Shown: positions 1 to 64,000 of the stretch, piece after piece
How the letters are laid out: each line of letters starts with the position of its first letter
Position numbering within the stretch: the first letter of the stretch is position 1
Assembly (NCBI GenBank): GCA_963822145.1
Contig: CAWGGG010000004.1
Span: 1,659,839 to 1,723,838, forward strand
Source: an uncultured Bacteroidales bacterium
GTDB lineage: Bacteria; Bacteroidota; Bacteroidia; Bacteroidales; UBA10428
Length of the DNA stretch: 64,000 nucleotides
Direction: 5' to 3'
The notes under the pieces: generated by a model
What the model saw: the letters and a program-made list of their open reading frames with translations, nothing else
Told to the model about the DNA's origin: nothing
The model's database searches: none
Position numbers and translations under genes: made by a program

Positions 1-1
1 G

Positions 2-2305
2 TTGAGACCCATCCCATTTACGGTCCTTCAAGCGGCGAGCCCCCAGTTACCCAGCTGGGCCGCAAACACCGACTGGTATGATGCCTTTACTGAAAATGCT
101 AGCATTCAGAACTATGACCTGACGCTGTCAGGCGGTACTGATAATGCCCGGTATTTTGCTGGTTTTGGCTATTTCGATCAGAATGGTATCGTAATCCACA
201 CCGGTACTAAAAGATACAGCGGCCGGTTCAATTCGGAATGGACTTTCCTGGACAACCGGGTAAAAGTCGGCGAAAACCTCACCCTTGCTTACCGTTCAAC
301 TCAGGGTGTTGCCAACCTCGGTGAAGGCAGCCCGATCCAGATGGGTTCCTACAGGTCACAGCCTATTATTCCTGTATACTGGACCGACGAACCCTACCAG
401 GGATTATCCCATTTATTTGTTGAAGGTGATTACGGCGGAACCGGTATTGCCCCCAGGTTGGGTAACAACACCCAAGTAGTGGCCAACTTGACGCGAGATA
501 AAGACGACGATTCCTACAACTTCCGCATGGTGGGAAGCGCCTTCGTTGATGTTATGATCATCAAAGGGCTGAATTTCAGATCAACTGTTGGAGGCACCTG
601 GAGTAACGGTTACTATGTAAACTACACCATGGCCACTTATGAGAATTCTGAAAATACTGCTACACCGAATTTAAATGAAGGTTCTGATTATTATTCCGAC
701 TGGGTTTGGACAAACGCCCTGACCTTTGATAAGGTATTCGGTCAGCATAAGATCATTGCTGTTGCCGGATATGAGGCTGTAAAATATGGAATTGGCCGTA
801 ACGTAAGTGCATCACGCGCCGGTTATTTCTCCGATGCAGTAGATTTCCGCACGCTGACGAACGGTGCCACCATCACCGCAGCCAATTCAAATTACTATAC
901 GCCGACAACACTGGTTTCCCTGTTCGCAAAAGCTGACTACAGCTTCATGGACAAGTACCTGGTTAGTGCTACCGTTCGTCGTGACGGTTCCTCCAGGTTT
1001 GGTCCTGACACCCGTTTCGGTGTTTTCCCGTCATTTTCTGCAGCATGGCGTATCGGTGACGAGGCATTCCTTGACGGACTTGCCTGGATATCCGACCTGA
1101 AGATCAGGGGTTCATACGGCACCATGGGTAACCAGCTCGCAGTTGACCCGGCTAACCAGTACTACCTTTACGGAGGTAGCGCAGATCAGTCGTTCTATGA
1201 CCTGAACGGAACAGGCACTTCATCCCTCCAGGGATTCCGCCCGGTTCGTATAGGTAACCCCGATGCAAAATGGGAAACCAACATCACCACCAACATCGGT
1301 TTCGAAGCTGCACTGTGGAACAATAAGGTTGGTATCGTGTTTGACTGGTATACCAAGCAAACCGAGGACCTGCTCTTCAATCCTGAATTACCCGGTACTG
1401 CCGGTAATGCTGCAGCACCCTATATTAACGTTGCTTCCATGTCAAACAAAGGATTAGACATTGAATTAACCTACAAAAACAACTGGGGTGATTTCGGCTT
1501 CAACGGTAGTATCGTATTTACTACTTACAACAATGAAATTACCAAGATTGCTGAAGGTGTTAATTTCTTTGATTCAGGCGGATCCCGCATCGGTTCCTTC
1601 GTAAGAAACCAGGTTGGCCATCCCATGTCTTCCTTCTATGGTTATGAAGTAACTGGCCTGTTCCAGGATCCTACTGAAGTTAGTAACGCTCCTGCACAGG
1701 ACGGCGCTGAACCGGGATTCTTCCGGTATGCCAATACCATTACCAATACCCCCACCGACACTTTGATCGATCCGGGTGACAGAAGGTTTATTGGCGACCC
1801 CAACCCGAAATTCACGTACGGTATTAACCTGGCTTTCACCTATAAGAATTGGGACCTTTCAGCCTTCTTCCTCGGCTCGCAGGGTAACGATATCTTCAAC
1901 TGGAACAAATGGTGGATTGATTTCTGGCCCTCCTTCCAGGGACAGAAGAGCAAGGATCTGCTGTACAACAGCTGGACTCCTGACAATACAGGTACATCGA
2001 TACCCAAGGCTTCGAACAAATCGAACTTCTCTACCAACACCCAGGCCAGCAGTTATTATCTCGAGGACGGTTCCTTCCTGAGGTTGAAAAACCTGCAGCT
2101 GGGCTACACGATCCCGGAAAGCGTCCTGAGTAAAATAAAGGTTAAGAACCTCAGGTTGTATGTACAGGCTGTGAACCTTTTCACCATTACAAAATACTCC
2201 GGACTCGATCCCGAACTTGGCGGTGCTGACACGGATTTTGGTATTGACTCAGGTAACTACCCCACGGTCAAACAGTTCATCTTCGGAATCAATCTTGGTT
2301 TATAA
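2..2305 (+). CDS. SusC-like TonB-dependent outer-membrane receptor, C-terminal 767 aa (5' end cut by window edge)
   Basis: ORF is open to the window edge. It aligns along its length with the full-length SusC at 7751-10897, sharing WAANTDWYDA, SPIQMG.YRSQPIIPVYWT.EPYQGLSHLFVEGDYGGTGIAPRLGN and WPSFQGQKS.DLLYNSW. A SusD gene follows 16 nt downstream. Confidence 0.9.
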   Translation: MRPIPFTVLQAASPQLPSWAANTDWYDAFTENASIQNYDLTLSGGTDNARYFAGFGYFDQNGIVIHTGTKRYSGRFNSEWTFLDNRVKVGENLTLAYRSTQGVANLGEGSPIQMGSYRSQPIIPVYWTDEPYQGLSHLFVEGDYGGTGIAPRLGNNTQVVANLTRDKDDDSYNFRMVGSAFVDVMIIKGLNFRSTVGGTWSNGYYVNYTMATYENSENTATPNLNEGSDYYSDWVWTNALTFDKVFGQHKIIAVAGYEAVKYGIGRNVSASRAGYFSDAVDFRTLTNGATITAANSNYYTPTTLVSLFAKADYSFMDKYLVSATVRRDGSSRFGPDTRFGVFPSFSAAWRIGDEAFLDGLAWISDLKIRGSYGTMGNQLAVDPANQYYLYGGSADQSFYDLNGTGTSSLQGFRPVRIGNPDAKWETNITTNIGFEAALWNNKVGIVFDWYTKQTEDLLFNPELPGTAGNAAAPYINVASMSNKGLDIELTYKNNWGDFGFNGSIVFTTYNNEITKIAEGVNFFDSGGSRIGSFVRNQVGHPMSSFYGYEVTGLFQDPTEVSNAPAQDGAEPGFFRYANTITNTPTDTLIDPGDRRFIGDPNPKFTYGINLAFTYKNWDLSAFFLGSQGNDIFNWNKWWIDFWPSFQGQKSKDLLYNSWTPDNTGTSIPKASNKSNFSTNTQASSYYLEDGSFLRLKNLQLGYTIPESVLSKIKVKNLRLYVQAVNLFTITKYSGLDPELGGADTDFGIDSGNYPTVKQFIFGINLGL

Positions 2306-2321
2306 TTAAAAACTCTAGCAT

Positions 2322-4061
2322 ATGAAAAAGAATCACACTTTATTAATAATGATCCTTGCTGTATTCGGTTTACTGGGTGCATGCAAAGAGGAATTTCTTG
2401 AGATCACTCCAAAGGGTAGTCTTGACCAATCGGTGCTCGCGACCGACGATGGCATCCACGCCCTTTTGATAGGAGCGTATTCAATGCTTGACGGCGTTAA
2501 TTCTTCATTCGGCTGGGAGGCAGCTTCTTCCAACTGGGTATATGGTGATATCCGTGGCATGGTGGGTAACAAAGGAACTGACGCAGGTGACCAGCCTGAC
2601 ATCAACCCCTTGCAAACCTTCTCCGAATCTGCGACAAATCCGTATATTAATGTTAAATGGAGATCGGTTTATGAAGCAATTTCGAGGTGCAACAGTGCCA
2701 TCCAGACCACCAATCTGGCTCTGGGCAATGGTGCTATCACCCAGGAAAATGCTGATTCCTACATCAAACAGGCCAGGGCGCTGCGTGGCTGGTATCATTT
2801 CGAAGCATGGAGAATGTGGGCAGGAAAAATTCCCTATGTGGATGAGAATACCGATCAGGCTACCCTTACCAACACCGAAGATGTAAGAGACAAGATCATT
2901 GCGGACCTTACCGAAGGTACAACGCTGCCCAATAATATGGGTCAGGTTGGCCGTTTCAACGGTACTGTTTGCAAAGTGCTTCTTGCTAAAGCCTTGATGC
3001 AGATGAACCAGGATTGGTCCGGTGCCTTAGACCTGCTGGAAAGTGCCAAAACCGGTACCAAACCCAATGGTCAGCCCATCGGCCTTGCTCCGACCTATGG
3101 TGAGGTATTTGATATCGTAAACCGTAACGGAGTTGAGTCTGTTTACACTGTTCAGTATTCCGTTAACGACGGTTCCGGCGCATGGAACGGCGGTTGGGGT
3201 GAAGTATTGAACTTCCCTTACAAAAGTGGTGGTTCCCCCGGCGGTTGCTGCGGATTCTTCCAGGCAACACAGGAGTACGTAAACTCTTTCAGAACCTCAG
3301 GTGGATTGCCGCTGCTGGATTACACCTACAACGATGATCCGGTTCTCAATGACTACGGTTTGACTCCCAGTGATCCTTCCTATGTGGAAGATCCGGGAGA
3401 ACTCGATCCGAGACTTGACTGGAGCGTTGGCAGAAGGGGAATTCCTTACTGGGATTGGGGTGTACATACAGGTTCCGACTGGATCCGTGATCAGTCCTAT
3501 GCCGGTCCGTTCAGCCCAAAGAAACAGGTGTATAAAAAATCACAGGAAGGTCAGTATACCGAGGTTGGTAACTGGACCTCAGGCTGGACTGCCAATGGAT
3601 ACCGCATGATCCGTTATGCTGATATCCTGCTCCTTATTGCAGAATGCCAGATTGAGACTAACGACCTGGCCGGTGCCTTTGATAATATTAACCTGGTACG
3701 CGCCAGGGCAGCCAATCCCGACGGCTTTGTTAAAGAAGCTGACGGCACCACGCCGGCTGCCAATTACGTTATCGCTGAGTATCCGTCTGCTTCCGCATAT
3801 CCGTTCGATACCCCGGCCAATGCCCGCCTTGCCCTTCGCATGGAGAGAAAACTCGAACTCGGAATGGAAGGCCACAGATGGTTCGACCTGAACCGCTGGG
3901 GCATTACCCAGACCGAACTCACCAGGGTACTGAATTATGAAAAAACCATGCCCTGGGGTAATTCCATGTACGGCAGCGCTACCATTGGTCCCGAAGATGC
4001 CAGTTTCCCGATCCCGCAGCGTCAGATTGACCTGGCCAACGGTAATCTGGTGCAGCGGTAG
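2322..4061 (+). CDS. SusD/RagB-family outer-membrane lipoprotein
   Basis: Lipoprotein signal (MKKNHTLLIMILAVFGLLGAC). Lies directly downstream of SusC. Paralog of the SusD genes at 10913-12817 and 12858-14606, sharing RGWYHFEAWRMW, NMGQVGRFN, YTVQYSVNDGSG.WNGGWGEVLNFPYK and GNWTSGWTANGYRMIRYAD. Confidence 0.9.
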   Translation: MKKNHTLLIMILAVFGLLGACKEEFLEITPKGSLDQSVLATDDGIHALLIGAYSMLDGVNSSFGWEAASSNWVYGDIRGMVGNKGTDAGDQPDINPLQTFSESATNPYINVKWRSVYEAISRCNSAIQTTNLALGNGAITQENADSYIKQARALRGWYHFEAWRMWAGKIPYVDENTDQATLTNTEDVRDKIIADLTEGTTLPNNMGQVGRFNGTVCKVLLAKALMQMNQDWSGALDLLESAKTGTKPNGQPIGLAPTYGEVFDIVNRNGVESVYTVQYSVNDGSGAWNGGWGEVLNFPYKSGGSPGGCCGFFQATQEYVNSFRTSGGLPLLDYTYNDDPVLNDYGLTPSDPSYVEDPGELDPRLDWSVGRRGIPYWDWGVHTGSDWIRDQSYAGPFSPKKQVYKKSQEGQYTEVGNWTSGWTANGYRMIRYADILLLIAECQIETNDLAGAFDNINLVRARAANPDGFVKEADGTTPAANYVIAEYPSASAYPFDTPANARLALRMERKLELGMEGHRWFDLNRWGITQTELTRVLNYEKTMPWGNSMYGSATIGPEDASFPIPQRQIDLANGNLVQR

Positions 4062-4092
4062 TATTTCCATACTGTATAGTATTTTATTCTCT

Positions 4093-4127
4093 AAAGACCC
4101 CGCATATGCGGGGTCTTTACTTTTTTT
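4093..4127 (+). terminator. Rho-independent terminator after SusD
   Basis: Perfect hairpin aaagaccccgca/tgcggggtcttt (4093-4118, 12-bp stem, 2-nt loop) followed by a T7 run at 4121-4127. It starts 32 nt after the SusD stop codon. Confidence 0.75.
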
Positions 4128-4172
4128 ATATATTTACAGGATTTCAATAAATACCTGTAATATTAGCTGAGC

Positions 4173-7100
4173 ATGAGAATTTTTTTGTTGCCTGTAATTG
4201 CCGGAGTTTTCATCTCCTGCTCCCAGTCCCCGCGGTTCGAGCTGTTAAGTTCCAGAAAAACCGGAATAGTGTTCAACAATACTGTCGTCGAAACCGACAG
4301 CTTTCACATCATGAGCTATGAATACATTTATAACGGTGCCGGCGTTGGTATCGGCGACCTGAACAATGATGGACTACAGGACATCATTTTTGCCGGGAAC
4401 CAGGTTTCACCGCGTGTTTACCTCAATACAGGCAATTTCAAATTCAAAGACATCACCGCCAATTTTGCAGGACTGACCAACAACCAGTGGTACAGCGGCG
4501 TCACGCTGGTGGATATTAACAGCGACAACATGCTGGATGTTTATCTTACTTCAACCGCTGATAAAAATCCTGAGAAATGCAAGAACAGGCTGTGGATCAA
4601 CCAGGGAGCCAAAGAGGGCTCAGATCCCATTTTCAAGGAGATGGCCGAGCAATACGGCATAGCGGAAAATGGCCAGAGTGTTAACGCTGCCTTTTTTGAT
4701 TATGACCGGGATGGTGATCTTGATCTCTATGTACTGAATAACACGGTAACTCAAAGGATGAACACCTCCTACCGGCCCAAAGTAACCGACGGAAGCGCAC
4801 AGAACAATGACAGGCTTTACCGGAATAACGGCGATGGCACCTTCACCGACGTGACGATCGAGGCAGGAATTGTATATGAGGGATTTGGACTTGGACTGGC
4901 CATCGGTGACGTGAATAAGGACGGTTATCCGGATATTTATGTTTCCAATGACTACATCTCCAACGATCTGCTTTACATCAACCAGGGTGACGGCACTTTC
5001 CGCAATGAAATTAAAAAGTACATATCCTACCAGACCAAATCTTCTATGGGCAATGACATGGCCGACATCAACAATGATGGCAACCCGGAAATGTTTACCC
5101 TCGACATGATGCCAGAGTATTTCTACAAGAAAAGACAAACCATCAACGGGTTCAGCTACATTTTTTATGTAAATGATGAAAAATACGGCTATGAACACCA
5201 GTACCTGAGGAACATGCTCCACCTGCACAACGGATTTATGAACGGGGAAATGCTGCCATACAGCGAGGTGGGTCAGCTGATGGGTATTTACCAGACCGAA
5301 TGGAGCTGGTCTCCCCTGTTTGCCGACTATGACAATGACGGCGACAAGGACCTGATCATCGCAAACGGGTATCCCAGGGATTTGACCGATAAGGACTGGA
5401 CACGCTATAAAGCCGATGTATATGGATTCCTCGCTTCGGAGAAACAGGTTATTGAAAAGGCACCGGCCGTAAAAGTACCCAATATAGCCTTTGAAAACAC
5501 CGGCAACCTGCAATTCACACAGCGTACCAGGGAATGGCTGCCTGACCTGCCCTCCTATTCCTATGGTGCTTCTTTTGTGGATCTTGACAATGACGGTGAC
5601 CTCGATTACGTTTCCAACAATCTTAATGATATAGCCTTTATCTACAGGAACAATACCCGGGAGAAATCCAAAGACAAATCTAATTATTTAAGGATCAGGC
5701 TTATTGGTAACAAGGGGAATACCCTGGCCTTAGGCGCCAAAGTTGAATTGTGGAGCCAGGGCAATTACCAGTTTTCCGAACACTTTCTTACCAGGGGCTA
5801 TGCCTCCTCCGTTGATCCTGTCATGCACTTCGGCCTTGGGAAAAATGCCACTGCTGATTCCGTTAAGGTAACCTGGCCGGCAAGCAATAACATATCTGTA
5901 ATGAAGAACGTTGCTGTCAACCAGATCATTGATATCGATGAAGCGCAGTCACAGCCCGCTGTTAGCAAAAGAAGACCCGGGAAGGATAATACCCTGCTTT
6001 TTGAAAAGCGGGATAATCTTTTGAACTATGTGCACGAACAAACTGATTTTATCGATTTCTTCGGAAACCAGAATATTATCCCGCACAAGTTCTCCCAGAT
6101 CGGTCCCATTATGGCCCAGGGTGACCTGGATGGCGATGGGCAGCATGACCTGATCATTGGGGCTACCAATAAACTGCCAACAACGGTGCTGCTGAGAAAA
6201 GGCAATGGCTTTACAAAAGCTGAATTTCCCGGCCTGACCACACCCAGGGCCTTTTCCGAATCCGACCTTGCCATTGTGGATATCGACGGGGACGGGGATC
6301 GGGATGTTGTGGCCGTCGCCGGTGGCTATGAAAACAATGATGAAAAAGAATACCAGCATTTCCTGTATGAAAACAGGAATGGTTCCTTCATCAGAACACC
6401 ATTGCCATTGCCTGCATTTCCCGCATCGGTGATTCGGCCATGCGATTTTGATCACGACGGTGATATGGACCTGTTTATCGGGGCACGCATCAAAAAAGGC
6501 ATGTTCCCCTATTCCAACCATTCCTGGCTGGTAATCAATGATAAGGGCAAGTTATCGGCAACAGATGCTTCGAAATTGAACCTGGGTATGGTTACCGATG
6601 CCATATGGACCGATTACGACGGGGATGGCTGGGAAGACCTGCTGGTGGCCCGGGAATGGAACTCGCTCGTAATCCTCAAGAATATGAAAGGCCAGGAATT
6701 TGTTCCCCAGGACATACCTGCACTGGAGGACCAGCATGGAATATGGTATGGCCTCGCTGCAGGGGATTTCGACCAGGATGGCGATGATGACTATATTGCA
6801 GGCAATCTGGGCGATAACCACCGTTTCACGGTCAGCGACCAGTACCCCATGCAGCTTTATGCCATTGACCTTGATAATGACGGCAACATCGATCCGCTTA
6901 CTACGGCCTACTGGAAGGATAAGACCGATGTGATGAAGGAATACCCCATCAATTATCTCGATGAACTATGGGCACAATCCACCTTTTTCCAGAAAAAGTA
7001 TACCAATTATACTGATTTCAGTTATAGCAATGTCAGTGAAATACTGGATGATGCCATGCTGAAACGGCTGGAATTCAAACTCCGGGTCAATACTACCTCC

Positions 7101-7466
7101 AGTTACATCATATGGAATGACAAAGGGAAACTGAAATGGGAAAAGCTTCCCGGAACATTGCAGGAGTCCCCCGTTAAAAAGATGATCGTAAGGGATTTTA
7201 ACGGCGACAAGTACCCCGATGTACTGCTGGCCGGCAATGACTATACCTATGATGTAGCCACGGGTTACTACGATGCCAATAAGGGCATCGTCCTGCTGAA
7301 CAAGGGTAAGGGCCAGCAAGGATTTGACCTGCTCACCCCTTCAAAAAGCGGCATACTGCTGCAGGGCATGGTGGAGTCGCTTCAGTATTTTGATGGAGAT
7401 ACAGCGCTGATCGTGGCAGGGATCAATCGAAACAAAGCGCTGGTATACAAACAGGTAAGGCCGTGA
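4173..7466 (+). CDS. FG-GAP/VCBS-repeat + ASPIC/UnbV domain lipoprotein (CRTAC1-like), 1097 aa
   Basis: Lipobox (VFISC). Many Ca-binding-type DxDxDGxxD repeats (DYDRDGDLDLY, DYDNDGDKDLI, DLDNDGDLDYV, DIDGDGDRDVV). Central ASPIC/UnbV-like segment (LGAKVELWSQG...DPVMHFGLGKNATADSVKVTWP). Confidence 0.85.
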   Translation: MRIFLLPVIAGVFISCSQSPRFELLSSRKTGIVFNNTVVETDSFHIMSYEYIYNGAGVGIGDLNNDGLQDIIFAGNQVSPRVYLNTGNFKFKDITANFAGLTNNQWYSGVTLVDINSDNMLDVYLTSTADKNPEKCKNRLWINQGAKEGSDPIFKEMAEQYGIAENGQSVNAAFFDYDRDGDLDLYVLNNTVTQRMNTSYRPKVTDGSAQNNDRLYRNNGDGTFTDVTIEAGIVYEGFGLGLAIGDVNKDGYPDIYVSNDYISNDLLYINQGDGTFRNEIKKYISYQTKSSMGNDMADINNDGNPEMFTLDMMPEYFYKKRQTINGFSYIFYVNDEKYGYEHQYLRNMLHLHNGFMNGEMLPYSEVGQLMGIYQTEWSWSPLFADYDNDGDKDLIIANGYPRDLTDKDWTRYKADVYGFLASEKQVIEKAPAVKVPNIAFENTGNLQFTQRTREWLPDLPSYSYGASFVDLDNDGDLDYVSNNLNDIAFIYRNNTREKSKDKSNYLRIRLIGNKGNTLALGAKVELWSQGNYQFSEHFLTRGYASSVDPVMHFGLGKNATADSVKVTWPASNNISVMKNVAVNQIIDIDEAQSQPAVSKRRPGKDNTLLFEKRDNLLNYVHEQTDFIDFFGNQNIIPHKFSQIGPIMAQGDLDGDGQHDLIIGATNKLPTTVLLRKGNGFTKAEFPGLTTPRAFSESDLAIVDIDGDGDRDVVAVAGGYENNDEKEYQHFLYENRNGSFIRTPLPLPAFPASVIRPCDFDHDGDMDLFIGARIKKGMFPYSNHSWLVINDKGKLSATDASKLNLGMVTDAIWTDYDGDGWEDLLVAREWNSLVILKNMKGQEFVPQDIPALEDQHGIWYGLAAGDFDQDGDDDYIAGNLGDNHRFTVSDQYPMQLYAIDLDNDGNIDPLTTAYWKDKTDVMKEYPINYLDELWAQSTFFQKKYTNYTDFSYSNVSEILDDAMLKRLEFKLRVNTTSSYIIWNDKGKLKWEKLPGTLQESPVKKMIVRDFNGDKYPDVLLAGNDYTYDVATGYYDANKGIVLLNKGKGQQGFDLLTPSKSGILLQGMVESLQYFDGDTALIVAGINRNKALVYKQVRP

Positions 7467-7750
7467 TTGCAAAGATTATCGACTGCAGCTTTGTACTTTA
7501 GGACGGTACTATTTTCACATAGTATCTTCATTTCATATTTATCGTAAAAAAAAATTCTGATATACCGTAGTTTTTTATAACTTTCGTAATTCGGATAAAG
7601 GCAGATCTACCGGAAACATGATGGTTATGGGATGTTATTCAGGTGCAAAATATCCCGGTAGTATTGCAATGATGGATCCTTGTTGGATTTAATGTTTATC
7701 GGTTCCAGCTGAGTGCCATTTTTAATTACATATCAGAAAAATAATTCACC

Positions 7751-10700
7751 ATGTTTAAAATTACCAGGGAACGGTTCATACCGTTGTTATTACTCCTTGC
7801 AATAATGTTACCGGGCAATGGTTATGCCCAGGAAAGAACCATTACCGGTACCGTCCTGTCAGAAAGCGGTGATCCTTTGCCGGATGTTACAGTTAAACTG
7901 CAGAAAACGGACATCAGCACGATTACCGATGCCAACGGTGCGTTCAGCATCATGGTGCCGGGACCCGAGGCGCTCCTGTCCTTCTCCACGATTGGGTATA
8001 GGTATCGCGACATAACGGTTGGTACACTGCCAACAGTTGATATAGTGCTGGTAAAAAACCCCGGAGCCTTGCCGGATGCGCTGATCACCAGCTACACCAT
8101 GCAGGACAGGGGGGACATTACAGGTTCGGTTGCGGCAACAGCTCCTTACCGGCTCACCGTCATACCCGTTGGAAATGTCAGCAACCAGCTGCAGGGAAGG
8201 CTTACGGGTGTCAGCGTCATTGGTTCCGGGCAGCCCGGGACTACCTCCCGGGTAAGGATCAGGGGATTCGGTTCCCTGCTGAACAACGAGCCATTGTATG
8301 TTGTGGACGGTGTCCCCACCCAGGATATTGCATCCCTCAACCCGGCCGATGTTGCCTCGCTCTGCGTGCTCAAGGATGCCGGCGCTGCGGCGATATACGG
8401 ATCCAGGGCCTCCAACGGCGTGATCATCATTTCCACCAAAACCGGTAGCAAGGGTGTCAAAGTCACGTATGACATGTTTGCCGGCACCCAGAAGCCCGGT
8501 GATGGCCCCACGAAGGACCTGCTTAATGCACAGGAGTATGCCGACTTGCAGTGGTTGGTTTACGCCAATGACGGAACCAGTGAAACGCACCCCATCTATG
8601 GTCCTTCTACCAATCCCGAGCCCACCCTGCCATATTGGGCAGCCAATACGGATTGGTACGATGCCATCACCGAACCTGCAGGCATTCAGAACCACGACCT
8701 GACCCTCTCGGGTGGCACCGATAAAGGCAACTACTTTGTGGGAATGGGCTATTTCAAACAGGAGGGGATTATCATCCACACCCATTCCGAACGGTTCAGC
8801 GCCCGGTTCAATTCCAACTGGACCTTCCTGGATGACCGGCTCAAGCTCGGAGAACGCCTCACCGTAACCTACCAATCGAACCTGGGTGTGGCCAACCTGT
8901 CTGAGAGCAGCCCCATCCAGATGGGCCCATACCGGTCGCAGCCGATCATCCCGGTTTACTGGACCGGTGAGCCCTACCAGGGTTTATCGCATTTATTCGT
9001 GGAAGGTGATTACGGGGGAACGGGTATTGCCCCGAGATTAGGAAACAGTACCAATGTTTATGCTGATCTGACCCGTGACAAGGACGACCAGTTCCACAAC
9101 CTCCGGATGATTGGCAGCGCCTATGCCGAGATCAGGCTCCTGGAGGGATTGCACTTCCGCTCTACCGTGGGAGGTACCTGGAACAACGGTTACGGGGTGA
9201 ACTACACCTATGCCACCTATGAAAACTCAGAGAATATCTACAATCCCAGTCTGGTTGAAAACGCCTACTGGGGCTCCGACTGGGTATGGACCAACCTGCT
9301 GACCTTCAACAGGACCTTCGGAATTCACAAGATCCTGGCCTTTGCGGGATATGAAGTGTTGAAGTATGGCATCGGACGTGACATGGATGCCAAACGGACC
9401 GGCTATTTCTCCGACGCCGTGGACTACCGCACACTAACCAACGGGGCGGTCATTTCCGCTGCCAATTCCAATTATTATACGCCCACGCAAATGGCCTCCA
9501 TTTTTATCAGGGCGGACTATGCGTTGATGGACCGTTACCTGCTGAGCGCCAGCGTGCGCAGTGATGGCTGCTCCCTCTTCCCCGAATCGGATCAGTACGG
9601 CGTCTTTTCCTCTTTTTCAGCGGGATGGCGCATCAGCAATGAAGCATTCTTTAGCAACATCCGCTGGATCAATGATTTGAAAATAAGAGGTTCCTACGGT
9701 ACCATGGGCAATCAGTTTGCCCTGTCACCCATGAACGCCTCCTACATCTTCGCAAGCGATCCCACTTCTTCCTATTACGACCTGAACGGAACGGGGAATT
9801 CTTCGCTCCCGGGCTTTTATGCCCTTCGGCTGGGGAATCCCGATGCTACCTGGGAAACCAACACTACCACAAACATTGGTTTTGATGCCCGGTTAATAAA
9901 AAACACCGTTGCCATTATATTCGATTGGTATCAAAAAGAGACGCAGGATCTCCTGTTCCTCGCCGACCTGCCCCAAAGCGTGGGCAACGCAACCGCTCCT
10001 TTTATGAACGTCGCAGCCATGATGAATTCCGGCGTTGACCTGGAACTGTCTTATCAGAATCTATGGGGTAACTTTGGTTTTAGCGGCAGTCTGCAGTTCA
10101 CTACTTACAACAACGAGATTACCAAGCTGGTTGAAGGCACCGAGTATTTTGACAGCGGCTCCCTGAGAATTGGAGGTCCTGTCAGGAACCAGGAAGGACA
10201 TCCGCTTTCATCCTTCTACGGCTATCGTGTACAGGGTTTATTTCAATCCCAGACCGAAGTAGAAAACGCTCCCGTTCAGGACGGGGCAGAACCGGGTTTT
10301 TTCAGGTTTGCCAATAATGATACCACCTCAAATTATTACTATGATGGAAGCCAGCTTATAACTCCTCTGGACAGGACCTTCATCGGTGATCCCAATCCGA
10401 ATTACACCTACGGTCTGGACCTGTCTTTCACTTACAAGTGCTTCGACCTGGGTATATTCCTGTACGGATCCAAAGGCAATGACATCTTCAACTACAACAA
10501 ATGGTGGACCGATTTCTGGCCTTCCTTTCAGGGACAGAAGAGCCATGACCTTCTGTACAACAGCTGGTCCACATTTAACACAGGGACTTCAACTCCCAAA
10601 GCCTCGAATAAATCGAATTTTTCAACCAATACACAGATTTGCAGCTATTACATCGAAGATGGCTCTTACCTCAGGTTGAAAAGCCTTCAGCTGGGTTTTA

Positions 10701-10897
10701 CGGTCCCGCCCAGGCACCTGAATAAAACGGGTATCAAATCGCTCCGGGTCTACCTGCAGGGGGTGAACCTTTTTACCATCACGGACTATTCCGGACTTGA
10801 CCCAGAACTGGGCGGAAGCGACTGGAGCTTTGGCATTGATTACGGCAACTACCCCAGTGCCAAACAGTTCCTTTTCGGATTTAATCTAACACTGTAA
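7751..10897 (+). CDS. SusC-like TonB-dependent receptor, full length (1048 aa)
   Basis: Signal peptide, then an N-terminal carboxypeptidase-regulatory-like domain (ITGTVLSESGDPLPDVTVKLQ), a plug region and a beta-barrel. Paralog of 2-2305. Followed directly by SusD genes. Confidence 0.93.
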   Translation: MFKITRERFIPLLLLLAIMLPGNGYAQERTITGTVLSESGDPLPDVTVKLQKTDISTITDANGAFSIMVPGPEALLSFSTIGYRYRDITVGTLPTVDIVLVKNPGALPDALITSYTMQDRGDITGSVAATAPYRLTVIPVGNVSNQLQGRLTGVSVIGSGQPGTTSRVRIRGFGSLLNNEPLYVVDGVPTQDIASLNPADVASLCVLKDAGAAAIYGSRASNGVIIISTKTGSKGVKVTYDMFAGTQKPGDGPTKDLLNAQEYADLQWLVYANDGTSETHPIYGPSTNPEPTLPYWAANTDWYDAITEPAGIQNHDLTLSGGTDKGNYFVGMGYFKQEGIIIHTHSERFSARFNSNWTFLDDRLKLGERLTVTYQSNLGVANLSESSPIQMGPYRSQPIIPVYWTGEPYQGLSHLFVEGDYGGTGIAPRLGNSTNVYADLTRDKDDQFHNLRMIGSAYAEIRLLEGLHFRSTVGGTWNNGYGVNYTYATYENSENIYNPSLVENAYWGSDWVWTNLLTFNRTFGIHKILAFAGYEVLKYGIGRDMDAKRTGYFSDAVDYRTLTNGAVISAANSNYYTPTQMASIFIRADYALMDRYLLSASVRSDGCSLFPESDQYGVFSSFSAGWRISNEAFFSNIRWINDLKIRGSYGTMGNQFALSPMNASYIFASDPTSSYYDLNGTGNSSLPGFYALRLGNPDATWETNTTTNIGFDARLIKNTVAIIFDWYQKETQDLLFLADLPQSVGNATAPFMNVAAMMNSGVDLELSYQNLWGNFGFSGSLQFTTYNNEITKLVEGTEYFDSGSLRIGGPVRNQEGHPLSSFYGYRVQGLFQSQTEVENAPVQDGAEPGFFRFANNDTTSNYYYDGSQLITPLDRTFIGDPNPNYTYGLDLSFTYKCFDLGIFLYGSKGNDIFNYNKWWTDFWPSFQGQKSHDLLYNSWSTFNTGTSTPKASNKSNFSTNTQICSYYIEDGSYLRLKSLQLGFTVPPRHLNKTGIKSLRVYLQGVNLFTITDYSGLDPELGGSDWSFGIDYGNYPSAKQFLFGFNLTL

Positions 10898-10912
10898 TTG
10901 AAACAATATCCC

Positions 10913-12817
10913 ATGAAACAATATCATATCGTGTTTATCCTGTTCCTTGCTTTTACCTGCACCTGGTTTTCGTGCGGCGAGGACTGGTTCGATGTTCAGC
11001 CTAAAGGGGTAATGGATCAGAACATTCTGGCAACCGAAGCAGGTATTGATGACATGCTTGTCGGCGCGTATTCGATGCTCGATGGCGTTTCAGCAAACTT
11101 TGGCTGGGAAGCCGCTTCTTCCAATTGGATTTATGGTTCTATCAGGGGGTTGGAAGCCAACAGGGGATCAGATGCAGGAGATGCAGCGGAGGATAATCCC
11201 ATTATGACATACTCTGAAGCACCGACCAATTCCTATCTGAATGCTAAATGGCGGGAGGTTTATGAAGCCATATCCAGGTGCAACCTGGCCATTATGCTGA
11301 CCAACCTGGCCCTGGAAAAAGGCACCATCACGAATGACCAGGCTGTCCTGTTCTACAAGCAGGCCAGGGTATTGCGCGGCTGGTATCATTTCGAGGCCTG
11401 GCGGATGTGGGAGATGGTACCCTATTTTGACGAGAATACTGGCGCGGACAATTTTACCAATACGGTTGACATTCGAGACAACATCCTTGCTGACCTGCAG
11501 GAGGGTATTACCTTGCCCGATAATATGGGACAGGTGGGACGTTTCAATAGCACCGTTTCCAAAGTGCTGTTGGCCAAAGCCCTCATGCAGCTCTACCACA
11601 ATTACACCGATGCCCTGCCCCTGCTGCAGGAAGTGATTACCAGCGGCACCAAGCCGGACGGTTCACCCATAGGACTTGCCCCAACCTACGGGGAAGTTTT
11701 TGATATTGAATACCGAAATGGCATTGAGGCAGTTTACACGGTTCAGTATTCCGTAAATGACGGTTCCGGCGGATGGAACGGTGGCTGGGGCGAAGTGCTG
11801 AACTTCCCTTATAAAACCAGTGCTTCTCCGGGGGGGTGTTGCGGGTTTTTCCAGCCTAACCAGGAGTTCGTGAATTCGTTCCGGACATCTGGCGGGCTGC
11901 CACTGCTGGATAACAGTTATAATGCCCCCGAAAATACCGATTTCAGGGATTTCGGCGTTACCGGTGGTGATGTCTGGGATTCAACCAAGACCTATACAAG
12001 GGATTCAGATTATAATTATTATGGCGGTAACTCAGGATGTACAGTTTATGATCCGGCCCATCCCTTCACCGACCTGGGATATGTATCGCTTATAGATAAT
12101 AATAAGGGCAATAACCCACTCACCAGTCCGGCAGCCTGGGAACTCCGCTGGATAGAGGACCATTCGCTGCCAACTGACCCGCGACTCGACTGGACCGCAG
12201 GTCGCAGAGGAATCCCATACTGGGACTGGGGTGTGCATACCGGTTCCGACTGGATCCGCGACCAGTCCTATTCCGGTCCGTACAGTCCCAAGAAGCAGGT
12301 ATATAAAAAATCGCAAGAAGGCATTTATACCGAAACCGGTAACTGGACCAGCGGATGGACCGCCAACGGCTACCGCATGATCCGGTATGCCGATGTGCTC
12401 CTGCTGTTAGCGGAATGCCAGATCGAGACCGGCAATCTCCCCGGCGCCCTGGAGAACATCAACCTGGTGCGGGCCCGGGCGGCCAATCCGGATGGCTTTG
12501 TAAAAGAAGATGACGGTGTGACCCCTGCTGCCAATTACCAGGTAGGGCTTTATCCTTCGTTCCCCGATGCCGATTATGCCCGGAATGCGCTCCGGATGGA
12601 GCGGAAACTGGAGCTCGGCATGGAAGGGCACCGGTTCTTCGACCTGAACCGGTGGGGCATTACTGTTGAAGAATTAAACCGGGCCCTGGCTTACGAAAAG
12701 ACAACGCCATGGGGTTATAAATATGGGTCCAGTATTGTTGGGCCCGAAGATGTTACCTATCCGATACCCCAGCGCCAGATCGACCAGAGTGGCGGTAAGC
12801 TGGTACAGAACCGGTAA
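10913..12817 (+). CDS. SusD/RagB-family lipoprotein (copy 2, long variable insert)
   Basis: The ORF track starts at TTG 10898, directly abutting the SusC stop. ATG 10913 gives MKQYHIVFILFLAFTCTWFSC, a lipoprotein signal. SusD body is shared with 2322-4061 and 12858-14606. Confidence 0.9.
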   Translation: MKQYHIVFILFLAFTCTWFSCGEDWFDVQPKGVMDQNILATEAGIDDMLVGAYSMLDGVSANFGWEAASSNWIYGSIRGLEANRGSDAGDAAEDNPIMTYSEAPTNSYLNAKWREVYEAISRCNLAIMLTNLALEKGTITNDQAVLFYKQARVLRGWYHFEAWRMWEMVPYFDENTGADNFTNTVDIRDNILADLQEGITLPDNMGQVGRFNSTVSKVLLAKALMQLYHNYTDALPLLQEVITSGTKPDGSPIGLAPTYGEVFDIEYRNGIEAVYTVQYSVNDGSGGWNGGWGEVLNFPYKTSASPGGCCGFFQPNQEFVNSFRTSGGLPLLDNSYNAPENTDFRDFGVTGGDVWDSTKTYTRDSDYNYYGGNSGCTVYDPAHPFTDLGYVSLIDNNKGNNPLTSPAAWELRWIEDHSLPTDPRLDWTAGRRGIPYWDWGVHTGSDWIRDQSYSGPYSPKKQVYKKSQEGIYTETGNWTSGWTANGYRMIRYADVLLLLAECQIETGNLPGALENINLVRARAANPDGFVKEDDGVTPAANYQVGLYPSFPDADYARNALRMERKLELGMEGHRFFDLNRWGITVEELNRALAYEKTTPWGYKYGSSIVGPEDVTYPIPQRQIDQSGGKLVQNR

Positions 12818-12857
12818 TTCATTCCTTTCGGGATTAATATTTCTTAATCTTGCTACA

Positions 12858-14606
12858 ATGATCCATCATTCAAGGTTTAATAAACACAGAATACGGTCGG
12901 GAAAGGTCATGCTCGTCCTGTTCCTTGCTATCAACTGGGCCTGCAATGAGGACTGGTTTGATGTTCAGCCCAAAGGGGTAATGGATCAGCACATTCTGGC
13001 AACCGAAGCAGGTATTGATGACATGCTTGTCGGAGCTTATTCCATGCTCGATGGCGTATCCTCCAGTTTCGGCTGGGAATCAGCATCATCCAACTGGGTT
13101 TATGGCTCCATACGGGGACTTGAAGCGAATAAAGGAACGGATGCAGGTGATCCGCCCGATGTCAATCCCATTCAAACCTTCACGGAAACTCCCACGAATC
13201 CTTACCTGAATGTTAAGTGGCGTGAGGTTTACGAGGCCATATCCCGGTGCAATCTCGCTATTATGCTGACCGACATGGCCCTGGAAAAAGGCACCATCAC
13301 AAACGATCAGGCTGTACTGTTCTACAAGCAGGCCAGGGTATTGCGCGGCTGGTATCATTTCGAGGCCTGGCGGATGTGGGAGATGGTACCCTATTTTGAC
13401 GAGAATACTGGCGCGGACAATTTTACCAATACGGTTGACATTCGCGACAACATCCTTGCTGACCTGCAGGAGGGTATTACCTTGCCCGATAATATGGGAC
13501 AGGTGGGACGTTTCAACAGCACCGTTTCCAAAGTGCTGTTGGCCAAAGCCCTCATGCAGCTCTACCACAATTACACCGATGCCCTGCCCCTACTGCAGGA
13601 AGTGATTACCAGCGGCACCAAGCCGGACGGTTCACCCATAGGACTTGCCCCAACCTACGGGGAAGTTTTTGATATTGAATACCGAAATGGCATTGAGGCA
13701 GTTTACACGGTTCAGTATTCCGTAAATGACGGTTCCGGCGGATGGAACGGTGGCTGGGGCGAAGTGCTGAACTTCCCTTATAAAAGCGGTGCCTCCCCGG
13801 GCGGGTGTTGCGGGTTTTACCAGCCCACGCAGGAACTGGTGAATTCATTCCGGACATCGGGCGGTTTACCGTTGCTCGACTTTTCCTACAACAATGATCC
13901 GGTAATCAGCGACCAGGGATTGGCACCTGCTGATCCCTTTACAGAAGACACCGGGCCGCTGGATCCGCGGCTCGACTGGACGGTGGGCAGAAGGGGTATT
14001 CCTTACTGGGACTGGGGTGTGCATACCGGCAGGGACTGGGTCCGGGACCAGAGCTATGCGGGTCCATACAGTCCCAAGAAACAAGTATACAAGAAATCGC
14101 AGGAAGGCATCTATACCGAAACCGGTAACTGGACCAGCGGATGGACGGCCAATGGCTACCGGATGATCCGGTATGCCGATGTGCTCCTGTTGCTGGCAGA
14201 ATGCCAGATCGAAACCGGCAATCTCCCCGGCGCCCTGGAGAACATCAACCTGGTGCGGGCCCGGGCGGCCAATCCGGATGGCTTTGTAAAAGAAGATGAC
14301 GGTGTGACCCCTGCTGCCAATTACCAGATAGGGCCTTATCCTTCGTTCCCCGATGCCGATTATGCCCGGAATGCGCTCCGGATGGAGCGGAAACTGGAGC
14401 TCGGCATGGAAGGTCACCGCTATTTCGACCTGAACCGGTGGGGCATTACCGTGGAAGAACTGAACCGGGCCCTTGACTATGAAAAATCCTCACCCTGGGG
14501 TAGCAGCATGTATGGACATGCTGTTGTGGGTCCTGAAGATGTTACCTATCCGATACCCCAGCGCCAGATCGACCAGAGTGGCGGTAAGCTGGTACAGAAC
14601 CGGTAA
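12858..14606 (+). CDS. SusD/RagB-family lipoprotein (copy 3, tandem duplicate)
   Basis: The ORF track begins at 12723, inside the previous SusD. ATG 12858 (or 12909, MLVLFLAINWAC) is the plausible start. Large blocks are near-identical in DNA to copy 2. Confidence 0.88.
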   Translation: MIHHSRFNKHRIRSGKVMLVLFLAINWACNEDWFDVQPKGVMDQHILATEAGIDDMLVGAYSMLDGVSSSFGWESASSNWVYGSIRGLEANKGTDAGDPPDVNPIQTFTETPTNPYLNVKWREVYEAISRCNLAIMLTDMALEKGTITNDQAVLFYKQARVLRGWYHFEAWRMWEMVPYFDENTGADNFTNTVDIRDNILADLQEGITLPDNMGQVGRFNSTVSKVLLAKALMQLYHNYTDALPLLQEVITSGTKPDGSPIGLAPTYGEVFDIEYRNGIEAVYTVQYSVNDGSGGWNGGWGEVLNFPYKSGASPGGCCGFYQPTQELVNSFRTSGGLPLLDFSYNNDPVISDQGLAPADPFTEDTGPLDPRLDWTVGRRGIPYWDWGVHTGRDWVRDQSYAGPYSPKKQVYKKSQEGIYTETGNWTSGWTANGYRMIRYADVLLLLAECQIETGNLPGALENINLVRARAANPDGFVKEDDGVTPAANYQIGPYPSFPDADYARNALRMERKLELGMEGHRYFDLNRWGITVEELNRALDYEKSSPWGSSMYGHAVVGPEDVTYPIPQRQIDQSGGKLVQNR

Positions 14607-15578
14607 TTACTCCATGTCATCATTACCGGCCAGGCAGGAACTGCAGGAACAATCAATCCTGTCCGCTATGTTCTGACTGAGATTCATGGCATTGATCCTT
14701 TCGGCCCTCCTGTCGGTGCATTTCCGGCAGTGCGAGAAAAGTCCGAGATCCCAGGTATCAGCAAAAATGCGACCAGCTTTAAGGCTTATACCATATTCCA
14801 GGACCATTTCCAGCGACCGGATGTCAGGAGGGATAAAATCGCCCTGCATACGCAATGCTTCCAGGGCCCCATTACCCCCCCTCACCGGTATAACGGTACA
14901 ACATTCCACGCCGGCATGGTAAGCAAAATCAATGGACCGCTCCGCCCAGTAAATACCCTGGGATTCGGATAGAAAAGGAGGGCGCAGCAAAATAAACGCC
15001 CGCGAAAGGATGTTATTCCGCGTCAGATAACTTACAGCGTTACTGAAATCCTCCAGCGTCATCCGTTTGTTGAGCCGCCTGAGTAACACGGGTTGTACGG
15101 TTTCCAGTCCTATGGCCACCTGCAACTCAGGTTTAAGCATATCCCTGAATCGCAGACATTTTTCATTGATGAAACGGGGATGGCTTTCTACAATTACCGT
15201 TTCGAAACCGCTGATCAGCGATGCGATTACCGCATAATCTTCCTCAGGAATAGCCTTTCCGTCAAAGAAGCTTCCGCTGTTGTAGAGTTTCAAATGCCGG
15301 GCCGGAGGCATCTGCTCCAGGGCCATGGCAATCTGATGGGGAATGGCACCCACCGGAACTGGTTCGTCAGTGGTATTCTTCCAGAGATCACACATCAGGC
15401 AGTGGTAGGGACACTCGCGGTTGGTGAGAAAAATAATGCCCGTATCTTCTATCTTGCCCGAAGCCGTAAGCTCCTTTTCAACCAGCCATGCATATGCTAT
15501 TTGAGGATCTACAGGGTTCTTAGGACCGCGGTGGTGCCACGATCCAACGCTCATTGATTTCTGGTCCCGGGCTTTCAC
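14607..15578 (-). CDS. Radical SAM enzyme with Cys-rich C-terminal tail
   Basis: CPYHCLMC (CX3CX2C) is encoded at 15390-15413. C-terminal tail is HCRKC...CSCSSC. A GTG start at 15578 overlaps the upstream stop (GTGA); an alternative ATG lies at 15554. Confidence 0.8.
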   Translation of the reverse strand: MKARDQKSMSVGSWHHRGPKNPVDPQIAYAWLVEKELTASGKIEDTGIIFLTNRECPYHCLMCDLWKNTTDEPVPVGAIPHQIAMALEQMPPARHLKLYNSGSFFDGKAIPEEDYAVIASLISGFETVIVESHPRFINEKCLRFRDMLKPELQVAIGLETVQPVLLRRLNKRMTLEDFSNAVSYLTRNNILSRAFILLRPPFLSESQGIYWAERSIDFAYHAGVECCTVIPVRGGNGALEALRMQGDFIPPDIRSLEMVLEYGISLKAGRIFADTWDLGLFSHCRKCTDRRAERINAMNLSQNIADRIDCSCSSCLAGNDDME

Positions 15579-16903
15579 TCATAGATGGAAAGAAACTCCT
15601 TTCTGTAGACTATTTCTTTATCGGGGAAATGACTGTTAAATGCCTTCGAAGAGGCTGCTCCATGCTGGAAGCGCCTTTTGGGGAATACCGGCATATCCAT
15701 ACCTGTGACGGCTTTAACACCCAGGGATACGATCTGCCCCTTCAATTCATAGAGCTTCTGGTGGTCCCATTTGGTAAGGTCGATATAGGGAATACCCTCT
15801 GAAATCTCAATCACGTTGGGCAGGGTATATGGGCTGAATCCTTCAAAACCAAGCATAGCCGCGGGGGCCAGGGTACGCATGTATCCCCTGCTCAATCCTC
15901 CGGAATAGGTAAGGGAATGTTTGATGCTGTTCACGCCCCAGCCTTCATGATACAGCATGAGGTTGTTGAGCACGCTCCGTATGGTAAGCTCGGGATTTTC
16001 CTCGATAGGATAATCTTTCAGGTTCTCATCGCCCCCTTCCCCGTCGATGATGTACTTCCATTCGGGGTAGCGCGACCGGATACCCTGCAGCAGGGACAGG
16101 TTCATGGTAGCTGATTGGATGTCCAGCGGCTTGTAGTCCTCAACGATTTGAATGGTTTTTTTCCAGTCGAGGGCTTCATATTCAGCCTCCACGGGTTCCA
16201 GGAACATCTCCAGGTTCAGCATTTCCAGGAATTTCCTGGCCTGGATCAGGTCCTCACCGGCACCATCGATGCTGAGCGTAAAGGCCTTCAACCTTGAAGG
16301 GCTCTCACCGAGCTCCCGCAAGGCATGATACGTAAGCAGGAATACAGAACCGCTGTCGATGCCGGCGGAAAAGGTAACTCCGACCGGTCCTGATTTGGCC
16401 CGGAATAACAACCACTTCCTGATTTCCTGGTACAGGGCTCCGATGTAGAGCTCACCTATTTTTGCCGGGTTATCCGGAGTGAATTTATTCCGTTCGGGAT
16501 TAAAGAACCGGTCGTAAACCGGGTTTGGATCCGGGCATCCCAGCAGCTCTATTCTGGTGATGTAATGGGCCGGGACCATCCGCGTATAGGAGGGATGAAA
16601 CTGGTCGTCCAGCCCTTCCTTTCTAAGATATTCATAAAGTTCATCAATGCGTTCCGCTATTACCAGGCTTGGCCCGGCGGCCCTTTTGGCGATGAAGTAA
16701 CGCAGTGGACGGCCAATGGAACGTGCCATGCGGATGGTTTTTCCATCCACTGAAACCAGAGAGAACTGTCCGTCGATCCTGCGCACAGCTGCAATATCTC
16801 CCGATTTCAAAATATTAACGGCTTCTTCATGAGACATGTTGTAAATGATGTTCTTTTCGGGATTGGTGAGATCCACCACGTTGGCTACATATTGGCTATT
16901 CAT
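15575..16903 (-). CDS. Asparagine synthetase B-like PP-loop (adenylating) enzyme lacking the glutaminase nucleophile
   Basis: SAGIDSGS PP-loop-type motif with an AsnB-like C-terminal domain. The N-terminus is MNSQY, with no Cys2 as required for class-II glutamine amidotransferase activity. Confidence 0.72.
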   Translation of the reverse strand: MNSQYVANVVDLTNPEKNIIYNMSHEEAVNILKSGDIAAVRRIDGQFSLVSVDGKTIRMARSIGRPLRYFIAKRAAGPSLVIAERIDELYEYLRKEGLDDQFHPSYTRMVPAHYITRIELLGCPDPNPVYDRFFNPERNKFTPDNPAKIGELYIGALYQEIRKWLLFRAKSGPVGVTFSAGIDSGSVFLLTYHALRELGESPSRLKAFTLSIDGAGEDLIQARKFLEMLNLEMFLEPVEAEYEALDWKKTIQIVEDYKPLDIQSATMNLSLLQGIRSRYPEWKYIIDGEGGDENLKDYPIEENPELTIRSVLNNLMLYHEGWGVNSIKHSLTYSGGLSRGYMRTLAPAAMLGFEGFSPYTLPNVIEISEGIPYIDLTKWDHQKLYELKGQIVSLGVKAVTGMDMPVFPKRRFQHGAASSKAFNSHFPDKEIVYRKEFLSIYE

Positions 16904-16961
16904 ATTGTTGTCTTTATATTTGTTTTCATTTATAAACTCCTAATACTGCCTTCAATGCACG

Positions 16962-16983
16962 CTTCAACTGCGCTCAGTGTGAC
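16962..16983. repeat. Copy of the dispersed motif (cttcaactgcgctcagtgtgac)
   Basis: Matches 40792-40813 (cttcgactccgctcagtgtgac) with 2 mismatches, plus shared flanks aatgcac... and ...tgYtgtt. It contains the stop codon of 16974-18641. Confidence 0.5.
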
Positions 16984-18641
16984 TGTGTTGTTATACCTTT
17001 GCCCTGAATAATGGCAACATATCGGTCGGCTGCAAGGTTCCTAAATACTTCCTTCACCCCGTCAGACCAGATGATCTCAAGTTGCTCCACCTCTTTTTCC
17101 TGGGCAAGACCGATGTGCAGCCGGGGGTCATTATTGGAAAGGTAACTGGTGGCCCATTGGTTGACCAACACCTGTTTCTTACCACCGGCAGTGACAATAA
17201 CTTTAGCGCCGATGGCTGAAGCAGGCCCGTCTTTGCCTTTCAGGGTAAGCCCCAGCCAGTGGTTGGCATTGCCCCCGTCATTCCTCAGTAATATGGGTGT
17301 TGCCATCAGATCAACATGAGAAACCACAATATCCAGGTCCCCGTCATTATCATAATCCCATATGGCTGCACCACGACCGGAACGCTTGGTAGTAAAATAT
17401 GTTCCCATTTCCTTCCCTGCATCCCTGAAGTGACCTTTTCCGTCATTCTCCAGCAGCAGGGGTAGCTGCAGGATGAGTTCCTCTGCAGTACCGTTTGCCG
17501 CAAAAATATCAAGATCACCATCATTGTCAAAATCCAGAAAGGCTGCCCCCCAGCTCCCCTTTCCAGCCATATAGCCGGCAATCCCGCTTATCTCAGTAAT
17601 ATCGGTGTATACACCGCTTCCCATGTTGCGGTAAAGGGCGCCATATTCCAGATCGGTTACTAATATATCCTGTCTTCCATCGCCATCCACATCCCCGATT
17701 GTCCCATGCATGGATCCCGTCCCTTTGCCCTGACTGTTGGCTGCCACACCGCTTGCCACGCCAACTTCTCTGTATACCCCGTCATCATTCCTGAATAGGA
17801 AATTCAACTGATGATCGTTAGCCTGGAAGATATCCAGATCACCATCATCATCGCTGTCAAAAACAGTGAGTCCCATACATTTGGAATCGGGATAATACAG
17901 GTCTTTCTGCCGGGTCACATCTGTGAACTTACCATTGGGTTGCTGCTCATAGAGCATCGATGCCTGTCCGTTGTATTCAGAGGGGTGCGGCATCAGATCG
18001 GGTGTTGCCGGTGATTTATAGGCGGGATCAAAAGCCAGGAAGTTACCCACCATGGCATCCAACCTGCCATCCCGGTTATAATCCCAGAATATTACCCCTA
18101 TGCTCCATTTTGTAAAGCCGTTCAGGTTCTCCGGTCCCTGCAGTCCCAATGCATTTGTAATGTCCGTGAAGGTGCCATTCCCGTTATTGCGATAAAATAC
18201 ATTGGGACCGTAGTTCAGCAGATACAAGTCCTGGTCGCCGTCATTGTCATAATCCACGGCTCCTGCAGCCATACTCCAGTGGGTATCGACGATTCCTGCT
18301 TTTGCCGATATATCCGTAAACGTTCCGTTACCATTATTTTTATAAAGCTTGTCGGTGGTGTTCTTGAATACTTTCCCCTCAGGATCGGAAATGCCTTCCA
18401 GGTAGGTTCCGTTCATCATGAACAGGTCCATCAGCCCGTCGTTGTTATAATCGAATACTGTGATCCCCGATCCGCTGCTTTCGAGAATATTCTTATAGGA
18501 ATGATCGCCGAAGGTGTACCTGAAATTAATGCCGGCCTGTTTGGTCACATCGGTAAACGTTATGCTTTTCTTCTGCGCTCGGGATATTGCCGGAACCCAT
18601 AACAGGCAAATAATATTTATTAAAACAATCAACTTCTTCAT
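16974..18641 (-). CDS. FG-GAP/VCBS + ASPIC/UnbV protein (CRTAC1-like), 555 aa, secreted
   Basis: Signal peptide. Repeats DYNNDGLMDLF, DYDNDGDQDLY, DSDDDGDLDIF, DFDNDGDLDIF. C-terminal UnbV/ASPIC signature (IGAKVIVTAGGKKQ...YLSNNDPRLHIGL...LEIIWSDG). Confidence 0.85.
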   Translation of the reverse strand: MKKLIVLINIICLLWVPAISRAQKKSITFTDVTKQAGINFRYTFGDHSYKNILESSGSGITVFDYNNDGLMDLFMMNGTYLEGISDPEGKVFKNTTDKLYKNNGNGTFTDISAKAGIVDTHWSMAAGAVDYDNDGDQDLYLLNYGPNVFYRNNGNGTFTDITNALGLQGPENLNGFTKWSIGVIFWDYNRDGRLDAMVGNFLAFDPAYKSPATPDLMPHPSEYNGQASMLYEQQPNGKFTDVTRQKDLYYPDSKCMGLTVFDSDDDGDLDIFQANDHQLNFLFRNDDGVYREVGVASGVAANSQGKGTGSMHGTIGDVDGDGRQDILVTDLEYGALYRNMGSGVYTDITEISGIAGYMAGKGSWGAAFLDFDNDGDLDIFAANGTAEELILQLPLLLENDGKGHFRDAGKEMGTYFTTKRSGRGAAIWDYDNDGDLDIVVSHVDLMATPILLRNDGGNANHWLGLTLKGKDGPASAIGAKVIVTAGGKKQVLVNQWATSYLSNNDPRLHIGLAQEKEVEQLEIIWSDGVKEVFRNLAADRYVAIIQGKGITTQSH

Positions 18642-18673
18642 AAATCCATTGCATTGGAAGCAGTTTCAGCACT

Positions 18674-21600
18674 TCATTTAATCTTCATTTCCTTTAAGGC
18701 ATCAAGGTATCCTTCAGTGGTCACCACCCGGGTATTGTATTCCCGGTTGTAACGTTGAAGGACAGGATCAGCCGGATAATAATCCTTTGCACCCGGAGGA
18801 TAGCTTTTCATGCCGTGAAAAGGCAGCGGATCAACGGTATTGCCATGAGCCGTATTCAGATCGCCATCCTTTACCCATCCTACGCTGTGGATCAGGAAAT
18901 CCCTTTTCCATCCGTTCTTCAATTCAGGCAAGATATTGGCGTCGAAGGTAACCGAGGTTTCATCTCCGGCATTGGAAATGATATACTGGTTGTCTGCCTC
19001 TCTGAGCAGGGTTGTTACATCGCCATATCGGGTATAATTGCCGGTCAGGTCCCTCCATCTCGTGTCCTTATCCACGACGGCATAATCAAACCAGTGAGGA
19101 CCGTATCGGCCGCCCTTCCGGTAGGTGTCTGAGAATCCCCGGTAATGGAGATCAGCGCTGACCGGGTCCAATACAGTGGATTTTACAGGGGCGCTGCTGA
19201 CTTCATCTGAAAAGAAAACATAATCCCAGTTAATGTCCATATTGGTCCTGATCCGGATCCGGTGATCACCGGAAAGGAATTTACCGGTAAGGTCAGCAAT
19301 CACCGTTTTATCCTTGCCCATCGGAAAACCAGGATTATCAATAACTGTCTCCCATTCACCCTTCCTGTTAACCACCTGGATGACCGGTGGCATCACTGTA
19401 AGGTTACCCGACTGTGAAAGGGCTACATTGATACTGGCATCCGTAGGGAAGATCCAGCCATTAAGGAAAAGAAACAAGGTTTTACTGCCCGAAAGCCTGC
19501 CAGGATCGAGGATCAGGTCTTTCATCTCCGTAATGCCCTGATATTTGGCGGGTTTATACCCGGCCAGGTAATTATCATCCTTCTCTGAAATGAAGGACAG
19601 TACATCATTCCCCCGGGAATCCCGGGCGGAAACGGGCACCTGCTTCCTGCCTACCTGGTATACCTGGTAGCCGGGAAAAGGCGGTGGTGAAAACTGCTCG
19701 GCGACATAAATATCAACAGAATCGGGATGATCCACAGCAACCAGCTGCAATTTATCGAAGTAAATGGTCTCCCACAGCTCTGAGGTCACCTGGATGGAAT
19801 AAGATCCCTTATTGGGCTTTAGCATTTCACCCGGTATCCTGATATAATCATCGGAGGCCTCGGCAAAAGCATAGGCAGTATTGCCACCCATGATTCCCAG
19901 AGGCATACCGAGAGCGCTTCTCCAGAGAATGTCCTTGGCAAAAACATACTGGCTGCCGTTCCAGGTATACAGGAAGGGACAGGACCCTTTCAGGGTCTGT
20001 GCCTCAATAAGAGCCTGGTCGGTTCCCGGGGAGAAAATGTTCTGGGGAACACCATTCGTCCAGGTAATCCGGATCACATCTGTTTTAGCCCTGCTTCCAA
20101 TACCGAAATGGACATTCGGATCAGTAACCACTGTAGTCTGATAAAGGTCTCCTGAACGCATTTCCACCTTGGCTCCTATGCCAAAGTGATTATTCTTGGC
20201 GCTTCCTGCCTTCAACCCCACCAATTTCATCTTTACATAGTGGTTGTTGTTCCCCCCATCGTTCCTGAACAGGGAAATTCCACCATTTAAACCGGCGATC
20301 AGCAGGTCAAGATCTCCGTCATCATTGTAATCAAAAACAGCAATTTGCCTGCCCGATTTCACCTCAGCCGGGAGCAGATTGGAGACATCGGTAAAACCTC
20401 CCTTACCGTTGTTGTGAAACATGAAAAGTCCCTTCCCTTCAGTTCCTGATGAGCCGGCCACCATCAGATCGATATATCCGTCATTATCGAAATCCAGGAA
20501 AGCAGCATCGTAAACCTTCCCCTGTCTGAGGGGAAGAAAGACTTCCATTCCTTTACTAACACGTTCAAAACTACCATTGCGCAAATTCCGGAAGAGTTCG
20601 GAGCTGCCTCCGTTATCGGAAACGATGAATACATCGAGGTATCCGTCATTGTCATAATCTCCCACTGCTATTGCACTGTTGCCACCGGCACTTTTCAAGC
20701 CGCTTTTTTCCGTTACGTCCTTGAAAATGCCCTGCCGCTGGTTGGAGTAAAGAATGCAACCGGTCTTTTCATTCACCACGATAAAATCGATGTCGCCGTC
20801 CTCGTCAAAATCGCCAAAGGCTGCATCGCGACCCACATCACCACTTCCCGAAATACCCATTTTCGCGGCCTGCTCGGTGAAGGTGCCGTCTGCATTGTTA
20901 CGCAACAAAAGGTTAGGACTGGACCCGGCCTCAAAGATATCCAGGTCACCGTCATGATCCAGATCAAAAAACAGGGCCTTGTTTCCCCCGGTCTTAATCC
21001 CGGCAAGTGCTTTGTTGCTAACTTCCTCAAAATTACCCTGTCCGGCGTTGCGGTACAATACATCACCCCCATCTTTCACGACATACAGGTCGAGAAACCC
21101 GTCATTGTCATAATCCGCAAAACAGGCGTCATATTCTTTACCGGTATGGTTGATGCCTGCCTCAGCGGTAATATCCTTAAATCTTCCCATTTCATTAATG
21201 AGGAGATAGTGCTTATATGTGTCAGAAACAGGATTAAAACTGCCCGCGTAAAGATCAATATCCCCGTCACTGTCAAAATCAGCTGCAGCGACATGTGCGG
21301 TGTTCTCAGTCCCCCTATTCTGAGCCTGCGACCCGGCAGGAATAATATCAAGACCTGCAGAAGCCGAAACCTCAGCGAACCTGATCACCTCCAGAATTGA
21401 CTCGTTCTCGGCTAACTGGGAGGTGGATTGCTGGTCGAAGGTGATGAGCGGAAAACCGATCAGGGATCCGCCAGGTCCTTTTAAATCCACGATGCCGGCC
21501 TGGTAAGGAGAGGTCACTTTAAGATAATTGTGAAAAATCGTAAACTGAATGATCCCATTATCCTTATCATGCTTTTTCAGCAGGGAAATGGTCTTATCAT

Positions 21601-22240
21601 AATAACCTGCTGCTTCCTTGGGAAAATCCGGGAATTGCTTTTGGATCATTTCAAGATGTTCCAGGGCTTTATCGGTTTCTCCCTTCTGGATATAGATTTC
21701 CGTGAGATTCAGCCGTGGCACTAAATTCCCGGGCGCTTTCTCAACCAGCTTAAGCATGTATTCTTCACGCAATTGCCGTGAGGCTTCATCCGCTTGTGTG
21801 GCATAAACCTCGGTAAGATCATAAAGCACCTTAACATGATCGGGAGAAGATTTAAGCGCTTCCTGGAGCTGTGCAATAGCCGCTTCAGGTTTATCTTCCA
21901 TCTTATAGACAGTCGCCAGGATCAGCCTGATGTCAGCATCTTTGGGATCAATTTTCAGACCCTTTAACAGTTGTTCCTCTGCCTCAGGGTACCGGGCCAT
22001 CCTCAGGTATACCAGCCCCAGGTTGGCATATCCAAGTTTTTCCCTGGGAGCCAGTTCAATAAACCTTAAAAACTGCTGCTCCGCTTCTTCATCTTTAAAC
22101 TCCTCCAGGTAAGCCAGACCCAGGGTTTTGATGGTCATCAGATCGGTGGATTTCTGCTTGTCCTTTTCTGCAGGGTTTTTACAGCCTGACTGCAATAACA
22201 TGCAGAGTGCTATCAGAAGGATGGTTTGTAGTGTTTTCAT
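18674..22240 (-). CDS. TPR + FG-GAP/VCBS + ASPIC/UnbV lipoprotein with about 420-aa uncharacterised C-terminal extension (1188 aa)
   Basis: Lipobox (LLQSGC). TPR-like N-terminal third. Repeats DFDSDGDIDLY, DYDNDGFLDLY, DLDHDGDLDIF, DFDEDGDIDFI and others. UnbV-like GIGAKVEMRSG...VHFGIG...IRITWTNG, followed by a long extra region starting GSCPFLYTWNGSQYVF. Confidence 0.85.
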   Translation of the reverse strand: MKTLQTILLIALCMLLQSGCKNPAEKDKQKSTDLMTIKTLGLAYLEEFKDEEAEQQFLRFIELAPREKLGYANLGLVYLRMARYPEAEEQLLKGLKIDPKDADIRLILATVYKMEDKPEAAIAQLQEALKSSPDHVKVLYDLTEVYATQADEASRQLREEYMLKLVEKAPGNLVPRLNLTEIYIQKGETDKALEHLEMIQKQFPDFPKEAAGYYDKTISLLKKHDKDNGIIQFTIFHNYLKVTSPYQAGIVDLKGPGGSLIGFPLITFDQQSTSQLAENESILEVIRFAEVSASAGLDIIPAGSQAQNRGTENTAHVAAADFDSDGDIDLYAGSFNPVSDTYKHYLLINEMGRFKDITAEAGINHTGKEYDACFADYDNDGFLDLYVVKDGGDVLYRNAGQGNFEEVSNKALAGIKTGGNKALFFDLDHDGDLDIFEAGSSPNLLLRNNADGTFTEQAAKMGISGSGDVGRDAAFGDFDEDGDIDFIVVNEKTGCILYSNQRQGIFKDVTEKSGLKSAGGNSAIAVGDYDNDGYLDVFIVSDNGGSSELFRNLRNGSFERVSKGMEVFLPLRQGKVYDAAFLDFDNDGYIDLMVAGSSGTEGKGLFMFHNNGKGGFTDVSNLLPAEVKSGRQIAVFDYNDDGDLDLLIAGLNGGISLFRNDGGNNNHYVKMKLVGLKAGSAKNNHFGIGAKVEMRSGDLYQTTVVTDPNVHFGIGSRAKTDVIRITWTNGVPQNIFSPGTDQALIEAQTLKGSCPFLYTWNGSQYVFAKDILWRSALGMPLGIMGGNTAYAFAEASDDYIRIPGEMLKPNKGSYSIQVTSELWETIYFDKLQLVAVDHPDSVDIYVAEQFSPPPFPGYQVYQVGRKQVPVSARDSRGNDVLSFISEKDDNYLAGYKPAKYQGITEMKDLILDPGRLSGSKTLFLFLNGWIFPTDASINVALSQSGNLTVMPPVIQVVNRKGEWETVIDNPGFPMGKDKTVIADLTGKFLSGDHRIRIRTNMDINWDYVFFSDEVSSAPVKSTVLDPVSADLHYRGFSDTYRKGGRYGPHWFDYAVVDKDTRWRDLTGNYTRYGDVTTLLREADNQYIISNAGDETSVTFDANILPELKNGWKRDFLIHSVGWVKDGDLNTAHGNTVDPLPFHGMKSYPPGAKDYYPADPVLQRYNREYNTRVVTTEGYLDALKEMKIK

Positions 22241-22245
22241 GGTTT

Positions 22246-22261
22246 CAAAATTACAAAATTA
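22246..22261 (-). promoter_or_regulatory. Two tandem TAATTTTG boxes (Bacteroidota -7-type element) just upstream of the 18674-22240 gene
   Basis: The minus strand reads TAATTTTGTAATTTTGAAACC-ATG. Each box fits the TAnnTTTG consensus. No clear -33 TTTG element was seen. Confidence 0.3.
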
Positions 22262-22272
22262 TATGACGATAA

Positions 22273-22300
22273 GTCATGTTGAGCGGAGTCGAAACATGAC
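22273..22300. repeat. Hairpin copy of a dispersed TTCGACTCCGCTCA motif
   Basis: gtcatgtt-gagcggagtcga-aacatgac: 8-bp stem, 12-nt loop, overlapping the stop codon of 22300-23400. The core is shared with 16962-16983 and 40792-40813. Confidence 0.55.
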
Positions 22301-23400
22301 TAGAATCCTGACCCCTTCACCTCCTCTGGCCATCCGTTTTTAATGACCATCAGCTTACAAGAACCCGTCCGATTCCCTTTGTCGTCAAACTTAATTTGTC
22401 CGGTAACCCCTTCAACCTGTATTTCTGACAAGGCCTGCTGAATTTTTTCACGGTCCGGACTGCCGGAAATTCTGATGGCTTCTATAAGGACGTTCATTCC
22501 ATCAAAGGCATATGCAGCAACTCCGCCCGGCATTCTACCATAGGTTTTCTGATAGGCCTGATTGAAAATCCGGCTTTTTGTTATTGAAGACATGGAAGGG
22601 ACCAATAACAGATTGTCAAACTCATGCAATTCCTGCACGGATAATGCATCCTCATTCAGAATCGACAGGGAGCCAAAAAGGGTTTGGTTCATTTTCCTTT
22701 GCCTGAGCAGCCTGACTATTTTTAATGAAACGGAAGGCTGGCAAAACAAAATGATCGCATTGATTTCAGATTTATTAATATGGTCCGCTAAAGCATTTAG
22801 ATTTGTGCTATAATTATTGAAAAGAAATTGCAGGGGCTCATTCTTACCTGACTCCCGAATTTTCTGCAAATAGTTTTTTAATGCCATGTTTGAATCATAA
22901 GTCTGATCCGAAATGACAGCTACCCTGATGATTTTTCTATTATTGTATATTTCATCAATCAATGCATCTGCCTGTTGGCGGTCAGTTGGCACACAGTTAT
23001 AGAACCAGGGGACAAAAGCCTGGGAAAGTGTCGGATCGGATGACCAGGCAGAAACCAAAACAACCGTTGATTTGGTGGCTGCCTGTTCCACAAGGTGAGC
23101 ATTTCGGCCATCATGGGATCCCAGCAGCGCCCATACATTCTCTTCAAAGATGAGGGATACTGCTTGTTTGGACCCAGTCCCCCAGGGTCCTTCCATGCTT
23201 TTTACATGAAGCTGAAACAGCCGGCCTTTTAAGCCCCCTTCTTCATTGGCCATTTTAATAGCCAGTTCTGCACCCTGCTTTGCGGCCAAAGAAGTTTTGT
23301 CCTGGACTAAAAGACCTATTTTTACGGGTTCGGTTTTTTGGGCTGGTAGTGAGAAAGCAAGGAAGATCAGGAAGGATATGAGGGGAATCTTAGAATGCAT
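22300..23400 (-). CDS. Periplasmic binding protein, LivJ/Leu-Ile-Val-binding (type I PBP) family, secreted
   Basis: Likely start is ATG 23400 (MHSKIPLISFLIFLAFSLPAQ signal); the ORF track extends to 23478. LivJ-like layout: VKIGLLVQ...GAELAIKMANEEGGLKGR...LLGSHDG. No ABC permease or ATPase genes are nearby. Confidence 0.72.
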   Translation of the reverse strand: MHSKIPLISFLIFLAFSLPAQKTEPVKIGLLVQDKTSLAAKQGAELAIKMANEEGGLKGRLFQLHVKSMEGPWGTGSKQAVSLIFEENVWALLGSHDGRNAHLVEQAATKSTVVLVSAWSSDPTLSQAFVPWFYNCVPTDRQQADALIDEIYNNRKIIRVAVISDQTYDSNMALKNYLQKIRESGKNEPLQFLFNNYSTNLNALADHINKSEINAIILFCQPSVSLKIVRLLRQRKMNQTLFGSLSILNEDALSVQELHEFDNLLLVPSMSSITKSRIFNQAYQKTYGRMPGGVAAYAFDGMNVLIEAIRISGSPDREKIQQALSEIQVEGVTGQIKFDDKGNRTGSCKLMVIKNGWPEEVKGSGF

Positions 23401-23508
23401 GGTTTTTACTACGAGGTTGTGAAACATCCTCACAGAGGATGAATTATGGTGGAAACTTGAACGAATAAGATCATACAACCCTGAAGGGGTGGAATAATTC
23501 TACGATTA

Positions 23509-24372
23509 TTATAAAATTTCTCTGCCAACAGCCAATGCAATCTTTTTCAGATCCTTCATTAATTGTTCAAATTCAGGCAGGCTGATCGATTGCTGTCCGT
23601 CACAAAGCGCTTCTTCGGGCTTATAATGAACCTCCATAATAAGACCATCAGCTCCGGCTGCCACGGCGGCTTTGGCCATGGTAGGTACCATCCACCGGAG
23701 TCCTGTGCCATGACTGGGATCCACAATTACAGGAAGATGGCTGAGATGTTTTAACATGGGCACGGCACTTAGATCAAGGGTATTCCGGGTGGAGGTTTCA
23801 AAGGTCCGTATGCCTCTTTCACACAATACTACCTGTTCGTTGCCCTGTCTCAGGATATATTCGGACGCCAGCAGGAATTCTTCAATGGTAGCCATCATGC
23901 CCCGCTTCAACAAAACAGGTTTACGGGTCATCCCCACTTCTTTCAGCAGCGGGTAATTCTGCATGTTGCGTGATCCCACCTGAAGCATATCGGCATACCT
24001 GCTGACAACTTCAATTTGCCGGGTATCCATGACTTCCGTTACGACCGGCAAACCCGTTCTGATGCTGATCTCATGAAGCATTTTTAAGCCTTCTTCCCCA
24101 AGCCCCTGGAAGCTGTATGGTGAAGAACGCGGCTTAAAGGCACCCCCTCTGAGTATTTTCGCACCGTTTTTCCTGACGGAAACTGCTGTTTCAGCTAATT
24201 GTTCCATGCTCTCCACCGCGCAGGGGCCTGCAATAATGATCACTTCAGAGCCTCCTATTACAGCATCTTTAACCTTGACCAGTATGGGGTCCGGTTTTGT
24301 TTTTTTATTTGTTTTCATGGGAGCCAAGCATTCAATAATTTCCTGGTCGCTGTTGATTTTTGTTTCCATCAT
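23509..24372 (-). CDS. 3-deoxy-7-phosphoheptulonate (DAHP) synthase, type I-beta (KDO8PS-like) family
   Basis: [57 protein letters not shown] and [10 protein letters not shown] are all hallmark I-beta DAHPS segments. No signal peptide. Confidence 0.88.
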
Positions 24373-24410
24373 GTTCAGTTTCTAATTCAACCCACTTGCA
24401 AATAGAAATC

Positions 24411-25700
24411 TCATTGTAATTCCTTTTTATAGGGAGGCGCAGGCGAAAACTCAAATTTGCCGTTACTGATTTTTGCCAGATAGATGGGCCTAATATTGTT
24501 CCAGGTCGCATCAAATACCATCTTTCCAGAAGCTCCCTCATATCCCTGGAATGTTTTCAAGTCAGTGAGGACATCGCGGATCAGGACACGATTGAGCCCT
24601 GCCTTTTTTATGGACTCAATGATCAGGTTCATTCCATCATAGGCGTGCACGGCAAAAACGTCAGGCTCCATTCCAAAGCGCTTTTTGTAGTTCAACCTGA
24701 ATGCTGCCAGTTTTGGATCTTTTGAATCGGGATTATATTGACAGGTGGTCATAATTCCATCAGCCAGCTTTCCGGCAATACTCAGGAATTCAGGATTTAC
24801 GATCCTGTCGGAACAGAAGACCGGCTGATTCATGCCCATCTTACGTAAATCCTTGAGAATCAAGGCAGATTCCTTTGGATTTCCCCATATTATAATAGCA
24901 TCCGGTTTTGTATCCTTTATCCGCTGCAGTTGCTCAGTAAATACCGTTTCACCATCTTTGAAACGCTCCTCGATAATAATGGGATAACCCAAACGGGTAG
25001 CGGTTTTATTAAAATGAACGACTCCCACCCTGCCATAACGGTTATTTACCCTGATCACAGCAACCCTGGAATGGCTGTTAAGTTCGAAAATGTAATTTGC
25101 CAGTGCATAACAACTTTGCCGGTCATCGGGAATGACTCTTATCACCCAGGGAATATTGGTCTCAGTAAAGGTAGGATCGGGGTCACCGGTACAAACCATC
25201 GGTATTTCCAGTTTGAGAGTGGCACGAATGGCCACATGGGATACAATATCATCAATTGAACCCAGCCAGGCCCAGACTCCCTCATCGTCCATCTTCACCA
25301 CCTCGTTGGCAGCCGCACCCCAAAGTCCGACATCGTTATGGATCATCATTTTATAAGGAATACCCTTGTACCCGCCTTTTTTGTTGGCCTCCTCAATGGC
25401 CAGCGTGGCCCCCTGGAGCATCTGCTTACCGTAATCAACAATGATCGATCCCTCAAGAGGCCCGAGAAAACCTATCCTGACTTCCTTAAGGTTGGTGGGT
25501 GGCGGTATTTCACGTCCGGCCCCGTAAAACTGCATGGGAGTAAGAAAATGGTATTTGTAGGCCTTCTGGTATTTATCGTAGGCAACGTATGTTTCCGGAA
25601 CATTTCCATAGTTATCGCCATATTGTTGCCCTGAAGTCATTGAAATGGCAAAGAACATCAGCACTAAAGATGTTAAAACTGACTTTACGGTTGGTTTCAT
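24411..25700 (-). CDS. Periplasmic binding protein, LivJ-like (type I PBP) family, secreted
   Basis: Likely start is ATG 25700 (MKPTVKSVLTSLVLMFFAISMTSG signal). VRIGFLGPLEG...GATLAIEEANKKGGYKG...WLGSID fits the LivJ-like fold. Second orphan PBP in the cluster. Confidence 0.72.
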   Translation of the reverse strand: MKPTVKSVLTSLVLMFFAISMTSGQQYGDNYGNVPETYVAYDKYQKAYKYHFLTPMQFYGAGREIPPPTNLKEVRIGFLGPLEGSIIVDYGKQMLQGATLAIEEANKKGGYKGIPYKMMIHNDVGLWGAAANEVVKMDDEGVWAWLGSIDDIVSHVAIRATLKLEIPMVCTGDPDPTFTETNIPWVIRVIPDDRQSCYALANYIFELNSHSRVAVIRVNNRYGRVGVVHFNKTATRLGYPIIIEERFKDGETVFTEQLQRIKDTKPDAIIIWGNPKESALILKDLRKMGMNQPVFCSDRIVNPEFLSIAGKLADGIMTTCQYNPDSKDPKLAAFRLNYKKRFGMEPDVFAVHAYDGMNLIIESIKKAGLNRVLIRDVLTDLKTFQGYEGASGKMVFDATWNNIRPIYLAKISNGKFEFSPAPPYKKELQ

Positions 25701-25741
25701 ATCCATTGTTATTATTTCTATTAGCAATCAGTATAAACAAA

Positions 25742-26929
25742 TTAATTGATCACTTCTCCGCGGCTTAAACCTTTGGAAGTTGCCACCCATATGACATCAC
25801 CTTCTGCATCGGCATTAATTACAAAGCTATGGGCGATGGAAGGAGATATCGGAATCTCTTTTTTCTCATTTCCGGAAGTGATGATCGCCACCCCGCTGGT
25901 GTTGTTTTCATTCCGTTTATAGGTAACCCAGGTCGTACCATCAGTAGTGCTTAATCCTTTATCCGTACAAGCATAGGCAACTCTCCCGTTAACCTGCACA
26001 AAGTTTATGAAATTGCTGGCCAGTCCGCTGTCATGATCAAAGTATCCCTTCCAGTTCTTGCCATCGTACCTGCAAAAGCCAAAGTAGGAGGATACCCAGA
26101 GAACGCCGTTGGCCCAGGCGGTAGCTGTAGTAATATCATGAACAGGTCCGTCATCGGGAAGGAGATCTATCTCCATAAAGCCATCAGGATCAACATAATC
26201 CCTGAAATGCTTGGTTTCCTTGTTATATTCAATTATACCTCCACCCCAGGCTGCAATGAAGATCTTCCCCTGTCCGGCTGAAAGCGCATAGGTCCAGGGT
26301 TCATGCATCGGAGCATTCATTTCGGTGAAGATTTCCCATTCCTTAGTATAGGTGTCATAATGGCCTGCACCGCCCCCTGTGGCCATCCAAACATCCTTAC
26401 CGTCGCATACTACATTGTAAACAAGGTCGTTGGGCATGCCGCTGTTCATCTGGGTGAAAGTTTCAAACTTCCCGGATGACCATCGGTTCAACCCGCCTAG
26501 GGTTCCGATCCAAACATCACCCGTAACCGGGCTGACATCAACCGAAACTACGCCATTATGTGCCAGTCCGTCTTTGGTGGTATAGGTTTTCCATTTGCCG
26601 TTCTCATAAACTGCCAGGCCATGGTGAGTGCCAACCAGCACGCGATCACCATCGATCTTAACCGAGTAAACCTTATCGGAAGGGAGTCCGTCTTGCGTGG
26701 TGAAATTCCGCCAGTTGCCGTATACCGGCATGCCATTGGCCTCTTTTATGGAGGTAGTGGCTGAAGGCCCGGCAACATAATCGCTGTCTGAAGAAGATGA
26801 TTTTTCCGACGGCGGCCTCCCGGTCCCGGATTGGCCCTTTTCCGGTTTTTTTACAAACAATACAGCCACTACTATAATAGCTACAACAACCAGTGCTGCA
26901 ATTGAATATTGGAGAATTCTTGATTTCAT
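25742..26929 (-). CDS. Membrane-anchored beta-propeller protein with two-component-regulator-propeller (Reg_prop)-type repeats, no kinase domain
   Basis: N-terminal TM helix, then a Ser-rich linker. Repeats of the type DGLPSDKVYSVKIDGDRVLVGTHHGLAVYENGKWKTY / DGLAHNGVVSVDV..GDVWIGTLGGLNRW. Confidence 0.68.
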   Translation of the reverse strand: MKSRILQYSIAALVVVAIIVVAVLFVKKPEKGQSGTGRPPSEKSSSSDSDYVAGPSATTSIKEANGMPVYGNWRNFTTQDGLPSDKVYSVKIDGDRVLVGTHHGLAVYENGKWKTYTTKDGLAHNGVVSVDVSPVTGDVWIGTLGGLNRWSSGKFETFTQMNSGMPNDLVYNVVCDGKDVWMATGGGAGHYDTYTKEWEIFTEMNAPMHEPWTYALSAGQGKIFIAAWGGGIIEYNKETKHFRDYVDPDGFMEIDLLPDDGPVHDITTATAWANGVLWVSSYFGFCRYDGKNWKGYFDHDSGLASNFINFVQVNGRVAYACTDKGLSTTDGTTWVTYKRNENNTSGVAIITSGNEKKEIPISPSIAHSFVINADAEGDVIWVATSKGLSRGEVIN

Positions 26930-26958
26930 AGTGTTACGGTTAGGTGATATGTTTATTG

Positions 26959-28998
26959 TTAATGGTTTATTACAGAGGCTTCTGCTGGTTTATCAGCTTC
27001 TTCTTCATATTCGGGCGAGCGTAATGATTTGAGATATTCTATCAGGTTGTTGAGGTCAATTTTCGTAAGATCATTTAAAGCGCCATGACGCTCATCCTTG
27101 CCGTAAATTGTCCATATCTCCTCGAGTGTTGCTGCTCTGCCGTCGTGCAGGTAAGGCGCCGAAGCATATATATTGTTTAAATGGGGTGTATCAAATAAGA
27201 TGGAATCGTCGGTTGCTGCCAGTGTTCCTACATCCGCGGGTTGCAGATTTGTATAATACGGAGGCGGATGACAGGTAATGCAACGATTTTTAACTGGAAT
27301 TTCCTGACCGTAATTATTATGTGTGCGCTCAAAAATAGCCTTGCCACTTTGCTGTGCTTTGGTTAATTTTCCGCCGGGATTGTATTGAAGATTTGGCGGA
27401 TAGGGAATCCCGGTGAGGATATAGGACACCAGTGCATCGAGTTTGTCGTAACTAAAGGGTTCGGTTCGGGTTAGTACGGTTGAAAAACGCATGCCGTCCT
27501 GCTTGTAAACCGTCTGGTTCTTACCGTTCCATTTAAAAGGAGGTGTTTCTGAAATATCGCGGAGTGACTGGGTATTGGTAATGTTCCGGCCCATGTCCTT
27601 CGATGCCATATTATACACAAGACCGTCTTCATGCACATCCGGATGACAGGTATAGCATGCATATTGAGTCTGGAAAGTGCCTCCTGCATTATTCAGTATT
27701 CTTCTTCCTTTCCGGGCTACTGTCACCCTGCGTGGCCCGCCCAGATCAATGGTCTTTTCCATTTCCAGTGTTGCGGTATTAATAACAGCAATCCGGTCCT
27801 CCAGATGTTCAGCCACATATAACAGTTTTCCGTCAGATGACATGGCAAGCCCTTTCGGATTCGCTCCCGTGGGGATACGTTTGATCACATAACGGCTGCT
27901 GATGCCGAGATGATTGGCATAGATCTTCAGCTCATCATCAGATGATTCTGCCAGCAAGGTCCGGATGGCATCGATGTCAAGCACGGAAATAAAATCCACT
28001 CCTGAACTGGAGATAAAAGCTCGTTTACCGTCGGGTGTTATGGCAACATCGAACGGATCGGGGTAATACGCATTGGGTTCGTCCAGCAGCAGCTGTACCG
28101 TCCTTCCTCCGGGTTTTAATTCAATGATTCCAAAACCGTGAGTCATCATCCATCCCCTGTCTACCTGAATGGTGGGCATATTGTTCTTGGGACGTATCAG
28201 GGGAAATATGGCCAGATCGCATGATGGTGTAAATGCTATGTTCTCCATCATGTAGGCCGACCTGATGCCCCTGCGTTCCACGATCCTCCGTTTGTCATCG
28301 TTCACCACGGTCAATTCGCAGATCACCGTATCATCATAGGGGCGGCCCATGGTCCGCCGGCTGGTGACAAACAGGGAACTTCCGTCAGGAGTCGCGCCAA
28401 TTCCGGTCGGATTATTACCGGCAGTGAGCCTTTTTTCCTCTTCTTTGGTTTTCAGGTTGATCACCGAAAGGTCAGAAGTATAGGAATTCACTGCATACAG
28501 ATACTTTCCGTCAGCACTCAGGGCCAAACCTGCCGGACCACCGCCGGTCCTCAGGGTATCCTTTACCTCAAATCCGGAAAGATCAATGACGGATATATTA
28601 TCTGACCATTGGTTGCTGACATAGGCCGTGCTTTCATCTTTATCAAGAATAACACTGTGGGGCTGATCACCTACCTTGATTTTACGGATAACCTTTTGGT
28701 TTTCAGTATCTACTACCAGCAAAGCATCGCCTTCCTCGGCAACTACGTATAACTTTTTACCATCCTTAGTAATAGCCAGGTTGAAAGGAGAATAGTAATC
28801 CGCATTGACCATTTTTGCCAGGAGTCCGCTTTTCTGTTTATACAAATGGCAATTATAACAGGCAAGCGGGTGATCCTCCACAGCCGTTTGGTAGTTCACA
28901 TGTGCCCTGGCCAGTTTATGTGCTTTCGGATATATCAGTGAAACAGCCAGAATAAGTATGCCTGCTGTGGTTAAAAGAATATAGTGATGTCTTTTCAT
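26959..28998 (-). CDS. Tri-heme protein: N-terminal CxxCH + YVTN-type beta-propeller + C-terminal di-heme cytochrome c peroxidase/MauG-like domain
   Basis: Signal anchor. CYNCH at 28846-28860, CYTCH at 27643-27657, CITCH at 27268-27282. The last is followed by the CCP-typical FDTPHLNNIYASAPYLHDG. The middle has repeated D.K.LYV.N..S..ISVID-type propeller blades. Confidence 0.8.
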   Translation of the reverse strand: MKRHHYILLTTAGILILAVSLIYPKAHKLARAHVNYQTAVEDHPLACYNCHLYKQKSGLLAKMVNADYYSPFNLAITKDGKKLYVVAEEGDALLVVDTENQKVIRKIKVGDQPHSVILDKDESTAYVSNQWSDNISVIDLSGFEVKDTLRTGGGPAGLALSADGKYLYAVNSYTSDLSVINLKTKEEEKRLTAGNNPTGIGATPDGSSLFVTSRRTMGRPYDDTVICELTVVNDDKRRIVERRGIRSAYMMENIAFTPSCDLAIFPLIRPKNNMPTIQVDRGWMMTHGFGIIELKPGGRTVQLLLDEPNAYYPDPFDVAITPDGKRAFISSSGVDFISVLDIDAIRTLLAESSDDELKIYANHLGISSRYVIKRIPTGANPKGLAMSSDGKLLYVAEHLEDRIAVINTATLEMEKTIDLGGPRRVTVARKGRRILNNAGGTFQTQYACYTCHPDVHEDGLVYNMASKDMGRNITNTQSLRDISETPPFKWNGKNQTVYKQDGMRFSTVLTRTEPFSYDKLDALVSYILTGIPYPPNLQYNPGGKLTKAQQSGKAIFERTHNNYGQEIPVKNRCITCHPPPYYTNLQPADVGTLAATDDSILFDTPHLNNIYASAPYLHDGRAATLEEIWTIYGKDERHGALNDLTKIDLNNLIEYLKSLRSPEYEEEADKPAEASVINH

Positions 28999-29000
28999 AA

Positions 29001-30437
29001 TTATTCCAATTCAACTTCTTTTTCAGTGACTTCGGTGATATGTACGGGTATATTAACCGGGTCCTTTTTTACTGACAGGGGTACATTGTTTTCAGGCGCC
29101 AGTTCGTGATCTTCGTGACAACCCACACACCCTCTTCTTTCATTAGGCCGTATCCATATCCAGGAGCAAGGACCGTTTACCACCTTACCGTCCTCATCCA
29201 GGGTCTGTATCCGGAAAGGGGTGTCGGCCATCGCCTTTAAATAAAATGACCCGTCCTCTTCAACCGTAATGATCCCCAGGGAAGAATTCAACCCGAGCAC
29301 TTCAATCTTGCTGGCCTTTTTACCAGATGACTGAGTTTCCGCGAAGCCGGGGTCAAGGATATGAATATCCTGGCAAAGCAGCAATCCGGTTTTTACCCCC
29401 ATGTCCACCTCGCTCGGCAGCTTTTTGGGACGGGCCCTTACTTCAACCACCAATGCATCCAGGATATCATGATCGGCAGAAGCAAAGACAGGCTGACCAA
29501 GAACCTTTTTTTTCGGATCAAATTCGTAAAGGGCGAACCGTTCGGTATCAGCCTTTCGGTATGTCACCAGGTACTTTCCTGAGGAATGCACTGACACTGT
29601 GAGAAAATCGCCTTTGAGGCCGGAGGTGAGATTGATGCGTGAATTTAGCGGCCGGTTATAGCTAATTGAGACCATGTGCCCTGATCCGGAGTGTGCGCTG
29701 TCAGTTTCGATAAAAACGATTTTCCCGTCTGCAGTTTCCGCGGCGCGTCCTAATAATGACGTATTTTCCGATCCTTTGTAAAACATGTCCGCTTTTGTTC
29801 CGTCGGGACGCATGACCATCATTAACTGTTCTTCCGGAGCAGGAAATAATTGCCGGCTGACAGTCAAAAGGCGGCCATCATGCAACGTGCTGGATGCGAA
29901 ATAGCAGTTCGGGCTATAAGTGATCCGCTGCATACCTGAACCATCCAGGTTACCGGCATAGAGTGAATATCCTGCCTTCAGCGAATCATTTGCCAGTATT
30001 TTACTGTATAATAATCGGTTACCTGGCAGATAAACAGGATCCGTACAGTGATCACCCGATGTGGTGATCTGTCTTACCGATGAATTCCCAAGATCCATCT
30101 CCCATATCTGCCATACATCTCCCTCCTTCTGCTGCCCGGCAAACAGCATGGATTTACCATCATAGGAGATATCGGGTGAGCAGGCTGAATAAAACCCCGC
30201 GGTAAGCAACTTTGGTGATTTTCCAGGATTGTTTGGATGCACCGCCAGCAGACGGGCTCCGGGAATATACCGCCAGGATGCGCCTGAGATGTAATCGGGA
30301 TTACCGGCTTTTTCTGCACATTCAGTTATGATAATCATATCCGTCACCGGTTTGCCCTTACAGGATAACATGATAAGACCTGAGAATCCAACAGTTACCA
30401 GGCTTGCGAGTGAGATAACAAGTAATCTTAGCTTCAT
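29001..30437 (-). CDS. TolB/PD40-like beta-propeller lipoprotein with C-terminal c-type heme motif
   Basis: ATG 30437 gives MKLRLLVISLASLVTVGFSGLIMLSC (lipobox); the track start 30449 is TTG. SPDISYDGKSMLFAG...WQIWEMDL is a PD40-like blade. CVGCH is encoded at 29115-29129. Confidence 0.65.
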   Translation of the reverse strand: MKLRLLVISLASLVTVGFSGLIMLSCKGKPVTDMIIITECAEKAGNPDYISGASWRYIPGARLLAVHPNNPGKSPKLLTAGFYSACSPDISYDGKSMLFAGQQKEGDVWQIWEMDLGNSSVRQITTSGDHCTDPVYLPGNRLLYSKILANDSLKAGYSLYAGNLDGSGMQRITYSPNCYFASSTLHDGRLLTVSRQLFPAPEEQLMMVMRPDGTKADMFYKGSENTSLLGRAAETADGKIVFIETDSAHSGSGHMVSISYNRPLNSRINLTSGLKGDFLTVSVHSSGKYLVTYRKADTERFALYEFDPKKKVLGQPVFASADHDILDALVVEVRARPKKLPSEVDMGVKTGLLLCQDIHILDPGFAETQSSGKKASKIEVLGLNSSLGIITVEEDGSFYLKAMADTPFRIQTLDEDGKVVNGPCSWIWIRPNERRGCVGCHEDHELAPENNVPLSVKKDPVNIPVHITEVTEKEVELE

Positions 30438-30445
30438 GCAACTGA

Positions 30446-32152
30446 TCAATTAGGTTCTGTTATAGTAAGGATCTGGTTGGCTTTGGTATTATCCAGGGTC
30501 TGGGTTTTTCCGGAAGGCCATTTTATTTCGATCTTTTCTACCACTTCATTCTTTGCCAGGCCAAAATGCATCCTCGGATCATTCTGGGATAAATAGCCAA
30601 CGGTACTTTTCTTCTGGGCTGTCTGGGTTTTGCCTCCGGATGTTATTTTAACAATGGCGCCTATGCCATCGTGGTTACTTGAGGTGCCAACCAACTTAAG
30701 GATCAGCCAGTTATTCTGGTTACCCTTGTTATTGCGTAAAAACATCGCGCGGTTGTTGAGGTTGACAATAAAAACATCCAGATCCCCATCATTATCATAA
30801 TCTCCAATGCAGGTACCGCGTCCGACATACTCCTGATGGAAATATGCTCCCCTTTCCAGTGAAATATCCGTAAACTTACCGTTACCCAGGTTTTCAAAAA
30901 TCTGGTCCTCATGTCCGTACAGATGCTTCAGGGCGCCATTGGTTTTATAAATATCCATGTCCATATCATTGTCATAATCAATAAAGGAGGACGACCAGCC
31001 CACAAATTGAGCTGCCTGGGAGGAAATCCCTACCGGATTGGCTTTATCTGTGAATACACCATTACCCAGATTTTCATATAATGAACAGTAGGTATCATCT
31101 GAAACAAATATGTCCATCAGCCCGTCTCCGTTATAATCAGCAAAATCAACCGACATGCTTACAGTAGCTTCACCACCCTGACTGAAAGCAGTGCCCGACA
31201 TCGTTCCGATATCGGTGAACTTTTTGCCCGCTTCGTTATGCCAGAGGTAATTCAAGGTATGATCGTTGGCAACGTAAATGTCAACAAAGCCATCATTGTC
31301 CACATCGGCTGCCCCAACGCCCATAGCCCTGCCATCCATATCAATGATGCCCATGGCCTGTGTGACGTCTTTAAAAGTACCGTCTCCGTTATTATGATAC
31401 AATACGTCTGGTTCGGCCTCGTAAGCCATTGGGGGCGGGAAACCGTCGGGAGCATAAAAATATTTGTAATCAGGGTCAAATTCAAGATAATTGCCCACAT
31501 AAAGATCGAGGAAACTGTCATTATCGTAATCTAACCATACGGCACCTACGCTGCAGGTATGATCTCCAGCAACACCGGCCTTTTCGGTGACATTGGTGAA
31601 AGTCCCGTTTCCTTTGTTCCTGTAAAGCACATTATGGCCATAATTGCAAACATACAGATCGGGATATCCATTGTTGTCATAGTCCCCTACTGAAACGCCC
31701 ATGCTGTACCAGGGTCCGCCCACACCGGCTTTTCTGGTCACATCCTCAAAAGTGCCGTCACCCCTGTTGCGATAGAGACGATTGCCCGGAAGCTGGTCAG
31801 GCTTTTCGCTTTTGGTGAAGCCTTCGATCCAGGTGCCACTGGTTACATAAATATCAATGTATCCGTCCTGGTCATAATCAAGAAATGCCGTACCACCACA
31901 ACTTGATTCAACGATGTTCAGCAGTTCGGTGCCACCAATCGAATGGACAAAATCCAACCCGATCTGTTCTCCTATTTCCTGGAAGTAATCATCATTTGCC
32001 GCCGGAAGGGTTGCTGCCGGTTTCTTAGAGCCAGAGGATCTATTGTCGGACTGACATCCGGACAGGACCAGCAACATAACGAACAGGAGAACATATAGCC
32101 TCCCGATGACATTTCTGATACCCGCACTTTTTTTCAACCTTAAGCAAACCAT
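30446..32152 (-). CDS. FG-GAP/VCBS + ASPIC/UnbV lipoprotein (CRTAC1-like), 568 aa
   Basis: Lipobox (VLSGC). Repeats DYDQDGYIDIY, DYDNNGYPDLY, DVDNDGFVDIY, DYDNDGDLDVF. UnbV signature GIGAIVKITSGGKTQ...YLSQNDPRMHFGL...IEIKWPSG. Confidence 0.85.
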   Translation of the reverse strand: MVCLRLKKSAGIRNVIGRLYVLLFVMLLVLSGCQSDNRSSGSKKPAATLPAANDDYFQEIGEQIGLDFVHSIGGTELLNIVESSCGGTAFLDYDQDGYIDIYVTSGTWIEGFTKSEKPDQLPGNRLYRNRGDGTFEDVTRKAGVGGPWYSMGVSVGDYDNNGYPDLYVCNYGHNVLYRNKGNGTFTNVTEKAGVAGDHTCSVGAVWLDYDNDSFLDLYVGNYLEFDPDYKYFYAPDGFPPPMAYEAEPDVLYHNNGDGTFKDVTQAMGIIDMDGRAMGVGAADVDNDGFVDIYVANDHTLNYLWHNEAGKKFTDIGTMSGTAFSQGGEATVSMSVDFADYNGDGLMDIFVSDDTYCSLYENLGNGVFTDKANPVGISSQAAQFVGWSSSFIDYDNDMDMDIYKTNGALKHLYGHEDQIFENLGNGKFTDISLERGAYFHQEYVGRGTCIGDYDNDGDLDVFIVNLNNRAMFLRNNKGNQNNWLILKLVGTSSNHDGIGAIVKITSGGKTQTAQKKSTVGYLSQNDPRMHFGLAKNEVVEKIEIKWPSGKTQTLDNTKANQILTITEPN

Positions 32153-32235
32153 TATATGACTGTGTTTTTGTTAATAATGAATTTATCTGTGCAATATAGC
32201 CATGGCACATCAGGCCTGTTTAGTTTAAAGCGTCG

Positions 32236-32243
32236 CAAATATA
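32236..32243 (-). promoter_or_regulatory. Possible -7 promoter box (TATATTTG) for the 32152->14607 cluster
   Basis: The minus strand reads TATATTTG, fitting TAnnTTTG, 84 nt upstream of ATG 32152. No convincing -33 element was found. Confidence 0.25.
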
Positions 32244-32554
32244 TAAATTTCGGCATCATGTCGGAGCTAACTTTCATCATGATGAATGTAAAACTCCCTA
32301 ATATGAGTATAGGTAAGGCCTATCTGTTCTGACTGCTGAAATATACCTGAACAAGAATACACCTTACCTATACAATGTGACATGAACTATGCAAACTTAC
32401 CAAAGAAACCAGACCTAAAAATTCACTAACCCTATTGATTAACCTTAACCGTAACAAGATTACGGAATAGCTGTTAAAAAGAGATTAAAAGAAAATTAAA
32501 AGAGAATTAAATATTGAGGCTTAAAATGTCAGGTCATCAAACCCAATGGAAGAT

Positions 32555-33922
32555 TCAAACGGTTGGGAGTAATATGAAAACTGTAGTCCCTTTTCCGATT
32601 TGTGAGGACAGGTTCAGGCTTCCATTATGCATTTTAATGATCTGATTAACAAGGGGAAGTCCAATACCACTACCTGATATGGAATGGGTATTGCTGCCCC
32701 GGTAAAAGGGTTCAAAGACTTTATTAATATCATCCTCAGGAATGCCGATACCTTTATCGGTAAACTGCACTTTAATCCATTTCTCAAAAGGTTCGATCCT
32801 GATGCTTACCATGTGATCGGCTGAGTACTTGCAGGCATTATCAATAAGGTTGGAAACAGCCACTTTGAGCAGGTATTCATCACCCGCCACGGTCATCTGA
32901 TCTGAATCAGTTAGAGCATTGTCAATGGCAATAGTAACCTGGTATTGGTTATTGAATCGCTTGATCTCTTCCTGGGCCTGCCAAAGGATTTCATCCAACC
33001 TGATCATTTTATTAAAATTCAATGGCCCTTCAGCACTGGTGCGTGCAATGAGCAGCAACCTGTTGGAGAGGTCGATCAGCGATTTGATGTCATCCAGCAC
33101 AGATACCAGGGCCGCCTTGTACTCCGCGGTTGACCTGTCCTTCATGACCAGCACCTCCAGTTGGCCATTAATGGAGGTAAGGGGCGTGCGGAGTTCATGC
33201 GAGGCATTTGCAATAAAATCCTTCTGCATGGCAAATGACTTCTCCAAACGCTCAAGCACCCGGTTGAAGGTATTGGCAAGTCTGCTGATCTCGTCCCTGC
33301 CATTGCCCTCAGGAACCCTCAGGTTCAGACTGGTTATTGTAATCTTTTCCACCTGGTTGACCACATCGGAAATCGGTTTAAGGGCCCTTCCTGAATAAAA
33401 CCATCCTGCAATGGCAAACAGCAGCAAACTGAACAGAGAGGTCAGGGTGAGTATCATCCTCAGCTTTTTAAGGTGCGACTGGCCGGCCGTATCAGTTGCA
33501 GCTGCAATGACCACAAAACGGTCTAATTTCGCTGTGTATAACGTTCCCATAACTTCATAAGAACCCTGCTTATAAAAAATTCTTTCAAACATCCTCACCC
33601 GCTCGAGGATATCATTTCTGATATCAATTTCCGATTTTTCATCCGAGCTGTAAATGATATCGTTGCGGTAATTAAGAATAATGACCTTTTCGTTTTGCAG
33701 CTTAACCGGGTTATCCTTTTCAAACCTCCTGACACGCTCGGCATCAATCACGTTGGCATCCAGGAGAAATTTGGCCGTGCTTCTGGCATTGTTCCTGAGC
33801 CGGTTATAGAAGTCCTCCTGCCGGAAATTTGCAGAAAAGAAGTAAATGGCAAATGACACGAGGATCATGATCATACCTCCCAGCAGGAGGAACTGCAATG
33901 TCAAACGGGTCCTGATCTGCAT
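32555..33922 (-). CDS. Sensor histidine kinase (2 TM + HAMP + HisKA + HATPase_c)
   Basis: Likely start is ATG 33922, 1 nt after the RR stop. H-box NASHELRTPLT. Also N-box and G-boxes (DNACKY, DKGIGI, GSGIGL). Confidence 0.88.
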   Translation of the reverse strand: MQIRTRLTLQFLLLGGMIMILVSFAIYFFSANFRQEDFYNRLRNNARSTAKFLLDANVIDAERVRRFEKDNPVKLQNEKVIILNYRNDIIYSSDEKSEIDIRNDILERVRMFERIFYKQGSYEVMGTLYTAKLDRFVVIAAATDTAGQSHLKKLRMILTLTSLFSLLLFAIAGWFYSGRALKPISDVVNQVEKITITSLNLRVPEGNGRDEISRLANTFNRVLERLEKSFAMQKDFIANASHELRTPLTSINGQLEVLVMKDRSTAEYKAALVSVLDDIKSLIDLSNRLLLIARTSAEGPLNFNKMIRLDEILWQAQEEIKRFNNQYQVTIAIDNALTDSDQMTVAGDEYLLKVAVSNLIDNACKYSADHMVSIRIEPFEKWIKVQFTDKGIGIPEDDINKVFEPFYRGSNTHSISGSGIGLPLVNQIIKMHNGSLNLSSQIGKGTTVFILLPTV

Positions 33923-33923
33923 G

Positions 33924-34601
33924 CTATGAATCTCTGAAAATATAACCAAATCCAACCTTGGTCTGGATCAGCTTTTTATCAAATCCTTTATCGATCTTCT
34001 TGCGCAGGAAGTTAACATAAACATCCACCACGTTAGTGCCGAAATCAAAAGTAACATCCCATACTTTTTCGGCAATGTCATTCCTCGACAAGACCCGTCC
34101 GCTGTTCCTCATAAAATACTCAAGAAGGGAGAATTCCTTGGCAGTCAGCTCAATAGATGTACTGCCTCTCCGGGCGACTTTTCTATTCAGGTCAAGCTCC
34201 AGTTCCCCTACGATCAGCTTGTTCGTGGTGTCCTGCGTCTGATCTCCTTTTTTCAACAATACCTTGACCCTGGCAAGCAATTCTCTGAATTCAAATGGCT
34301 TAACAAGATAGTCATCGGCACCTGCCTCAAATCCTGTAATTTTATCATCGGTTGTACCCAAGGCCGTGAGCAACAGCACCGGCAGGTGGTCATTCATCAT
34401 TTTGAGTCTTTTGCACAGTTCCAGACCGCTGATGCCGGGCAGTATGATATCCAGGATGAAGAGATCATATTTATTCTGCTGTGCCAATTTCTCCGCAAAT
34501 ACACCATCATAAGCCACATCAGCCTCATAGTGGTTTTCTTCAAGTCCCATCTTCAAAAACGATGCTACCTTCGGTTCGTCCTCTACAATTAATATCTTCA
34601 T
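33924..34601 (-). CDS. OmpR/PhoB-family response regulator
   Basis: Receiver domain (MKILIVEDE...DLFILDIILPGISG...LLLTA..., K in YLVKPF) plus a winged-helix DNA-binding domain (LTAKEFSLLEYFM...GFGY). Confidence 0.92.
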   Translation of the reverse strand: MKILIVEDEPKVASFLKMGLEENHYEADVAYDGVFAEKLAQQNKYDLFILDIILPGISGLELCKRLKMMNDHLPVLLLTALGTTDDKITGFEAGADDYLVKPFEFRELLARVKVLLKKGDQTQDTTNKLIVGELELDLNRKVARRGSTSIELTAKEFSLLEYFMRNSGRVLSRNDIAEKVWDVTFDFGTNVVDVYVNFLRKKIDKGFDKKLIQTKVGFGYIFRDS

Positions 34602-34696
34602 GGATGTCAGCTAAAAATTGAATGCATATCGGTCAGACTGTCCTCAAGGAAGCAATATTACTAACTTTCAATTTAATTCGCCTCGTTGTTCAATAT

Positions 34697-36169
34697 TCAT
34701 TTATTAAATACTTCTTCCGCAAACCTTTTATAGAAAGCGGAATATCTTTCTCTGTTCACGCCTGGCTCAAATATTTCATAATGGCTTTCGATTGCAGAGA
34801 AAGCTTCCTCAAGGCTTTGATAAATGCCCACACCTGTCATGGCAACCATGGCTGCACCCAGTGCGGTAGTTTCTTTCATATCCAGCGCCTTCACAGGAAT
34901 ACCCGCTATATCAGCACGGATCTGGTTCCAGAGCGGATTTTTTGATCCACCCCCAACACATATTACATCGCGGGCCGTATAGCTGCCCACCTGCTGCAGT
35001 TTTTCAAGTCCGTATGTCAGGTAACAGCCCAGGGCTTCCAGTCCTGCCCGGTAAATATGCGCACGCGTGGTTTCATACCTGATCCCGCTGATACTCCCGG
35101 GTTTACCTGAGAATCCCCCGGGAAACAATTCCGGTACCAGGGCAAGACCATGACTTCCGGGGGGGATGGCAGCTGCTTCACGGATGATGTTTTCATAACG
35201 TGAACGATCATGGGTCAGGTGAGGGTATACAAGTCTGCTGATCCATTCCAGCACGCCCGATGCAACCCATTGAACGCCCGGATTCACCAAACCCGGTTGC
35301 GCATCCAGTTCAACGGTAATACCGGAATTCCGGGAGGGAATCTTCAGGGCATCAGCCCGGGCGCGTACCATAAGAATTTCCCAGGTACCAGAGCTCAGCA
35401 CCGGCTGATTGACCCCTGCCCCGGAGGCCAGAATGGCAAATTGGGTATCATGACCTGCAGCAACCACGGCCAGGCCTGACTTAACACCCAATGCCCCGGC
35501 TGCCTTCTCTGTCACAGTCCCGATAACCGTTCCAGGTTCTGTGAGCACAGGGAACACATCTGGTCGCAACCCCAGTGGGTTCAGAACAGCCTCGGAAAAA
35601 TTTCGATGCCTCAGATCGGTGAGCATGCTCGTGCCGGCCATGGTGGCATCGGTGATGAACTCTCCTGACAGCCGATGCAGGATCAGAGAAGGCATCATCA
35701 CATAGTAATCCATTTCCTGCAGGACATCCGGACGGTTTTCACGCAACCAGATGAGCTTGTTGATGGTGTTGAAATGATAGGATTGCAGGCCTGTGGTCTG
35801 GTACAACCATTCCTGATCATAATATTGTGGTATACTCTTTTCGATCCTTTCAGTGCGGTTGCACTGCCAGGAGATCACCGGATAGCAAAGGCTCCCGTCT
35901 TTTTTCATGGCTGCGCCGTCAACTCCGAAGGTGGTGACTGTCACCGCTTTAATTTCTGTTTCACTGACTATGGAGCAAACCTTTCTGCTGCAGGCGGACA
36001 GCTTGCTCCAGATGTCATCAATATCCCAGATCAGACCCCCTTCATGAAAAGGATCCGGCATCGTATTGTTAGGAAGGGAATGTGACGCTATGATATCTCC
36101 GGTGGTATCTACCAGGCATGCTTTCACGTTTGTGGCGCCACAGTCGAGGATGAGGATGGACTGCATCAT
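34697..36169 (-). CDS. FGGY-family carbohydrate kinase, L-fuculokinase (FucK)-like
   Basis: The N-terminal ILILDCGATNVKACLV closely resembles the FucK N-terminus. FGGY C-terminal motif is ICVGGGSKNPLWNQIRADI. Confidence 0.8.
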   Translation of the reverse strand: MMQSILILDCGATNVKACLVDTTGDIIASHSLPNNTMPDPFHEGGLIWDIDDIWSKLSACSRKVCSIVSETEIKAVTVTTFGVDGAAMKKDGSLCYPVISWQCNRTERIEKSIPQYYDQEWLYQTTGLQSYHFNTINKLIWLRENRPDVLQEMDYYVMMPSLILHRLSGEFITDATMAGTSMLTDLRHRNFSEAVLNPLGLRPDVFPVLTEPGTVIGTVTEKAAGALGVKSGLAVVAAGHDTQFAILASGAGVNQPVLSSGTWEILMVRARADALKIPSRNSGITVELDAQPGLVNPGVQWVASGVLEWISRLVYPHLTHDRSRYENIIREAAAIPPGSHGLALVPELFPGGFSGKPGSISGIRYETTRAHIYRAGLEALGCYLTYGLEKLQQVGSYTARDVICVGGGSKNPLWNQIRADIAGIPVKALDMKETTALGAAMVAMTGVGIYQSLEEAFSAIESHYEIFEPGVNRERYSAFYKRFAEEVFNK

Positions 36170-37560
36170 TTCTCCCAGTTGTCTGTTCGGAAGGGAGCCA
36201 GCGGCAAGCCTTCGTTGCTGAAAATATCGGGCATGGACGTGTCATCGAAACAAAAGCGCACTGCCACCGGATTTTTTACATTTTTTGATGACAGCAATAC
36301 CGAGCTGCCCTCGATTTTTGCAGTAGCAGGAACAAATTGCTGATCATCCCCGGCAATCTGGAACTTTTCCGGGGATTTTCCGGTACATTTGAGTCCGGTA
36401 GCTACATTGCTGAAGCTAACGCGAACCTTGCCCTGTTCAATCTCCATCGATTGGTACATCGGGCTTTTGTACGAGGCAACAGGCTGATGGTAAGTTTCAG
36501 CCAGCGCGTAATTGGCCAGGCGCCTGCCCACATCCACCTTGTTCCGGGGGTGGATGTCCGCGATATTGTCAACCAGGTCTGAAACGATGATCATGCCGGT
36601 ATTCGGAATTGTTTTGGCAGCAATATCCTGCTGTTCACGAAGAAATTCAGAGGTACCTTTTTCTCCATAGTTAAATGGTGCAATTTGAACCAGGTAAAAC
36701 GGAAAATCCCTTTTAAAATCGGTACGCCAGTTTTCCACCAGGGTTTTCAGCAAAGTTGAATAGATCTGGTAATTCCCGCAGTTTGATTCACCCTGGTACC
36801 AGATGGCGCCGGCTAATCCATATGGGACAAGCGGATAGATCATGGAATTGTAAAGTGTTCCGGGCGTGCCGGGCCACCAGTCGTACTGTTCACTGTATTT
36901 GTACCGGTTCAGCACCGGATCAGTTTCTATACGGCCTTTTTCGATCCAGACTTCAGCAGGTGTACCACCCCAGGCCGAAACAATGATTCCCACAGGAACA
37001 TGCAGCTTTTGCTCCAATTCCCGGGCAAAAAAGTAGGCCACGGCACTGGTTGAACGCATGGTTTCGGGTGAACAGACAGTCCAGGTGGCATTGCAGTTTT
37101 GCTGCGGATAACCGGCGCCGATTTTCTGTACATGAAAAATGCGGATATCCGGATGGTTTGCCTTTGCAGCCTCTTCTTCGCCGTTCTGGATGGTGTGATT
37201 TACGCTCCATTCCATGTTCGACTGCCCGCTGCAGATCCATACCTCACCCAGCATCACATTCTTCAGTTCAACGTCATTCCCACCGAGGATCCGGATGGTA
37301 TAGGGACCACCTGCCCCGATGGTTTTCAGGGTTGTTTTCCAGGCCGCTGCGTTATCGGCTTTTATTTTCAAAGTATCCTTGCTGTTCCAGCCAGCCACGA
37401 TCTTCACGGTTTCGCCGGCATCCGCCCAGCCCCATATGGCAACTTCAGTGTTTTGCTGCAGAACCATATTGTCGGAAAATACGGAGGGCAGGGTGATCTT
37501 TGCAGATATACCTTTGCTTATTGCAGCAAGCATGATCAGGGTGATTAAGAAGTGTTTCAT
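36166..37560 (-). CDS. Sialate O-acetylesterase-like (SGNH/DUF303) carbohydrate esterase, secreted
   Basis: Signal peptide and the GEVWICSGQSNMEW catalytic-Ser motif typical of this family. 4-nt overlap with the downstream kinase gene. Confidence 0.8.
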   Translation of the reverse strand: MKHFLITLIMLAAISKGISAKITLPSVFSDNMVLQQNTEVAIWGWADAGETVKIVAGWNSKDTLKIKADNAAAWKTTLKTIGAGGPYTIRILGGNDVELKNVMLGEVWICSGQSNMEWSVNHTIQNGEEEAAKANHPDIRIFHVQKIGAGYPQQNCNATWTVCSPETMRSTSAVAYFFARELEQKLHVPVGIIVSAWGGTPAEVWIEKGRIETDPVLNRYKYSEQYDWWPGTPGTLYNSMIYPLVPYGLAGAIWYQGESNCGNYQIYSTLLKTLVENWRTDFKRDFPFYLVQIAPFNYGEKGTSEFLREQQDIAAKTIPNTGMIIVSDLVDNIADIHPRNKVDVGRRLANYALAETYHQPVASYKSPMYQSMEIEQGKVRVSFSNVATGLKCTGKSPEKFQIAGDDQQFVPATAKIEGSSVLLSSKNVKNPVAVRFCFDDTSMPDIFSNEGLPLAPFRTDNWEK

Positions 37561-37600
37561 TGGATTTTTCTTTAGTGATGAATCGATGTAAATATAAATA

Positions 37601-38090
37601 TTTCCGTCATAATGTCACCCCTACCATAATGCCGCCCCGATGGGGCTTGAATATTCTCGCCACAAAATTATTCTACCATAATACCACCCCGACGGGGCCT
37701 GAAGGTTATCGTCAATTGTCTTTTCTACCATAATGCCGCCCCGATGGGGCTTGAATATTGTCGCCACAAAATTATTCTACCATAATACCACCCCGACGCC
37801 TATATCTCATTTTTTACCATACCCCGATGGGGCTGAATGGCCACATATCTTTTCTACAATAATACCACCCCGACGGGGTGTCAAGGTTATCGCCAGAAAT
37901 TTATTCTACCCTAATGTCACACCTCACTAAACTTTCTTCAAACAAAATATTGAAAGCCCTGTAAGGGCGACATTATGGTAGGACAATATCATATATGAAG
38001 TATCATAAGCCCCGTAGGGGCGACATTATGGTTGGATCATAGGATATTCAAAAACAATACGCCCCTCTGGGGTGAAATAGTGCGTACAAT
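37601..38090. repeat. Array of REP-like GC-hairpin repeats (about 6-7 direct copies on a 52-nt period, then 3 inverted copies)
   Basis: Consensus CTACCATAATRYCRCCCCNAYGGGGC. Direct copies start at 37621, 37673, 37725, 37777, 37854 and 37906, with degenerate ones near 37606 and 37814. Inverted copies lie at 37956-37981, 38009-38035 and 38061-38086. Confidence 0.8.
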
Positions 38091-38113
38091 TTTCAACGGC
38101 CCAGGATCAACTG

Positions 38114-40634
38114 TCAGAGTATTACCACAGCCAGGTTAATATCCCCCGCCGTTGCCGGATGCAGAACCTTCTCTTTCCCTGTCACCACTTCGATATAGTA
38201 TTCAAAGTCATCCTGAATGTCATCTGCAGAAATTCGTACCTCGAATACGTTTGAAGACATCCTCTTGATTTCAGTGGCAGAATAATCCCTTTCACCAAGG
38301 CGTTTGTAAAATAGTTTCCCGGTAACATTTTCATTTTCCGACAACACCCGGATGCGCAGGTAAAAATCTTCCCCCTGCCGTAAAATCGATGGTTGGCTTG
38401 TAACAACGATACGTGTTTTACCGGAGTACTCCTTTGAAACATTTGCTTCTGCCGGAAGATCCAGCCTTCAAAATGGATTTAAGCAGGGCATCATGCCCGG
38501 TAAGGTTCCCGTTCTTCCGGATGTTGTGCATCTCCAGGTTGGCCAAGGTCCCCAGCTCCCCATTAGTGCTGACGAACGATAACAGGATCCGGTTCATGTC
38601 ACCCCATTTTTCAGCCAGCTCAATGCGTTTGGGCAATGCTTCAGCAGTGGTGATCTCCAGTTTCTTCACATTGTCTCTTTCCTTCCCGATGCGGTCAACT
38701 ATACGGTTGAGTTCGATCTGGGTGTGGGTCACTTCCAAAACTGCTTTGTTGAACCTGAAAGCGTTCAGCCAGTAATCAAACCGTTCCAGGTTGCCGGCTC
38801 CCGTGATGCTGCCGCGAAAGGCTTCGAGTTCCGGAAAGAAATCATAGCGTTCAATCCGTTCCTCAATATCGGCAAGGTCCCTGTTTACCATAAGCCCCCC
38901 CGGACCCTGGATCCAGTCGGATGCATTCAGTGGTGCATCTCCCTTATAGCCTTCTTTGGATTCCATACCTTTACTGTCGAGGTCGGTAAAGATCCTTACC
39001 AACCTGGAATCGGTGATACCGAATTCAGTTTTTACCCAGTCGGAATAGAAATCCTCCACAGGTAAATCCCGCTGTAGCGATAGGTCGCGGCCTGTCCCTA
39101 CAGTATCATATTGATCACATTCCCAGGCAGCCCTGGCCAGGGCACTGACAGTGGGACCGATGGAGCGTGTTCTCCAGTGAATGCCAAACAGCCCATCGCA
39201 GCCATATTTCCACGAATCAAGGGCATCTTTCCTCATCCTTCCTGCCCATAGCTGAGCCGTCAGTAAAGCCGGATCATCCTCCATCCAGGGGATGGACCAT
39301 TTCGACCTGCCGGAAATTGCTCCGAATCCTTTATCCACCGGTGTGTAACCCAGTCCCCGGTTGATGCAGCTGAAGGGCATATCCTTGGGAAGGATCCGGT
39401 CAAATTCCGTTCGGTCCTTCGGCGGACCCAAGACCCAGCCACAGGTGGCCAGGGTAAAGGGACTTCCCATCTCTTTCGCCGTTTCATAGGCTATTTGAAG
39501 GTCCTGCTCCGTCTGTACAACCACCTTATCCTCCACACCGCTCCAGGTCCAGCTTTCCGGAGTCCACAACCAGTAATAGTCAATGGGGTAGGCTTTTTGA
39601 ATACGGCTGAATATACCCCGGTAAAGGGCTTTGATATCTGCTTTGTTATTGCTATTTATGCCATATTGAAAACGAAGGTTTTCGGGAATGATTAACGGCG
39701 TCTCGGTTCCCACGCAGATCTTCACCCCCAGGGTGCGGGCCAGGGTAAAAGCAGACGAAAACACCTTACCCGATTCGTTGATGATCCTGATGTTCTCTTC
39801 TTCACTGCGTGGCCAGGGTGAGGTATTCTTCATATAATCAGCCCCGAAATTGTCACCCTCAAACAACTGGGATGCCCCGGAGAGAAAATCCGTTGTATTG
39901 GCCGGACTATATCCCCAGGTGCTGTCGCCGGTTTGGAAATGAAGCACAGGATAGGCGGTCTGCACAGTCCCGTCAGCATTCACCGCTTCCTCCCGGCCAA
40001 TCCATACCAGGGGTTCTGCCTTGGGCCCTTCGCCATTGAAATCGTTCCGCCACGGATAGGTATGAAACCCGATGAAATTCATTTTCAGCTTGGGCAATTG
40101 GGCAACAATCGCCTTATAGTCCTGCTCATTCCACCAGTCGGGACCTTCCGGAAAATCATGAAAAGGCAGTATGCCGCGGAGGGCAAATAATGGTTTTTTC
40201 TGAATATCGAGGTCGGGAAGCCAGAAGGTAATTTTCTCATCCGGAATGACATCCCCGTGCAGGTAAAACCTGACGCCCAACTGCTCTGCAAACTCATAGG
40301 CTGCATAAAGCAAAGCCTGTGGTGATCCTCCTGTAATTCTCAGTATCTTACCATTTACGCCCAGGTAGGTCTTCATTTTGAATTCCTGATCCTCCAGCAG
40401 CACATCCACAGTAAAGATAATAGCACGACCCTTTACCTGCTTTTTAGGGAATCCCAAATGTATCTCGGGCAGTAAATCGCTCCGGAGGTAGATGTATTTC
40501 CGGATCTCCTTGGCCGCGAGTTTTTCTATAGCTCCGGCACTTTCAGGAAGGTAAATCACAAATTCTCTTTTGGGAGAGCAGGCGGTAATTGCCAGGAACA
40601 GCATTCCCAGCAGGAAGATTGTTTTGATTCTCAT
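38114..40634 (-). pseudogene. Secreted glycoside-hydrolase-like lipoprotein (alpha-glucuronidase / GH20b-N-domain-like TIM-barrel protein) interrupted by a frameshift
   Basis: Lipoprotein signal (LFLAITAC). FALRGILPFHDFPEGPDWWNEQDYKAIVAQLPKLKMNFIGFHTYP is a GH-like core. The main frame stops at 38418, while the +1 frame is open from 38467 to 38114 and encodes a sensible beta-sandwich-like tail (…TRIVVTSQPSILRQGEDFYLRIRVLSENENVTGKLFYKRLGE…). Family assignment is tentative. Confidence 0.6.
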
Positions 40635-40791
40635 GACAATTGTCTCATTATGATTACTGTAATGGAGTCAGGTTTGAGTGTCCGGTTTGCTGCGTATTGA
40701 AATTATTTTTGCTTATTCAGGAATCCAAAGGTTACAGGAAGAATCGTTTCACGGGTATGGAGTTTTTGAAGATTATTATTATATTAATGCA

Positions 40792-40813
40792 CTTCGACTC
40801 CGCTCAGTGTGAC
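40792..40813. repeat. Copy of the dispersed motif (cttcgactccgctcagtgtgac)
   Basis: Same core as 16962-16983 and (reverse complement) 22273-22300. A partial inverted copy, agtcgaag, lies at 40842-40849. Confidence 0.5.
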
Positions 40814-40917
40814 TGCTGTTTTGAATTGTCAGCCTGTGCGTAGTCGAAGCCAGAGGCAGGCCATACCGGCTTCCTCTTCAAAGATAATCACGATCAGGTA
40901 AAATCCAACCGGCCCTT

Positions 40918-40925
40918 TACTTTTG
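40918..40925 (+). promoter_or_regulatory. Possible -7 promoter box (TACTTTTG) for 40960-42978
   Basis: Fits the Bacteroidota TAnnTTTG consensus, 35 nt upstream of ATG 40960. No clear -33 TTTG element. Confidence 0.3.
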
Positions 40926-40959
40926 GAAAAACATATTTATCTTTATAAAAACCACCTCC

Positions 40960-42978
40960 ATGAACGCATTGAAATGCATTATCCTTTTATGTTTTGGACT
41001 TTACCAGGCATCCCTGCTGGCTCAGAACCGGATTTCATCTGAAAAGCTGAAAAGATCCGACTGTTTCTTCGGCGTGCATTTCGATCTGCATGCCAGTGAA
41101 GACATCGATGATGCAGGTAAAACTCTGACCTATGAAATGGTGGACACCTTCCTTTCCCGGGTGCGTCCTGATTTTATTCAGATCGACTGCAAAGGCCATC
41201 CCGGGATTTCAAGCTATCCGACCCAGGTAGGATTCCATGTTAAGGGTTTCGAAAAGGACCCCCTGAAATTATGGCGTGATGTAACGGAAAACAACAAAGT
41301 TGCATTGTTCATGCACTTCTCCGGAGTATGGGACGGGAAAGTGGTGCAGGAGCATCCCGATTGGGCTGTGGTAAAAGCCGACGGTACAAAAAGTAACCAG
41401 AAGGTTTCATTCTTCAGCCCTTACCTCGATACCTACATGATCCCACAGCTGAAGGAGCTAAGCAGTGTTTACCATGTCGACGGCGCCTGGATTGACGGGG
41501 AATGCTGGGCCGTTGAGCCTGATTATGGAGCAGCAGCGTTGCAACGCTTTACTGAAGAAACCGGAATAAAACAGATTCCTCGGACATACTCAGACAAGTA
41601 TTTCCCGGAGTATCTGGAATATACGAGGATCCTTTTCCGGGAACACCTGAAAAAGTATATCGACGCCATCCATCAGTTCAATCCCGGTTTCCAGATCACC
41701 AGCAACTGGGCCTATTCTTCAATGATGCCGGAAAAAGTGACCATCAATGTTGATTTCCTGTCGGGCGATGTGACCCCTCAGAATGGCGTTTACAGGTCCG
41801 CTTTTGAAGCCCGTTGTCTGGCCCCGCAGGGAAAACCATGGGATTTGATGGCCTGGGGGTTTTCATGGAACGGCGGCGAAATGCCCATGACAATTAAATC
41901 GGCCGTGCAACTGAAACAGGAGGCTGCTGAAATTATGGCTATGGGTGGAGGCGTGCAGTTTTATTTCCAGCAGAACCGTGATTTGTCCTTGAAGCCCTGG
42001 ATAGCCTATATGCTGGAAGATATCGGGACGTTCTGCCGCGAACGCCAGCGCTATTGCCACAAAGCCGTTGCCGTTCCTCAAATTGCCCTGCTCTACCCTT
42101 CCCAGTCCTATCAGAGAAGCTCACCGGTGCCGTATTCACGGTCCCTCGGGATGCTTCAGGGGACTTTGTATGCTTTACTCGACGGTCAGCAGACAGTGGA
42201 GATCATCATGGAGCACAACCTCATCGGGAACATGGATCATTATCCCGTGATTGTGGTTCCGGAATGTGACTATCTTGAACCGGCCTTTTTGGATTCTCTC
42301 AGGATGTACGTGAAAAACGGCGGAAACCTCCTGGTCATTGGCGCTGAAACGGCTGAAATGTTCAAACCGGAACTTGGTATTGTGTCCGCGGTGAAATCCT
42401 CGCGGTCAGAAGCCTTTATTGCGGCACACGGAAAAATCGGGTCAGTTCGGTCCGATCTGCTGCAGGTAAAACTGACGCAGAACTGCAAGACCTTATCCGT
42501 CTTCTATAAGGGGTCTGATTTCAATTATCCCGATACAAACACCGCCTCATCTTTAAACCAGTCAGGAAAAGGGAAAGTGGCCGGAATTTACTTCAATGCC
42601 GGTACAGCTTATACTGAATACAAAACACCCGTTATACGTGATTTATTAAGTGAAACCCTGCAGGAACTGACGACGGATAGACTGGTGAACGTAACCGGAT
42701 CGCACCTGGTGCACGTGTCCGTTAACCGGTTGAACGGCAGGTTATATGTAAACCTGATCAATGTGGCCGGAGAGCATACCAACCAAAGTGCACTGGGATA
42801 TGATGTTGTTCCTCCCCTTAAGGATATAGCAGTTTCTATCCGGTCAACAGCAAAACCGGTAGGCATCATACTGCAACCCGAAGGCAGGAACCTGCCGTTC
42901 TCCTATACAAACGGACGGTCAACAGTGCTCGTGCCTGAACTTCCAATTCACTCGGTGCTGGAAGTGATTAATGAATAG
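40960..42978 (+). CDS. Putative glycoside hydrolase, GHL6-like TIM barrel + beta-galactosidase-trimerisation-like domain, secreted
   Basis: Signal peptide. FGVHFDLHASEDIDDAG...DFIQIDCKGHPGISSYPTQVG resembles the GHL6 family. The later VIVVPECDYLEPAFLDSLRMYVKNGGNLLVIG resembles the GATase1-like domain of GH42-type enzymes. Confidence 0.6.
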   Translation: MNALKCIILLCFGLYQASLLAQNRISSEKLKRSDCFFGVHFDLHASEDIDDAGKTLTYEMVDTFLSRVRPDFIQIDCKGHPGISSYPTQVGFHVKGFEKDPLKLWRDVTENNKVALFMHFSGVWDGKVVQEHPDWAVVKADGTKSNQKVSFFSPYLDTYMIPQLKELSSVYHVDGAWIDGECWAVEPDYGAAALQRFTEETGIKQIPRTYSDKYFPEYLEYTRILFREHLKKYIDAIHQFNPGFQITSNWAYSSMMPEKVTINVDFLSGDVTPQNGVYRSAFEARCLAPQGKPWDLMAWGFSWNGGEMPMTIKSAVQLKQEAAEIMAMGGGVQFYFQQNRDLSLKPWIAYMLEDIGTFCRERQRYCHKAVAVPQIALLYPSQSYQRSSPVPYSRSLGMLQGTLYALLDGQQTVEIIMEHNLIGNMDHYPVIVVPECDYLEPAFLDSLRMYVKNGGNLLVIGAETAEMFKPELGIVSAVKSSRSEAFIAAHGKIGSVRSDLLQVKLTQNCKTLSVFYKGSDFNYPDTNTASSLNQSGKGKVAGIYFNAGTAYTEYKTPVIRDLLSETLQELTTDRLVNVTGSHLVHVSVNRLNGRLYVNLINVAGEHTNQSALGYDVVPPLKDIAVSIRSTAKPVGIILQPEGRNLPFSYTNGRSTVLVPELPIHSVLEVINE

Positions 42979-43011
42979 CTGTTCCGGACAATTGGCTGAT
43001 ACAGGCAAAGA

Positions 43012-43326
43012 TCATTTTTGATGAAAAACTTCCTCCAAAACAACCTCTACTGGTGAATGATCGGAATTGACCTCCATGATATCCGCCATATAATCCCACC
43101 ATTTGCGGACTACAGGATTTCCAGGAAGCTGATCCGCTGTATTGTCGTCAGCAAGTTTTTGAACGGCAAACAAAATACCGGTTTCCCGGTCGAGGAATAT
43201 GGAATAATCATAAACACCTGCACGGGTAAGTTCTGCCGATAGTTCCGGCCAGATTTCATCGTGGCGCTTTTTATACTCATTTTCGAAACCCGGTTTGAGC
43301 TTCATCTTAAAGGAGACTCTTTTCAT
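43012..43326 (-). CDS. rhaM: L-rhamnose mutarotase
   Basis: MKRVSFKMKLKPGFENEYKKRHDEIWPEL...YSIFLD...LFAV...WWDYMADIM matches the RhaM family pattern. Likely start is ATG 43326; the track extends to 43368. Confidence 0.85.
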   Translation of the reverse strand: MKRVSFKMKLKPGFENEYKKRHDEIWPELSAELTRAGVYDYSIFLDRETGILFAVQKLADDNTADQLPGNPVVRKWWDYMADIMEVNSDHSPVEVVLEEVFHQK

Positions 43327-43394
43327 AATTTCCGCTTTGGATTTGGATTTAAGATACAAAAATTTCATAAACCGGAAGCACTTACTTCATTATT

Positions 43395-44771
43395 ATGTAC
43401 ATTCGTTCATGTGTCAATTCAATGGATAGGATCATGACGGGTAAATACAACTGGCGTTTCCTGATTACCACCTCTCTGGTGACCGCCATGGGCGGATATC
43501 TGTTTGGTTTCGATTTTGCCGTGATCACAGGCGGATTGCCCTTCCTCAGAGAGCAATTCGGGCTCAATGCCTTTTGGGAAGGTTTCACAACTGGCTCCCT
43601 GGCCCTGGGTTGTATCGTGGGTTGCCTGGTGGCAGGACGAATTGCTGATCAATACGGACGCAAACCAGGTCTTTTCGCCGCATCGGCGATTTTCTTTGTA
43701 TCTTCCCTTTCCATGGGACTGGCAACATCTCTGTCGTGGTTCATCTCCTCCCGCTTTGTAGCAGGCATTGGAGTTGGCATGGCCTCCATGCTATCCCCCA
43801 TGTTCATCGCCGAGATATCCCCGGCGGAGGTGCGCGGCAGGCTGGTGGCCATCAACCAGCTGACGATTGTACTGGGGCAGGTGGTCACCCATCTTGAGAA
43901 TTTCCTGTTGCGCGATACAGGTCCTGAAGCCTGGCGCTGGATGTTTGGACTGGGCACCGTACCCTCCTTCCTTTTTTTGACAGGTGTGTTTTTCCTCCCG
44001 GAAAGCCCCCGTTATCTGCTGATAAAGGGGAAAGAGGGTGAAGCCCGAAAAGTCCTGTCGCGCATTGGAAGTCATTCCTTTGTGGAAAGCTCTGTTGCAG
44101 CAATCCTCAAGGCCATGGAAAAAGAGTCCCGTTCCCACATCCGGGGCGTGTTTACCAGGGGTATCATGCCGGTGTTGCTCATTGGGATCGGACTGGCCAT
44201 ATTTCAGCAATTCTGCGGCATCAATGTGGTATTCAACTATACGACCAATATATTCAGGAGTATCGGGGCCAGCACCACGGAACAACTCCTGCAGGCGGTC
44301 TATATCAGTCTGGCCAGCCTGCTGTTCACGCTTATCGCTATGACTCTGGTAGACCGGTGGGGCAGGAGGCCGCTGATGCTGACCGGGGCAGGCGGACTTG
44401 CCATCCTGTATGTGATTATCGGTTACCTGCTTCACAGCAGAAACGGAAATGGCTTGTCATTTTTCATACTGGCTGCCATCGGTATATATGCCATGTCGCT
44501 TGCCCCCCTCACCTGGGTGCTGATATCTGAGATTTTCCCCAATAACATCAGGGGCGCAGCGATTTCCGTGGCAGTCATAGCGCTCTGGTCCGCTTATTTC
44601 ATCCTGGTATTCACGTTCCCGGTAATTGAAAAATACTTTGGTGATGCAGCGGCATTCTGGGGATACGCGGTGATCTGTCTTCTGGGATTCCTTTTTATTT
44701 ATTTCAGGCTTCCGGAAACACGGGGGAAATCACTGGAAGAAATCGAGGGAAGTTTTCTGAACGGACGCTAA
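43395..44771 (+). CDS. Sugar-porter family MFS transporter (sugar:H+ symporter)
   Basis: 12-TM layout with GRIADQYGRKPG, PESPRYL and PETRGKSLEEIE signatures. The true start may be ATG 43434 (MTGKYNWRF...). Confidence 0.9.
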   Translation: MYIRSCVNSMDRIMTGKYNWRFLITTSLVTAMGGYLFGFDFAVITGGLPFLREQFGLNAFWEGFTTGSLALGCIVGCLVAGRIADQYGRKPGLFAASAIFFVSSLSMGLATSLSWFISSRFVAGIGVGMASMLSPMFIAEISPAEVRGRLVAINQLTIVLGQVVTHLENFLLRDTGPEAWRWMFGLGTVPSFLFLTGVFFLPESPRYLLIKGKEGEARKVLSRIGSHSFVESSVAAILKAMEKESRSHIRGVFTRGIMPVLLIGIGLAIFQQFCGINVVFNYTTNIFRSIGASTTEQLLQAVYISLASLLFTLIAMTLVDRWGRRPLMLTGAGGLAILYVIIGYLLHSRNGNGLSFFILAAIGIYAMSLAPLTWVLISEIFPNNIRGAAISVAVIALWSAYFILVFTFPVIEKYFGDAAAFWGYAVICLLGFLFIYFRLPETRGKSLEEIEGSFLNGR

Positions 44772-44793
44772 TACAGCCCTTTGGTTTCTGTCG

Positions 44794-45357
44794 CTACTTC
44801 TTATAATTAACAACTTCCTCCGGATTCTTCCTGGGGGATGCTCCTGAAACGGCATCCACGCTTTTATCAACATTACCGATGCGCAGGACAATCACCGCCT
44901 TGTAGCCTGAAGGGATCTGAAAAAACTCTTTCTTTGAATTGATGGTTCCTGTCGGACTGCCATATATGCGTGCACCAAGGCCAAGACTATGTGCAGCCAC
45001 AAACATGCTCTCGGTAGCCAGTCCACAATCGAAATCGGGAGTAGTTCCACTTTGTGATTCAATACCTGAAATTATGATCAGCACATTTCCTGGCAGCACA
45101 TTGTTAATGGCTTCCTTCATGGTGGCTTCGTCTTGTATTACCGTGAACCTCCACGGCTGGTTGTTCCTCGCACTGGGTGCCTTAATGCCGCATTTCAAAA
45201 TCAAATCGAGTTGCAGGTCAGATACAGGTTCTGAGGTGTAGGCCTTTTCGGAGTATCCCGCAAGGATTACCTGAGCAACACAATTGTCAGTGGTCTGGCC
45301 ATTCAATGTTGAAGCCGCCAAAATAACACAGACAAGCAGTGATAATTTTATTTTCAT
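44794..45357 (-). CDS. Nitroreductase-family flavoprotein with N-terminal signal peptide
   Basis: SARNNQPWRFTVI motif with a nitroreductase-fold length. The N-terminal MKIKLSLLVCVILAASTLNGQ looks like a Sec signal. Confidence 0.78.
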   Translation of the reverse strand: MKIKLSLLVCVILAASTLNGQTTDNCVAQVILAGYSEKAYTSEPVSDLQLDLILKCGIKAPSARNNQPWRFTVIQDEATMKEAINNVLPGNVLIIISGIESQSGTTPDFDCGLATESMFVAAHSLGLGARIYGSPTGTINSKKEFFQIPSGYKAVIVLRIGNVDKSVDAVSGASPRKNPEEVVNYKK

Positions 45358-45446
45358 GGTTAACCGCTTTAAAGGGTTTTTGCATAATCGACATTAAAAT
45401 TATACAAAATAACTCACTTATGAAATCCGGACTCAACTTGTGACCA

Positions 45447-45653
45447 TTATGGGGTAGCTAAGTCGTCCAAAATAAACACCTCTTCGATGGGCAGCCGGAA
45501 TACCCTGGAGATATCGTATGCCAGTTTCAGGGAGGGATTGTATTTGTTCTTTTCCAGGAATACAATGGTTTCTCTCCTCACGCCTACCATTTGCGCCAGT
45601 TCGAGCTGGGAAAGATCGTGCCTGGCTCGCAGTTCTTTGATCCGGTTATGCAT
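45447..45653 (-). CDS. XRE-family helix-turn-helix transcriptional regulator (68 aa)
   Basis: [48 protein letters not shown] is a canonical HTH_XRE. 8-nt overlap with the upstream membrane-protein gene. Confidence 0.85.
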
Positions 45654-46050
45654 TGCCCGGCCTGATAAATTTTACCCCTACCCAGGAAAAAAAGAAGATC
45701 AGGGCCATGCCCATAATTCCTGCACCAATGAGGCTGCTGGTTGCCATACTGGTCTTGTCACTCATATACATCAGGAATAGCCACCAGTATATGGAAATGT
45801 AAAATGAAAGCGAGGAAGCCTTCGTCATTACATGCCTGGAAAGCTCATCTTCTGCAGGTTCCTTCCGAAGTGCGCTCCTGAACCTGATAACACCGATATA
45901 AACCGCAAATCCGACAACAATGAGAACACCGGTGATCATCAGGATCTCCGGAATATTACCGCTTAGCTTGGTATTCATGATCCAAAGCGCCGTGGATAGC
46001 AAAACCAGGGCTGCCAAAACAAAAATAACAACTGACTTTTTCATAAGCAT
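45646..46050 (-). CDS. Small 4-TM membrane protein co-transcribed with the XRE regulator
   Basis: Four hydrophobic segments. Overlaps the regulator gene. No recognisable catalytic motif. Confidence 0.6.
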
Positions 46051-46056
46051 GGATTT

Positions 46057-46097
46057 AAGTTATAATATTCTAACATAAAGTTAGAAATATATAACTT
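46057..46097. promoter_or_regulatory. Imperfect 18-bp inverted repeat, candidate operator of the membrane-protein/XRE operon
   Basis: aagttataatattctaac-ataaa-gttagaaatatataactt. About 15 of 18 arm positions are complementary. It starts 7 nt upstream of ATG 46050. Confidence 0.35.
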
Positions 46098-46136
46098 ATT
46101 ATGCAAGTTTTTTTGCTGTTTTTTTGATCCTTAACG

Positions 46137-46637
46137 TTAAAAAGTTACCGGTTGAAGCAGATCCCACAGATTACCGTACAGGTCTGCAAAGACAGCCAAG
46201 GTACCGTAAGGCTCTTTTTTGGGTTCCCGGACAATTGTAATTCCCTCATCAATAAGTCTCTGGTAGTCATATTCGAAATTATCGGTGAACAGGAAAAGAA
46301 ATACCCTTCCTCCAGCCTGATCTCCCAAAGCAGCAAACTGCCTTTCAGTTACTGCTTTTGCTAGCAACAGGCTGCACGATGCTTCAGCACCTTTCGGAGC
46401 TACCCTGACCCATCGTTTCCCCGCTCCAAGATCCGTATCCTCAAGGAGATCAAAGTCCAGCTTCCGGGTATAAAAAGCTATGGCTTCATCATAATCCTTC
46501 ACCAGTAAAGTGATGCAGGCTATCTTTTGTTTCTTGCTTGTTTTCAAATGGTTAAGGTTCGGTATTATCGCTCTTCTACAAGTTTTCCAAATCGGATCCA
46601 AACAAATAGGTTTTTCCTTTTTCAGCATTAAATTCAA
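46137..46637 (-). CDS. VOC (glyoxalase/bleomycin-resistance/dioxygenase) family protein
   Basis: IACITLLVKDYDEAIAFYTRKLDFDL...RWVRVAP...LLLAKA...FLFLFTDNFEYDYQRL...GITIV.EP...PYG fits the VOC fold. The start is uncertain because the N-terminal ~20 codons overlap the GH95 3' end. Confidence 0.7.
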   Translation of the reverse strand: MNLMLKKEKPICLDPIWKTCRRAIIPNLNHLKTSKKQKIACITLLVKDYDEAIAFYTRKLDFDLLEDTDLGAGKRWVRVAPKGAEASCSLLLAKAVTERQFAALGDQAGGRVFLFLFTDNFEYDYQRLIDEGITIVREPKKEPYGTLAVFADLYGNLWDLLQPVTF

Positions 46638-48960
46638 GGGTTCGCGACTGGTACCTGATTTTGCAGGGTTGATTTTTAAAAGCCTGAATGGTTAGCTGCT
46701 GAAGTTTGCCCGCGGCCCAGGAGATATCCACCTGTATGTTTCCCCTGGCTTTCAATCCCTTAATGGAGCCAGCTTGCCACGATGATGGCAAGGCGGGTAG
46801 CACATGAATAAAGCCATTATGGCTCTGCAGCAGCATTTCGGAAATGCCTGCCGTTCCACCGAAATTGCCGTCGATCTGGAAAGGGGGATGGGTATCGAAC
46901 AGATTGGGCAGGGTGGATTTACCCAGCAGGGCCTGAAGGTGGGTATGGGCTTCGTCACCTTCGAGGAGGCGGGCATAGAAGTTAATGATCCAGGCGCGGC
47001 TCCAACCGGTGTGGCCCCCGCCATTGGCCAGACGATGCTCAATGGTCTTTCCGGCTGCCTCAAAAAGCTCAGTCGTTTCAGGAGTGATCTGCGTCCCGGG
47101 ATGCAGTCCGAACAAATGGGAAATATGCCGGTGACCGGGTTCAGCTTCCTCATACTCCTCAATCCATTCCATGATGGTGCCGTTCTGCCCTACCCGCGTA
47201 GGTGGTAACTTCGCCATGGCCTGTAGCAGTGAATCGGCGAAAGCGGGACTTTCATGCAGTATTTTGGAGGCCTTGATAAAGGCTGTAAAAACCTCCCTGG
47301 CGATCTGAATATCCATGGTGGCCCCATAAGTTAGCTGCATGGGGGTTTTTGTACCTGGCAGATAATAAGCATTCTCCGGTGAATAAGATGGTGCTGTGAC
47401 CAGTTGTCCTTTCTTGTCTGCCATTAAAAAATCCAGCACGAATAGTGCCGATCCTTTCATAATGGGCCAGGCGGTTTCTTTCAGATAGGCGGTATCCCCT
47501 GTATAACAAAAATGATCCCAGAAATGCAGCGACATCCAGGGACCGGCCATGGGAAAGGTACCCCACTGAATGCCATCCATCAGGCCGGTACGTCCAAAAG
47601 GATCTGTGACATGGTGCATGGTCCAGCCCCTGCAGCCATACATATTCCGGGCTGTAATCCTGCCCGGTTCCATAAGCTTCACAAAGAAATCACTCAGGGG
47701 ATCTATAGTTTCCGGTAAATTGCAAACATCGGCCAGCCAATAATTCATCTGCAGGTTAATGTTCGTATGAAAGTCGCTGTTCCAGGGAGCTTCCAGGGAG
47801 TTATTCCATATTCCCTGCAGATTCGCAGGCAAAATTCCGGGTGCCCGCGAGCTGCCCATGAGCAGGTATCGGCCATACTGGAAATAAAGCTCAGTGAGAT
47901 GCAAGTCCTCCCTGCCTTTTCTTACCAGCCGGAGTCGTTCATCAGTGGGTATGGTATCAGCCTCTTCGCGGCAAATACGGAAATCCACCCGGTTGAAAAG
48001 AGCCTGGTGATCGGCGATATGGGATGCTCTTAATTCCCCGTACAGCTTATCTTCCGCCTGATCAATAATCCTGTTGCAGATGCCAACAGGATTGATGCTA
48101 CGATCGAAATTCAGCAGATCCCTGTTGTAATCGGTTGCAGCCGTAATCAGCAGTACCAGGGAAGCGGCATCCCTGACAATCAGTGAACCGCCTTCTGCCC
48201 TTATGGTGCCTCCCTGCGACCTGGCAGTCATCCTGGCAGCAAATCTCATGTGCTCGCCTCCCGGACCGCTTCCGGGATTATCCTGATCCCGGATCTGCCC
48301 CTTCATCTCAAGGGATTCTTCGTATGCGAGGGTTTCAGCGTCCTTTTCACGTTTCAGCGAGAGCCTGGCATCGATTGTACCGTTTTTAGCTTCCAGGTAT
48401 ACGACGATCACATTATCCGGTGCAGAGGCAAAGACTTCCCGGGTGTATTGGACACCACCCTGTTCGTAGATCGTAGTGACAATGCCTGACCTCAGATCAA
48501 GTTCCCTCCGGTAATGCCGGATTTCCGATGTATCCCCTTCAAACGCGATAAACAGATCTCCCAGGGTCTGATAGGAACGGATGTTCGGGGGAGTGCCTAA
48601 TAAATACAGCTTTGAAAGTTCCAATGCCCGGGTGACTTGTCCGTTTAACAGCATCTCTCTGATTTCCGGTAAATGACCCAGCGCTTCCGGATTATTGTTA
48701 TCGATCCGGGAACCTGCCCAAAGGCTTTCTTCATTCAGCTGGATCTGCTCCACGAGGGGTTTGCCGAATACCATGGCCCCCAAACGACCATTGCCCACCG
48801 GGAGTGCTTCTGTCCACTGAACTGCAGGTTGTCCATACCAGAGTTTCAGGGGTTCAATGCCTGTTTCGGCAGCGTGGCACGAAGCAAAAAGCACGTTGAT
48901 AAGGAGAATGATCACCCATGATTTTAAGGTTTGCATAGGATTACGCTTATAATAGTTCAA
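46576..48960 (-). CDS. GH95-family alpha-L-fucosidase
   Basis: LWYGQPAVQWTEALPVGNGRLGAMVFG....QIQLNEESLWAG at the N-terminus, then later NINLQMNYW and HRHISHL. These are characteristic GH95 segments. Confidence 0.88.
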   Translation of the reverse strand: MNYYKRNPMQTLKSWVIILLINVLFASCHAAETGIEPLKLWYGQPAVQWTEALPVGNGRLGAMVFGKPLVEQIQLNEESLWAGSRIDNNNPEALGHLPEIREMLLNGQVTRALELSKLYLLGTPPNIRSYQTLGDLFIAFEGDTSEIRHYRRELDLRSGIVTTIYEQGGVQYTREVFASAPDNVIVVYLEAKNGTIDARLSLKREKDAETLAYEESLEMKGQIRDQDNPGSGPGGEHMRFAARMTARSQGGTIRAEGGSLIVRDAASLVLLITAATDYNRDLLNFDRSINPVGICNRIIDQAEDKLYGELRASHIADHQALFNRVDFRICREEADTIPTDERLRLVRKGREDLHLTELYFQYGRYLLMGSSRAPGILPANLQGIWNNSLEAPWNSDFHTNINLQMNYWLADVCNLPETIDPLSDFFVKLMEPGRITARNMYGCRGWTMHHVTDPFGRTGLMDGIQWGTFPMAGPWMSLHFWDHFCYTGDTAYLKETAWPIMKGSALFVLDFLMADKKGQLVTAPSYSPENAYYLPGTKTPMQLTYGATMDIQIAREVFTAFIKASKILHESPAFADSLLQAMAKLPPTRVGQNGTIMEWIEEYEEAEPGHRHISHLFGLHPGTQITPETTELFEAAGKTIEHRLANGGGHTGWSRAWIINFYARLLEGDEAHTHLQALLGKSTLPNLFDTHPPFQIDGNFGGTAGISEMLLQSHNGFIHVLPALPSSWQAGSIKGLKARGNIQVDISWAAGKLQQLTIQAFKNQPCKIRYQSRTLEFNAEKGKTYLFGSDLENL

Positions 48961-48992
48961 CCGAAATTATTGTAATGTATAAAACATTGATT

Positions 48993-51104
48993 TCATTGTG
49001 TTTTCCAGATGACTGCACCGGCAGATTGAATTGGGTTTGATCCGATTAAAATACTGCTGCCGGGAGGGATCTTAACCGGATAAGGATGATCGGTATAATT
49101 CACGGCTACGAAAAAGCCATCCCGCCATTCCTGGTAAACGCCCCGGGGCAGGTCTTCGATGGTGACTCCCGCCCTCTCATACACCGATCTTACGATATGG
49201 CGTTCGAGTAATCCGTCTGCAGATGCGGTGCCAATGAAGGTAACACTCCCCTTCCCTGCTGTGCGGGTAATAACAGCTGCTTTCCCTGCATAAAACTGGT
49301 CACCATAGGTTGCCAGAACTTCCGTTCCGGGATGGGGTGACAGCACCTCTCCCCAGGTATTCCAGAGAAAATGTTTATTTCCGGATTGTATGGTTCCAAA
49401 TGTATCCGGAACAAGCATGTCGAAGAAATCAATGTCAGCTCCTATCAGTGATCTTATGGGCGCGGCCCATCCCGCCTCATAGAAGTGACCATTCCTGTCC
49501 TTCTGCGCGGTACGGCAGGTCAGGATCAAATGCCCTCCCTGTTCAGCATATTTTTTCCATTTCTGCACCAGAATAGTGTCAGCCAGCTGATAAGCCGGAG
49601 CTATCAGGAAGGGATAATCAGTAAAATCATCCTGTTCCGAAATGAAATCCATGGGTGCTCCGGCCGATTTAACGGCTGATGTATAATTGTTCCGGTGTTT
49701 CCAGGTGTTCCACAGCAGGGTCTGTTTCTGGATGTCCAGATCCCACATCACCTCATGACTCCAGAGTATGGCAGTTTTACGCCCGGCAAGGTCTTCAGGC
49801 ACTTTGGCTGCAGAATCATAAGCCTCCCGTAAATGCTTCATTTCCCTTATGGCCTGAACAAATTCCTTGCCGCCCGCCGAAAGGGTTACGCCATCATTTC
49901 CTACTATACCCTCATGGTACATTTCACTGCCCCGAATGGGATGGCGGAACCGGTAAGTGCACAGGAATGAACATCCGCCTCCAAAAGCCTGCATGATCCA
50001 CATGTGAACCGTGCCCGGCAACAGCTGCGGATTAACTGCTCCCCAGTTAACCTGACCGGGCTGCAGTTCCATCAGTCCGGTTACCCCGTTTACCGACCGG
50101 TAATAATCACAGGCCTCATAGATCCTGTAGGGTATGCCTGTTCTGAAATTATTGCCGCCCAGTTCATTCCTGCCGCTCACCGGGTACATGGTAAAGGTGG
50201 GGAAATCCAGGTGGTCAGATTTCCTGGGATCCGCAGATGTGCTCACATTAATGTAATTGGTGGTGACCCATTGTTCGGGGAGGATGTACTCCCTGAGGAT
50301 ATCAGCCTGCCGGTTCAGAAATCCCGCCGTAACATCCGCTGTAAATCGCTGAAAATCAAGCAGGGCATGGGGACTTAATTTATCTTCCTCATTCATGGCA
50401 GCGTTAGGGATCAGCACCTGCTCAAAACTATCATACCGGGTACTCCAGAAATTTCCTGCCCAGGCAGCATTCAGATGTTCAATGGTGTCGTATTTTGCTT
50501 TAAGCCAGTCCTGGAAGGACGCACGTGCTGCAGGACTGTAATCGGCAGCAGCCAGGGGCTCATTATCGACCTGCCAACCCCAGATGCGTGTATCGCTGCC
50601 ATAATGCTTCGCCATAGCCCTTACAATCTTCTCCACAAATTCCATGTACCGGGGATCGGAAAGGGAGGCATTGGCCCTTATGCCGTGTTCGCGGCGCCTG
50701 CCGTCAGGCCCAACCAGGTAAACTTCGGGATACTTTTCGCCCATCCAGGCTGGCGGACAAAGGGTAGGCGTGCAAAGGATGACCTTTAGTCCCGCTTTTG
50801 AAGCCAGATCAATAGCTTCATCGAGCCAGCCAAACTCATACTTTCCTTCTGCTGGTTCCAGCAAAGCCCAGGAAAATTCAGCGAAGTGGGTGAATTCAAA
50901 TCCAAAATGCGCTATGTTGTTTAGATCACGCTCCCACTGATCGTGTGGCCACTGTTCGGGGTAGTAGAAAACACCGATCTTCATCAGGTCTTTTTTGGGA
51001 AAGAACTGCTGGGCGGATATTTCTCCTGCAACACCCTGCAGCATGGCCACCAATACAATGATCAGGGGTAGGCGCCTGCATTTCCTGTAATCATTCTCAA
51101 GCAT
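48993..51104 (-). CDS. GH42-family beta-galactosidase
   Basis: YYPEQWPHDQWERDLNNIAHFGFEFTHFAEFSWALLEPAEGKYEFGWLDEAIDLASKAGLKVILCTPT..PPAWM and WQVDNEP, plus a C-terminal trimerisation-type domain. Confidence 0.88.
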   Translation of the reverse strand: MLENDYRKCRRLPLIIVLVAMLQGVAGEISAQQFFPKKDLMKIGVFYYPEQWPHDQWERDLNNIAHFGFEFTHFAEFSWALLEPAEGKYEFGWLDEAIDLASKAGLKVILCTPTLCPPAWMGEKYPEVYLVGPDGRRREHGIRANASLSDPRYMEFVEKIVRAMAKHYGSDTRIWGWQVDNEPLAAADYSPAARASFQDWLKAKYDTIEHLNAAWAGNFWSTRYDSFEQVLIPNAAMNEEDKLSPHALLDFQRFTADVTAGFLNRQADILREYILPEQWVTTNYINVSTSADPRKSDHLDFPTFTMYPVSGRNELGGNNFRTGIPYRIYEACDYYRSVNGVTGLMELQPGQVNWGAVNPQLLPGTVHMWIMQAFGGGCSFLCTYRFRHPIRGSEMYHEGIVGNDGVTLSAGGKEFVQAIREMKHLREAYDSAAKVPEDLAGRKTAILWSHEVMWDLDIQKQTLLWNTWKHRNNYTSAVKSAGAPMDFISEQDDFTDYPFLIAPAYQLADTILVQKWKKYAEQGGHLILTCRTAQKDRNGHFYEAGWAAPIRSLIGADIDFFDMLVPDTFGTIQSGNKHFLWNTWGEVLSPHPGTEVLATYGDQFYAGKAAVITRTAGKGSVTFIGTASADGLLERHIVRSVYERAGVTIEDLPRGVYQEWRDGFFVAVNYTDHPYPVKIPPGSSILIGSNPIQSAGAVIWKTQ

Positions 51105-51125
51105 ACATCTGAACTTTAAATATCC

Positions 51126-51920
51126 TCATGCTATCCCACCACCGTCCACCACAATATGGGTGCCGGTGATCCACGATGACATGCTACCGGCGAGGAACAA
51201 AACACTGTATGCTACATCTTCCACACTGCCGATCCTTTCCAGGGGCCTTCCCGTTGCACAGCTTTTCTTGTAATTTTCATCGTATGTCCCGCCCAGCTGT
51301 TCACACTCGCTTTGCAGCATCGGGGTATCAATGTCTCCGGGACATACGGTGTTGACGCGGATGTTATATTTTCCGAAGTCAATGGCCATGGCTCGTGACA
51401 TGTTCAAGGTCCCTCCCTTCATGGCACAGTAGGAAACCGCATTTTCGCCTCCCTTGAGCGACCATCCCGAACCGGTGTTGATAATGCTTCCTCCGCCGTT
51501 CTTAATCATTACGGGTACGGCATACTTGGTCAGCAGGTATTGACCCTTAAGCGAAACGTCGAGGGCCAGGTCCCATTCCTTTGGCTCGAGGTCCACTGCG
51601 TTCTTCCGGACAGCAACTCCCGCATTGTTGAAAAGAACATCGATCCTGCCAAAAGCCTCCACCACCTGTTCAATAGCCTTCCGGCAATCGTCGGCATTCC
51701 TGACATCACAGCGGATGAATATAACTTTTAATCCGGTCTGCTCAAGTTTCTCCGCTGCACTTCGTCCATTCATTTCATTGATGTCGAGAATAGCGACGGA
51801 AGAGCCAAACTCAGCGAGTTTTCTGGCAGTGCCAAAACCTATTCCGGATGCTCCGCCTGAAACAACCGATACTTTTCCTGCGAGGGACAATAATTGGGCT
51901 GCTTGTTCCGGTATGTTCAT
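51126..51920 (-). CDS. Short-chain dehydrogenase/reductase (SDR)
   Basis: Likely start is ATG 51920; the track ORF runs into the upstream gene. Motifs: SGGASGIG cofactor loop, NNAG, YCAMKGG (YxxxK). Confidence 0.88.
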   Translation of the reverse strand: MNIPEQAAQLLSLAGKVSVVSGGASGIGFGTARKLAEFGSSVAILDINEMNGRSAAEKLEQTGLKVIFIRCDVRNADDCRKAIEQVVEAFGRIDVLFNNAGVAVRKNAVDLEPKEWDLALDVSLKGQYLLTKYAVPVMIKNGGGSIINTGSGWSLKGGENAVSYCAMKGGTLNMSRAMAIDFGKYNIRVNTVCPGDIDTPMLQSECEQLGGTYDENYKKSCATGRPLERIGSVEDVAYSVLFLAGSMSSWITGTHIVVDGGGIA

Positions 51921-51963
51921 ATCATGAAAGTTTATCAGATACTGGGGGATAGACGCCTTGAAA

Positions 51964-52848
51964 CTAAAGGGATCGTACAATGGTGTTAATCTGTCGGATA
52001 TGATCGGGAGTAGTACCGCAGCATCCACCGACAATATTGGCCCCGGCCTCGGCAAGTTCCCTGACACGACCTGCCATATCCGAAGGCGACTCCGGGAAGG
52101 TGGTCACCCCATCACAGAATATCGGTAAACCGGCATTGGCATGTATCAGTATAGGAACAGTGGCATGAAACTTCCTGATTTCACGAACGATGCCCACCAT
52201 GTCATCTATGCCGTTCCCGCAATTCGCTCCTATAATGGATGCTCCCTCCCGAATGAGGGCTTCTGTCATCTGAGCGGGAGAGATCCCCATCATGGTGCGG
52301 TATTCACCATTCATGGTTTTTTCAAAAGTCATGGTACAGATCACTTCACAGGCAGTATTTTCAAGAGCAGCACGCACGGCTATCCTGGCTTCTTCAAGAT
52401 CGGTCATGGTCTCAATAACGATGGCATCCGCGCCTCCAGCTGCCAGGGCCATGGATTGTGTTTTAAAGCACTCATAAAGCTGCCCCTCCGTCACTTCTTC
52501 CATGATCAAGAGTTTTCCGGTGGGACCGATTGAACCCAAAACAAAATGATCAGAACCGGCAGCTTTTCTGCTGATTTCCGCGGCGGCTTTATTCAGTTCA
52601 TAAACCTTATCCCCCAGGCCGTAATTCGCCAGCTTGAAATGTGACCCTCCGAAGCTGTTGGTCTCAATCATATCGGCACCGGCTTCAATATAACTCCGGG
52701 CAATGTCAAAAACATCGTCGGGCCGCTGAATATTCCATAACTCCGGACATTCGCCGGGTTTTAATCCTTTCTGATGCAGAAATGTGCCCCAGGCTCCATC
52801 GGAAACCAGGATCTTCCCTTGCTGAATTTTCTCACTAATCTTTTTCAT
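51964..52848 (-). CDS. Homocysteine S-methyltransferase-domain protein (MetH N-terminal-module-like)
   Basis: VSDGAWGT, ETNSFG, GANCG and VGGCCGTTPDHI (Zn-ligand cysteines) are typical of the S-methyl_trans domain. Confidence 0.85.
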   Translation of the reverse strand: MKKISEKIQQGKILVSDGAWGTFLHQKGLKPGECPELWNIQRPDDVFDIARSYIEAGADMIETNSFGGSHFKLANYGLGDKVYELNKAAAEISRKAAGSDHFVLGSIGPTGKLLIMEEVTEGQLYECFKTQSMALAAGGADAIVIETMTDLEEARIAVRAALENTACEVICTMTFEKTMNGEYRTMMGISPAQMTEALIREGASIIGANCGNGIDDMVGIVREIRKFHATVPILIHANAGLPIFCDGVTTFPESPSDMAGRVRELAEAGANIVGGCCGTTPDHIRQINTIVRSL

Positions 52849-52856
52849 GCCTGATG

Positions 52857-53534
52857 TTATATGGTTTGAGGAACTTTTGTATTTAAGAACTCAACAACAC
52901 CTTGAGGATCAGGAGCGTAATAATCAGCACCTATTTTCCTGCAAAAGTCATTGCTGACTGGCGCTCCGCCGATTGTAATTATGGTTCCGGGCAAGGCCTC
53001 CTTGATCTCACGTGTAATGGCCTGCATGTTCATCATGGTGGTGGTCAGCAGTGCCGACAGGCCAACCACGGCACCCGGGTGTTGCTTCGCGGTTTCGATA
53101 AACTTCTCGGCCCGTACATCGGTTCCAAGATCAATTACGTTATAACCGTTCCCCTCCACCATCATGCCAACCAGGTTCTTGCCAATGTCGTGCAGGTCTC
53201 CCATCACGGTACCGATTATAAAGGTCCCTTTCTGCTTTGCCGCCCCTGATAAAAAATAGGGTTTCAGGTGAAGCATGGCCGTACTCATGGCTTTTGCCGA
53301 CATCAGCACCTGTGGAACAAAAATCTTATTTTCGCGGAACTTCACCCCTACACGCTCCATTCCCGGCATCAGGCCTTTAGAAAGGATGTCCTGCGGATTA
53401 ACGCCTTCCTGTAAGGCACGGCGGGTTATTTCATCGGCGCCTTCCTGTCCTTTCATCTGGGGGGGATAGGGGGAGGCCATGTTGATCTTGCCAAACTCAA
53501 TACATTCAGCCAGTTGATTTAATAATTCATTCAT
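52857..53534 (-). CDS. Corrinoid (cobalamin)-binding protein (B12-binding_2 + B12-binding domains)
   Basis: GTVMGDLHDIGKN contains the DxHxxG base-off/His-on motif, with a helical cap domain N-terminal to it. Lies 8 nt upstream of the methyltransferase gene. Confidence 0.85.
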   Translation of the reverse strand: MNELLNQLAECIEFGKINMASPYPPQMKGQEGADEITRRALQEGVNPQDILSKGLMPGMERVGVKFRENKIFVPQVLMSAKAMSTAMLHLKPYFLSGAAKQKGTFIIGTVMGDLHDIGKNLVGMMVEGNGYNVIDLGTDVRAEKFIETAKQHPGAVVGLSALLTTTMMNMQAITREIKEALPGTIITIGGAPVSNDFCRKIGADYYAPDPQGVVEFLNTKVPQTI

Positions 53535-53854
53535 GGATGCATGATTTTGAAAAAGTTCTTCATCAGAAATACCGGGTACATTATCATATATAAACAGTAT
53601 TTTCTTTGATAAAGATATAAAATATTACTTTTTATACTCAATCAACCTTATCAGCCATGATAAACAAAAAGCGTTTATTCAAAATTCCTGAAAACGTCAT
53701 AATACTCCAGCACAGCAATCCACCATATGGGACAGGTCCTGAACCGGAAGCTGAGTCTTCTTGAAATTGCCTGCGCCATTATGTGGCAACTTTTTCAATA
53801 TTTTTTTTATCTTTCTTGTCGATTATTCTGATACACTAACTTTTTTTCTCCGTT

Positions 53855-55060
53855 ATGAAACCAAAGAACAGCATTATTCTGGCATCCATGATGTTCCTCC
53901 AGTATTTCATCTGGGGATCCTGGTATGTAACCACTGCAACCTATATGACGATTTATTTAAAATCAAGCGGTATTCAGATTGGAGCTGTATACAGTGCTAT
54001 AGCCATAGCTACCATGATATCCCCATTTTTCATAGGTATGGTGGCCGACAGGTTCTTTTCCGCACAGCGTCTGATGGGTTTTTTGCATCTGATTGGAAGC
54101 ATTTTGCTTTTCCTGGCTTCGAAAGTGGAAAGCAATACAGGTTTTTATGTAGTGATACTGCTGTATGCCCTGGTGTACATGCCCACTATCGCTTTATCGA
54201 ACAGTGTGGCTTTCAGACAAATGTCGGATCCCGGAAAGCAATTTCCGGTAGTCAGGGTCTTTGGCACAGTTGGTTGGATAATTGCAGGTTATATAATCAC
54301 CCAACTGAATATTGAAAAAACACCGGGTACTTTTTACATGGCCGCATTGGTATCCATCGCCCTGAGTATATTCAGCTTCACCCTGCCTGATACTCCACCC
54401 CTCGGAAAAATCAGCTCTTCAGCAAAATCGGTTTTGGGACTCGATGCCTTGGTTCTTTTCAGGAACAGGCCATATCTCATCTTCTTCATTGCAGCGATTT
54501 TTGTTTGTATTCCCCTGTCGTTCTATTATGGATTTGCCAACCTCTACCTGAACCAGTCGGGGATGACGAATGTGGCTGGTAAAATGAGCCTCGGACAGGT
54601 TTCCGAGGCGGTGTTCATCCTTGCGATACCATTCCTGTTCAACAGCATTGGAGTCAAAAAGATGCTGCTGATCGGCATGCTAGCCTGGATACTGCGGTAC
54701 CTGTGTTTTGCTTTTGGCAATGTAGATGCGAGTTTATGGATGCTGTATACCGGTATCATTTTGCACGGTGTATGTTATGATTTCTTTTTTGTTACCGGGT
54801 ACATGTACACTGAAAAGAAATCGAATGACAAGATAAAAAATGCAGCCCAGGGACTGTTCACCTTCGTAACTTACGGTCTGGGCATGTTCATTGGAACCTG
54901 GTTCTCAGGCTTTGTGACCAGTTATTATACGGTGAACCAGGCATACAACTGGAAGAGTATCTGGTTTGTGCCCACTTATATCGCCGTGGCAGTGCTCATC
55001 TGCTTTATCTTCTTCTTTAAGGAAAAGAAACAGATTGAGGTGGCCGGGGCGGATGGCTAG
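53855..55060 (+). CDS. MFS transporter, nucleoside:H+ symporter (NupG/YegT-like) family
   Basis: 12-TM protein. The N-terminal LASMMFLQYFIWGSWYVT is typical of the Nuc_H_symport family. Confidence 0.7.
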   Translation: MKPKNSIILASMMFLQYFIWGSWYVTTATYMTIYLKSSGIQIGAVYSAIAIATMISPFFIGMVADRFFSAQRLMGFLHLIGSILLFLASKVESNTGFYVVILLYALVYMPTIALSNSVAFRQMSDPGKQFPVVRVFGTVGWIIAGYIITQLNIEKTPGTFYMAALVSIALSIFSFTLPDTPPLGKISSSAKSVLGLDALVLFRNRPYLIFFIAAIFVCIPLSFYYGFANLYLNQSGMTNVAGKMSLGQVSEAVFILAIPFLFNSIGVKKMLLIGMLAWILRYLCFAFGNVDASLWMLYTGIILHGVCYDFFFVTGYMYTEKKSNDKIKNAAQGLFTFVTYGLGMFIGTWFSGFVTSYYTVNQAYNWKSIWFVPTYIAVAVLICFIFFFKEKKQIEVAGADG

Positions 55061-55292
55061 TTGTTTACAGGTAAATGAATTCACCAAGAGGAACATATTC
55101 ACTGCATTTCATCGCTTAATCCTGACCAAACCCTTTCGCAAGTAATGCCATTGCTAAAAGGTGAATCTTCATTCCGGATTAGCAATAATTCAAGAACAAA
55201 AATTAAATTTGAGTGGCAGAGGAATATGAAGTGTTTATAGAGCGGTAATGTATGCTTAGAAACTATATAATTAACTGTATATTATAATCCTT

Positions 55293-57921
55293 ATGAAGAA
55301 AACATATGCATTCGTTTTGTCGTTGCTGATTCTTATTAATATCAGCCTTTTCTCGCAGTCAACCTACCAGTACCCCTTCCAAAATCCCCAGCTCCCGCTT
55401 GAGGAGCGTGTTCACGACCTGGTTTCCCGCATGACCCTGCAGGAAAAGGTCACCCAGTTTTTTAACCATGCCGAAGCCATACCCAGGCTCGGGATTCCTG
55501 CAGTACGACTGGTGGAACGAGTGCCTGCATGGTGTTGCCCGGGCAGGCAAAGCTACAGTCTTTCCTCAGGCCATAGGACTTGCGGCTACTTTTGATGAAG
55601 ACCTGATGTTCCGGATAGGAACTACCATTTCTGATGAAGCCAGGGCCAAGCACCACAACTTTGTTCGCAACAATGTGCGGAGCATTTATACCGGCCTGAC
55701 GTTCTGGTCTCCCAATATCAACATATTCCGCGATCCCCGCTGGGGAAGAGGCCAGGAAACCTACGGTGAAGATCCCTATCTTACCGGCCGTATGGCAGTG
55801 AATTTCATTAAAGGGCTCCAGGGCGACGATCCCAAATATCTTAAAACCGTGGCCACAGCCAAGCACTATGCAGTGCACAGCGGTCCCGAATTTACCCGGC
55901 ATGTCGACAATATTTTTGTGAACGACCGTGACTTGCAGGAGACATACCTCCCTGCTTTCAAAGCAGCCGTAACTGAAGCCAACGTTCAATCAGTAATGTG
56001 CGCCTATAACCGATTCCGTGATAAACCCTGTTGCGGCTCCGACCTCCTCCTGGGCAAGATCCTGCGGGATCAGTTTGGATTTTCCGGTTATGTGGTAAGC
56101 GATTGCGGCGCCATAACTGACTTTTACAATAAAACGGCGCACAACCTGGTTGGAACTTCCTCACAGGCCTGGGGATGGTCGGTGGCTACCGGAACCGATC
56201 TGAATTGTGAAATGTCCAGGGGATTCCTGGTCAACAACCTGGATTCCGCCGTTAATACCGGCATCATCAATGAGAAAGACCTCAACACCTCCCTGGAAAG
56301 ATTGTTTAAAGCCAGGTTCACTCTGGGCATGTTCGACCCCGACAGCCTGGTTCCCTATTCCAACATACCTTTTTCAGCAGTCGGTTCTCCTGAACACCTC
56401 GATCTCTCGCTTGAGGCAGCTGAGAAATCACTTGTTCTGCTAAAAAATAACGGCATTCTGCCCCTGAAGAACATAAAAAAAGTGGCGCTTATCGGTCCCA
56501 ATGCCGACAATTTTGCCATCCTGATCGGAAATTACAACGGCGAACCCATCGATCCGGTGACGCCGCTGAAAGGTTTACGAACCAGGCTGGGCAAAGAAAA
56601 TGTTCTGTATACACCAGGATGTCCCATTGTTCCGGGTGTATTCACCAATTTTGAACCTGTTGGCAGTGAGGTCCTCTTCCACATCGAGAACGGGAAACGC
56701 GTGAAAGGCCTCAAAGCTGAGTATTTTAGCGACAGCGGCCTCCAAGGAAGTCCTGTTGTGGTCAGAACCGATAACAACATCAACTTCTACTGGACCCGGT
56801 CACCGCTGAACAATGCCCTGGAAGATGAGTTTTCGGTGAGGTGGACCGGTATCCTGGTTCCCAAAAAATCCGGCAGTTATTTATTTGGCGGAAGTGTTCA
56901 GGCCAAAATCGACGGGAAACCTACCAGTGACCAGGGTATTGCTCTTGAAAAGGGTAAATCCTATGCACTCGAGGCCACACTTTCGGTTGCACCCTTCTGG
57001 TGGTCCAATGCTGTTGAGCCATCGGCAACGCTTACCTGGACTGAAACAACGCGCGATTATCACCAGGAAGCATTGGATGCGGCCCGTAAAGCTGATGTTA
57101 TTGTTTTCTGCGGCGGAATAACCGCCAACCTGGAAGGCGAGGAAATGCCGCTGGAAATCGATGGCTTTTCTCATGGCGACCGTACCCATATTAACCTGCC
57201 TGCCATACAGGAGGGTCTCCTCAAGGAACTCTATAAAACTGGTAAACCTGTTGTTTTCGTTAATTTCAGCGGTAGTGCCATGGCGATGAACTGGGAGGAT
57301 GAGAATCTGCCTGCCATTATCCAGGCTTTCTATCCGGGTGAGGCAACCGGGAAGGCGCTGGCGCGACTGTTATTTGGAGATTTCAATCCTTCTGGAAGGC
57401 TTCCCGTTACCTTCTACAAATCGGTGGAGGATCTGCCTCCTTTTAAAGACTACACCATGGACGGAAGAACCTACCGCTATTTCTCGGGAGAGCCCTTGTA
57501 TGGCTTCGGTTACGGGCTCAGTTACAGCACTTATTCATACCGGAACCTGTTAGTTCCGACCACTGTGAACACAGGCAGCGAGGTAAAAATACACGTTGAA
57601 GTTTCCAATACCGGAAAAATGGACGGCGAAGAAGTGGTGCAGGTATATATTACCGACAATGAAGCCTCCGCACCTGTACCCCTCCGTTCGCTGGCAGGTT
57701 TTAAAAGAGTGTATCTGAGGGCCGGAGAAACAAAAAAGATTGAAATCACGCTGAAACCGGAACGGTTCTCGCTGATCGATAAGACGTATAACCGTTATAT
57801 CGAACCGGGAAAATTCACCCTCTCGGTTGGCGGGAAGCAGCCTCCCCGGATGGCACCTGTTGATGGTTCAGCCGTTCAGGCTGAGATAATTCTTACTGGT
57901 CCGCCTGTTCTGGTGAAGTGA
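55293..57921 (+). pseudogene. GH3 beta-glucosidase/beta-xylosidase with PA14 insertion, interrupted by a 1-nt frameshift
   Basis: ORF 55293-55595 carries the signal peptide and ...MTLQEKVTQ...AIPRLGIPA. ORF 55468-57921 continues with YDWWNECLHGVAR, the conserved GH3 block RLGIPAYDWWNE.LHGVAR. An extra g at about 55503 separates the two frames. The PA14-like segment is KAEYFSDSGLQGSPVV...FSVRWTGILVPKKSGSYLF. Confidence 0.7.
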
Positions 57922-58059
57922 GTATTCTTTTTGTTATCGCCATTTTTGAAGGCGTCACCTGGAGAAAGAAGTTTTTTCAGGTGCTGCATTGACCTTTTTA
58001 TCACGAGGATTGTTTATCATCTGTTCCGGCTTCGGAAATTTGTAGCGGAGATAACCTGT

Positions 58060-60279
58060 ATGGGTAAAATATCGATTAAGACTTTTCCTGTTACCGGCAT
58101 GAGCTGTGCCTCCTGTGCCCGTAATGTGGAAAATATGCTTAAGGCGCAACCCGGTGTTAATAGTGCCTCGGTGAATTATGCAAATGCATCTGCCATGCTC
58201 GAAATGGAATCGGGTGAGGCCGATATGCATGCTCTGAAAGCAGCAGTACAATCCATCGGTTACGATTTGCTGGTCCAGGAGGATGATCCGGGCCAACTGG
58301 ATGAACTGATCGGGAGTCAATACACCAGGCTTAAAAGGAACACAACCTGGGCCATCATCCTGGCGTTACCAGTTGTTTTCATCAGCATGTTTCTGATGCA
58401 GATGCCCTATGCCTCGATCATCATGCTGGTTCTTACCACCCCTGTAATCCTGGTCTTTGGCCGGAGCTTTTTTATCAATGCCTTCAGGCAGGCAAAGCAC
58501 GGGCAAACCAATATGGACACCCTGGTGGCCATGAGCACAGGTATCGCCTATCTGTTCAGTGTGTTCAACACCCTGTTCCCGGAATTCTGGCATCGCCGGG
58601 GAATGCATCCCCATGTTTACTTTGAGGCCGCCACGGTGATCATCGCCTTCATTCTGCTGGGAAAAGTGCTGGAGGACAGGGCCAAGGCAAAGACTTCCTC
58701 GGCCATTAAAAAGCTGATGGGCTTGCAGCCACGTGAAGTAACTTTCCTGGATGAATCCGGTAAAGAGAAAGAGGTCCCCATTTCTGCAGTGCGTGCCGGC
58801 GACCGGCTCCTGGTGAAGCCCGGTGACAGGATACCTGTAGATGGCGAGATATGGTCCGGCTCCTCGTCGGTGGATGAAAGCACCATTACAGGGGAATCAA
58901 TGCCGGTTGAAAAACAGGCCGGGGACAAAGTTCTTACCGGCACCTTCAACCTGAACGGAAGCTTCGTGCTATTAGCCCGGCAGGTTGGTTCAGAAACACT
59001 GCTGGCACATATTATCGAAATGGTGAAGCAGGCCCAGGGAAGTAAGGCCCCGGCGCAAAAAACTGCCGACAGAATTGCAGGTATTTTTGTACCGGTGGTG
59101 ATGGCCATTGCAGTGATCAGTTTTATAGCCTGGATGATCTTTGGCGGAAAGAATGATCTTGCCCAGGCCCTGCTGGCCATGGTAACAGTTCTCATTATTG
59201 CTTGTCCCTGCGCATTGGGCCTGGCAACCCCCACTGCCATCATGGTGGGCATGGGTAAGGGAGCTGAAAATGGCATCCTTATCAAAGACGCAGCCAGCCT
59301 GGAAACCATCCATAAAGTGAATGCAGTGGTGCTCGACAAAACAGGCACACTTACCGAAGGAAAACCGGTGGTTACGGATATGCTCTGGTTTGTTTCCGGT
59401 GAGGAGCAGCAGCTGGCGGAACAGGTTTTGTTTACCATGGAAACCCAATCAGCGCATCCCCTGGCAGAAGCGGTTGCTGAATCAATAAGAGCAAAGGCCG
59501 TAAACAAAGTTGTCCTCAATAGTTTCGAAAACCTTTCCGGTAAAGGGATAATAGGTAGCCACGACAGCAAGCGGTACCTTTCAGGCAACCTGAAGCTGGC
59601 AGAAACTTCCGGGGTGATCATAACGGATCAGCAGCTCCAGCTGATCCTGGAATTGCAGCTCAAAGCCAGGACCGTAATTTGCTTTGCCAGGGAAAATGAA
59701 TTGCTCGCTTTGATCGCGCTGGCAGATAAAATGAAGGAAACCTCGCTTGAAGCAATTCAGAAACTTCGGGAGCAAGGTATTGAAGTTTACATGCTCACCG
59801 GTGACAACAGCCAGACTGCAGCGGTTATTGGCGCCCAGGCAGGGATCGATAACATCCGGGCCGGACTGATGCCGGCTGAAAAAGCTGCTTTCGTGAAACA
59901 GTTGCAGGCTAAGGGCAAAGTTGTGGCCATGGCCGGTGACGGCATAAACGACGCTCACGCTTTGGCCCAGGCAGATGTTAGCATCGCCATGGGCCGAGGA
60001 TCCGACATCGCCATCGATGTGGCCGGAATGACCATTATTTCATCTGACCTGCGCCAGATCTCTAAAGCAATCCTTTTATCAAGGTATACGGTAAATACGA
60101 TACGCCAGAACCTGTTTTGGGCTTTTTTCTATAACCTGATAGGAATTCCGGTTGCTGCAGGAGTCCTCTATCCCCTATGGGGCTTCATGCTGAATCCTAT
60201 GATTGCAGCCGCAGCCATGGCCATGAGTTCGGTGTCGGTGGTAACCAACAGCCTTCGCCTGAAAGGTAAACGCTTATAA
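58060..60279 (+). CDS. copA: Copper-translocating P1B-type ATPase
   Basis: Motifs: GMSCASCA metal-binding domain, CPC in TM6 (IIACPCALGLATP), DKTGTLT, GDGINDA. Start is ATG 58060; the track ORF extends upstream through a TTG. Confidence 0.92.
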   Translation: MGKISIKTFPVTGMSCASCARNVENMLKAQPGVNSASVNYANASAMLEMESGEADMHALKAAVQSIGYDLLVQEDDPGQLDELIGSQYTRLKRNTTWAIILALPVVFISMFLMQMPYASIIMLVLTTPVILVFGRSFFINAFRQAKHGQTNMDTLVAMSTGIAYLFSVFNTLFPEFWHRRGMHPHVYFEAATVIIAFILLGKVLEDRAKAKTSSAIKKLMGLQPREVTFLDESGKEKEVPISAVRAGDRLLVKPGDRIPVDGEIWSGSSSVDESTITGESMPVEKQAGDKVLTGTFNLNGSFVLLARQVGSETLLAHIIEMVKQAQGSKAPAQKTADRIAGIFVPVVMAIAVISFIAWMIFGGKNDLAQALLAMVTVLIIACPCALGLATPTAIMVGMGKGAENGILIKDAASLETIHKVNAVVLDKTGTLTEGKPVVTDMLWFVSGEEQQLAEQVLFTMETQSAHPLAEAVAESIRAKAVNKVVLNSFENLSGKGIIGSHDSKRYLSGNLKLAETSGVIITDQQLQLILELQLKARTVICFARENELLALIALADKMKETSLEAIQKLREQGIEVYMLTGDNSQTAAVIGAQAGIDNIRAGLMPAEKAAFVKQLQAKGKVVAMAGDGINDAHALAQADVSIAMGRGSDIAIDVAGMTIISSDLRQISKAILLSRYTVNTIRQNLFWAFFYNLIGIPVAAGVLYPLWGFMLNPMIAAAAMAMSSVSVVTNSLRLKGKRL

Positions 60280-60281
60280 CG

Positions 60282-60399
60282 AACTAACAACCACAACCCA
60301 CAACAATCACAACAACCACAACACACAACAATCACTACAATCACAACAATCACAACCACCACAACCCACAACAATCACAACCCTCCTAAAAACAAATCA
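60282..60399. repeat. G-free, CA-rich low-complexity tract (degenerate CAA/CAC repeats)
   Basis: 118 nt without a single G on the + strand. acaacaatcac recurs 4 times. The tract fills the whole gap between the convergent copA and 60386-60808 genes. Confidence 0.85.
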
Positions 60400-60808
60400 G
60401 CTCCTTTGGCCTCAGGTTATCTTCCATGGTCCAGAAATGTGCCCGTCCATGGGCAATCCTGAAAATAATCAGCCCTGGATGGTTAACCGTTAGTCCATAG
60501 CTTTTTAGAAAGGGCCTTTCTTGCAGTACTTTTTCCTTGAGCTTGAGATCGTGGATAAATTCCGCCTCGCCGGAGATGCGCAATGTAGTGCCTATAGTAC
60601 CTTCCCGTTTGTAAAAACAGACTTCAATTTTTGGATTGACTTTCAGCTGATGGTAAAGGGATTTCATATCACCGGTCTGAAAGTAAAAGCCTGTTTCATC
60701 AGCAAACCAGAAACCCATTGCCCTAACCCTGGGCTGATCTCCTTCTGCGGTTGCCAGGAAACAAAGCTTGTTTTCAGTGACAAATTCTATACAGGTCTGC
60801 AGGTCCAT
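60386..60808 (-). CDS. Pyridoxamine 5'-phosphate oxidase-like FMN-binding split-barrel protein
   Basis: LCFLATAEGDQPRVRAMGFWF....FYFQT...K..Y.QLKVNPKIEVCFY resembles the PNPOx-like / general-stress-protein-26 pattern. Confidence 0.72.
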   Translation of the reverse strand: MDLQTCIEFVTENKLCFLATAEGDQPRVRAMGFWFADETGFYFQTGDMKSLYHQLKVNPKIEVCFYKREGTIGTTLRISGEAEFIHDLKLKEKVLQERPFLKSYGLTVNHPGLIIFRIAHGRAHFWTMEDNLRPKELICF

Positions 60809-60906
60809 ACTTGTTTAAAAAACCAGGTTTCGGATATTCAATTTAGTGCAAATTAGGCAAATTTCAGGTTTCCTGTTCAATCTGGCAGGACTTTCTGTAA
60901 TTAAAT

Positions 60907-61692
60907 TCACACCGGTAATTTATCCAGCAGATTATTTACCAGGATTTCATGACCGGTAATGATAGGATAGTTTTTGTACATGGCTTTCTCCGATAAATCA
61001 AAGACTATGGAGTTCCTGTCGAGTCCGGTTAACACCCCTCCTGCCTCCCTGATCAGCAGCCACGGAGCAGCGATATCCCAAATTTTGGTGAAGAGATTAA
61101 TACATCCCCCGAATTTTCCCTCCAGAACATACATCATGTCGACCAGCGAATTAGTCGAACGAATGTTTCGTGAGTTTTTCATAATGTATTTATACCAAAC
61201 GATCCCCTTTTCAAGAAAGGCCTCATCCAGGGTAAAGTCAGTGGAAAAGGCAAAAAGAACTTCTGACAGTTCTGCCGGTTGTAAATTGATCCGCTGGCCG
61301 TTCCTGTATGTTCCCTTACCCCGCTCAGCAATATACAAAATATCTTCAAGGGGGAGGTAGGCTCCTGCCAATACAGGGACCTGCCTTTCAAAAACGGCTA
61401 TCAACACGCCAAACCAGGGTAAATGGGCAGCGTAATTCGACGTGCCATCCAACGGGTCAACCACCCAGGTCCAGTCAGAATTGTTATTCTTAAATCCGCT
61501 TTCTTCGCCCAGAAGATTATGGCCGGGGAATCTCTGCTGGATCGTTTCAATAATAACCTTTTCAGAGGAAACATCCACTTCGGTTACGATACTGCTGAGC
61601 GATTCCTTGCGCAATGATTGCAGGGATTCACCGAACCGCTGCCGCTGAATGTTACCGGCACTTTTTAAGGCCTTGATCAGTGTGTCCCTCAT
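60907..61692 (-). CDS. Inositol monophosphatase family protein
   Basis: IVTEVD, LGEE and WVVDPLDGTSNY motifs. Likely start is ATG 61692; the track ORF 61734 overlaps the upstream gene. Confidence 0.85.
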   Translation of the reverse strand: MRDTLIKALKSAGNIQRQRFGESLQSLRKESLSSIVTEVDVSSEKVIIETIQQRFPGHNLLGEESGFKNNNSDWTWVVDPLDGTSNYAAHLPWFGVLIAVFERQVPVLAGAYLPLEDILYIAERGKGTYRNGQRINLQPAELSEVLFAFSTDFTLDEAFLEKGIVWYKYIMKNSRNIRSTNSLVDMMYVLEGKFGGCINLFTKIWDIAAPWLLIREAGGVLTGLDRNSIVFDLSEKAMYKNYPIITGHEILVNNLLDKLPV

Positions 61693-61708
61693 ATCGTTTG
61701 GAGTTTTA

Positions 61709-63988
61709 TCAGGGTTGCAGCGACTTCGCCGCAAAGTTCTGCATATTGCCTGTCAGGATCTTAGTCTGAAATTCCCTTGAGGGGTAATGGGCAATGAAAT
61801 CCATCATAAAGAGCTTGAAAGCGGTAAATCCACTTTCTGTCAGATCAGCAGGAGCAATGATGATATGATCCCTGCCCACCTTCTTCAGAAGACTGATGAA
61901 GTTTTCAAACGCTGCGTCCGTGTCAGAACCAGCACGGGGCTGGAAAACCACCAGGTGTTCCTTGGTTACAATCTTTTTCAGTAGAGAATCTGCAATCAGT
62001 GAAGTATTGCTGCTCAGGATAAGACAGGGATCAGCTGCAAGGCTGATCACCTGGTCCAACGATGCTGTATTGAGGTTATCCAGGATCAGTCCCACCCCGG
62101 CTTCTGCAGCAAGCAGGACTCCCTTCCGCAGTGCAGCGGTATCCTTGAGTACACCGGAGTTGTCGTTAATCCTCGTCAGACGGTACCCATATCGTGCCAG
62201 TACCCTTAACATGAGGTCATCCCATTGCACTAAATCAGCATTAAAAGTCGCCAGCAATCCGGTTCTGCTAACCATAGCCTCATAAGCGCTTTTTGCCAGG
62301 GTGAAATTATCCCTTTGCTTTTGGGGAGCAGCCGCAAGGGTATAGGCATCCAGCAGGCTCATGAAGTTTTCAGCAGGCACAGCAGAGTAAGCAGCATCGG
62401 AAAAATCAACAATTCCGAGACGATAACTCCTGTTTTCCAAATCTTTCCGATAGCTTCCTGAGAAAATAGGGCTTAAGATGTTGTAAGTAAGAAGCTTGAA
62501 CTTATTTTCATCCATACGCCCGGCCGATAAGAAGCTTTCTTTTGCGTCAGCAATTATAGCTGCGCAGTTGTATATGAAATCACCGGTAAACTGCAGTATG
62601 TCAACCTGTATCTTCTCAGGATCATCTCCCGTCTGATGGTATTCAGGGTGAGAACCGGCAGTCATCCCGGCGAATGCAGGCACACCCTTCATCAGGAAGT
62701 AATTGTGATCACTACCCCCCAGGCCGCCCTTGCTCCAGGTGATTTTCTTCAACGCAGTGGTATCGGTATGCTTCTGAATATATTGATACACTTCCGGGGC
62801 GAATTCGGTTCCCGGCATATTGAGGCCACCATTGCCCAGGCCAACCATATCGAGGTTAAAGTAGACCAGGATCTTCGTTAGATCAATGTTGGGCTTTTCA
62901 CACCAGGCTTTGGAACCCAGGAGTCCCATTTCCTCTCCCGTCCAGCCGATAAACACAATACTTCTTTTCGGTTTGAATCCGCTCTCAACCATGGCCTGAG
63001 CTATCCCAAGGGCAACCGACGGTCCCGAGGCATTGTCATCAGCTCCGTTTCGGATATTGCCCTCATCGTCCATACCCACATGATCCATATGTCCCCCGAT
63101 GAGGATATACTCATCCTTCAGCTTCCTGTCGGTGCCGGGTAACATGGCCAGCACATTTCTTGCTTTGATGATGGGTTTGCTGTTGGGCTTGACGCTCATG
63201 GCACCTATTCTTCCGGTGTTGAAGGATACCACCTGGTTTTCGAGGTTGCTCATCAGACGGTAATAGTAGTGTCCTGATTTAGCGAGGATAAAACGCGCAA
63301 CGCGATCTTCGACGGAGAAAACGGGAAAGCCGGGGATAATGGTACCGGCCAGGTGATTGTTATAGTTTGGCAGCAGGACCTGGGGATTGAACCGTGGAGA
63401 AGGTTCAAAAAAAAGCACACCGAGGGCGCCATGCTGGAAACAGTAGGCCACTTTTACCGAATCGATGCAGGATGGCCTCCATCCCGCGATATCATTACCG
63501 GGGGCCCCGCGCTTCATGAGGACAATTTTATTCCGGATCTCCAGGCTGTCAAAATCATTGCGGTCTTTATCAGGGTTTACGATCCCGTATCCGGCGAACA
63601 CGATCTCAGCTTCCGCTGCTCCCCGGTCACTGCCATCGAAAACAGCAAAATCCTCGTTAGAACCATAGTAAAAGATACGCTCATCAACAACCAGTGTTGG
63701 CCTGAATTCATAGTCATCATTGGTGATGGTGTAATGATAGAAATAGGTGCCGCTGTCACCCATGGGCACCAGCTTCAGCTTTTTAAAAGCACTCGCAAAG
63801 TATTCTTCCGCTTTTATACAGCCTGGAGTTCCGGTTGCTCTGCCCTGGTATTCATCAGAGGCGATTTCTGAAATGATCTTTTTAATATTCTCGCCACTCA
63901 CTTTGACAGGCAACTGGGCATTCAGGCAAATCGGCAGGGACAGTAGGCATACACAGAAAATCAGGATGCGTCTATTCGCGGATATCAT
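61709..63988 (-). CDS. M28-family metallopeptidase with PA domain and about 290-aa extra C-terminal domain, secreted
   Basis: Signal peptide. GGHMDHVG, GADDNASG and GEEMGLLGS zinc-ligand blocks. The C-terminal third has no motif I recognise. Confidence 0.8.
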   Translation of the reverse strand: MISANRRILIFCVCLLSLPICLNAQLPVKVSGENIKKIISEIASDEYQGRATGTPGCIKAEEYFASAFKKLKLVPMGDSGTYFYHYTITNDDYEFRPTLVVDERIFYYGSNEDFAVFDGSDRGAAEAEIVFAGYGIVNPDKDRNDFDSLEIRNKIVLMKRGAPGNDIAGWRPSCIDSVKVAYCFQHGALGVLFFEPSPRFNPQVLLPNYNNHLAGTIIPGFPVFSVEDRVARFILAKSGHYYYRLMSNLENQVVSFNTGRIGAMSVKPNSKPIIKARNVLAMLPGTDRKLKDEYILIGGHMDHVGMDDEGNIRNGADDNASGPSVALGIAQAMVESGFKPKRSIVFIGWTGEEMGLLGSKAWCEKPNIDLTKILVYFNLDMVGLGNGGLNMPGTEFAPEVYQYIQKHTDTTALKKITWSKGGLGGSDHNYFLMKGVPAFAGMTAGSHPEYHQTGDDPEKIQVDILQFTGDFIYNCAAIIADAKESFLSAGRMDENKFKLLTYNILSPIFSGSYRKDLENRSYRLGIVDFSDAAYSAVPAENFMSLLDAYTLAAAPQKQRDNFTLAKSAYEAMVSRTGLLATFNADLVQWDDLMLRVLARYGYRLTRINDNSGVLKDTAALRKGVLLAAEAGVGLILDNLNTASLDQVISLAADPCLILSSNTSLIADSLLKKIVTKEHLVVFQPRAGSDTDAAFENFISLLKKVGRDHIIIAPADLTESGFTAFKLFMMDFIAHYPSREFQTKILTGNMQNFAAKSLQP

Positions 63989-64000
63989 ACTCGTAGAAAT

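Follow-up and report, generated by a model that had tools for sequence, protein, structure and literature searches.

A predicted operon of Bacteroidota centred on non-anammox hydrazine synthase relatives

Introduction

What can a bacterium do with eleven adjacent genes that would place heme and propeller proteins outside the cytoplasm beside three cytoplasmic enzymes? Such a cluster lies in the 64,000-nucleotide stretch of DNA from an uncultured Bacteroidales bacterium analysed here (the window; contig CAWGGG010000004.1). A preliminary description had proposed a dedicated extracytoplasmic redox or oxidative module of a composition not described before.

Results and Discussion

Organization of the gene cluster

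Re-derived coordinates gave 11 co-directional, tightly packed minus-strand ORFs spanning 14607-32152, as first described:

g1, 14607..15578, minus strand: RaSEA-like radical SAM enzyme, cytoplasmic, 323 aa, cluster motif CPYHCLMC (Pfam Radical_SAM, TIGR01210)
g2, 15575..16903, minus strand: asparagine-synthase-related PP-loop ATPase, cytoplasmic, 442 aa, SAGIDSG motif (Pfam Asn_synthase)
g3, 16974..18641, minus strand: CRTAC1-like FG-GAP/ASPIC-UnbV propeller protein, signal peptide (Pfam)
g4, 18674..22240, minus strand: 1188-aa lipoprotein with TPR repeats, CRTAC1-like propeller, ASPIC domain and a C-terminal region of beta-sandwich domains, about 440 aa long (Pfam, AF2)
g5, 22300..23478, minus strand: periplasmic binding-protein fold (Peripla_BP_6, Pfam E = 6e-31)
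g6, 23509..24372, minus strand: type I-beta DAHP synthase without regulatory domain, cytoplasmic, accessory (NCBIfam)
g7, 24411..25727, minus strand: periplasmic binding-protein fold (Peripla_BP_6, Pfam E = 4e-46), signal peptide
g8, 25742..26929, minus strand: inner-membrane-tethered beta-propeller (Reg_prop E = 5e-6)
g9, 26959..28998, minus strand: hydrazine-synthase beta-gamma-fusion homologue (NCBIfam, PDB, family alignment)
g10, 29001..30449, minus strand: truncated hydrazine-synthase alpha homologue, lipoprotein (Pfam, NCBIfam, PDB)
g11, 30446..32152, minus strand: CRTAC1-like FG-GAP/ASPIC-UnbV lipoprotein, first gene of the operon (Pfam)

On the longest ORFs, intergenic distances are at most 70 nt, with a 2-nt gap at the g9/g10 junction (28998/29001) and 4-nt overlaps between g1 and g2 (15575-15578) and between g10 and g11 (30446-30449). 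Likelier starts, M27 of g5 (23400) and M5 of g10 (30437), reproduce the gap of about 110 nt and the 30437/30446 junction of the preliminary description. No terminator-like site was found within any intergenic gap of the eleven genes, which are predicted to form a single conserved operon of Bacteroidota.

Export signals were assigned by eye alone. They comprise signal peptides in g3, g5 and g7, lipoboxes in g4, g10 and g11, and N-terminal membrane anchors in g8 and g9, which agrees with the eight exported or anchored products counted before. The Pfam domains, three FG-GAP_3 plus UnbV_ASPIC proteins, two Peripla_BP_6 proteins and one weak Reg_prop propeller, likewise bear out the earlier assignments. 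The cytoplasmic-type products are the DAHP synthase, the Asn_synthase PP-loop protein, which has no glutaminase domain, and the radical SAM protein.

Identity of the heme proteins

The only c-heme ORFs in the whole window are g9, with three CxxCH motifs, and g10, with one. They had been called a propeller-CCP tri-heme protein and a TolB-like heme protein, names that overlooked their identity as homologues of fused beta-gamma and of alpha hydrazine synthase (HZS). Our analysis showed that g9 matches NCBIfam NF052342 with E = 3.3e-63 (214 bits; cut-off 1250) and g10 matches NF052339 with E = 3.5e-30; the NCBIfam models matched by the pair are those of hydrazine synthase alpha, beta, gamma and the beta-gamma fusion. 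In PDB 5C2V, g9 matched chain B (E = 2e-47) and chain C (E = 3e-16), and g10 matched chain A (E = 1e-23). Pfam HZS_alpha was also found in g10 (E = 3e-19).

Besides its N-terminal anchor and a 7-bladed YVTN propeller, g9 has an extra heme at CYNCH47 and a di-heme domain of the CCP/MauG type (CYTCH448, CITCH573). All three CxxCH motifs and the invariant W490 and H618 are present in 69/69 family members. The C-terminus matches di-heme peroxidases and MbnH, with Pfam CCP_MauG at 24.0 bits, slightly under the cut-off of 25.6. In g10, a lipobox (Cys30) precedes a TolB-like propeller, and the single heme (CVGCH441) sits in the HZS_alpha middle domain; its CxxCH is followed by EDHE, and the protein ends 37 residues further on. 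Exactly one CxxCH occurs in 74/74 members of the g10 family, the fastest-evolving of the cluster (35-72% identity). By these matches, g9 and g10 are identified as non-anammox relatives of HZS subunits and the core of the operon.

Comparison with hydrazine synthase and with clade III clusters

Does the operon then encode a hydrazine synthase? In g9, HZS gamma-His144 is replaced by Trp, the same as in CCP/MauG, and gamma-Asp168 by Phe, while gamma-Cys165 falls in a 5-residue deletion. There is no equivalent of alpha-Tyr591 in g10, and the heme alpha-II domain is missing. We therefore rejected the hydrazine synthase reading: other residues stand in place of those that define heme sites gamma-I and alpha-I in HZS, so that the operon product is not hydrazine synthase, and the alpha-II domain is absent. 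The g9 changes, and in g10 the single CxxCH with its EDHE and short tail, are kept family-wide (69/69 g9 and 74/74 g10 members), and the operon almost certainly makes no hydrazine. The gamma module resembles a bacterial di-heme peroxidase or MauG. The peroxidase-like catalysis proposed before is reasonable for g9, whose di-heme part retains both the tryptophan of CCP/MauG and the motif PY(L)HDG, although the specific HZS homology had gone unrecognised.

A bioinformatic study of December 2025 (PMC12758564) describes a "clade III HZS homologue" gene cluster in the order CRTAC1, alpha, beta-gamma with one extra heme, then two binding-protein genes. All the clade III features given there were found in the present cluster, which is the one of PMC12758564. 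The core is therefore not undescribed, and the statement that no described system shares this composition fails for it.

Exported companions of the heme pair

The constant companions of g9 and g10 are the CRTAC1-like calcium-propeller proteins g11, g3 and g4, the tethered propeller g8, and the binding-protein folds g7 and g5. FG-GAP_3 and UnbV_ASPIC were found in g11 (E = 1.6e-58 and 5e-23) and in g3 (E = 2.6e-44 and 4e-18). The large lipoprotein g4 matches human CRTAC1 (PDB 9etn, E = 6e-13); its C-terminus is all-beta in the AF2 model (pLDDT 81.5), and Foldseek found no PDB match for it below E = 1e-3. In g8, an N-terminal TM helix and a low-complexity linker carry weak Reg_prop repeats (53-84% identity among loci).

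The closest PDB entries to g5 are 4gnr and 3td9, and g7 matches 4gnr with E = 3e-25. The g7 pocket is invariant across the family (D, G, D, P, Y, N, D, R, F) and differs from LivJ. The g5 pocket residues are little conserved, and the LivJ ligand residues sought in its pocket columns were not retained.

Conservation of gene order

We retrieved 80 species-level loci, in which the gene order g11-g10-g9-g8-(RidA)-g7-(g6)-g5-g4 recurs, at alpha identity as low as 35%. The operon is one of Bacteroidota and is found in Gemmatimonadota, Rhodothermales and Cytophagales MAGs as well; an alpha homologue is encoded in the genomes of at least 582 species. Where 9.5 kb or more was available downstream (48 loci), g8, g7 and g5 were each present in 47 and g4 in 43. 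In 46/49 loci, the alpha homologue is immediately preceded by g11. No further gene family recurred near the cluster in more than six loci.

This recurring order indicates that the grouping is not due to chance. The CRTAC1-like, heme, propeller and binding-protein genes do co-occur, and the synteny bears out a dedicated, conserved extracytoplasmic heme module with linked cytoplasmic enzymes. Synteny of the full gene set in dozens of species is new beyond the known core.

Cytoplasmic genes

The DAHP synthase g6 scores over the cut-off with both NF006421 (448 bits) and TIGR01361 (395 bits). It was found in 39/48 loci and is dispensable in about a fifth, being missing, for example, from Sunxiuqinia (L004) and Maribacter (L038). 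This enzyme and the RidA-like protein appear accessory, and loosely hint at a chorismate-derived or imine-handling step.

In g2, Asn_synthase covers residues 172-304 (E = 1.6e-10), and the N-terminal glutaminase cysteine is absent; its best 120 homologues are all about 442 aa long (81-96% identity). The radical SAM enzyme g1 matches TIGR01210 (RaSEA) with 112 bits and E = 2.5e-32, under the 212-bit cut-off, and no sequence relative was found in PDB. It is probably translationally coupled to g2 through their 4-nt overlap, and follows g2 in 50/51 close metagenome loci. The two would constitute an autonomous, highly conserved two-enzyme module. By analogy with ArcS/RaSEA, they may add an amide or amidine nitrogen taken from an amino-acid donor.

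An unrelated housekeeping role, with mere co-location beside the cluster, may apply to this pair, because it stands alone in GC-rich contigs of other phyla (cluster genes beside it in 0/5). The g2-g1 pair relocates jointly with the cluster when gene order is rearranged: g2 lies at the cluster end in L004 and L005 but upstream of g11 in L011, L048, L049, L051, L055, L060 and L074. In 27/34 close loci, g3 lies just before g2. That the g2-g1 pair travels with the cluster through rearrangements is a second new observation. The supply of a cofactor or substrate by the cytoplasmic enzymes, suggested in the preliminary description, is no more than a possibility, given the free-standing pair in other phyla and the dispensability of g6.

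Regulatory genes and SusC/SusD neighbours

Directly upstream on the same strand, a two-component system was found as previously noted:

32236..32243, minus strand: TATATTTG, a candidate -7 box of a Bacteroidota promoter, 84-91 nt before the ATG of g11
32473..32511, minus strand: array of four TTTAAT direct repeats spaced at 11 bp, resembling an operator (sequence read, motif count)
32555..33955, minus strand: sensor histidine kinase (TM, periplasmic domain, TM, HAMP, HisKA, HATPase; Pfam), likely start M12 at 33922
33924..34601, minus strand: OmpR/PhoB-type response regulator (Response_reg and Trans_reg_C domains)

The best NCBIfam match of the kinase is the CztS/SilS/CopS subfamily (207 bits, below cut-off), and the regulator matches CztR/SilR/CopR (237 bits, below cut-off). 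Orthologues were found in 25/49 loci, the kinase upstream of g11 with 54-73% identity and the regulator with 71-80%. The box TATATTTG, from a TAnnTTTG motif search, is a candidate g11 promoter element, and several loci show related boxes ahead of g11. The array sits between the kinase stop codon and this box. Three of the four TTTAATN5TTTAAT matches in the window fall in it (0.61 expected per 64 kb), and among 74 loci, 90/151 matches lie upstream of g11, in loci with the two-component system. The array is thus strongly enriched ahead of g11, and it is so ahead of the divergent SusC too.

Two SusC/SusD sets lie on the other side of the cluster:

2..7466, plus strand: neighbour operon of SusC (2-2305, cut at the window edge), SusD (2322-4061) and a 1097-aa CRTAC1-like protein (4173-7466) (Pfam)
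7751..14606, plus strand: second SusC (7751-10897) and two tandem SusD paralogues (10898-12817, 12723-14606), convergent on g1 (Pfam)

The neighbour operon has orthologues (55-78% identity) in divergent orientation upstream of the two-component system or g11 in 16-19/49 loci; in L011, L049 and L125 they precede g2-g1 on the same strand. This association holds in about a third of the loci having enough flank, and TTTAAT repeats also occur upstream of the divergent SusC in seven loci. The earlier remark that the cluster has no transporter is true inside the eleven genes, but a conserved operon for a TonB-dependent transporter of the SusC/SusD kind, which includes a fourth CRTAC1-like gene, regularly adjoins it. 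The second set, whose tandem SusD paralogues share 79% identity and long stretches without a difference, is a doubtful member of the system.

These patterns partly show that the two-component system would control the operon, plus the SusC operon where adjacent, via the putative TTTAAT operator. This putative operator, common to the two-component system, the operon and the neighbour operon, is also new.

Proposed function

The extracytoplasmic redox module proposed before is partly supported: the conserved heme genes and the peroxidase-like domain of g9 agree with it, but the relationship to HZS and the described core had been missed. As the best overall explanation, we give about an even chance to a conserved operon around a non-anammox HZS relative, a heme oxidoreductase acting on an imported small molecule. 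The likeliest function, proposed tentatively and at well below even chance, is that of a two-site heme oxidoreductase in the periplasm that has a peroxidase/MauG-type centre and acts on an imported small molecule.

In such an enzyme, alpha (g10) and beta-gamma (g9) would assemble as in HZS, from which a connecting tunnel is likewise assumed. The di-heme centre may be peroxide-activated, or may use the extra heme near the membrane to exchange electrons. Acting together with the heme of alpha, this centre would oxidise or otherwise transform a small polar molecule, possibly nitrogenous; this last is a guess, since the binding-protein pockets are unlike LivJ-type amino-acid sites. Import of the substrate would fall to the co-regulated outer-membrane system SusC/SusD/CRTAC1, and the subunits with binding-protein folds would present it.

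For this family of HZS relatives, the gene set newly recognised as syntenic includes the tethered propeller g8, the binding-protein folds g7 and g5, the giant TPR-CRTAC1 lipoprotein g4, DAHP synthase, in most cases a RidA-like protein, and the AsnB-like/RaSEA-like radical-SAM pair.

Organization of the gene cluster

Our analysis showed that the region from 14607 to 32152 consists of eleven consecutive minus-strand genes, g1 to g11, of which g11 is the first and g1 the last; they lie at exactly the coordinates claimed in the preliminary description. The features discussed here are as follows.

2–7466, plus strand: neighbouring operon of SusC, SusD and a 1097-aa CRTAC1-like protein
10898–12817 and 12723–14606, plus strand: tandem SusD paralogues (SusD3 ends at 14606)
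14607–32152, minus strand: g1 (radical SAM enzyme), g2 (AsnB-like), g3 and g4 (CRTAC1-like), g5 and g7 (binding-protein fold), g6 (DAHP synthase), g8 (tethered propeller), g9 to g11
26959–28998, minus strand: g9, fused beta-gamma homologue of hydrazine synthase (HZS)
29001–30449, minus strand: g10, HZS alpha homologue
30446–32152, minus strand: g11, CRTAC1-like
32473–32511, minus strand: TTTAAT repeat array
34697–37560 and 40960–52067: glycan-utilisation neighbourhood
38418–40634, minus strand: 738-aa ORF

The gaps between the longest ORFs of g1–g11 do not exceed 70 nt. A 2-nt gap separates g10 from g9 (28998/29001), and 4-nt overlaps are found at 15575–15578 and 30446–30449. The gap figures of the preliminary description are reproduced when likelier starts are taken for g5 (M27) and g10 (M5, at 30437), and all of its domain calls were confirmed by Pfam and NCBIfam profile searches. 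A gap of 402 nt separates g11 from an upstream histidine kinase, which is encoded on the same strand together with an OmpR-type response regulator.

Export signals of the cluster products, with N-termini judged by eye

Signal peptide: g3, g5, g7
Lipobox: g4, g10, g11
N-terminal membrane helix: g8, g9
No export signal: g1, g2, g6

The Rfam scan of 14000–35000 revealed no riboswitch or other RNA, the only match being a chance SgrS match inside coding sequence. The promoter and terminator scan gave counts close to the shuffled expectation, the promoter model being a poor fit to Bacteroidota, and found no terminator-like site in the intergenic gaps of the cluster. At the other end of the cluster, the convergent stop codons of SusD3 and g1 abut without an intergenic base (14604–14609), which leaves no room for a terminator to either gene. 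The tandem SusD paralogues share 79% identity overall, including several long stretches that match at 100%; one has an internal indel of about 55 residues, and their longest ORFs overlap by 95 nt. This similarity suggests a recent duplication, gene conversion or a strain variant collapsed in the assembly.

Homology of g9 and g10 to hydrazine synthase

To our knowledge, hydrazine synthase was long believed to be without relatives. Upon profile search, g10 was found to contain the Pfam HZS_alpha middle domain (E = 3e-19), and it matched the NCBIfam hydrazine synthase alpha model (E = 3.5e-30) and chain A of PDB 5C2V (E = 1e-23). Likewise, g9 matched the NCBIfam beta-gamma fusion (E = 3.3e-63), beta (E = 1.5e-60) and gamma (E = 1e-21) models, as well as chains B (E = 2e-47) and C (E = 3e-16) of 5C2V. 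The two had been described as a "TolB-like heme protein" and a "propeller-CCP tri-heme protein"; the domains stand, but the homology to HZS alpha and beta-gamma had been missed. None of the NCBIfam equivalog cut-offs was reached (alpha, 105 bits vs 800; beta-gamma fusion, 214 vs 1250; beta, 205 vs 560; gamma, 77 vs 625). Scores 5- to 8-fold under these cut-offs indicate that g9 and g10 are relatives of HZS and not orthologues. On these sequence comparisons, we hold the identification of the pair as HZS homologues with high confidence.

The architecture of the anammox enzyme (Kuenenia stuttgartiensis, PDB 5C2V) is recognizable in the pair: the propeller with the heme alpha-I middle domain, the 7-bladed beta propeller and the di-heme gamma module all have homologous counterparts, the subunit genes are adjacent, and the products are predicted to be exported. 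Relative to anammox HZS, the genes stand in inverted order, the set is enlarged by CRTAC1-like, binding-protein-fold and cytoplasmic partners, and the hosts are not anammox bacteria. Alpha is truncated, with one heme instead of two, whereas beta-gamma has an extra N-terminal heme.

The differences extend to the active sites. In HZS, alpha-Tyr591 is the ligand of heme alpha-I, the CxxCH histidine four residues before it binds zinc, the C-terminal heme alpha-II is of the bis-His type, and gamma-His144 lies between the two gamma hemes. A single CxxCH (CVGCH, 441–445) followed by E-D-H-E is present in g10, which ends 37 residues later, so that it has no equivalent of alpha-Tyr591 and no heme alpha-II domain. 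Exactly one CxxCH was counted in 74/74 g10 relatives, and the fourth position after its histidine, alpha-Tyr591 in HZS, is Glu in 68 of the 74. In the alignment of g9 to chain C of 5C2V, gamma-His144 is replaced by Trp490 (PPFKWNG vs PPFRHEG in HZS), gamma-Asp168 is aligned with Phe, and gamma-Cys165, which forms the unique third covalent heme link in HZS, falls inside a 5-residue deletion. Only 6/69 g9 relatives have a Cys anywhere within 40 residues after the Trp, while all 69 full-length relatives have exactly three CxxCH motifs together with invariant Trp490 and His618. As judged from these alignments, g9/g10 is not a hydrazine synthase, having lost the HZS catalytic residues.

These residues bear on the possibility that the pair is a cryptic hydrazine synthase or another N–N bond-forming enzyme, in which a reduced NO species and ammonium or an organic amine would be condensed as in anammox HZS, and Bacteroidota would run a hidden hydrazine-type reaction. 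Clear homologues of all three HZS subunits in an adjacent alpha/beta-gamma gene pair would fit this possibility. A beta-gamma fusion is also found in Scalindua, and new anammox organisms have been raised as a possibility for similar genes, hzsA-like beside fused hzsBC-like, in Phycisphaerae (PMC10732223, 2023). That study also suggested that HZS-like enzymes are a broad family with other substrates. Against it are the replacement or loss of gamma-Cys165, gamma-Asp168, gamma-His144, alpha-Tyr591 and the heme alpha-II domain, the same conclusion reached for clades I–III in PMC12758564, and the scores far under the equivalog cut-offs. Furthermore, the 64-kb window contains no octaheme HAO/HDH-type gene and no c-heme ORF other than g9 and g10, and there are strict aerobes among the hosts. 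A genuine N–N bond-forming enzyme of this kind is therefore highly improbable, and we rank it as much less likely than protein maturation, stress defence or polymer utilisation, which are considered below.

Relation to clade III of the HZS homologues

Co-localised HZS homologues have recently been sorted into clades I–IV (Hagglund et al., Genome Biol Evol, December 2025, PMC12758564). Clade III was defined by an FG-GAP/CRTAC1 gene preceding alpha, which in turn precedes the fused beta-gamma, an alpha without the C-terminal heme alpha-II region, a beta-gamma with one additional heme motif, and two downstream genes for substrate-binding proteins. A 2-residue gap at the alpha-Tyr591 site and accompanying CRTAC1-like propellers were reported for clades I–III; Bacteroidota, Prolixibacteraceae and Maribacter appear in the hit tables, and no function was proposed.

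All these features are found in the g1–g11 locus, and nothing in it contradicts membership. The alpha gene g10 precedes g9 by 2 nt, and g11 is upstream of alpha, with a 4-nt overlap to the g10 start, and not between alpha and beta-gamma. The heme alpha-II part is missing from g10 (one CxxCH), the three CxxCH of g9 amount to one extra, Trp replaces gamma-His144, and alpha-Tyr591 is missing. The two downstream binding-protein genes are g7 and g5, both Peripla_BP_6. By sequence and gene order, the locus is thus a further member of the clade III clusters.

The preliminary description had stated that no such system was known. For the core this is no longer true, a description having appeared shortly before the present analysis; the other conserved genes are not mentioned in PMC12758564. 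These are the tethered propeller, the RidA-like protein, the DAHP synthase, the 1188-aa TPR-CRTAC1 protein, the second CRTAC1 gene, the AsnB-like/radical SAM pair, the two-component system with its operator, and the SusC/SusD neighbour. What is added here to the published core is the full conserved gene set, the mobile AsnB-like/radical SAM pair, the operator and regulon, the SusC/SusD link and the cultured carriers.

Conservation of the cluster

The alpha-like family comprised 4316 representatives (50% clustering) at E < 1e-3, of which 424 were found at E < 1e-30. An alpha relative was present in at least 582 genomes in a scan of one genome per species. For synteny, all ORFs in the best 80 loci were compared with the window proteins by BLASTP. 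These loci belong to Bacteroidales, Rikenellaceae, Prolixibacteraceae, Flavobacteriaceae, Cytophagales, Rhodothermales and Gemmatimonadota MAGs; cultured carriers are Maribacter polysiphoniae DSM 23514 and Lutimonas saemankumensis, both of the Flavobacteriaceae, and Sunxiuqinia sp. A32. The cluster is found in aerobes (Maribacter, Lutimonas) and also in Bacteroidales of anaerobic digesters and sediments.

The order g11-g10-g9-g8-(RidA-like)-g7-(g6)-g5-g4 is near-universal in the 80 loci. The synteny proposed as a check in the preliminary description was thus borne out: in dozens of species the genes retain their order and adjacency, even where identity of the alpha homologue has fallen to 35%.

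Presence of cluster genes in the 48 loci with at least 9.5 kb of downstream sequence

g8: 47/48
g7: 47/48
g5: 47/48
g4: 43/48 (edge-limited)
DAHP synthase (g6): 39/48
RidA-like: 39/48

Unbiased clustering applied to the other ORFs yielded no additional family present in more than six loci. Chance juxtaposition is excluded for the exported genes.

In loci L056, L057, L064 and L085, and also in L001 and L005, single cluster genes (g10, g9, g8, g11, g7) are broken up into two or three neighbouring partial ORFs, which look like long-read frameshift errors in these MAG loci rather than pseudogenes. One Chloroflexota MAG (L058) contains the full cluster with the two-component system and SusC/SusD. 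Its identities (72% for g11, 76% for the response regulator) are typical of Bacteroidales, so it is probably mis-binned and is not evidence for the system in Chloroflexota.

The AsnB-like/radical SAM pair

The g2 product is a PP-loop enzyme of the Asn-synthase type without a glutaminase domain. It starts with MNSQYV and has no GATase match, thus lacking the N-terminal Ntn glutaminase domain with Cys2 of glutamine-dependent AsnB, and it scores 32 bits against TIGR01536 (cut-off 267). The g1 product aligned end to end with the RaSEA model TIGR01210 (positions 8–297 of 313; E = 2.5e-32), at 112 bits against a cut-off of 212. In the ArcS-RaSEA archaeosine system, the radical SAM enzyme acts on a lysine adduct made by its partner. 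The full-length alignment and the translational coupling of g1 to its partner enzyme g2 resemble that system; unlike in it, the partner is an AsnB-type PP-loop ATPase and not ArcS, the score is under the cut-off, the hosts are bacteria, and the context includes no tRNA-guanine transglycosylase. PDB sequence and profile searches for g1 and g2 gave no match even at E = 10, the AF2 model of g2 (30 homologues, 81–96% identical) reached a pLDDT of 37, and a literature search on RaSEA-like bacterial enzymes returned nothing functional.

Conservation of the g2 protein greatly exceeds that of the heme proteins: its best 120 homologues are 81–96% identical, against 35–72% for g10. This range applies within Bacteroidota; GC-rich contigs of other phyla (L147, L156, L158, L159, L165) have homologues of 60–67% identity. 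In loci anchored on the AsnB-like gene, g4-g3-g2-g1 are followed by unrelated genes, so the cluster ends with the radical SAM gene. A different placement, with g2-g1 (sometimes g3-g2-g1) upstream of g11, is seen in at least nine genome loci and several metagenome contigs, which means that the pair stays attached through rearrangement.

Context of g2 homologues in the metagenome scan anchored on g2

Identity of at least 72%: g1 adjacent in 50/51; CRTAC1/HZS-like cluster gene in the locus in 26/28
Identity of 60–72% (GC-rich contigs): g1 adjacent in 6/10; CRTAC1/HZS-like cluster gene in 0/5

Since the lower-identity group is found among unrelated genes, the pair is an autonomous module, which Bacteroidota keep physically attached to the operon. 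The contexts of the distant homologues (60–67%) are mixed (gyrB/lon, DUF1501, PSD-domain proteins, MacB exporter, PQQ_2 propeller) and give no functional clue. A PQQ_2/BamB-like propeller follows the g2 homologue in place of the radical SAM gene in L158 and L159.

That the exported proteins and the cytoplasmic enzymes are unrelated transcription units lying side by side by accident would agree with the occurrence of the pair alone in other phyla, and with the absence of the DAHP synthase and of RidA each from about one fifth of the loci. This explanation is barely credible and has been largely refuted by the synteny data: order and adjacency persist at low alpha identity, g2-g1 remain attached even at the other cluster end, and among the close loci g1 adjoins g2 in all but one, with a cluster gene nearby in all but two of the 28.

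The di-heme module of g9

CYTCH448, W490, CITCH573 and APYLHDG (with His618) of g9 are all invariant in its relatives. Two CxxCH motifs about 125 residues apart are found as in di-heme CCP, MauG and MbnH; the inter-heme Trp (FKWNG in g9 vs FWDGR) and the P-Y-x-H-D-G motif are shared with di-heme CCP and MauG. Sequence matches were obtained to the di-heme peroxidase, MauG and MbnH structures 1iqc, 6qkn, 6fu3, 3o5c and 6e1c; the PDB peroxidase matches were limited to the C-terminal heme region (E = 5e-5 to 1e-3), and the Pfam CCP_MauG score was 24.0 bits against a gathering cut-off of 25.6. Unlike in di-heme CCP or MauG, the module is part of a fusion with a propeller and an extra heme, and has a heme-propeller partner. 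By its motifs, then, the gamma module of g9 carries the hallmarks of CCP/MauG.

Genes of MauG-like enzymes are typically neighbours of those for their protein substrates and, in some cases, of TonB-dependent transporter genes. The di-heme domain of g9 might accordingly act in MauG/MbnH-type maturation, using peroxide to oxidise side chains of a partner encoded beside it. The alpha-like, a CRTAC1-like or a binding-protein-fold protein would then gain a protein-derived cofactor or a metal site, and the end function, e.g. catalysis or metal binding, would reside in the modified partner. The retained Trp, typical of CCP and MauG, is in line with such a role, as are weak matches of g9 to the MbnH, MauG and His-Xaa-Ser-system MauG-like families and to the di-heme enzyme 6e1c, and the presence of a radical SAM enzyme among the cluster products is reminiscent of how quinohemoprotein amine dehydrogenase is matured. 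However, the model matches are far below cut-off, and neither the cluster nor the 402-nt leader yielded a convincing small precursor-peptide ORF of the quinohemoprotein-amine-dehydrogenase-like kind. The retention of the HZS architecture, with its propeller and second heme site, argues for small-molecule catalysis and against action on a protein. We regard maturation as unlikely.

The CCP-like features would also suit a periplasmic peroxidase or an NO/hydroxylamine reductase that detoxifies reactive oxygen or nitrogen species, switched on by the two-component system under envelope oxidative or metal stress. Heme gamma-I of HZS binds and reduces NO (PMC12607021), and the occurrence of the system in aerobes as well as in digester and sediment Bacteroidales would be compatible with this. 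But the distal Asp of HZS gamma-I that is implicated in NO chemistry is not kept in g9, and a peroxidase for detoxification could do without about ten conserved accessory genes, among them those for three to four CRTAC1-like proteins, two proteins of the binding-protein fold, the SusC/SusD importer and biosynthetic enzymes of the cytoplasm. Stress defence appears decidedly improbable.

Other accessory proteins

The g4 protein consists of TPR repeats, a CRTAC1-like propeller (PDB 9etn, E = 6e-13) and about 440 residues of beta-sandwich. The AF2 model of this C-terminus had a pLDDT of 81.5; Foldseek against the PDB gave no match below E = 1e-3, only weak discoidin/PAPP-A-like beta-sandwich matches, and with these two methods no enzymatic assignment was reached. 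A literature search on ASPIC/UnbV and CRTAC1 family proteins returned nothing functional.

Both g7 and g5 have the LivJ fold. The LivJ ligand residues S79, T102, Y202 and E226 correspond to D, P, N and D in g7 and to G, S, Q and L in g5, in a low-identity alignment that carries modest weight. As these residues are not conserved, amino-acid binding by g7 and g5 has been downgraded. The g7 pocket is family-invariant and Asp-rich, and that of g5 is variable; with three Asp and one Arg, the g7 pocket could suit a small cation, a point in favour of the cryptic hydrazine synthase considered above.

The gene of the RidA-like protein normally lies between g8 and g7 (14724–15299 in the related locus L001). 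It is missing in the window, where the corresponding gap (25728–25741) is only 14 nt. The protein is predicted to be cytoplasmic, with a conserved 60-residue N-terminal extension (LLIDLSKLTDGE..EMKKLGIL). One weak FkbO/Hyg5 match (E = 2.7e-5; 24 bits vs a cut-off of 325) is intriguing beside a DAHP synthase; a chorismatase function was not adopted on this match, which is a lead only.

Regulation and the SusC/SusD neighbour

Orthologues of the SusC, SusD and 1097-aa CRTAC1-like genes lie divergently upstream of the two-component system or of g11 in 16–19 of 49 loci; alternatively, they precede g2-g1 on the same strand. The stretch from the kinase stop codon to g11 contains four TTTAAT direct repeats with 11-bp spacing. 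The pattern TTTAATN5TTTAAT has four matches in the window, three of them inside this array, whereas 0.61 are expected in 64 kb. In a set of 74 loci there were 151 matches, 90 of them immediately upstream of g11, and they track the two-component system, being found in loci carrying it and missing where it is absent. Seven loci have extra copies 75–160 nt upstream of the divergent SusC. OmpR/PhoB regulators usually bind direct repeats one helical turn apart. From the repeat spacing and the placement upstream of both g11 and SusC, the regulator, the HZS-like operon and the SusC operon probably form one regulon. A candidate Bacteroidota-type −7 box, TATATTTG, is found 84–91 nt before the g11 ATG.

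The two-component system is nearest to the heavy-metal CopRS/CusRS subfamily, though below cut-off. This nearness would speak for MauG/MbnH-type maturation, and the resemblance of the regulator to the CopR/CusR/HprR families for stress defence. Metal sensing by the kinase was rejected, as it had only the family resemblance in its favour; by eye, the periplasmic domain has no obvious metal-binding residues, which also counts against maturation.

The adjacent, apparently co-regulated SusC/SusD genes, the surface-type lipoproteins and the dedicated envelope sensor recall the polysaccharide utilisation loci of Bacteroidota. Unlike in these, there is no conserved glycoside hydrolase or lyase, heme proteins replace the CAZymes, and sensing is assigned to a classical OmpR-type two-component system in place of a hybrid two-component system or an ECF/anti-sigma pair. 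On this likeness, CRTAC1-like surface lipoproteins and SusC/SusD might capture a recalcitrant polymer, e.g. a glycan, glycoprotein or humic/phenolic material, which the heme proteins would cleave or modify oxidatively in the CAZyme role of ordinary loci. The conserved SusC/SusD/CRTAC1 operons with their common operator fit such a function, as do the otherwise glycan-rich window (GH95, GH42, SASA esterase, FGGY kinase, MFS sugar transporter), the Reg_prop repeats of Bacteroides glycan sensors in g8, and the lectin/discoidin-like beta-sandwiches modelled for the g4 C-terminus. But the Foldseek matches of the latter are not significant, the flanking glycan genes vary between loci, and clustering of the remaining ORFs found no CAZyme family recurring with the cluster. 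Moreover, HZS-type active sites are buried and accessed through tunnels (Dietl et al. 2015, summarised in PMC12758564 and PMC12607021), which suits small molecules and argues against a polymer. Polymer utilisation is thus quite unlikely.

The glycan-utilisation neighbourhood upstream of the two-component system encodes an FGGY kinase, a SASA acetylesterase, a GHL6-like protein, an MFS sugar transporter, a GH95 fucosidase, a GH42 beta-galactosidase and an SDR. Of these genes, that of the FGGY kinase alone is again found next to the system in close relatives (L001, L006). The 738-aa ORF, which has no Pfam or NCBIfam match, lies between the SASA esterase/FGGY kinase genes and that of the GHL6-like protein.

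Proposed function and significance

The reading we tentatively prefer, while regarding it as possible rather than probable, is that the alpha and beta-gamma proteins (g10 and g9) form a periplasmic two-site heme enzyme acting on an imported small molecule. The di-heme centre would be activated by peroxide, or fed through the extra membrane-proximal heme. The small molecule would be imported via the co-regulated SusC/SusD, presented by the binding-protein-fold subunits and then transformed, with the CRTAC1-like propellers as obligate partners.

The HZS homologues of Bacteroidota sit in a fixed system of about 12–17 genes with a recognisable regulator and operator site, which offers experimenters a complete parts inventory and an induction handle. 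The AsnB-like/RaSEA-like pair, 60–96% identical across phyla, is itself an uncharacterised enzyme couple. Because g9 and g10 match HZS models and such genes occur in hundreds of Bacteroidota species, they could be miscounted as hzsA/B/C; this risk concerns anammox metagenome and metatranscriptome studies and marker-gene surveys with permissive thresholds.

A more far-reaching reading, which we consider very unlikely at present, is that the operon represents a second, widespread functional branch of the HZS family, with tunnel-coupled two-step nitrogen chemistry outside anammox bacteria. A heme-bound species at the NO or hydroxylamine level, or a peroxide-activated intermediate, may for example react with an organic amine from the binding-protein-fold subunits, with the AsnB-like/RaSEA-like pair as a possible source or recycler of the nitrogenous partner. 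If this were true, an unrecognised N–N, N–O or amine-oxidising reaction would take place in hundreds of Bacteroidota species from sediments, soils and the sea.

Follow-up and report, generated by a model that had tools for sequence, protein, structure and literature searches.

[quoted passage not shown] The question is raised by the last two genes, A and R, of an 11-gene operon in the window, i.e., the 64,000 nucleotides of an uncultured Bacteroidales genome that were analysed here (GCA_963822145.1, contig CAWGGG010000004.1). An earlier sequence-only reading had proposed a Cys-less AsnB-like enzyme and a radical SAM enzyme at this locus, and we confirmed both open reading frames on the minus strand:

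15575..16903, minus strand: gene A, 442-aa AS-like adenylating enzyme without N-terminal Cys nucleophile (from the translation)
16346..16369, minus strand: PP-loop SAGIDSGS, ATP pyrophosphatase motif, A residues 179-186
15869..16030, minus strand: conserved stretch (DENLKDYPIEENPELTIRSVLNN..YHEGWGV..KHSLTYSGG.SRG), A residues 292-345, the best-conserved part of A, predicted flexible
15575..15578, minus strand: overlap GTGA of the A stop and the R start, translational coupling as judged from the sequence
14607..15578, minus strand: gene R, radical SAM enzyme of 323 aa and bacterial sister of archaeal RaSEA (TIGR01210)
15390..15413, minus strand: CX3CX2C motif CPYHCLMC of the radical SAM [4Fe-4S] cluster, C56, C60 and C63
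14643..14729, minus strand: C-terminal CxxC...CxC site, a zinc-ribbon-like or auxiliary-cluster candidate, C284, C287, C310 and C312

Two coupled enzymes, A and R

Gene A encodes a complete asparagine synthetase / beta-lactam synthetase (BLS) fold with both ATP-binding motifs and without the glutaminase nucleophile. The protein begins with MNSQY, and a true AsnB with a mis-called start supplying Cys2, which would have undone the sequence-only reading of A as Cys-less, is ruled out because the ATG at 16903 is the earliest start codon past the in-frame stop upstream; an N-terminal Cys is likewise missing from all 30 aligned homologues, which come from about eight phyla. Within the PP-loop, which most relatives carry in the form SGGIDSGS, residues S179, G181, D183, S184 and G185 are invariant among 20 homologues from about eight phyla, and a profile of A places this loop opposite SGGLDS in human ASNS and E. 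coli AsnB. DGEGGDEN, the other ATP motif and of the xGxGxDE type, is intact, conserved and aligned to its ASNS counterpart.

Sequence models recognise only the core of this protein. Pfam Asn_synthase (PF00733) passes its cut-off of 21 with 41.7 bits (E 1.6e-10) on residues 172-304 only, while TIGR01536 (31.9 bits, cut-off 267) and NF006949 (18 bits, cut-off 499) stay below theirs. A phmmer search of PDB sequences with A gave no match, and a profile of A retrieved AsnB/ASNS alone from the PDB (E 0.003), with residues 165-296 alone alignable. The AF2 model of A (pLDDT 79.7), compared by Foldseek, matched BLS 1mc1 over its whole length (E 7.6e-14, TM 0.62, about 470 columns), followed by ASNS, the carbapenam synthetase CarA (1q19, E 9e-12), AsnB and TsnB9 (E 9.6e-9), so that the earlier comparison of A to Cys-less lactam-forming enzymes is borne out by its structural neighbours. 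Residues 292-345 are near-invariant across phyla, yet have a pLDDT <50 in the same model; they may form a loop that binds a partner or the substrate.

The second enzyme is a full-length RaSEA homologue with the SAM-cluster cysteines and a conserved four-Cys tail. TIGR01210 matches R with E 2.5e-32 over model positions 8-297 of 313, though its 112.4 bits lie well below the curated equivalog cut-off of 212.15, so the chemistry of R may differ from that of RaSEA. Pfam Radical_SAM likewise scores under its gathering score (24.1 bits against 29.5), phmmer found no match for R among PDB sequences, and R is the sole strong TIGR01210-like gene in this genome. Among 63 homologues, C56, C60 and C63 are invariant. 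The proposed extra cluster HCRKC...CSCSSC holds up in the same alignment for C284, C287 and C310 (97% each) and C312 (92%) but not for C315, the last Cys of CSCSSC, which is not conserved.

The two genes are packed as the sequence-only reading had described: the TGA stop of A shares letters with the GTG of R at 15578, and in homologous loci the overlap is 4 or 8 nt. An ATG 24 nt downstream of the GTG (MSVGSW...) is an alternative start for R, and the packing is tight with either. There is no room for a precursor-peptide ORF beside the pair, with a gap of 70 nt upstream and 0 downstream, in keeping with the earlier statement that none is visible there.

Distribution of the pair and its secreted companion

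A and R are an obligate two-enzyme module: they are coupled, share the same phyletic pattern and co-occur even where they are unlinked. Phyletic profiling, done as single queries on samples of 200-300 genomes, placed both genes in an identical set of 17/301 Bacteroidota genomes, a patchy distribution over 8 of 144 genera. By tblastn, the gene immediately following A is R in 67 of the 80 loci that could be assessed, which span about eight phyla, and the same holds for 12/12 loci of another count. In 12 of the 13 cases without adjacency, R was located at another site of the same genome; the gene beside A is then a housekeeping gene (e.g., ribBA, an RNA methyltransferase or a glmM-like gene) and uninformative. 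Altogether, at least 541 genomes at species level carry the pair; they represent about eight phyla, among them Bacteroidota, Planctomycetota, Verrucomicrobiota and Acidobacteriota. Cultured carriers among the loci are Lutibacter citreus, Lutimonas saemankumensis and Novipirellula rosea. The co-occurrence of AsnB-like and radical SAM genes on which the sequence-only reading had hinged is thus seen in other genomes as well, and its counter-case of R as a member of a housekeeping family did not materialise: R as a true RaSEA or housekeeping tRNA enzyme is rejected for membership by the sub-threshold score (112 against 212 bits) and by the presence of the gene in 17/301 genomes. Our literature searches, including TIGR01210/COG1244, RaSEA and AS-like proteins with radical SAM enzyme and halogenase, found no description of the pair.

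Upstream of A, the operon comprises nine further genes:

16974..18641, minus strand: G1, 555-aa secreted FG-GAP/UnbV_ASPIC (CRTAC1-like) protein, directly upstream of A (Pfam)
18674..22240, minus strand: G2, 1188-aa lipoprotein with TPR, FG-GAP propeller, UnbV_ASPIC and a 444-aa C-terminal module (Pfam), the module being 18677-20008
22300..32152, minus strand: rest of the operon, seven genes in the order CRTAC1-like, hydrazine-synthase alpha-like, beta-gamma-like haem propeller, Reg_prop propeller, binding protein, DAHP synthase, binding protein (Pfam, NCBIfam)
30446-32152, minus strand: the FG-GAP/ASPIC (CRTAC1-like) gene of these seven
29001-30449, minus strand: the alpha-like gene (hydrazine_alpha, 104.6 bits)
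26959-28998, minus strand: the beta-gamma fusion (hydrazine_BC, 213.9 bits)
24411-25727 and 22300-23478, minus strand: the Peripla_BP_6 binding proteins

Genome by genome, G2 accompanies the A-R pair without exception. The C-terminal module of G2 was found in all 43 A-bearing genomes tested, i.e., in 17/17 Bacteroidota, 6/6 Planctomycetota and 20/20 further genomes, against a background of 6% in Bacteroidota (19/301 genomes) and 28% in Planctomycetota. Some genomes have G2 without A, so that A-carriers are a strict subset of G2-carriers. Across about eight phyla the genes are mostly unlinked to G2 despite this co-occurrence; here they share an operon. The suspected tie between the enzymes and the adjoining exported proteins therefore holds for one of these proteins, the 1188-aa G2.

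The G2 proteins of A-bearing genomes measure roughly 1,150-1,250 aa, with a unique C-terminal module, and form their own subfamily in the G2 tree (4 label changes against 14.4 when shuffled, a value reached in 0/500 shuffles). Eleven positions in about 1,100 columns are subfamily-specific. W773 and W823 are invariant in the subfamily that tracks A, with Gly and Arg in the A-less clade, and C754 is conserved in both clades. The C-terminal module is predicted to fold into beta-sandwiches for which we found no significant PDB match, only weak resemblance to discoidin, CBM32 and APC10-like domains (E >1e-3). The flanks of unlinked G2 genes (SusC, a membrane protein, an NHL propeller, an acyl-CoA synthetase-like gene) carry no consistent signal.

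The gene order G2-G1-A-R is kept in Bacteroidia relatives, and other Bacteroidia have the same operon gene set in circularly permuted order. The DAHP synthase is the third in this genome, dedicated and bona fide, and both binding proteins are orphans. A scan for promoters and terminators gave counts at chance level, and the stretch from G1 to A has no terminator. Of the A-bearing Bacteroidota genomes, 2/17 have the alpha-like gene, so hydrazine-synthase-like genes are not a general partner of the pair and were rejected as a universal one.

Outside the subclade of the window, a gene for a halogenase/QhpG-like flavoprotein lies 3' of R; none was found in this genome. Its best NCBIfam matches are the halogenase CmlS and the protein-tryptophan hydroxylases QhpG, LodB and GoxB, and it is halogenase-like and retains the KxGxxF lysine and a WxWx(L/I) motif.

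Known systems in comparison

The closest parallel is the archaeosine synthase complex ArcS-RaSEA of Euryarchaeota. R is homologous to RaSEA over its full length (at 112 against 212 bits), keeps the CX3CX2C motif and is likewise obligatorily paired with an enzyme that would attach a nitrogen-bearing group. However, the partner of RaSEA is the TGT/PUA-type ArcS, whereas the adjacent partner of R is an ATP-dependent AS-like enzyme in all loci, and the archaeal complex acts on preQ0 at G15 of tRNA, whereas A-R is bacterial, patchy, linked to a secreted protein and without any tRNA context. Since archaeosine synthesis is the only known parallel for joining these two well-studied superfamilies, the combination suggests a new kind of radical chemistry, acting on an ATP-activated carboxylate.

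A shares its two-domain fold and the PP-loop and xGxGxDE motifs with AsnB/ASNS (PF00733, TIGR01536) but lacks the Cys nucleophile. Like A, BLS and CarA have the two-domain AsnB fold with a Cys-less, inactive N-domain, and they use ATP to form an amide. In contrast to them, A shows no sequence match to either outside the PP-loop core, has a highly conserved rather than degenerate N-domain and a radical SAM partner, and genes of the clavulanate/carbapenem type are absent from about 100 loci around A. The same superfamily includes PhzH (phenazine-1-carboxamide), TsnB9 (hydroxamate), FzmA (peptide hydrazide), PesC (peptide nitrile), TsrC/ScdTA and the lasso cyclases, which activate carboxylates other than aspartate, namely aromatic acids, polyketides and peptide C-termini. 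Most of this group have a working glutaminase domain or a recognisable RiPP or biosynthetic cluster, whereas A has neither, and to our knowledge none has been reported with a RaSEA-type radical SAM partner. The adjacent precursor peptide and transglutaminase-like leader peptidase (B protein) of lasso peptide cyclases are absent at A, both in the window and in the neighbourhoods of its relatives.

A hydrazine-synthase-like cluster type without A and R has been described as 'clade III' (PMC12758564), a paper in which terms for AS-like or radical SAM genes have 0 occurrences. Its layout is that of the operon upstream of A-R in the window, with FG-GAP protein, alpha-like gene, beta-gamma fusion and binding proteins, but A-R is also present in many genomes without hydrazine-synthase-like genes.

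Readings of the function of the pair

As the best explanation, held tentatively and with somewhat less than even confidence in the whole of it, we favour ligation followed by radical chemistry that makes a ligand or cofactor for the secreted G2. A would adenylate a carboxylate, most likely that of a small shikimate-derived aromatic acid, and couple it to an amine that does not come from glutamine, e.g., the amino group of an amino acid. R would abstract a hydrogen next to the nitrogen, as RaSEA does on preQ0-lysine, and would either release the carrier, so that an amide or amidine is left, or remodel the adduct in another way. In most other lineages the halogenase/QhpG-like flavoprotein might add tailoring. 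The secreted G2 would use the product as ligand or cofactor, and in this lineage it may also serve the neighbouring hydrazine-synthase-like haem proteins.

This reading draws on the fold and ATP motifs of A, the TIGR01210 match of R, the pairing and the link to G2, and the only characterised TIGR01210 member strips a lysine carrier from an N-alkyl amidine (PMC11298593). A small-molecule product is favoured by the dedicated third DAHP synthase and the two orphan binding proteins of the operon, by a gene for an SMR-type exporter that separates R from the flavoprotein gene in a Rhodothermales genome, and by the nearest structural relatives of A, BLS and CarA, which act on small molecules. However, DAHP synthase, binding proteins and exporter are each confined to particular lineages and are not universal partners, and the identity of A between phyla, about 60%, is far from usual in secondary metabolism and would better suit a macromolecule as substrate or partner. 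The Cys-less AS-like enzymes known so far (BLS, CarA, lasso cyclases) work with an amine inside their substrate and do without a donor of nitrogen, a precedent that argues against this reading. The distance of R from the RaSEA cut-off, with chemistry that may differ, speaks against it too, and the co-occurrence with G2 is compatible with G2 as user of the product, as substrate, or as a protein that shares the niche.

The second of these roles for G2 leads to a different reading, which we consider rather unlikely: A and R, with the flavoprotein where present, would modify G2 or its partner G1 in the cytoplasm before export and install a cross-link, an amide or a tryptophan-derived cofactor, comparable to anSME on sulfatases or QhpD/QhpG and LodB on quinoproteins. 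The strict-subset relation (43/43 A-bearing genomes with G2, and G2 also without A) speaks for it, the invariant W773 and W823 are candidate residues, as is C754, which both clades keep, and the flavoprotein matches QhpG, LodB and GoxB besides CmlS. In addition, the best-conserved loop of A is predicted to be disordered as expected for a macromolecule-binding surface, and the AS-like FzmA, PesC and lasso cyclases act on peptide carboxylates. Yet the genome of the window keeps W773 and W823 without the flavoprotein, eleven specific positions in about 1,100 columns amount to ordinary subfamily divergence, and no RiPP-recognition element, leader peptide or protease was seen. We regard as improbable that the genes form a free-standing secondary-metabolite cassette for a lactam or halogenated aromatic, with no function for G2 and an association due to shared ecology or joint horizontal transfer. 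BLS and CarA as best structural matches, the halogenase-like motifs of the flavoprotein and the patchy distribution agree with it, but it has to contend with the 43/43 co-occurrence of mostly unlinked genes across about eight phyla, with the lack of NRPS, PKS or precursor-peptide genes nearby and with a conservation far above that usual for secondary metabolism.

Still less probable is N-N or N-O chemistry in which A would take hydrazine or hydroxylamine from the neighbouring hydrazine-synthase-like proteins to form a hydrazide or hydroxamate that R processes. FzmA builds hydrazides and hydroxyamides on the C-termini of peptides, the structural matches of A include TsnB9, and Bacteroidia operons combine A-R with the alpha-like and beta-gamma-like genes in permuted orders; however, the low share of A-bearing Bacteroidota genomes with the alpha-like gene (2/17) and the export of the hydrazine-synthase-like proteins, as opposed to the cytoplasmic A and R, weigh against it. 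A role in RNA modification, with the pair as bacterial counterpart of ArcS-RaSEA on a tRNA or rRNA base such as a 7-deazaguanine or a carboxylated nucleoside, appears least likely of all. The only characterised relative of R is a tRNA enzyme, A is very strongly conserved, and in some Planctomycetota A adjoins an RNA methyltransferase-like gene and ribBA. Against this stand the patchy distribution (17/301 genomes, 8/144 genera), the score of R below the family cut-off and the absence of PUA, TGT or other RNA-binding domains from A by Pfam and Foldseek, and RNA modification offers no rationale for near-perfect co-occurrence with a secreted protein.

Returning to ligation and radical chemistry, a bolder and rather doubtful version is that the radical SAM enzyme replaces the lost glutaminase, making the pair a glutamine-independent amidotransferase driven by ATP and SAM. 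In this scheme, the AS-like ligase would load the adenylated carboxylate with a whole amino acid or another amine carrier, which the RaSEA-type enzyme would then cleave off. The product would be a new ligand or cofactor, or else the pair would introduce a protein-derived modification. If so, the target would be the widespread and functionally blank CRTAC1-like (FG-GAP/ASPIC) secreted proteins of bacteria. The link between A-R and G2 gives experiments a first point of entry to the function of the pair, and also to that of the abundant FG-GAP/ASPIC proteins and the hydrazine-synthase-like clusters linked to them.

The ligase A and the radical SAM enzyme R

[quoted passage not shown]

15575-16903, minus strand: A, 442 aa, begins MNSQY
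14607-15578, minus strand: R, 323 aa, opens at GTG

That reading had also proposed that A lacks Cys2, and because each call already begins at the earliest start codon available, no upstream start could supply this residue. The TGA stop of A overlaps the GTG of R (GTGA) as described, and an alternative ATG start of R lies 24 nt past the GTG.

Pfam recognizes only the asparagine synthase PP-loop core of A (residues 172-304, E 1.6e-10), and AsnB equivalog models remain far below their cut-offs (e.g., TIGR01536 with 31.9 bits vs. 267). Searching the PDB with the single A sequence gave no match, and a profile of 20 homologues retrieved only human ASNS and E. coli AsnB (E 0.003-0.02) in an alignment spanning residues 165-296, where SGGIDS pairs with SGGLDS and DGDGGDEN with SGEGSDE. 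For the AlphaFold2 model of A (pLDDT 79.7, pTM 0.83), the first structural match, across both domains of the fold, is beta-lactam synthetase (BLS; 1mc1, E 7.6e-14, TM 0.62), followed by human ASNS, carbapenam synthetase (CarA), AsnB, and the hydroxyamidotransferase TsnB9. A therefore belongs to the AsnB fold class as a very divergent member, with an intact adenylation site but without the glutaminase nucleophile.

Unlike in BLS and CarA, the N-domain of A is not degenerate, as the block Q101-P136 including H103, H113, C123, and D125 is invariant in a cross-phylum alignment. The block may serve as a metal site or represent a catalytic site that has been relocated. In the window, these residues of a supposedly "dead" N-domain are found at 16496-16603, with QFHPSYTRMVPAH...GCPDPNP invariant. 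A further difference from BLS and CarA is that the most conserved stretch of A, residues 292-345 (window 15869-16030), is predicted to be disordered, being the only long region of the model with pLDDT < 50; it is a putative partner- or substrate-binding loop.

The profile search that the sequence-only reading had proposed for placing R led to the archaeosine radical SAM enzyme RaSEA (NCBIfam TIGR01210, E 2.5e-32; model positions 8-297 of 313), with 112 bits under a 212-bit cut-off and no other strong TIGR01210 match in this genome. R is not RaSEA proper but its bacterial sister. Its CPYHCLMC motif is present at 15390-15413, and the three SAM-cluster cysteines are invariant among 63 homologues. 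The cysteine-rich tail noticed earlier is confirmed: four cysteines (C284-x2-C287 ... C310-x-C312) are 92-97% conserved in the same alignment, but the last cysteine of "CSCSSC" is not.

Pairing and distribution of A and R

More than 8,000 relatives of A, mostly of exactly 442 aa, are present in the protein collection. Scanning one genome per species with a sequence pattern gave at least 541 genomes with a relative, at 59-83% identity, among them genomes of Bacteroidota, Chlorobiota, Calditrichota, Marinisomatota, Planctomycetota, Verrucomicrobiota, Acidobacteriota, and Abditibacteriota. In one A-bearing genome (G072), a fragment resembling residues 30-98 of A (54% identity) lies ca. 0.7 kb upstream of the full gene (L020 8529-8735, the same as L010 632-838); it stems either from a partial duplication or from an N-domain that persists as a pseudogene remnant.

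Whether the pair recurs in other genomes had been posed as a check, and it does. Among 301 sampled Bacteroidota genomes, A is encoded by 17 (8 of 144 genera) and R is confined to exactly these 17, lying downstream on the same strand in 12/12 loci, two of which have one or two genes in between. Another set comprised 82 loci (L025-L106), of which two were obtained through contig look-ups and the rest through the species scan. In the 80 assessable loci of this set, R directly follows A in 67 and is found elsewhere in the genome in 12 of the 13 other cases. A and R are obligatorily paired.

Our literature search found no publication on the pair. The superfamilies of A and R are both known; what is new are their combination, their distribution, and their tie to CRTAC1-like proteins.

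Operon context and the companion protein G2

In Bacteroidia, the pair closes a conserved gene set, G2-G1-A-R, in which G2 is an 1188-aa TPR/FG-GAP/ASPIC lipoprotein and G1 a secreted CRTAC1-like protein. The genes 3' of R vary among relatives (truA, YdjC-like, and others), which makes A-R the conserved 3' end of the operon. In the window, the stop of R abuts that of a convergent SusD gene (12723-14606) with 0 intergenic bases (14604-14609).

Some Bacteroidia relatives carry a binding protein, a DAHP synthase, and another binding protein ahead of this set, and others have genes for a CRTAC1-like protein, a hydrazine-synthase alpha-like protein, a beta-gamma-like haem propeller, a Reg_prop propeller, and a binding protein 3' of it, so that gene orders are circular permutations of that in the window. 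A study of 2025 (PMC12758564) described the hydrazine-synthase-like part, together with its CRTAC1 gene and the two binding proteins, and leaves A and R unmentioned. The window's own two hydrazine-synthase-like genes, which encode distant homologues (26959-30449; beta-gamma fusion 213.9 bits with a cut-off of 1250, alpha subunit 104.6 with a cut-off of 800), match the non-anammox "clade III" clusters of that study. With 448 bits vs. a cut-off of 335, the operon DAHP synthase (23509-24372) is a bona fide type I-beta enzyme; it is also the third PF00793 paralogue of the genome (others at C4 986417 and 1302201, outside the window), hence a dedicated extra copy, which suggests a dedicated supply of shikimate precursors to the cluster.

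Hydrazine-synthase-like genes are ruled out as universal partner of A-R, since just 2 of the 17 Bacteroidota genomes with A carry the alpha-like gene. This partner is G2, recognized by its C-terminal module:

18677-20008, minus strand: G2 C-terminal module, 444 aa, G2 residues 745-1188, no Pfam domain

AF2 models the module as beta-sandwiches, for which the PDB holds no significant match. The module is encoded by 19/301 Bacteroidota genomes including all 17 with A, mostly megabases away from it; in the two extra genomes (one genus), A was not found even at E 0.001. Among 201 Planctomycetota genomes, 57 encode the module and six A, all six within the 57, and 20/20 further A-bearing genomes of other phyla have it as well, giving 43/43 in total. 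At the genome level, the A-R pair depends on G2, and this link makes the function of the pair testable.

In a tree built from 43 full-length sequences of G2, copies from A-bearing genomes form their own groups (16 A-bearing and two A-less rows in Bacteroidota; five and one in a Planctomycetota clade), and a separate 13-row clade is wholly A-less. The tree shows 4 label changes vs. 14.4 in shuffles, and 4 was reached in 0/500 shuffles. W773 and W823 (P0004 numbering) are invariant in the A-linked subfamily, where the A-less Planctomycetota clade has Gly and Arg. Further subfamily-specific positions are F828, P932, N586, Q748, and Q901, and both groups conserve C754. The subfamily-specific residues may mark a modification or ligand site or reflect ordinary subfamily divergence.

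The A-bearing genome G200 (C323:21201-28672 and C87:22350-23648) has two G2 copies, and a hydrazine-synthase alpha-like gene lies ca. 5 kb from one of them, so the link between G2 and hydrazine-synthase-like proteins recurs outside Bacteroidia.

Possible functions of the pair

We propose that A would activate a carboxylate and join an amine to it, that R would abstract a hydrogen next to this nitrogen in the manner of RaSEA, which removes the lysine carrier from preQ0-lysine (PMC11298593), and that the product would serve G2. Elsewhere, a third gene follows R in Rhodothermales, Planctomycetota, Verrucomicrobiota, Acidobacteriota, and one Bacteroidia genome, encoding a flavoprotein of ca. 500 aa that matches Pfam Trp_halogenase; its best NCBIfam matches, which all stay below threshold, are to the halogenase CmlS and to three protein-tryptophan hydroxylases (QhpG, LodB, and GoxB). 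No homologue was found in the window's genome or its close relatives. In a Rhodothermales MAG, a 126-aa SMR/EmrE-type small exporter is encoded between R and the flavoprotein (L013 7931-8311, also L092), which hints, for this one lineage, that a small product, cationic or hydrophobic, is exported.

This exporter, the dedicated DAHP synthase with the orphan binding proteins, and the small-molecule enzymes that are the nearest structural relatives of A lead us to favor, tentatively, a small molecule as substrate. The main rival, that A-R matures G2 itself, seems rather unlikely, even if it would fit the strict subset relation of A-bearing to G2-bearing genomes, the resemblance of the flavoprotein to QhpG/LodB, the tryptophans specific to A-linked G2, and the conserved yet disordered loop of A. 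Less likely are an RNA modification system, an unrelated secondary-metabolite cassette, or N-N or N-O chemistry together with the hydrazine-synthase-like proteins. According to recent work (PMC13622209, PMC13060819), AS-like enzymes can turn peptide or polyketide carboxylates into hydrazides, hydroxamates, nitriles, and amides, and with products so varied the chemical range is wide.

Follow-up and report, generated by a model that had tools for sequence, protein, structure and literature searches.

Two neighbouring genes of an uncultured Bacteroidales bacterium, here denoted A and BC, were described in an initial annotation as an alpha plus fused beta-gamma-like pair of the hydrazine synthase (HZS) type, which raises the question whether such a pair makes hydrazine, as in anammox bacteria, or serves some other chemistry. 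The genes lie within a 64-kb stretch of DNA (hereafter, the window) that is itself a new sequence, its proteins sharing 92-94% identity with those of the closest relative. The proposed open reading frames at 29001..30437(-) and 26959..28998(-), 2 nt apart, were both recovered by ORF calling. The reading frame of gene A can be opened at a TTG codon (29001..30449(-)) or at the ATG at 30437, whose Met is shared by the relatives in the alignment and which yields a protein of 478 aa; gene BC encodes 679 aa. The stop codon of A (29001-29003) and the ATG of BC at 28998 are separated by 2 nt, and the two genes are probably translationally coupled. Conservation of the pairing, set beforehand as a test, was found in 74 of the 80 related Bacteroidales genomes, with most of the misses at contig ends and a median gap of 2 nt (70 loci measured). 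Translation places the four CXXCH motifs of the two proteins exactly where they had been annotated, and in alignments of 49 sequences each (relatives at 52-94% identity) every Cys and His of these motifs is invariant. Given this invariance and the E-values of the best family matches (3e-19 to 3e-63), the similarity and the heme motifs are far beyond chance.

Family, PDB sequence and fold matches all identify the product of gene A (29001..30437(-)) as an HZS-alpha-like lipoprotein that consists of a TolB-like beta-propeller, an HZS_alpha 'middle' domain and a single c-type heme motif. The predicted lipoprotein signal is recognizable as an N-terminal lipobox-like ...MLSC, with S25 and C26 at least 90% conserved in the 49-sequence alignment, and a TolB/PD40-like signal was detected for the annotated blades. 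The profile search for an HZS_alpha-type domain returned Pfam PF18582 (E = 3.2e-19; 69.7 bits against a cut-off of 26.6) at residues 372-442 (29112..29324(-)), with the heme motif at the end of the match. The top NCBIfam match is hydrazine_alpha (3.4e-30; 105 bits, equivalog cut-off 800) and the top PDB sequence match is 5c2v_A (3.6e-32), residues 388-441 of A aligning with chain residues 507-560. Comparison with the hydrazine synthase crystal structure gave the same result: for the predicted structure of A (pLDDT 78.7), 5c2v_A is the best fold (E = 1.4e-20, TMq 0.71), followed by TolB (2e-10, TMq 0.46). The heme motif CVGCH (residues 437-441, 29115..29129(-)), invariant in the 49-sequence alignment, corresponds in the alignment to CSGCH, the heme alphaI motif of HZS alpha (His587), and conforms to the pattern P[NG]ExRGC[IV]GCH of the alpha-like family; A terminates 37 residues past this sole CXXCH. 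Among 131 alpha-like representatives, the His+4 position is variable (E/Q/K/S/D) and the stretch after the heme motif has no His, Met or Tyr that is conserved, which fits a heme that is probably His-ligated in the normal way and open on the distal side. His466, located 25 residues past the motif, is nearly invariant in the Bacteroidales clade and is not kept across the wider alpha-like family.

Gene BC (26959..28998(-)) encodes a fusion of HZS-beta-like and HZS-gamma-like parts that carries three c-type heme motifs and, at its N-terminus, a membrane helix. Its NCBIfam matches are hydrazine_BC (3.3e-63; 214 bits, equivalog cut-off 1250), hydrazine_beta (1.5e-60) and hydrazine_gamma (1e-21), and its PDB sequence matches 5c2v_B (1.9e-57) and 5c2v_C (5.7e-21). 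The annotated signal anchor corresponds to a hydrophobic helix at the N-terminus, directly followed by an extra, invariant heme motif, CYNCH (residues 47-51, 28846..28860(-)), that is itself preceded by invariant H33, D42 and H43. The YVTN repeats, detected as TIGR02276 in four stretches (E = 1e-36), make up a seven-bladed propeller (residues 63-409, 27772..28812(-)), and its kinship with HZS beta holds in sequence and in fold: the alignment with 5c2v_B (chain residues 8-350; E = 1.9e-57) is full length, and the model, with pLDDT mostly >90, matches HZS beta with E = 1.5e-30, TMt 0.90 and 28% identity. The propeller loop 269-300 is conserved (RPKNN.P..Q...G).

The HZS-gamma-like, or CCP/MauG-like, di-heme domain (BC residues ~422-660, 27019..27735(-)) was delineated by sequence matches; its model is of low confidence (pLDDT 30-50), so that conclusions on this domain are drawn from sequence. 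It scores 68-77 bits against HZS gamma and at most ~28 bits against MbnH, CCP or MauG, which places it outside the canonical peroxidases; the best non-HZS matches are to MbnH (TIGR04039, 28.5 bits; 6e1c, 27.6 bits), and the PF03150 match (24.0 bits) falls under the Pfam cut-off of 25.6. The invariant CYTCH (residues 448-452, 27643..27657(-)) aligns with CASCH of 5c2v_C, and its heme is the predicted counterpart of HZS heme gammaI and of the CCP peroxidatic heme, whereas that of CITCH (residues 573-577, 27268..27282(-)), likewise invariant, is by alignment the putative counterpart of heme gammaII and of the CCP electron-transfer heme. The annotated FDTPHLNN...APYLHDG segment is present in the translation. 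In the 49-sequence alignment, Trp490, Gln500 and Glu513 never vary, and Tyr632 reaches at least 90% conservation; the latter falls opposite the Met of 'ETMG' in CCP (1iqc) and opposite the Tyr of 'DIYS' in MbnH (6e1c). Invariant His638 aligns with the His of 'DMHG' in HZS gamma and could be the distal ligand of a gammaII heme that is bis-His instead of His/Tyr. From these positions we infer the heme ligation (His/Tyr, or bis-His via His638) and the distal pocket; the CCP/MauG/MbnH-like hallmarks of this domain are an addition of the present analysis.

Also new is a conserved envelope cluster of 8-10 genes surrounding the pair, for which occurrences were counted in 80 loci of related Bacteroidales genomes. 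The gene immediately preceding A, found there in 79 of 80 loci, encodes a 568-aa CRTAC1-like FG-GAP/UnbV_ASPIC lipoprotein (30446..32152(-); Pfam FG-GAP_3 1.6e-58, UnbV_ASPIC 5.4e-23; human CRTAC1 9etn_A 6e-23). On the other side of the pair, a 395-aa membrane-anchored propeller (25742..26929(-); 72/80) resembles, according to its Pfam Reg_prop and PDB matches (4a2l, 1.2e-17; 3v9f, 2.3e-13), the periplasmic sensor domains of Bacteroides hybrid two-component systems. Two orphan periplasmic substrate-binding proteins of the Peripla_BP_6 family, a (438 aa, 24411..25727(-)) and b (392 aa, 22300..23478(-)), are each found in 67 of 80 loci, with no ABC permease or ATPase gene close to a; between their genes sits that of a stand-alone, cytoplasmic type I-beta DAHP synthase (287 aa, 23509..24372(-); 64/80), which scores 448 bits with NF006421 (cut-off 335) and 395 bits with TIGR01361 (cut-off 268). 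There follow a TPR + FG-GAP/UnbV_ASPIC lipoprotein of 1188 aa (18674..22240(-); 62/80, most misses being contig or flank ends) and, 32 nt further downstream in the same orientation, another CRTAC1-like FG-GAP/ASPIC protein, of 555 aa (16974..18641(-)), before whose position the compared flanks of the relatives end. A two-component system (32555..34601(-); histidine kinase 32555-33955, response regulator 33924-34601), predicted to be of the CusS/CusR-HprS/HprR heavy-metal type (TIGR01386, 207 bits, cut-off 293; TIGR01387, 237 bits, cut-off 279), precedes the cluster in roughly half of the related genomes (38-39/80 loci). A Rid-like gene is present in the clusters of most relatives. Altogether, the window encodes four FG-GAP/ASPIC proteins, one directly after a SusC/SusD pair.

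In the family, PDB-sequence and fold rankings, HZS alpha, beta and gamma lead by a clear margin over TolB, generic YVTN propellers and CCPs, and the description as an alpha plus fused beta-gamma-like pair stands, A being closest to HZS alpha and BC to the HZS beta-gamma fusion, beta and gamma. Since all these domains belong to very large superfamilies and generic TolB, YVTN and CCP matches exist, one might suspect that a TolB-like lipoprotein, an unspecialized YVTN propeller and a standard cytochrome c peroxidase have come to lie side by side by accident, without working together, but all three parts match HZS subunits first, by wide margins, the same pairing occurs in other phyla (PMC12758564, PMC10732223), and the conserved gene order and 2-nt spacing refute this notion, which has a negligible probability. 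A functional hydrazine synthase, which would turn these Bacteroidales into cryptic anammox bacteria, has been suggested by a cold-seep survey (PMC11828985) for the 'previously undescribed HzsA' of ten phyla. The significant HZS_alpha match, the top rank of HZS in the fold search, the adjacency of the alpha gene to a fused beta-gamma gene (a fusion also present in Scalindua) and the transcription of related genes in sediments (PMC11828985) speak for it; nevertheless, it appears highly improbable, with scores 6-8 fold under the NCBIfam equivalog cut-offs (105/800 and 214/1250 bits), a gap in the alpha-Tyr591/Ser590 region and no heme alphaII domain in A. Furthermore, in BC, the gamma-Cys165 position is a gap or Gly502, gamma-Asp168 is replaced by invariant Phe505, and gamma-His144 by invariant Trp490, a Trp typical of CCP/MauG enzymes. 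The 64-kb window contains no hydrazine dehydrogenase, HAO or other anammox genes, in line with the initial annotation. Identical residue losses, including the gap at alpha-Ser590/Tyr591, were reported for clades I-III in PMC12758564, whose authors likewise conclude against a hydrazine synthase. Because the HZS catalytic residues are missing, a chemistry other than hydrazine synthesis, as originally suggested, is likely. Thus, with the homology distant and the HZS-specific catalytic residues absent, we hold with high confidence that A and BC are genuine but very distant HZS homologues, HZS-like and not HZS, and that the gene pair is unusable as an anammox marker.

An HZS-like pair could still act on a protein. 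MauG makes TTQ and MbnH makes the kynurenine-copper site of MbnP, and a maturation enzyme of this type, reaching a high-valent bis-Fe(IV) state via H2O2 or O2, would oxidise a residue of a partner protein, A or a CRTAC1-like protein, to yield a protein-derived cofactor or metal site. The invariant inter-heme Trp490, the placement of Tyr632 at the Tyr of MbnH 'DIYS', the rank of MbnH as best non-HZS match, the adjacent two-component system of copper/heavy-metal type and the strictly conserved neighbouring partner proteins are all compatible with such a role. We nonetheless regard it as unlikely: the domain is much nearer HZS gamma than MauG or MbnH, His638 could signify that the ligation is bis-His and not His/Tyr, genes resembling those for MbnP or MADH are absent from the cluster, and an HZS-type architecture would imply a small-molecule tunnel over long-range hole hopping to a protein. 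Similarly doubtful is the proposal that the hemes are only electron-transfer or structural and that the function of the cluster resides in the FG-GAP proteins, sensor-like propeller and binding proteins, which might, for example, bind or process an envelope or environmental polymer while A and BC supply or remove electrons. The abundance of FG-GAP/ASPIC proteins, one of them next to SusC/SusD, and the likeness of the 395-aa propeller to glycan-sensing domains of hybrid two-component systems would agree with this proposal, as would a six-coordinate A heme, for which His466 could provide the ligand in the Bacteroidales clade, yet this residue is not conserved across the wider alpha-like family. 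Moreover, the catalytic-type Gln and Glu positions of CCPs are kept in the gamma-like domain (manual alignment), and the strong conservation of the HZS beta loop region is unexpected for a passive scaffold.

The explanation that we favor, and to which we give an even chance as a whole, is that A and BC form a two-chain, envelope-anchored, four-heme periplasmic complex homologous to HZS. The export signals on both proteins (the lipobox of A and the signal anchor of BC) and the c-type heme motifs indicate a periplasmic location, and our best guess from these features is a two-site redox enzyme that uses a small oxidant, the mechanistic part being tentative. The entry point for electrons would be the N-terminal heme of BC, close to the membrane, the gammaII-like heme, or both. 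The gammaI-like heme, in a pocket that appears to keep the CCP/MauG hallmarks (inter-heme Trp490, Gln500, Tyr632), would react with the oxidant, most likely H2O2, possibly NO or another N-oxide. The beta-like propeller and its conserved loop would hold the alpha-like subunit against the gammaI-like site; in HZS, the corresponding interface is crossed by a tunnel between the two active-site hemes, and by analogy a similar tunnel may run between A and BC. The heme of A, His-ligated and probably distally open, would then convert the product or oxidise a second substrate, with the CRTAC1-like FG-GAP proteins, the sensor-like propeller and the two orphan binding proteins as conserved accessories. 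Systems of the CusRS/HprRS type sense metals or peroxide, and the one upstream counts in favor of an oxidant mechanism, although it is found in about half of the loci only. Transcription of related Bacteroidota 'hzsA' genes in sediments (PMC11828985) lends further support. Against this mechanism, two large propellers, three CRTAC1-like proteins, two binding proteins and a DAHP synthase are more than a plain peroxidase would require, and H2O2 is scarce in the anoxic habitats from which the host organisms mostly come.

The architecture is already published (PMC12758564, PMC10732223, PMC11828985), the family having been noticed only in 2023-2025. By published description, A and BC match 'clade III' of Hagglund et al. 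2025 (PMC12758564), all five features of which agree with the locus: a fused beta-gamma-like gene preceded by the alpha-like gene, an FG-GAP/CRTAC1 gene that in turn precedes the latter, two substrate-binding-protein genes downstream, an alpha-like protein without heme alphaII and the C-terminus, and one extra heme motif in the beta-gamma-like protein (here, CYNCH). Entries in the hit table of that paper include CAIXCY010000079.1_51 and JADGPT010000008.1_15 (Bacteroidales, Prolixibacteraceae per GTDB), which are on the contigs of our independently recovered loci L025 and L014; its main text describes no sensor-like propeller, DAHP synthase, Rid-like gene, TPR-FG-GAP protein, CusRS-like system or Tyr632/Gln500 features. 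The arrangement in which a fused beta-gamma-like gene immediately follows an alpha-like gene is shared with the hzsA-like and fused hzsBC-like genes of Phycisphaerae UBA1845 (PMC10732223) and with the cold-seep HzsA set, which includes 16 Bacteroidota MAGs, has a Bacteroidales contig as its most abundant hzsA contig and counts such Bacteroidota genes as hzsA (PMC11828985, a 2025 survey). Both studies consider or assert anammox potential, against which the residues described here argue for the present clade; in the Phycisphaerae, hao and nxr genes occur alongside the HZS-like genes, whose blastp scores against Kuenenia HZS are higher (89-163 bits).

Compared part by part with anammox HZS (HzsA/HzsB/HzsC of Kuenenia stuttgartiensis, PDB 5C2V), the pair has the same alpha, beta and gamma components, namely an alpha propeller followed by a middle domain with the heme alphaI CXXCH, a seven-bladed beta propeller with its loop and a di-heme CCP-like gamma domain, as well as the same total of four hemes, at a sequence identity of about 20-28%. 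The beta-gamma fusion order of BC is that of NF052342, and the fusion form is known in Scalindua HZS. The differences are a shorter alpha (478 versus 809 aa) without the heme alphaII cytochrome domain and without alpha-Tyr591, the lipoprotein nature of A, the additional N-terminal heme and membrane anchor of BC, the placement of alpha ahead of beta-gamma, a location in the periplasm rather than the anammoxosome, and the lack of HDH and other HZS partner genes nearby. With the CCP/MauG/MbnH enzymes (PF03150), the gamma-like domain shares two CXXCH motifs ~125 residues apart, the inter-heme Trp (Trp490) with Gln at Trp+10, the TPxLxN...PYxHDG motif and a Tyr at the Met/Tyr ligand position; unlike those enzymes, it belongs to a fusion in which an extra heme and a seven-bladed propeller come first, and no CCP, MauG or MbnH is as near to it as HZS gamma.

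The pair formed by the HZS-alpha-like lipoprotein gene (gene A) and the fused HZS-beta-like and HZS-gamma-like gene (gene BC) is a real, distant homologue of the alpha and fused beta-gamma parts of anammox hydrazine synthase (HZS), given that HZS subunits are the best sequence and fold matches of both products; the family, PDB and fold comparisons thus agree with the alpha plus fused beta-gamma-like pair proposed in the initial annotation. Gene A (29001-30437, minus strand) encodes 478 aa from its ATG, with an in-frame TTG at 30449, and the co-directional gene BC (26959-28998, minus strand) encodes 679 aa. In translation, the A product contains CVGCH (residues 437-441, nt 29115-29129), and BC contains CYNCH (residues 47-51, nt 28846-28860), CYTCH (residues 448-452, nt 27643-27657) and CITCH (residues 573-577, nt 27268-27282), the last followed by FDTPHLNN...APYLHDG. 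The A product has a lipobox-like MLSC, and the N-terminus of BC is a hydrophobic helix. ORF calls and translations accordingly bear out the two ORFs and four heme motifs first reported, along with the 2-nt spacing in the window between the stop of gene A and the start of BC, the lipoprotein character of A and the signal anchor of BC. All Cys and His residues of the four CXXCH motifs are invariant in alignments of 49 relatives of each protein (52-94% identity). The part of BC next to the membrane (residues 24-51, YP..H.WAR.HVNY.TA.EDHPL.C..CH) is conserved, unlike the membrane helix that precedes it. Such a helix with a first heme close behind may recall the quinol dehydrogenases of the NapC/NrfH type; family searches give this segment of BC no support for such a likeness.

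The HZS_alpha domain (PF18582) that was foreseen for gene A is found by Pfam well above the cut-off (E = 3.2e-19, 69.7 bits against 26.6), and the top NCBIfam model is hydrazine synthase alpha (3.4e-30), with TolB far lower. The profile built from A together with its relatives picks up 5c2v_A, the alpha chain of the Kuenenia enzyme, at 3.6e-32 in three collinear stretches, with CVGCH aligned on the heme alphaI motif CSGCH and its His on His587. The anticipated likeness to the HZS structure extends to the AlphaFold model of A (pLDDT 78.7), for which 5c2v_A is the top PDB fold (E = 1.4e-20, TMq 0.71), followed by TolB (2e-10, TMq 0.46). The protein shows the HZS-alpha order of an N-terminal propeller and then a middle domain with the heme alphaI CXXCH. 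A lacks the C-terminal cytochrome c domain that houses the bis-His heme alphaII: its sequence has a single CXXCH and terminates 37 residues past it.

The ligation of the remaining heme of A seems to differ little from the ordinary. In HZS, Tyr591 is the proximal ligand of heme alphaI and His587 binds zinc instead (PMC12607021); in the main text of PMC12758564, a 2-residue gap at Ser590/Tyr591 is described for clades I-III of HZS-like proteins. In A, the residue at His+4 after the heme motif is Glu445, the HMM alignment to 5c2v_A stopping at the His. Across 131 representatives of the wider alpha-like family, this position is occupied variously by E, Q, K, S or D, and the motif is not followed by any conserved His, Met or Tyr, a pattern that fits ordinary His ligation. 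His466 was considered as a conserved axial ligand and rejected, being present only in the Bacteroidales clade and missing from the wider family.

Among NCBIfam models, BC is best matched by that of the HZS beta-gamma fusion (3.3e-63), followed by those for beta (1.5e-60) and gamma (1e-21). The beta chain, 5c2v_B, is covered over 343 of its 352 residues by residues 63-408 of BC (E = 1.9e-57), and the C-terminal domain aligns with the gamma chain, 5c2v_C (5.7e-21), as expected of the HZS-beta-like propeller and gamma-like domain originally proposed. The structural comparison leads to the same assignment, the confidently modelled propeller matching 5c2v_B with E = 1.5e-30, TMt 0.90 and 28% identity. 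A combination of an ordinary cytochrome c peroxidase (CCP) with a generic propeller was rejected since, over the full length, no CCP or YVTN protein scores as high as HZS beta and gamma. HZS beta is a seven-bladed propeller with a tunnel-facing loop, 245-260, that carries a Mg-binding Glu (as described in the main texts of PMC12607021 and PMC12758564, from which the HZS residue roles used here are drawn). The corresponding loop region of BC (RPKNN.P..Q...G, residues 269-300) is strongly conserved, which speaks for a functional arrangement of the subunits as in HZS. The Mg-binding Glu itself falls at Gln278 or Asp/Glu280 of BC, depending on the numbering offset, and is reported in the main text of PMC12758564 as not conserved in the HZS-like clades.

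The AlphaFold model of the gamma-like domain has a pLDDT of 30-50, and conclusions on this domain are drawn from sequence. The residues that are important in HZS gamma are missing or replaced: gamma-Cys165 (chain C126), the third covalent link to heme gammaI, faces a gap or Gly502; gamma-Asp168 (chain D129), the distal, proposed proton donor at heme gammaI, faces the invariant Phe505; and gamma-His144, between the gamma hemes, corresponds to the invariant Trp490, with 'PPFRHEG' of 5c2v_C aligned to 'PPFKWNG' of BC. Searched alone, the domain scores 68 bits with HZS gamma, 27.6 with MbnH and at most 25.7 with any cytochrome c peroxidase; BC reaches 24.0 bits with the CCP/MauG family PF03150, under the Pfam gathering threshold of 25.6, and the same family is among the precomputed matches of many relatives. 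Like the di-heme CCP and MauG proteins, BC has two c-type hemes (C448-H452 and C573-H577) with the invariant Trp490 between them, located 38 residues after the first heme His (39 in a Nitrosomonas CCP fragment). By manual alignment, an invariant Gln stands at Trp+10, as in Nitrosomonas CCP; we take it to match the Gln that has a catalytic role in CCP and MauG. Tyr632, which is conserved to at least 90%, lies opposite the Met of 'ETMG' in CCP (1iqc) and the Tyr of 'DIYS' in MbnH (6e1c); the Met at this position is a heme ligand in CCP, and Tyr takes that role in MauG. Given that the invariant His638, which aligns with the His of 'DMHG' in HZS gamma, could be the distal gammaII ligand in place of Tyr632, the second heme may be ligated by either residue. 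The gamma-like domain thus appears to keep hallmarks of the di-heme peroxidases, MauG and MbnH, including Gln500 and Tyr632.

The gene family is large and nearly all of its members are annotated just as 'YVTN family beta-propeller' or 'hypothetical'. At 90% identity, there are 1,416 clusters for gene A and 2,255 for BC. Clustered at 50% identity, the matches of the A profile number 598 with a limit of E <= 1e-30 and 2,773 when the limit is relaxed to 1e-10, including proteins from Planctomycetota and Terriglobia. The short, one-heme form accounts for 119 of the 131 motif-carrying alpha-like representatives. With each species represented by a single genome in the scan, a relative of A is encoded in at least 233 genomes, and the best 80 of these 233 are all Bacteroidales/Bacteroidia MAGs, from peat, fen, lake, permafrost, groundwater and marine sediments. 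The 10-kb flanks of these 80 loci, examined with the window's own genes as probes, reveal a conserved order: an optional response regulator and kinase, a CRTAC1-like FG-GAP/ASPIC lipoprotein, A, BC, a sensor-like propeller, binding protein a, DAHP synthase, binding protein b and a TPR-FG-GAP/ASPIC protein. A is present in all 80 loci, the CRTAC1-like FG-GAP gene in 79, BC in 74, the sensor-like propeller in 72, both binding proteins in 67, DAHP synthase in 64, the TPR-FG-GAP gene in 62 and the kinase and regulator in 38-39, with absences mostly at contig or flank ends. The pairing of A and BC is accordingly conserved, and the median distance of 2 nt between them (70 loci) suggests translational coupling and fixed stoichiometry.

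Every protein of the cluster carries an export signal except DAHP synthase. The 568-aa CRTAC1-like FG-GAP protein matches human CRTAC1 (9etn, 6e-23), and the 395-aa propeller resembles the sensor domains that hybrid two-component systems of Bacteroides expose to the periplasm. The kinase and regulator (32555-34601, minus strand) are nearest to the heavy-metal-type CusS/CusR and HprS/HprR families and to RppB/RppA, just under the subfamily cut-offs; metal or peroxide are candidate inducers. The best solved relatives of the two binding proteins are binders of branched-chain or aromatic amino acids, with the aromatic-acid binders of R. palustris ranking lower. The stand-alone, cytoplasmic DAHP synthase of type I-beta (23509-24372, minus strand) is encoded between these two exported orphan binding proteins, a placement kept in 64 of the 80 species. 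In 55 of 67 related loci, a Rid/YjgF-like gene lies between the sensor-like propeller and binding protein a; its representative in locus L001 (14726-15301, plus strand, 191 aa) scores 38 bits with TIGR00004 and weakly matches the FkbO/Hyg5 chorismatases (E = 1.7e-5). This gene is missing from the window (25727 to 25742) and from 12 other loci. Taken together, the Rid-like gene and the embedded DAHP synthase hint that the cluster has some link to shikimate or chorismate.

Elsewhere, the window encodes SusC/SusD loci, glycoside hydrolases and transporters. Four CRTAC1-like FG-GAP/UnbV_ASPIC proteins are encoded within the 64 kb, three on the minus strand (16974-18641, 18674-22240 and 30446-32152) and one, of 1097 aa, on the plus strand (4173-7466, within the region 2-7466), directly after a SusC/SusD pair, in a gene order like that of a polysaccharide-utilisation-type locus; we found no functional account of bacterial CRTAC1-like proteins in the literature. 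Two overlapping genes (14607-16903, minus strand) encode a PP-loop Asn-synthase-like protein (442 aa) and a radical SAM protein (323 aa) similar to RaSEA, an archaeosine enzyme (112 bits, cut-off 212). The same pair adjoins the cluster in three related loci (L026, L030 and L033), so a loose link between the two is possible. A lipoprotein-like ORF of 738 aa (38418-40634, minus strand) has no Pfam match at E <= 1e-5. A 225-aa protein with a B12-binding domain and a 294-aa protein with a homocysteine S-methyltransferase domain are encoded separately (51964-53534, minus strand), which resembles a split MetH-like arrangement; if the SDR ORF next to them (51126-52067) begins at its GTG, the overlap amounts to about 100 nt. 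In the 400-nt gap before the cluster, TATATTTG (32236-32243, minus strand) fits the Bacteroidota -7 promoter consensus TAnnTTTG and precedes the start codon (ATG) of the 568-aa FG-GAP gene by 84 nt, the chance expectation for matches in this gap being about 0.1. Counts of sigma-70 promoters, in a scan that leaves out the Bacteroidota promoter types, and of terminators are no different from those in shuffled sequences. No riboswitch or other known RNA was detected in 14000-35000, a sub-threshold SgrS match within a coding region there being taken as chance.

How the pair functions can be approached by weighing several readings against these data. The mere chance adjacency of A and BC is practically negligible, with both genes found together in 74 of 80 loci. 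Genuine hydrazine synthesis, to which the HZS-like architecture might point, is very improbable: A, at 104.6 bits, and BC, at 213.9 with the fusion model, fall 6-8 fold short of the curated whole-protein cut-offs of 800 and 1250 set for the NCBIfam equivalogs, and BC also stays under the cut-offs for beta (205.3 bits, cut-off 560) and gamma (77.3 bits, cut-off 625; models NF052339/40/41/42). These low scores, the lack of the alphaII heme and of gamma-Cys165 and gamma-Asp168, and the replacement of gamma-His144 by Trp490 together indicate that this is not a hydrazine synthase. The 64-kb window contains no nitrogen-cycle, hydrazine dehydrogenase, HAO, other anammox or cytochrome c maturation genes, in accord with the initial annotation as regards hydrazine dehydrogenase and the anammox genes; nor did any anammox gene turn up in the 10-kb flanks of the 80 loci, for which the probes were the window's own genes. 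A protein-modifying enzyme of the MauG/MbnH type is unlikely, as the gamma-like domain scores best with HZS gamma; similarly unlikely is that the hemes only transfer electrons or serve as structure in an envelope system centred on the CRTAC1-like proteins.

We favor a model in which A and BC would form a periplasmic, envelope-anchored complex with four hemes. The entry point for electrons would be the N-terminal heme of BC next to the membrane, the gammaII-like heme or both, and the gammaI-like heme would react with a small oxidant, most likely H2O2, considering the CCP-type pocket and the metal/peroxide-type regulator, although NO or another N-oxide is possible in view of the HZS ancestry. 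The alpha-like heme, positioned by the propeller, would serve as a second catalytic site. A more far-reaching and speculative interpretation, possible yet doubtful, is that the Bacteroidales clade is a living intermediate between CCP/MauG and HZS, that is, a periplasmic heme enzyme with two active sites and a new transformation at the second heme. The first site would be a CCP/MauG-type high-valent or NO-binding heme, and a propeller-gated tunnel would carry a reactive intermediate derived from peroxide or an N-oxide to the second heme, which could perform N-O/N-N chemistry or oxidize an aromatic or amine ligand delivered by the binding proteins. If this is the case, the conserved DAHP synthase and the Rid/chorismatase-like gene would imply a co-substrate derived from shikimate and produced by the cell itself.

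The CCP/MauG features (Trp, Gln and Tyr) within an HZS architecture make the clade a useful model for the origin of HZS from periplasmic heme peroxidase-like proteins; the tightly conserved envelope cluster of 8-10 genes is also a defined target for biochemistry. The case further bears on the correct annotation of 'hzsA' in metagenomes because such genes carry Pfam HZS_alpha and are abundant in Bacteroidales of sediment, peat and lakes. HZS-like enzymes were suggested in 2023 to be a wider family with other substrates (PMC10732223). In 2025, such genes were scored as hzsA, among them those of 16 Bacteroidota MAGs and a dominant Bacteroidales contig, found to be transcribed, and used to infer anammox capacity in ten new phyla (PMC11828985). 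For the Bacteroidales clade, the residue evidence contradicts that inference; in agreement with PMC12758564, it indicates that these genes do not encode hydrazine synthases, and estimates of nitrogen loss drawn from domain matches would therefore be too high.

A search for HZS homologues published in December 2025 (Hagglund et al., PMC12758564) describes, in its main text, clades I-IV of co-located alpha-like and fused beta-gamma-like genes, concludes that key HZS residues are not conserved and offers no function; its table of matches includes genes on the contigs of two of our related loci (L025 and L014), assigned by GTDB to Bacteroidales, Prolixibacteraceae. The pair in the window is a further member of this recently described group, and the surprise itself is already published. 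Relative to the main texts of these papers, the new elements are the full conserved cluster, with the sensor-like propeller, DAHP synthase, Rid-like gene, TPR-FG-GAP protein and CusRS-like system, the 2-nt coupling of A and BC, and the CCP/MauG-like features Tyr632 and Gln500. Compared by its published description, clade III (short alpha and fused beta-gamma) matches the locus in all five described features: an alpha-like gene directly upstream of the fused beta-gamma-like gene, an FG-GAP/CRTAC1 gene upstream of the alpha-like gene, two substrate-binding-protein genes downstream, an alpha-like protein without heme alphaII and the C-terminus, and a beta-gamma-like protein with exactly one extra CXXCH.
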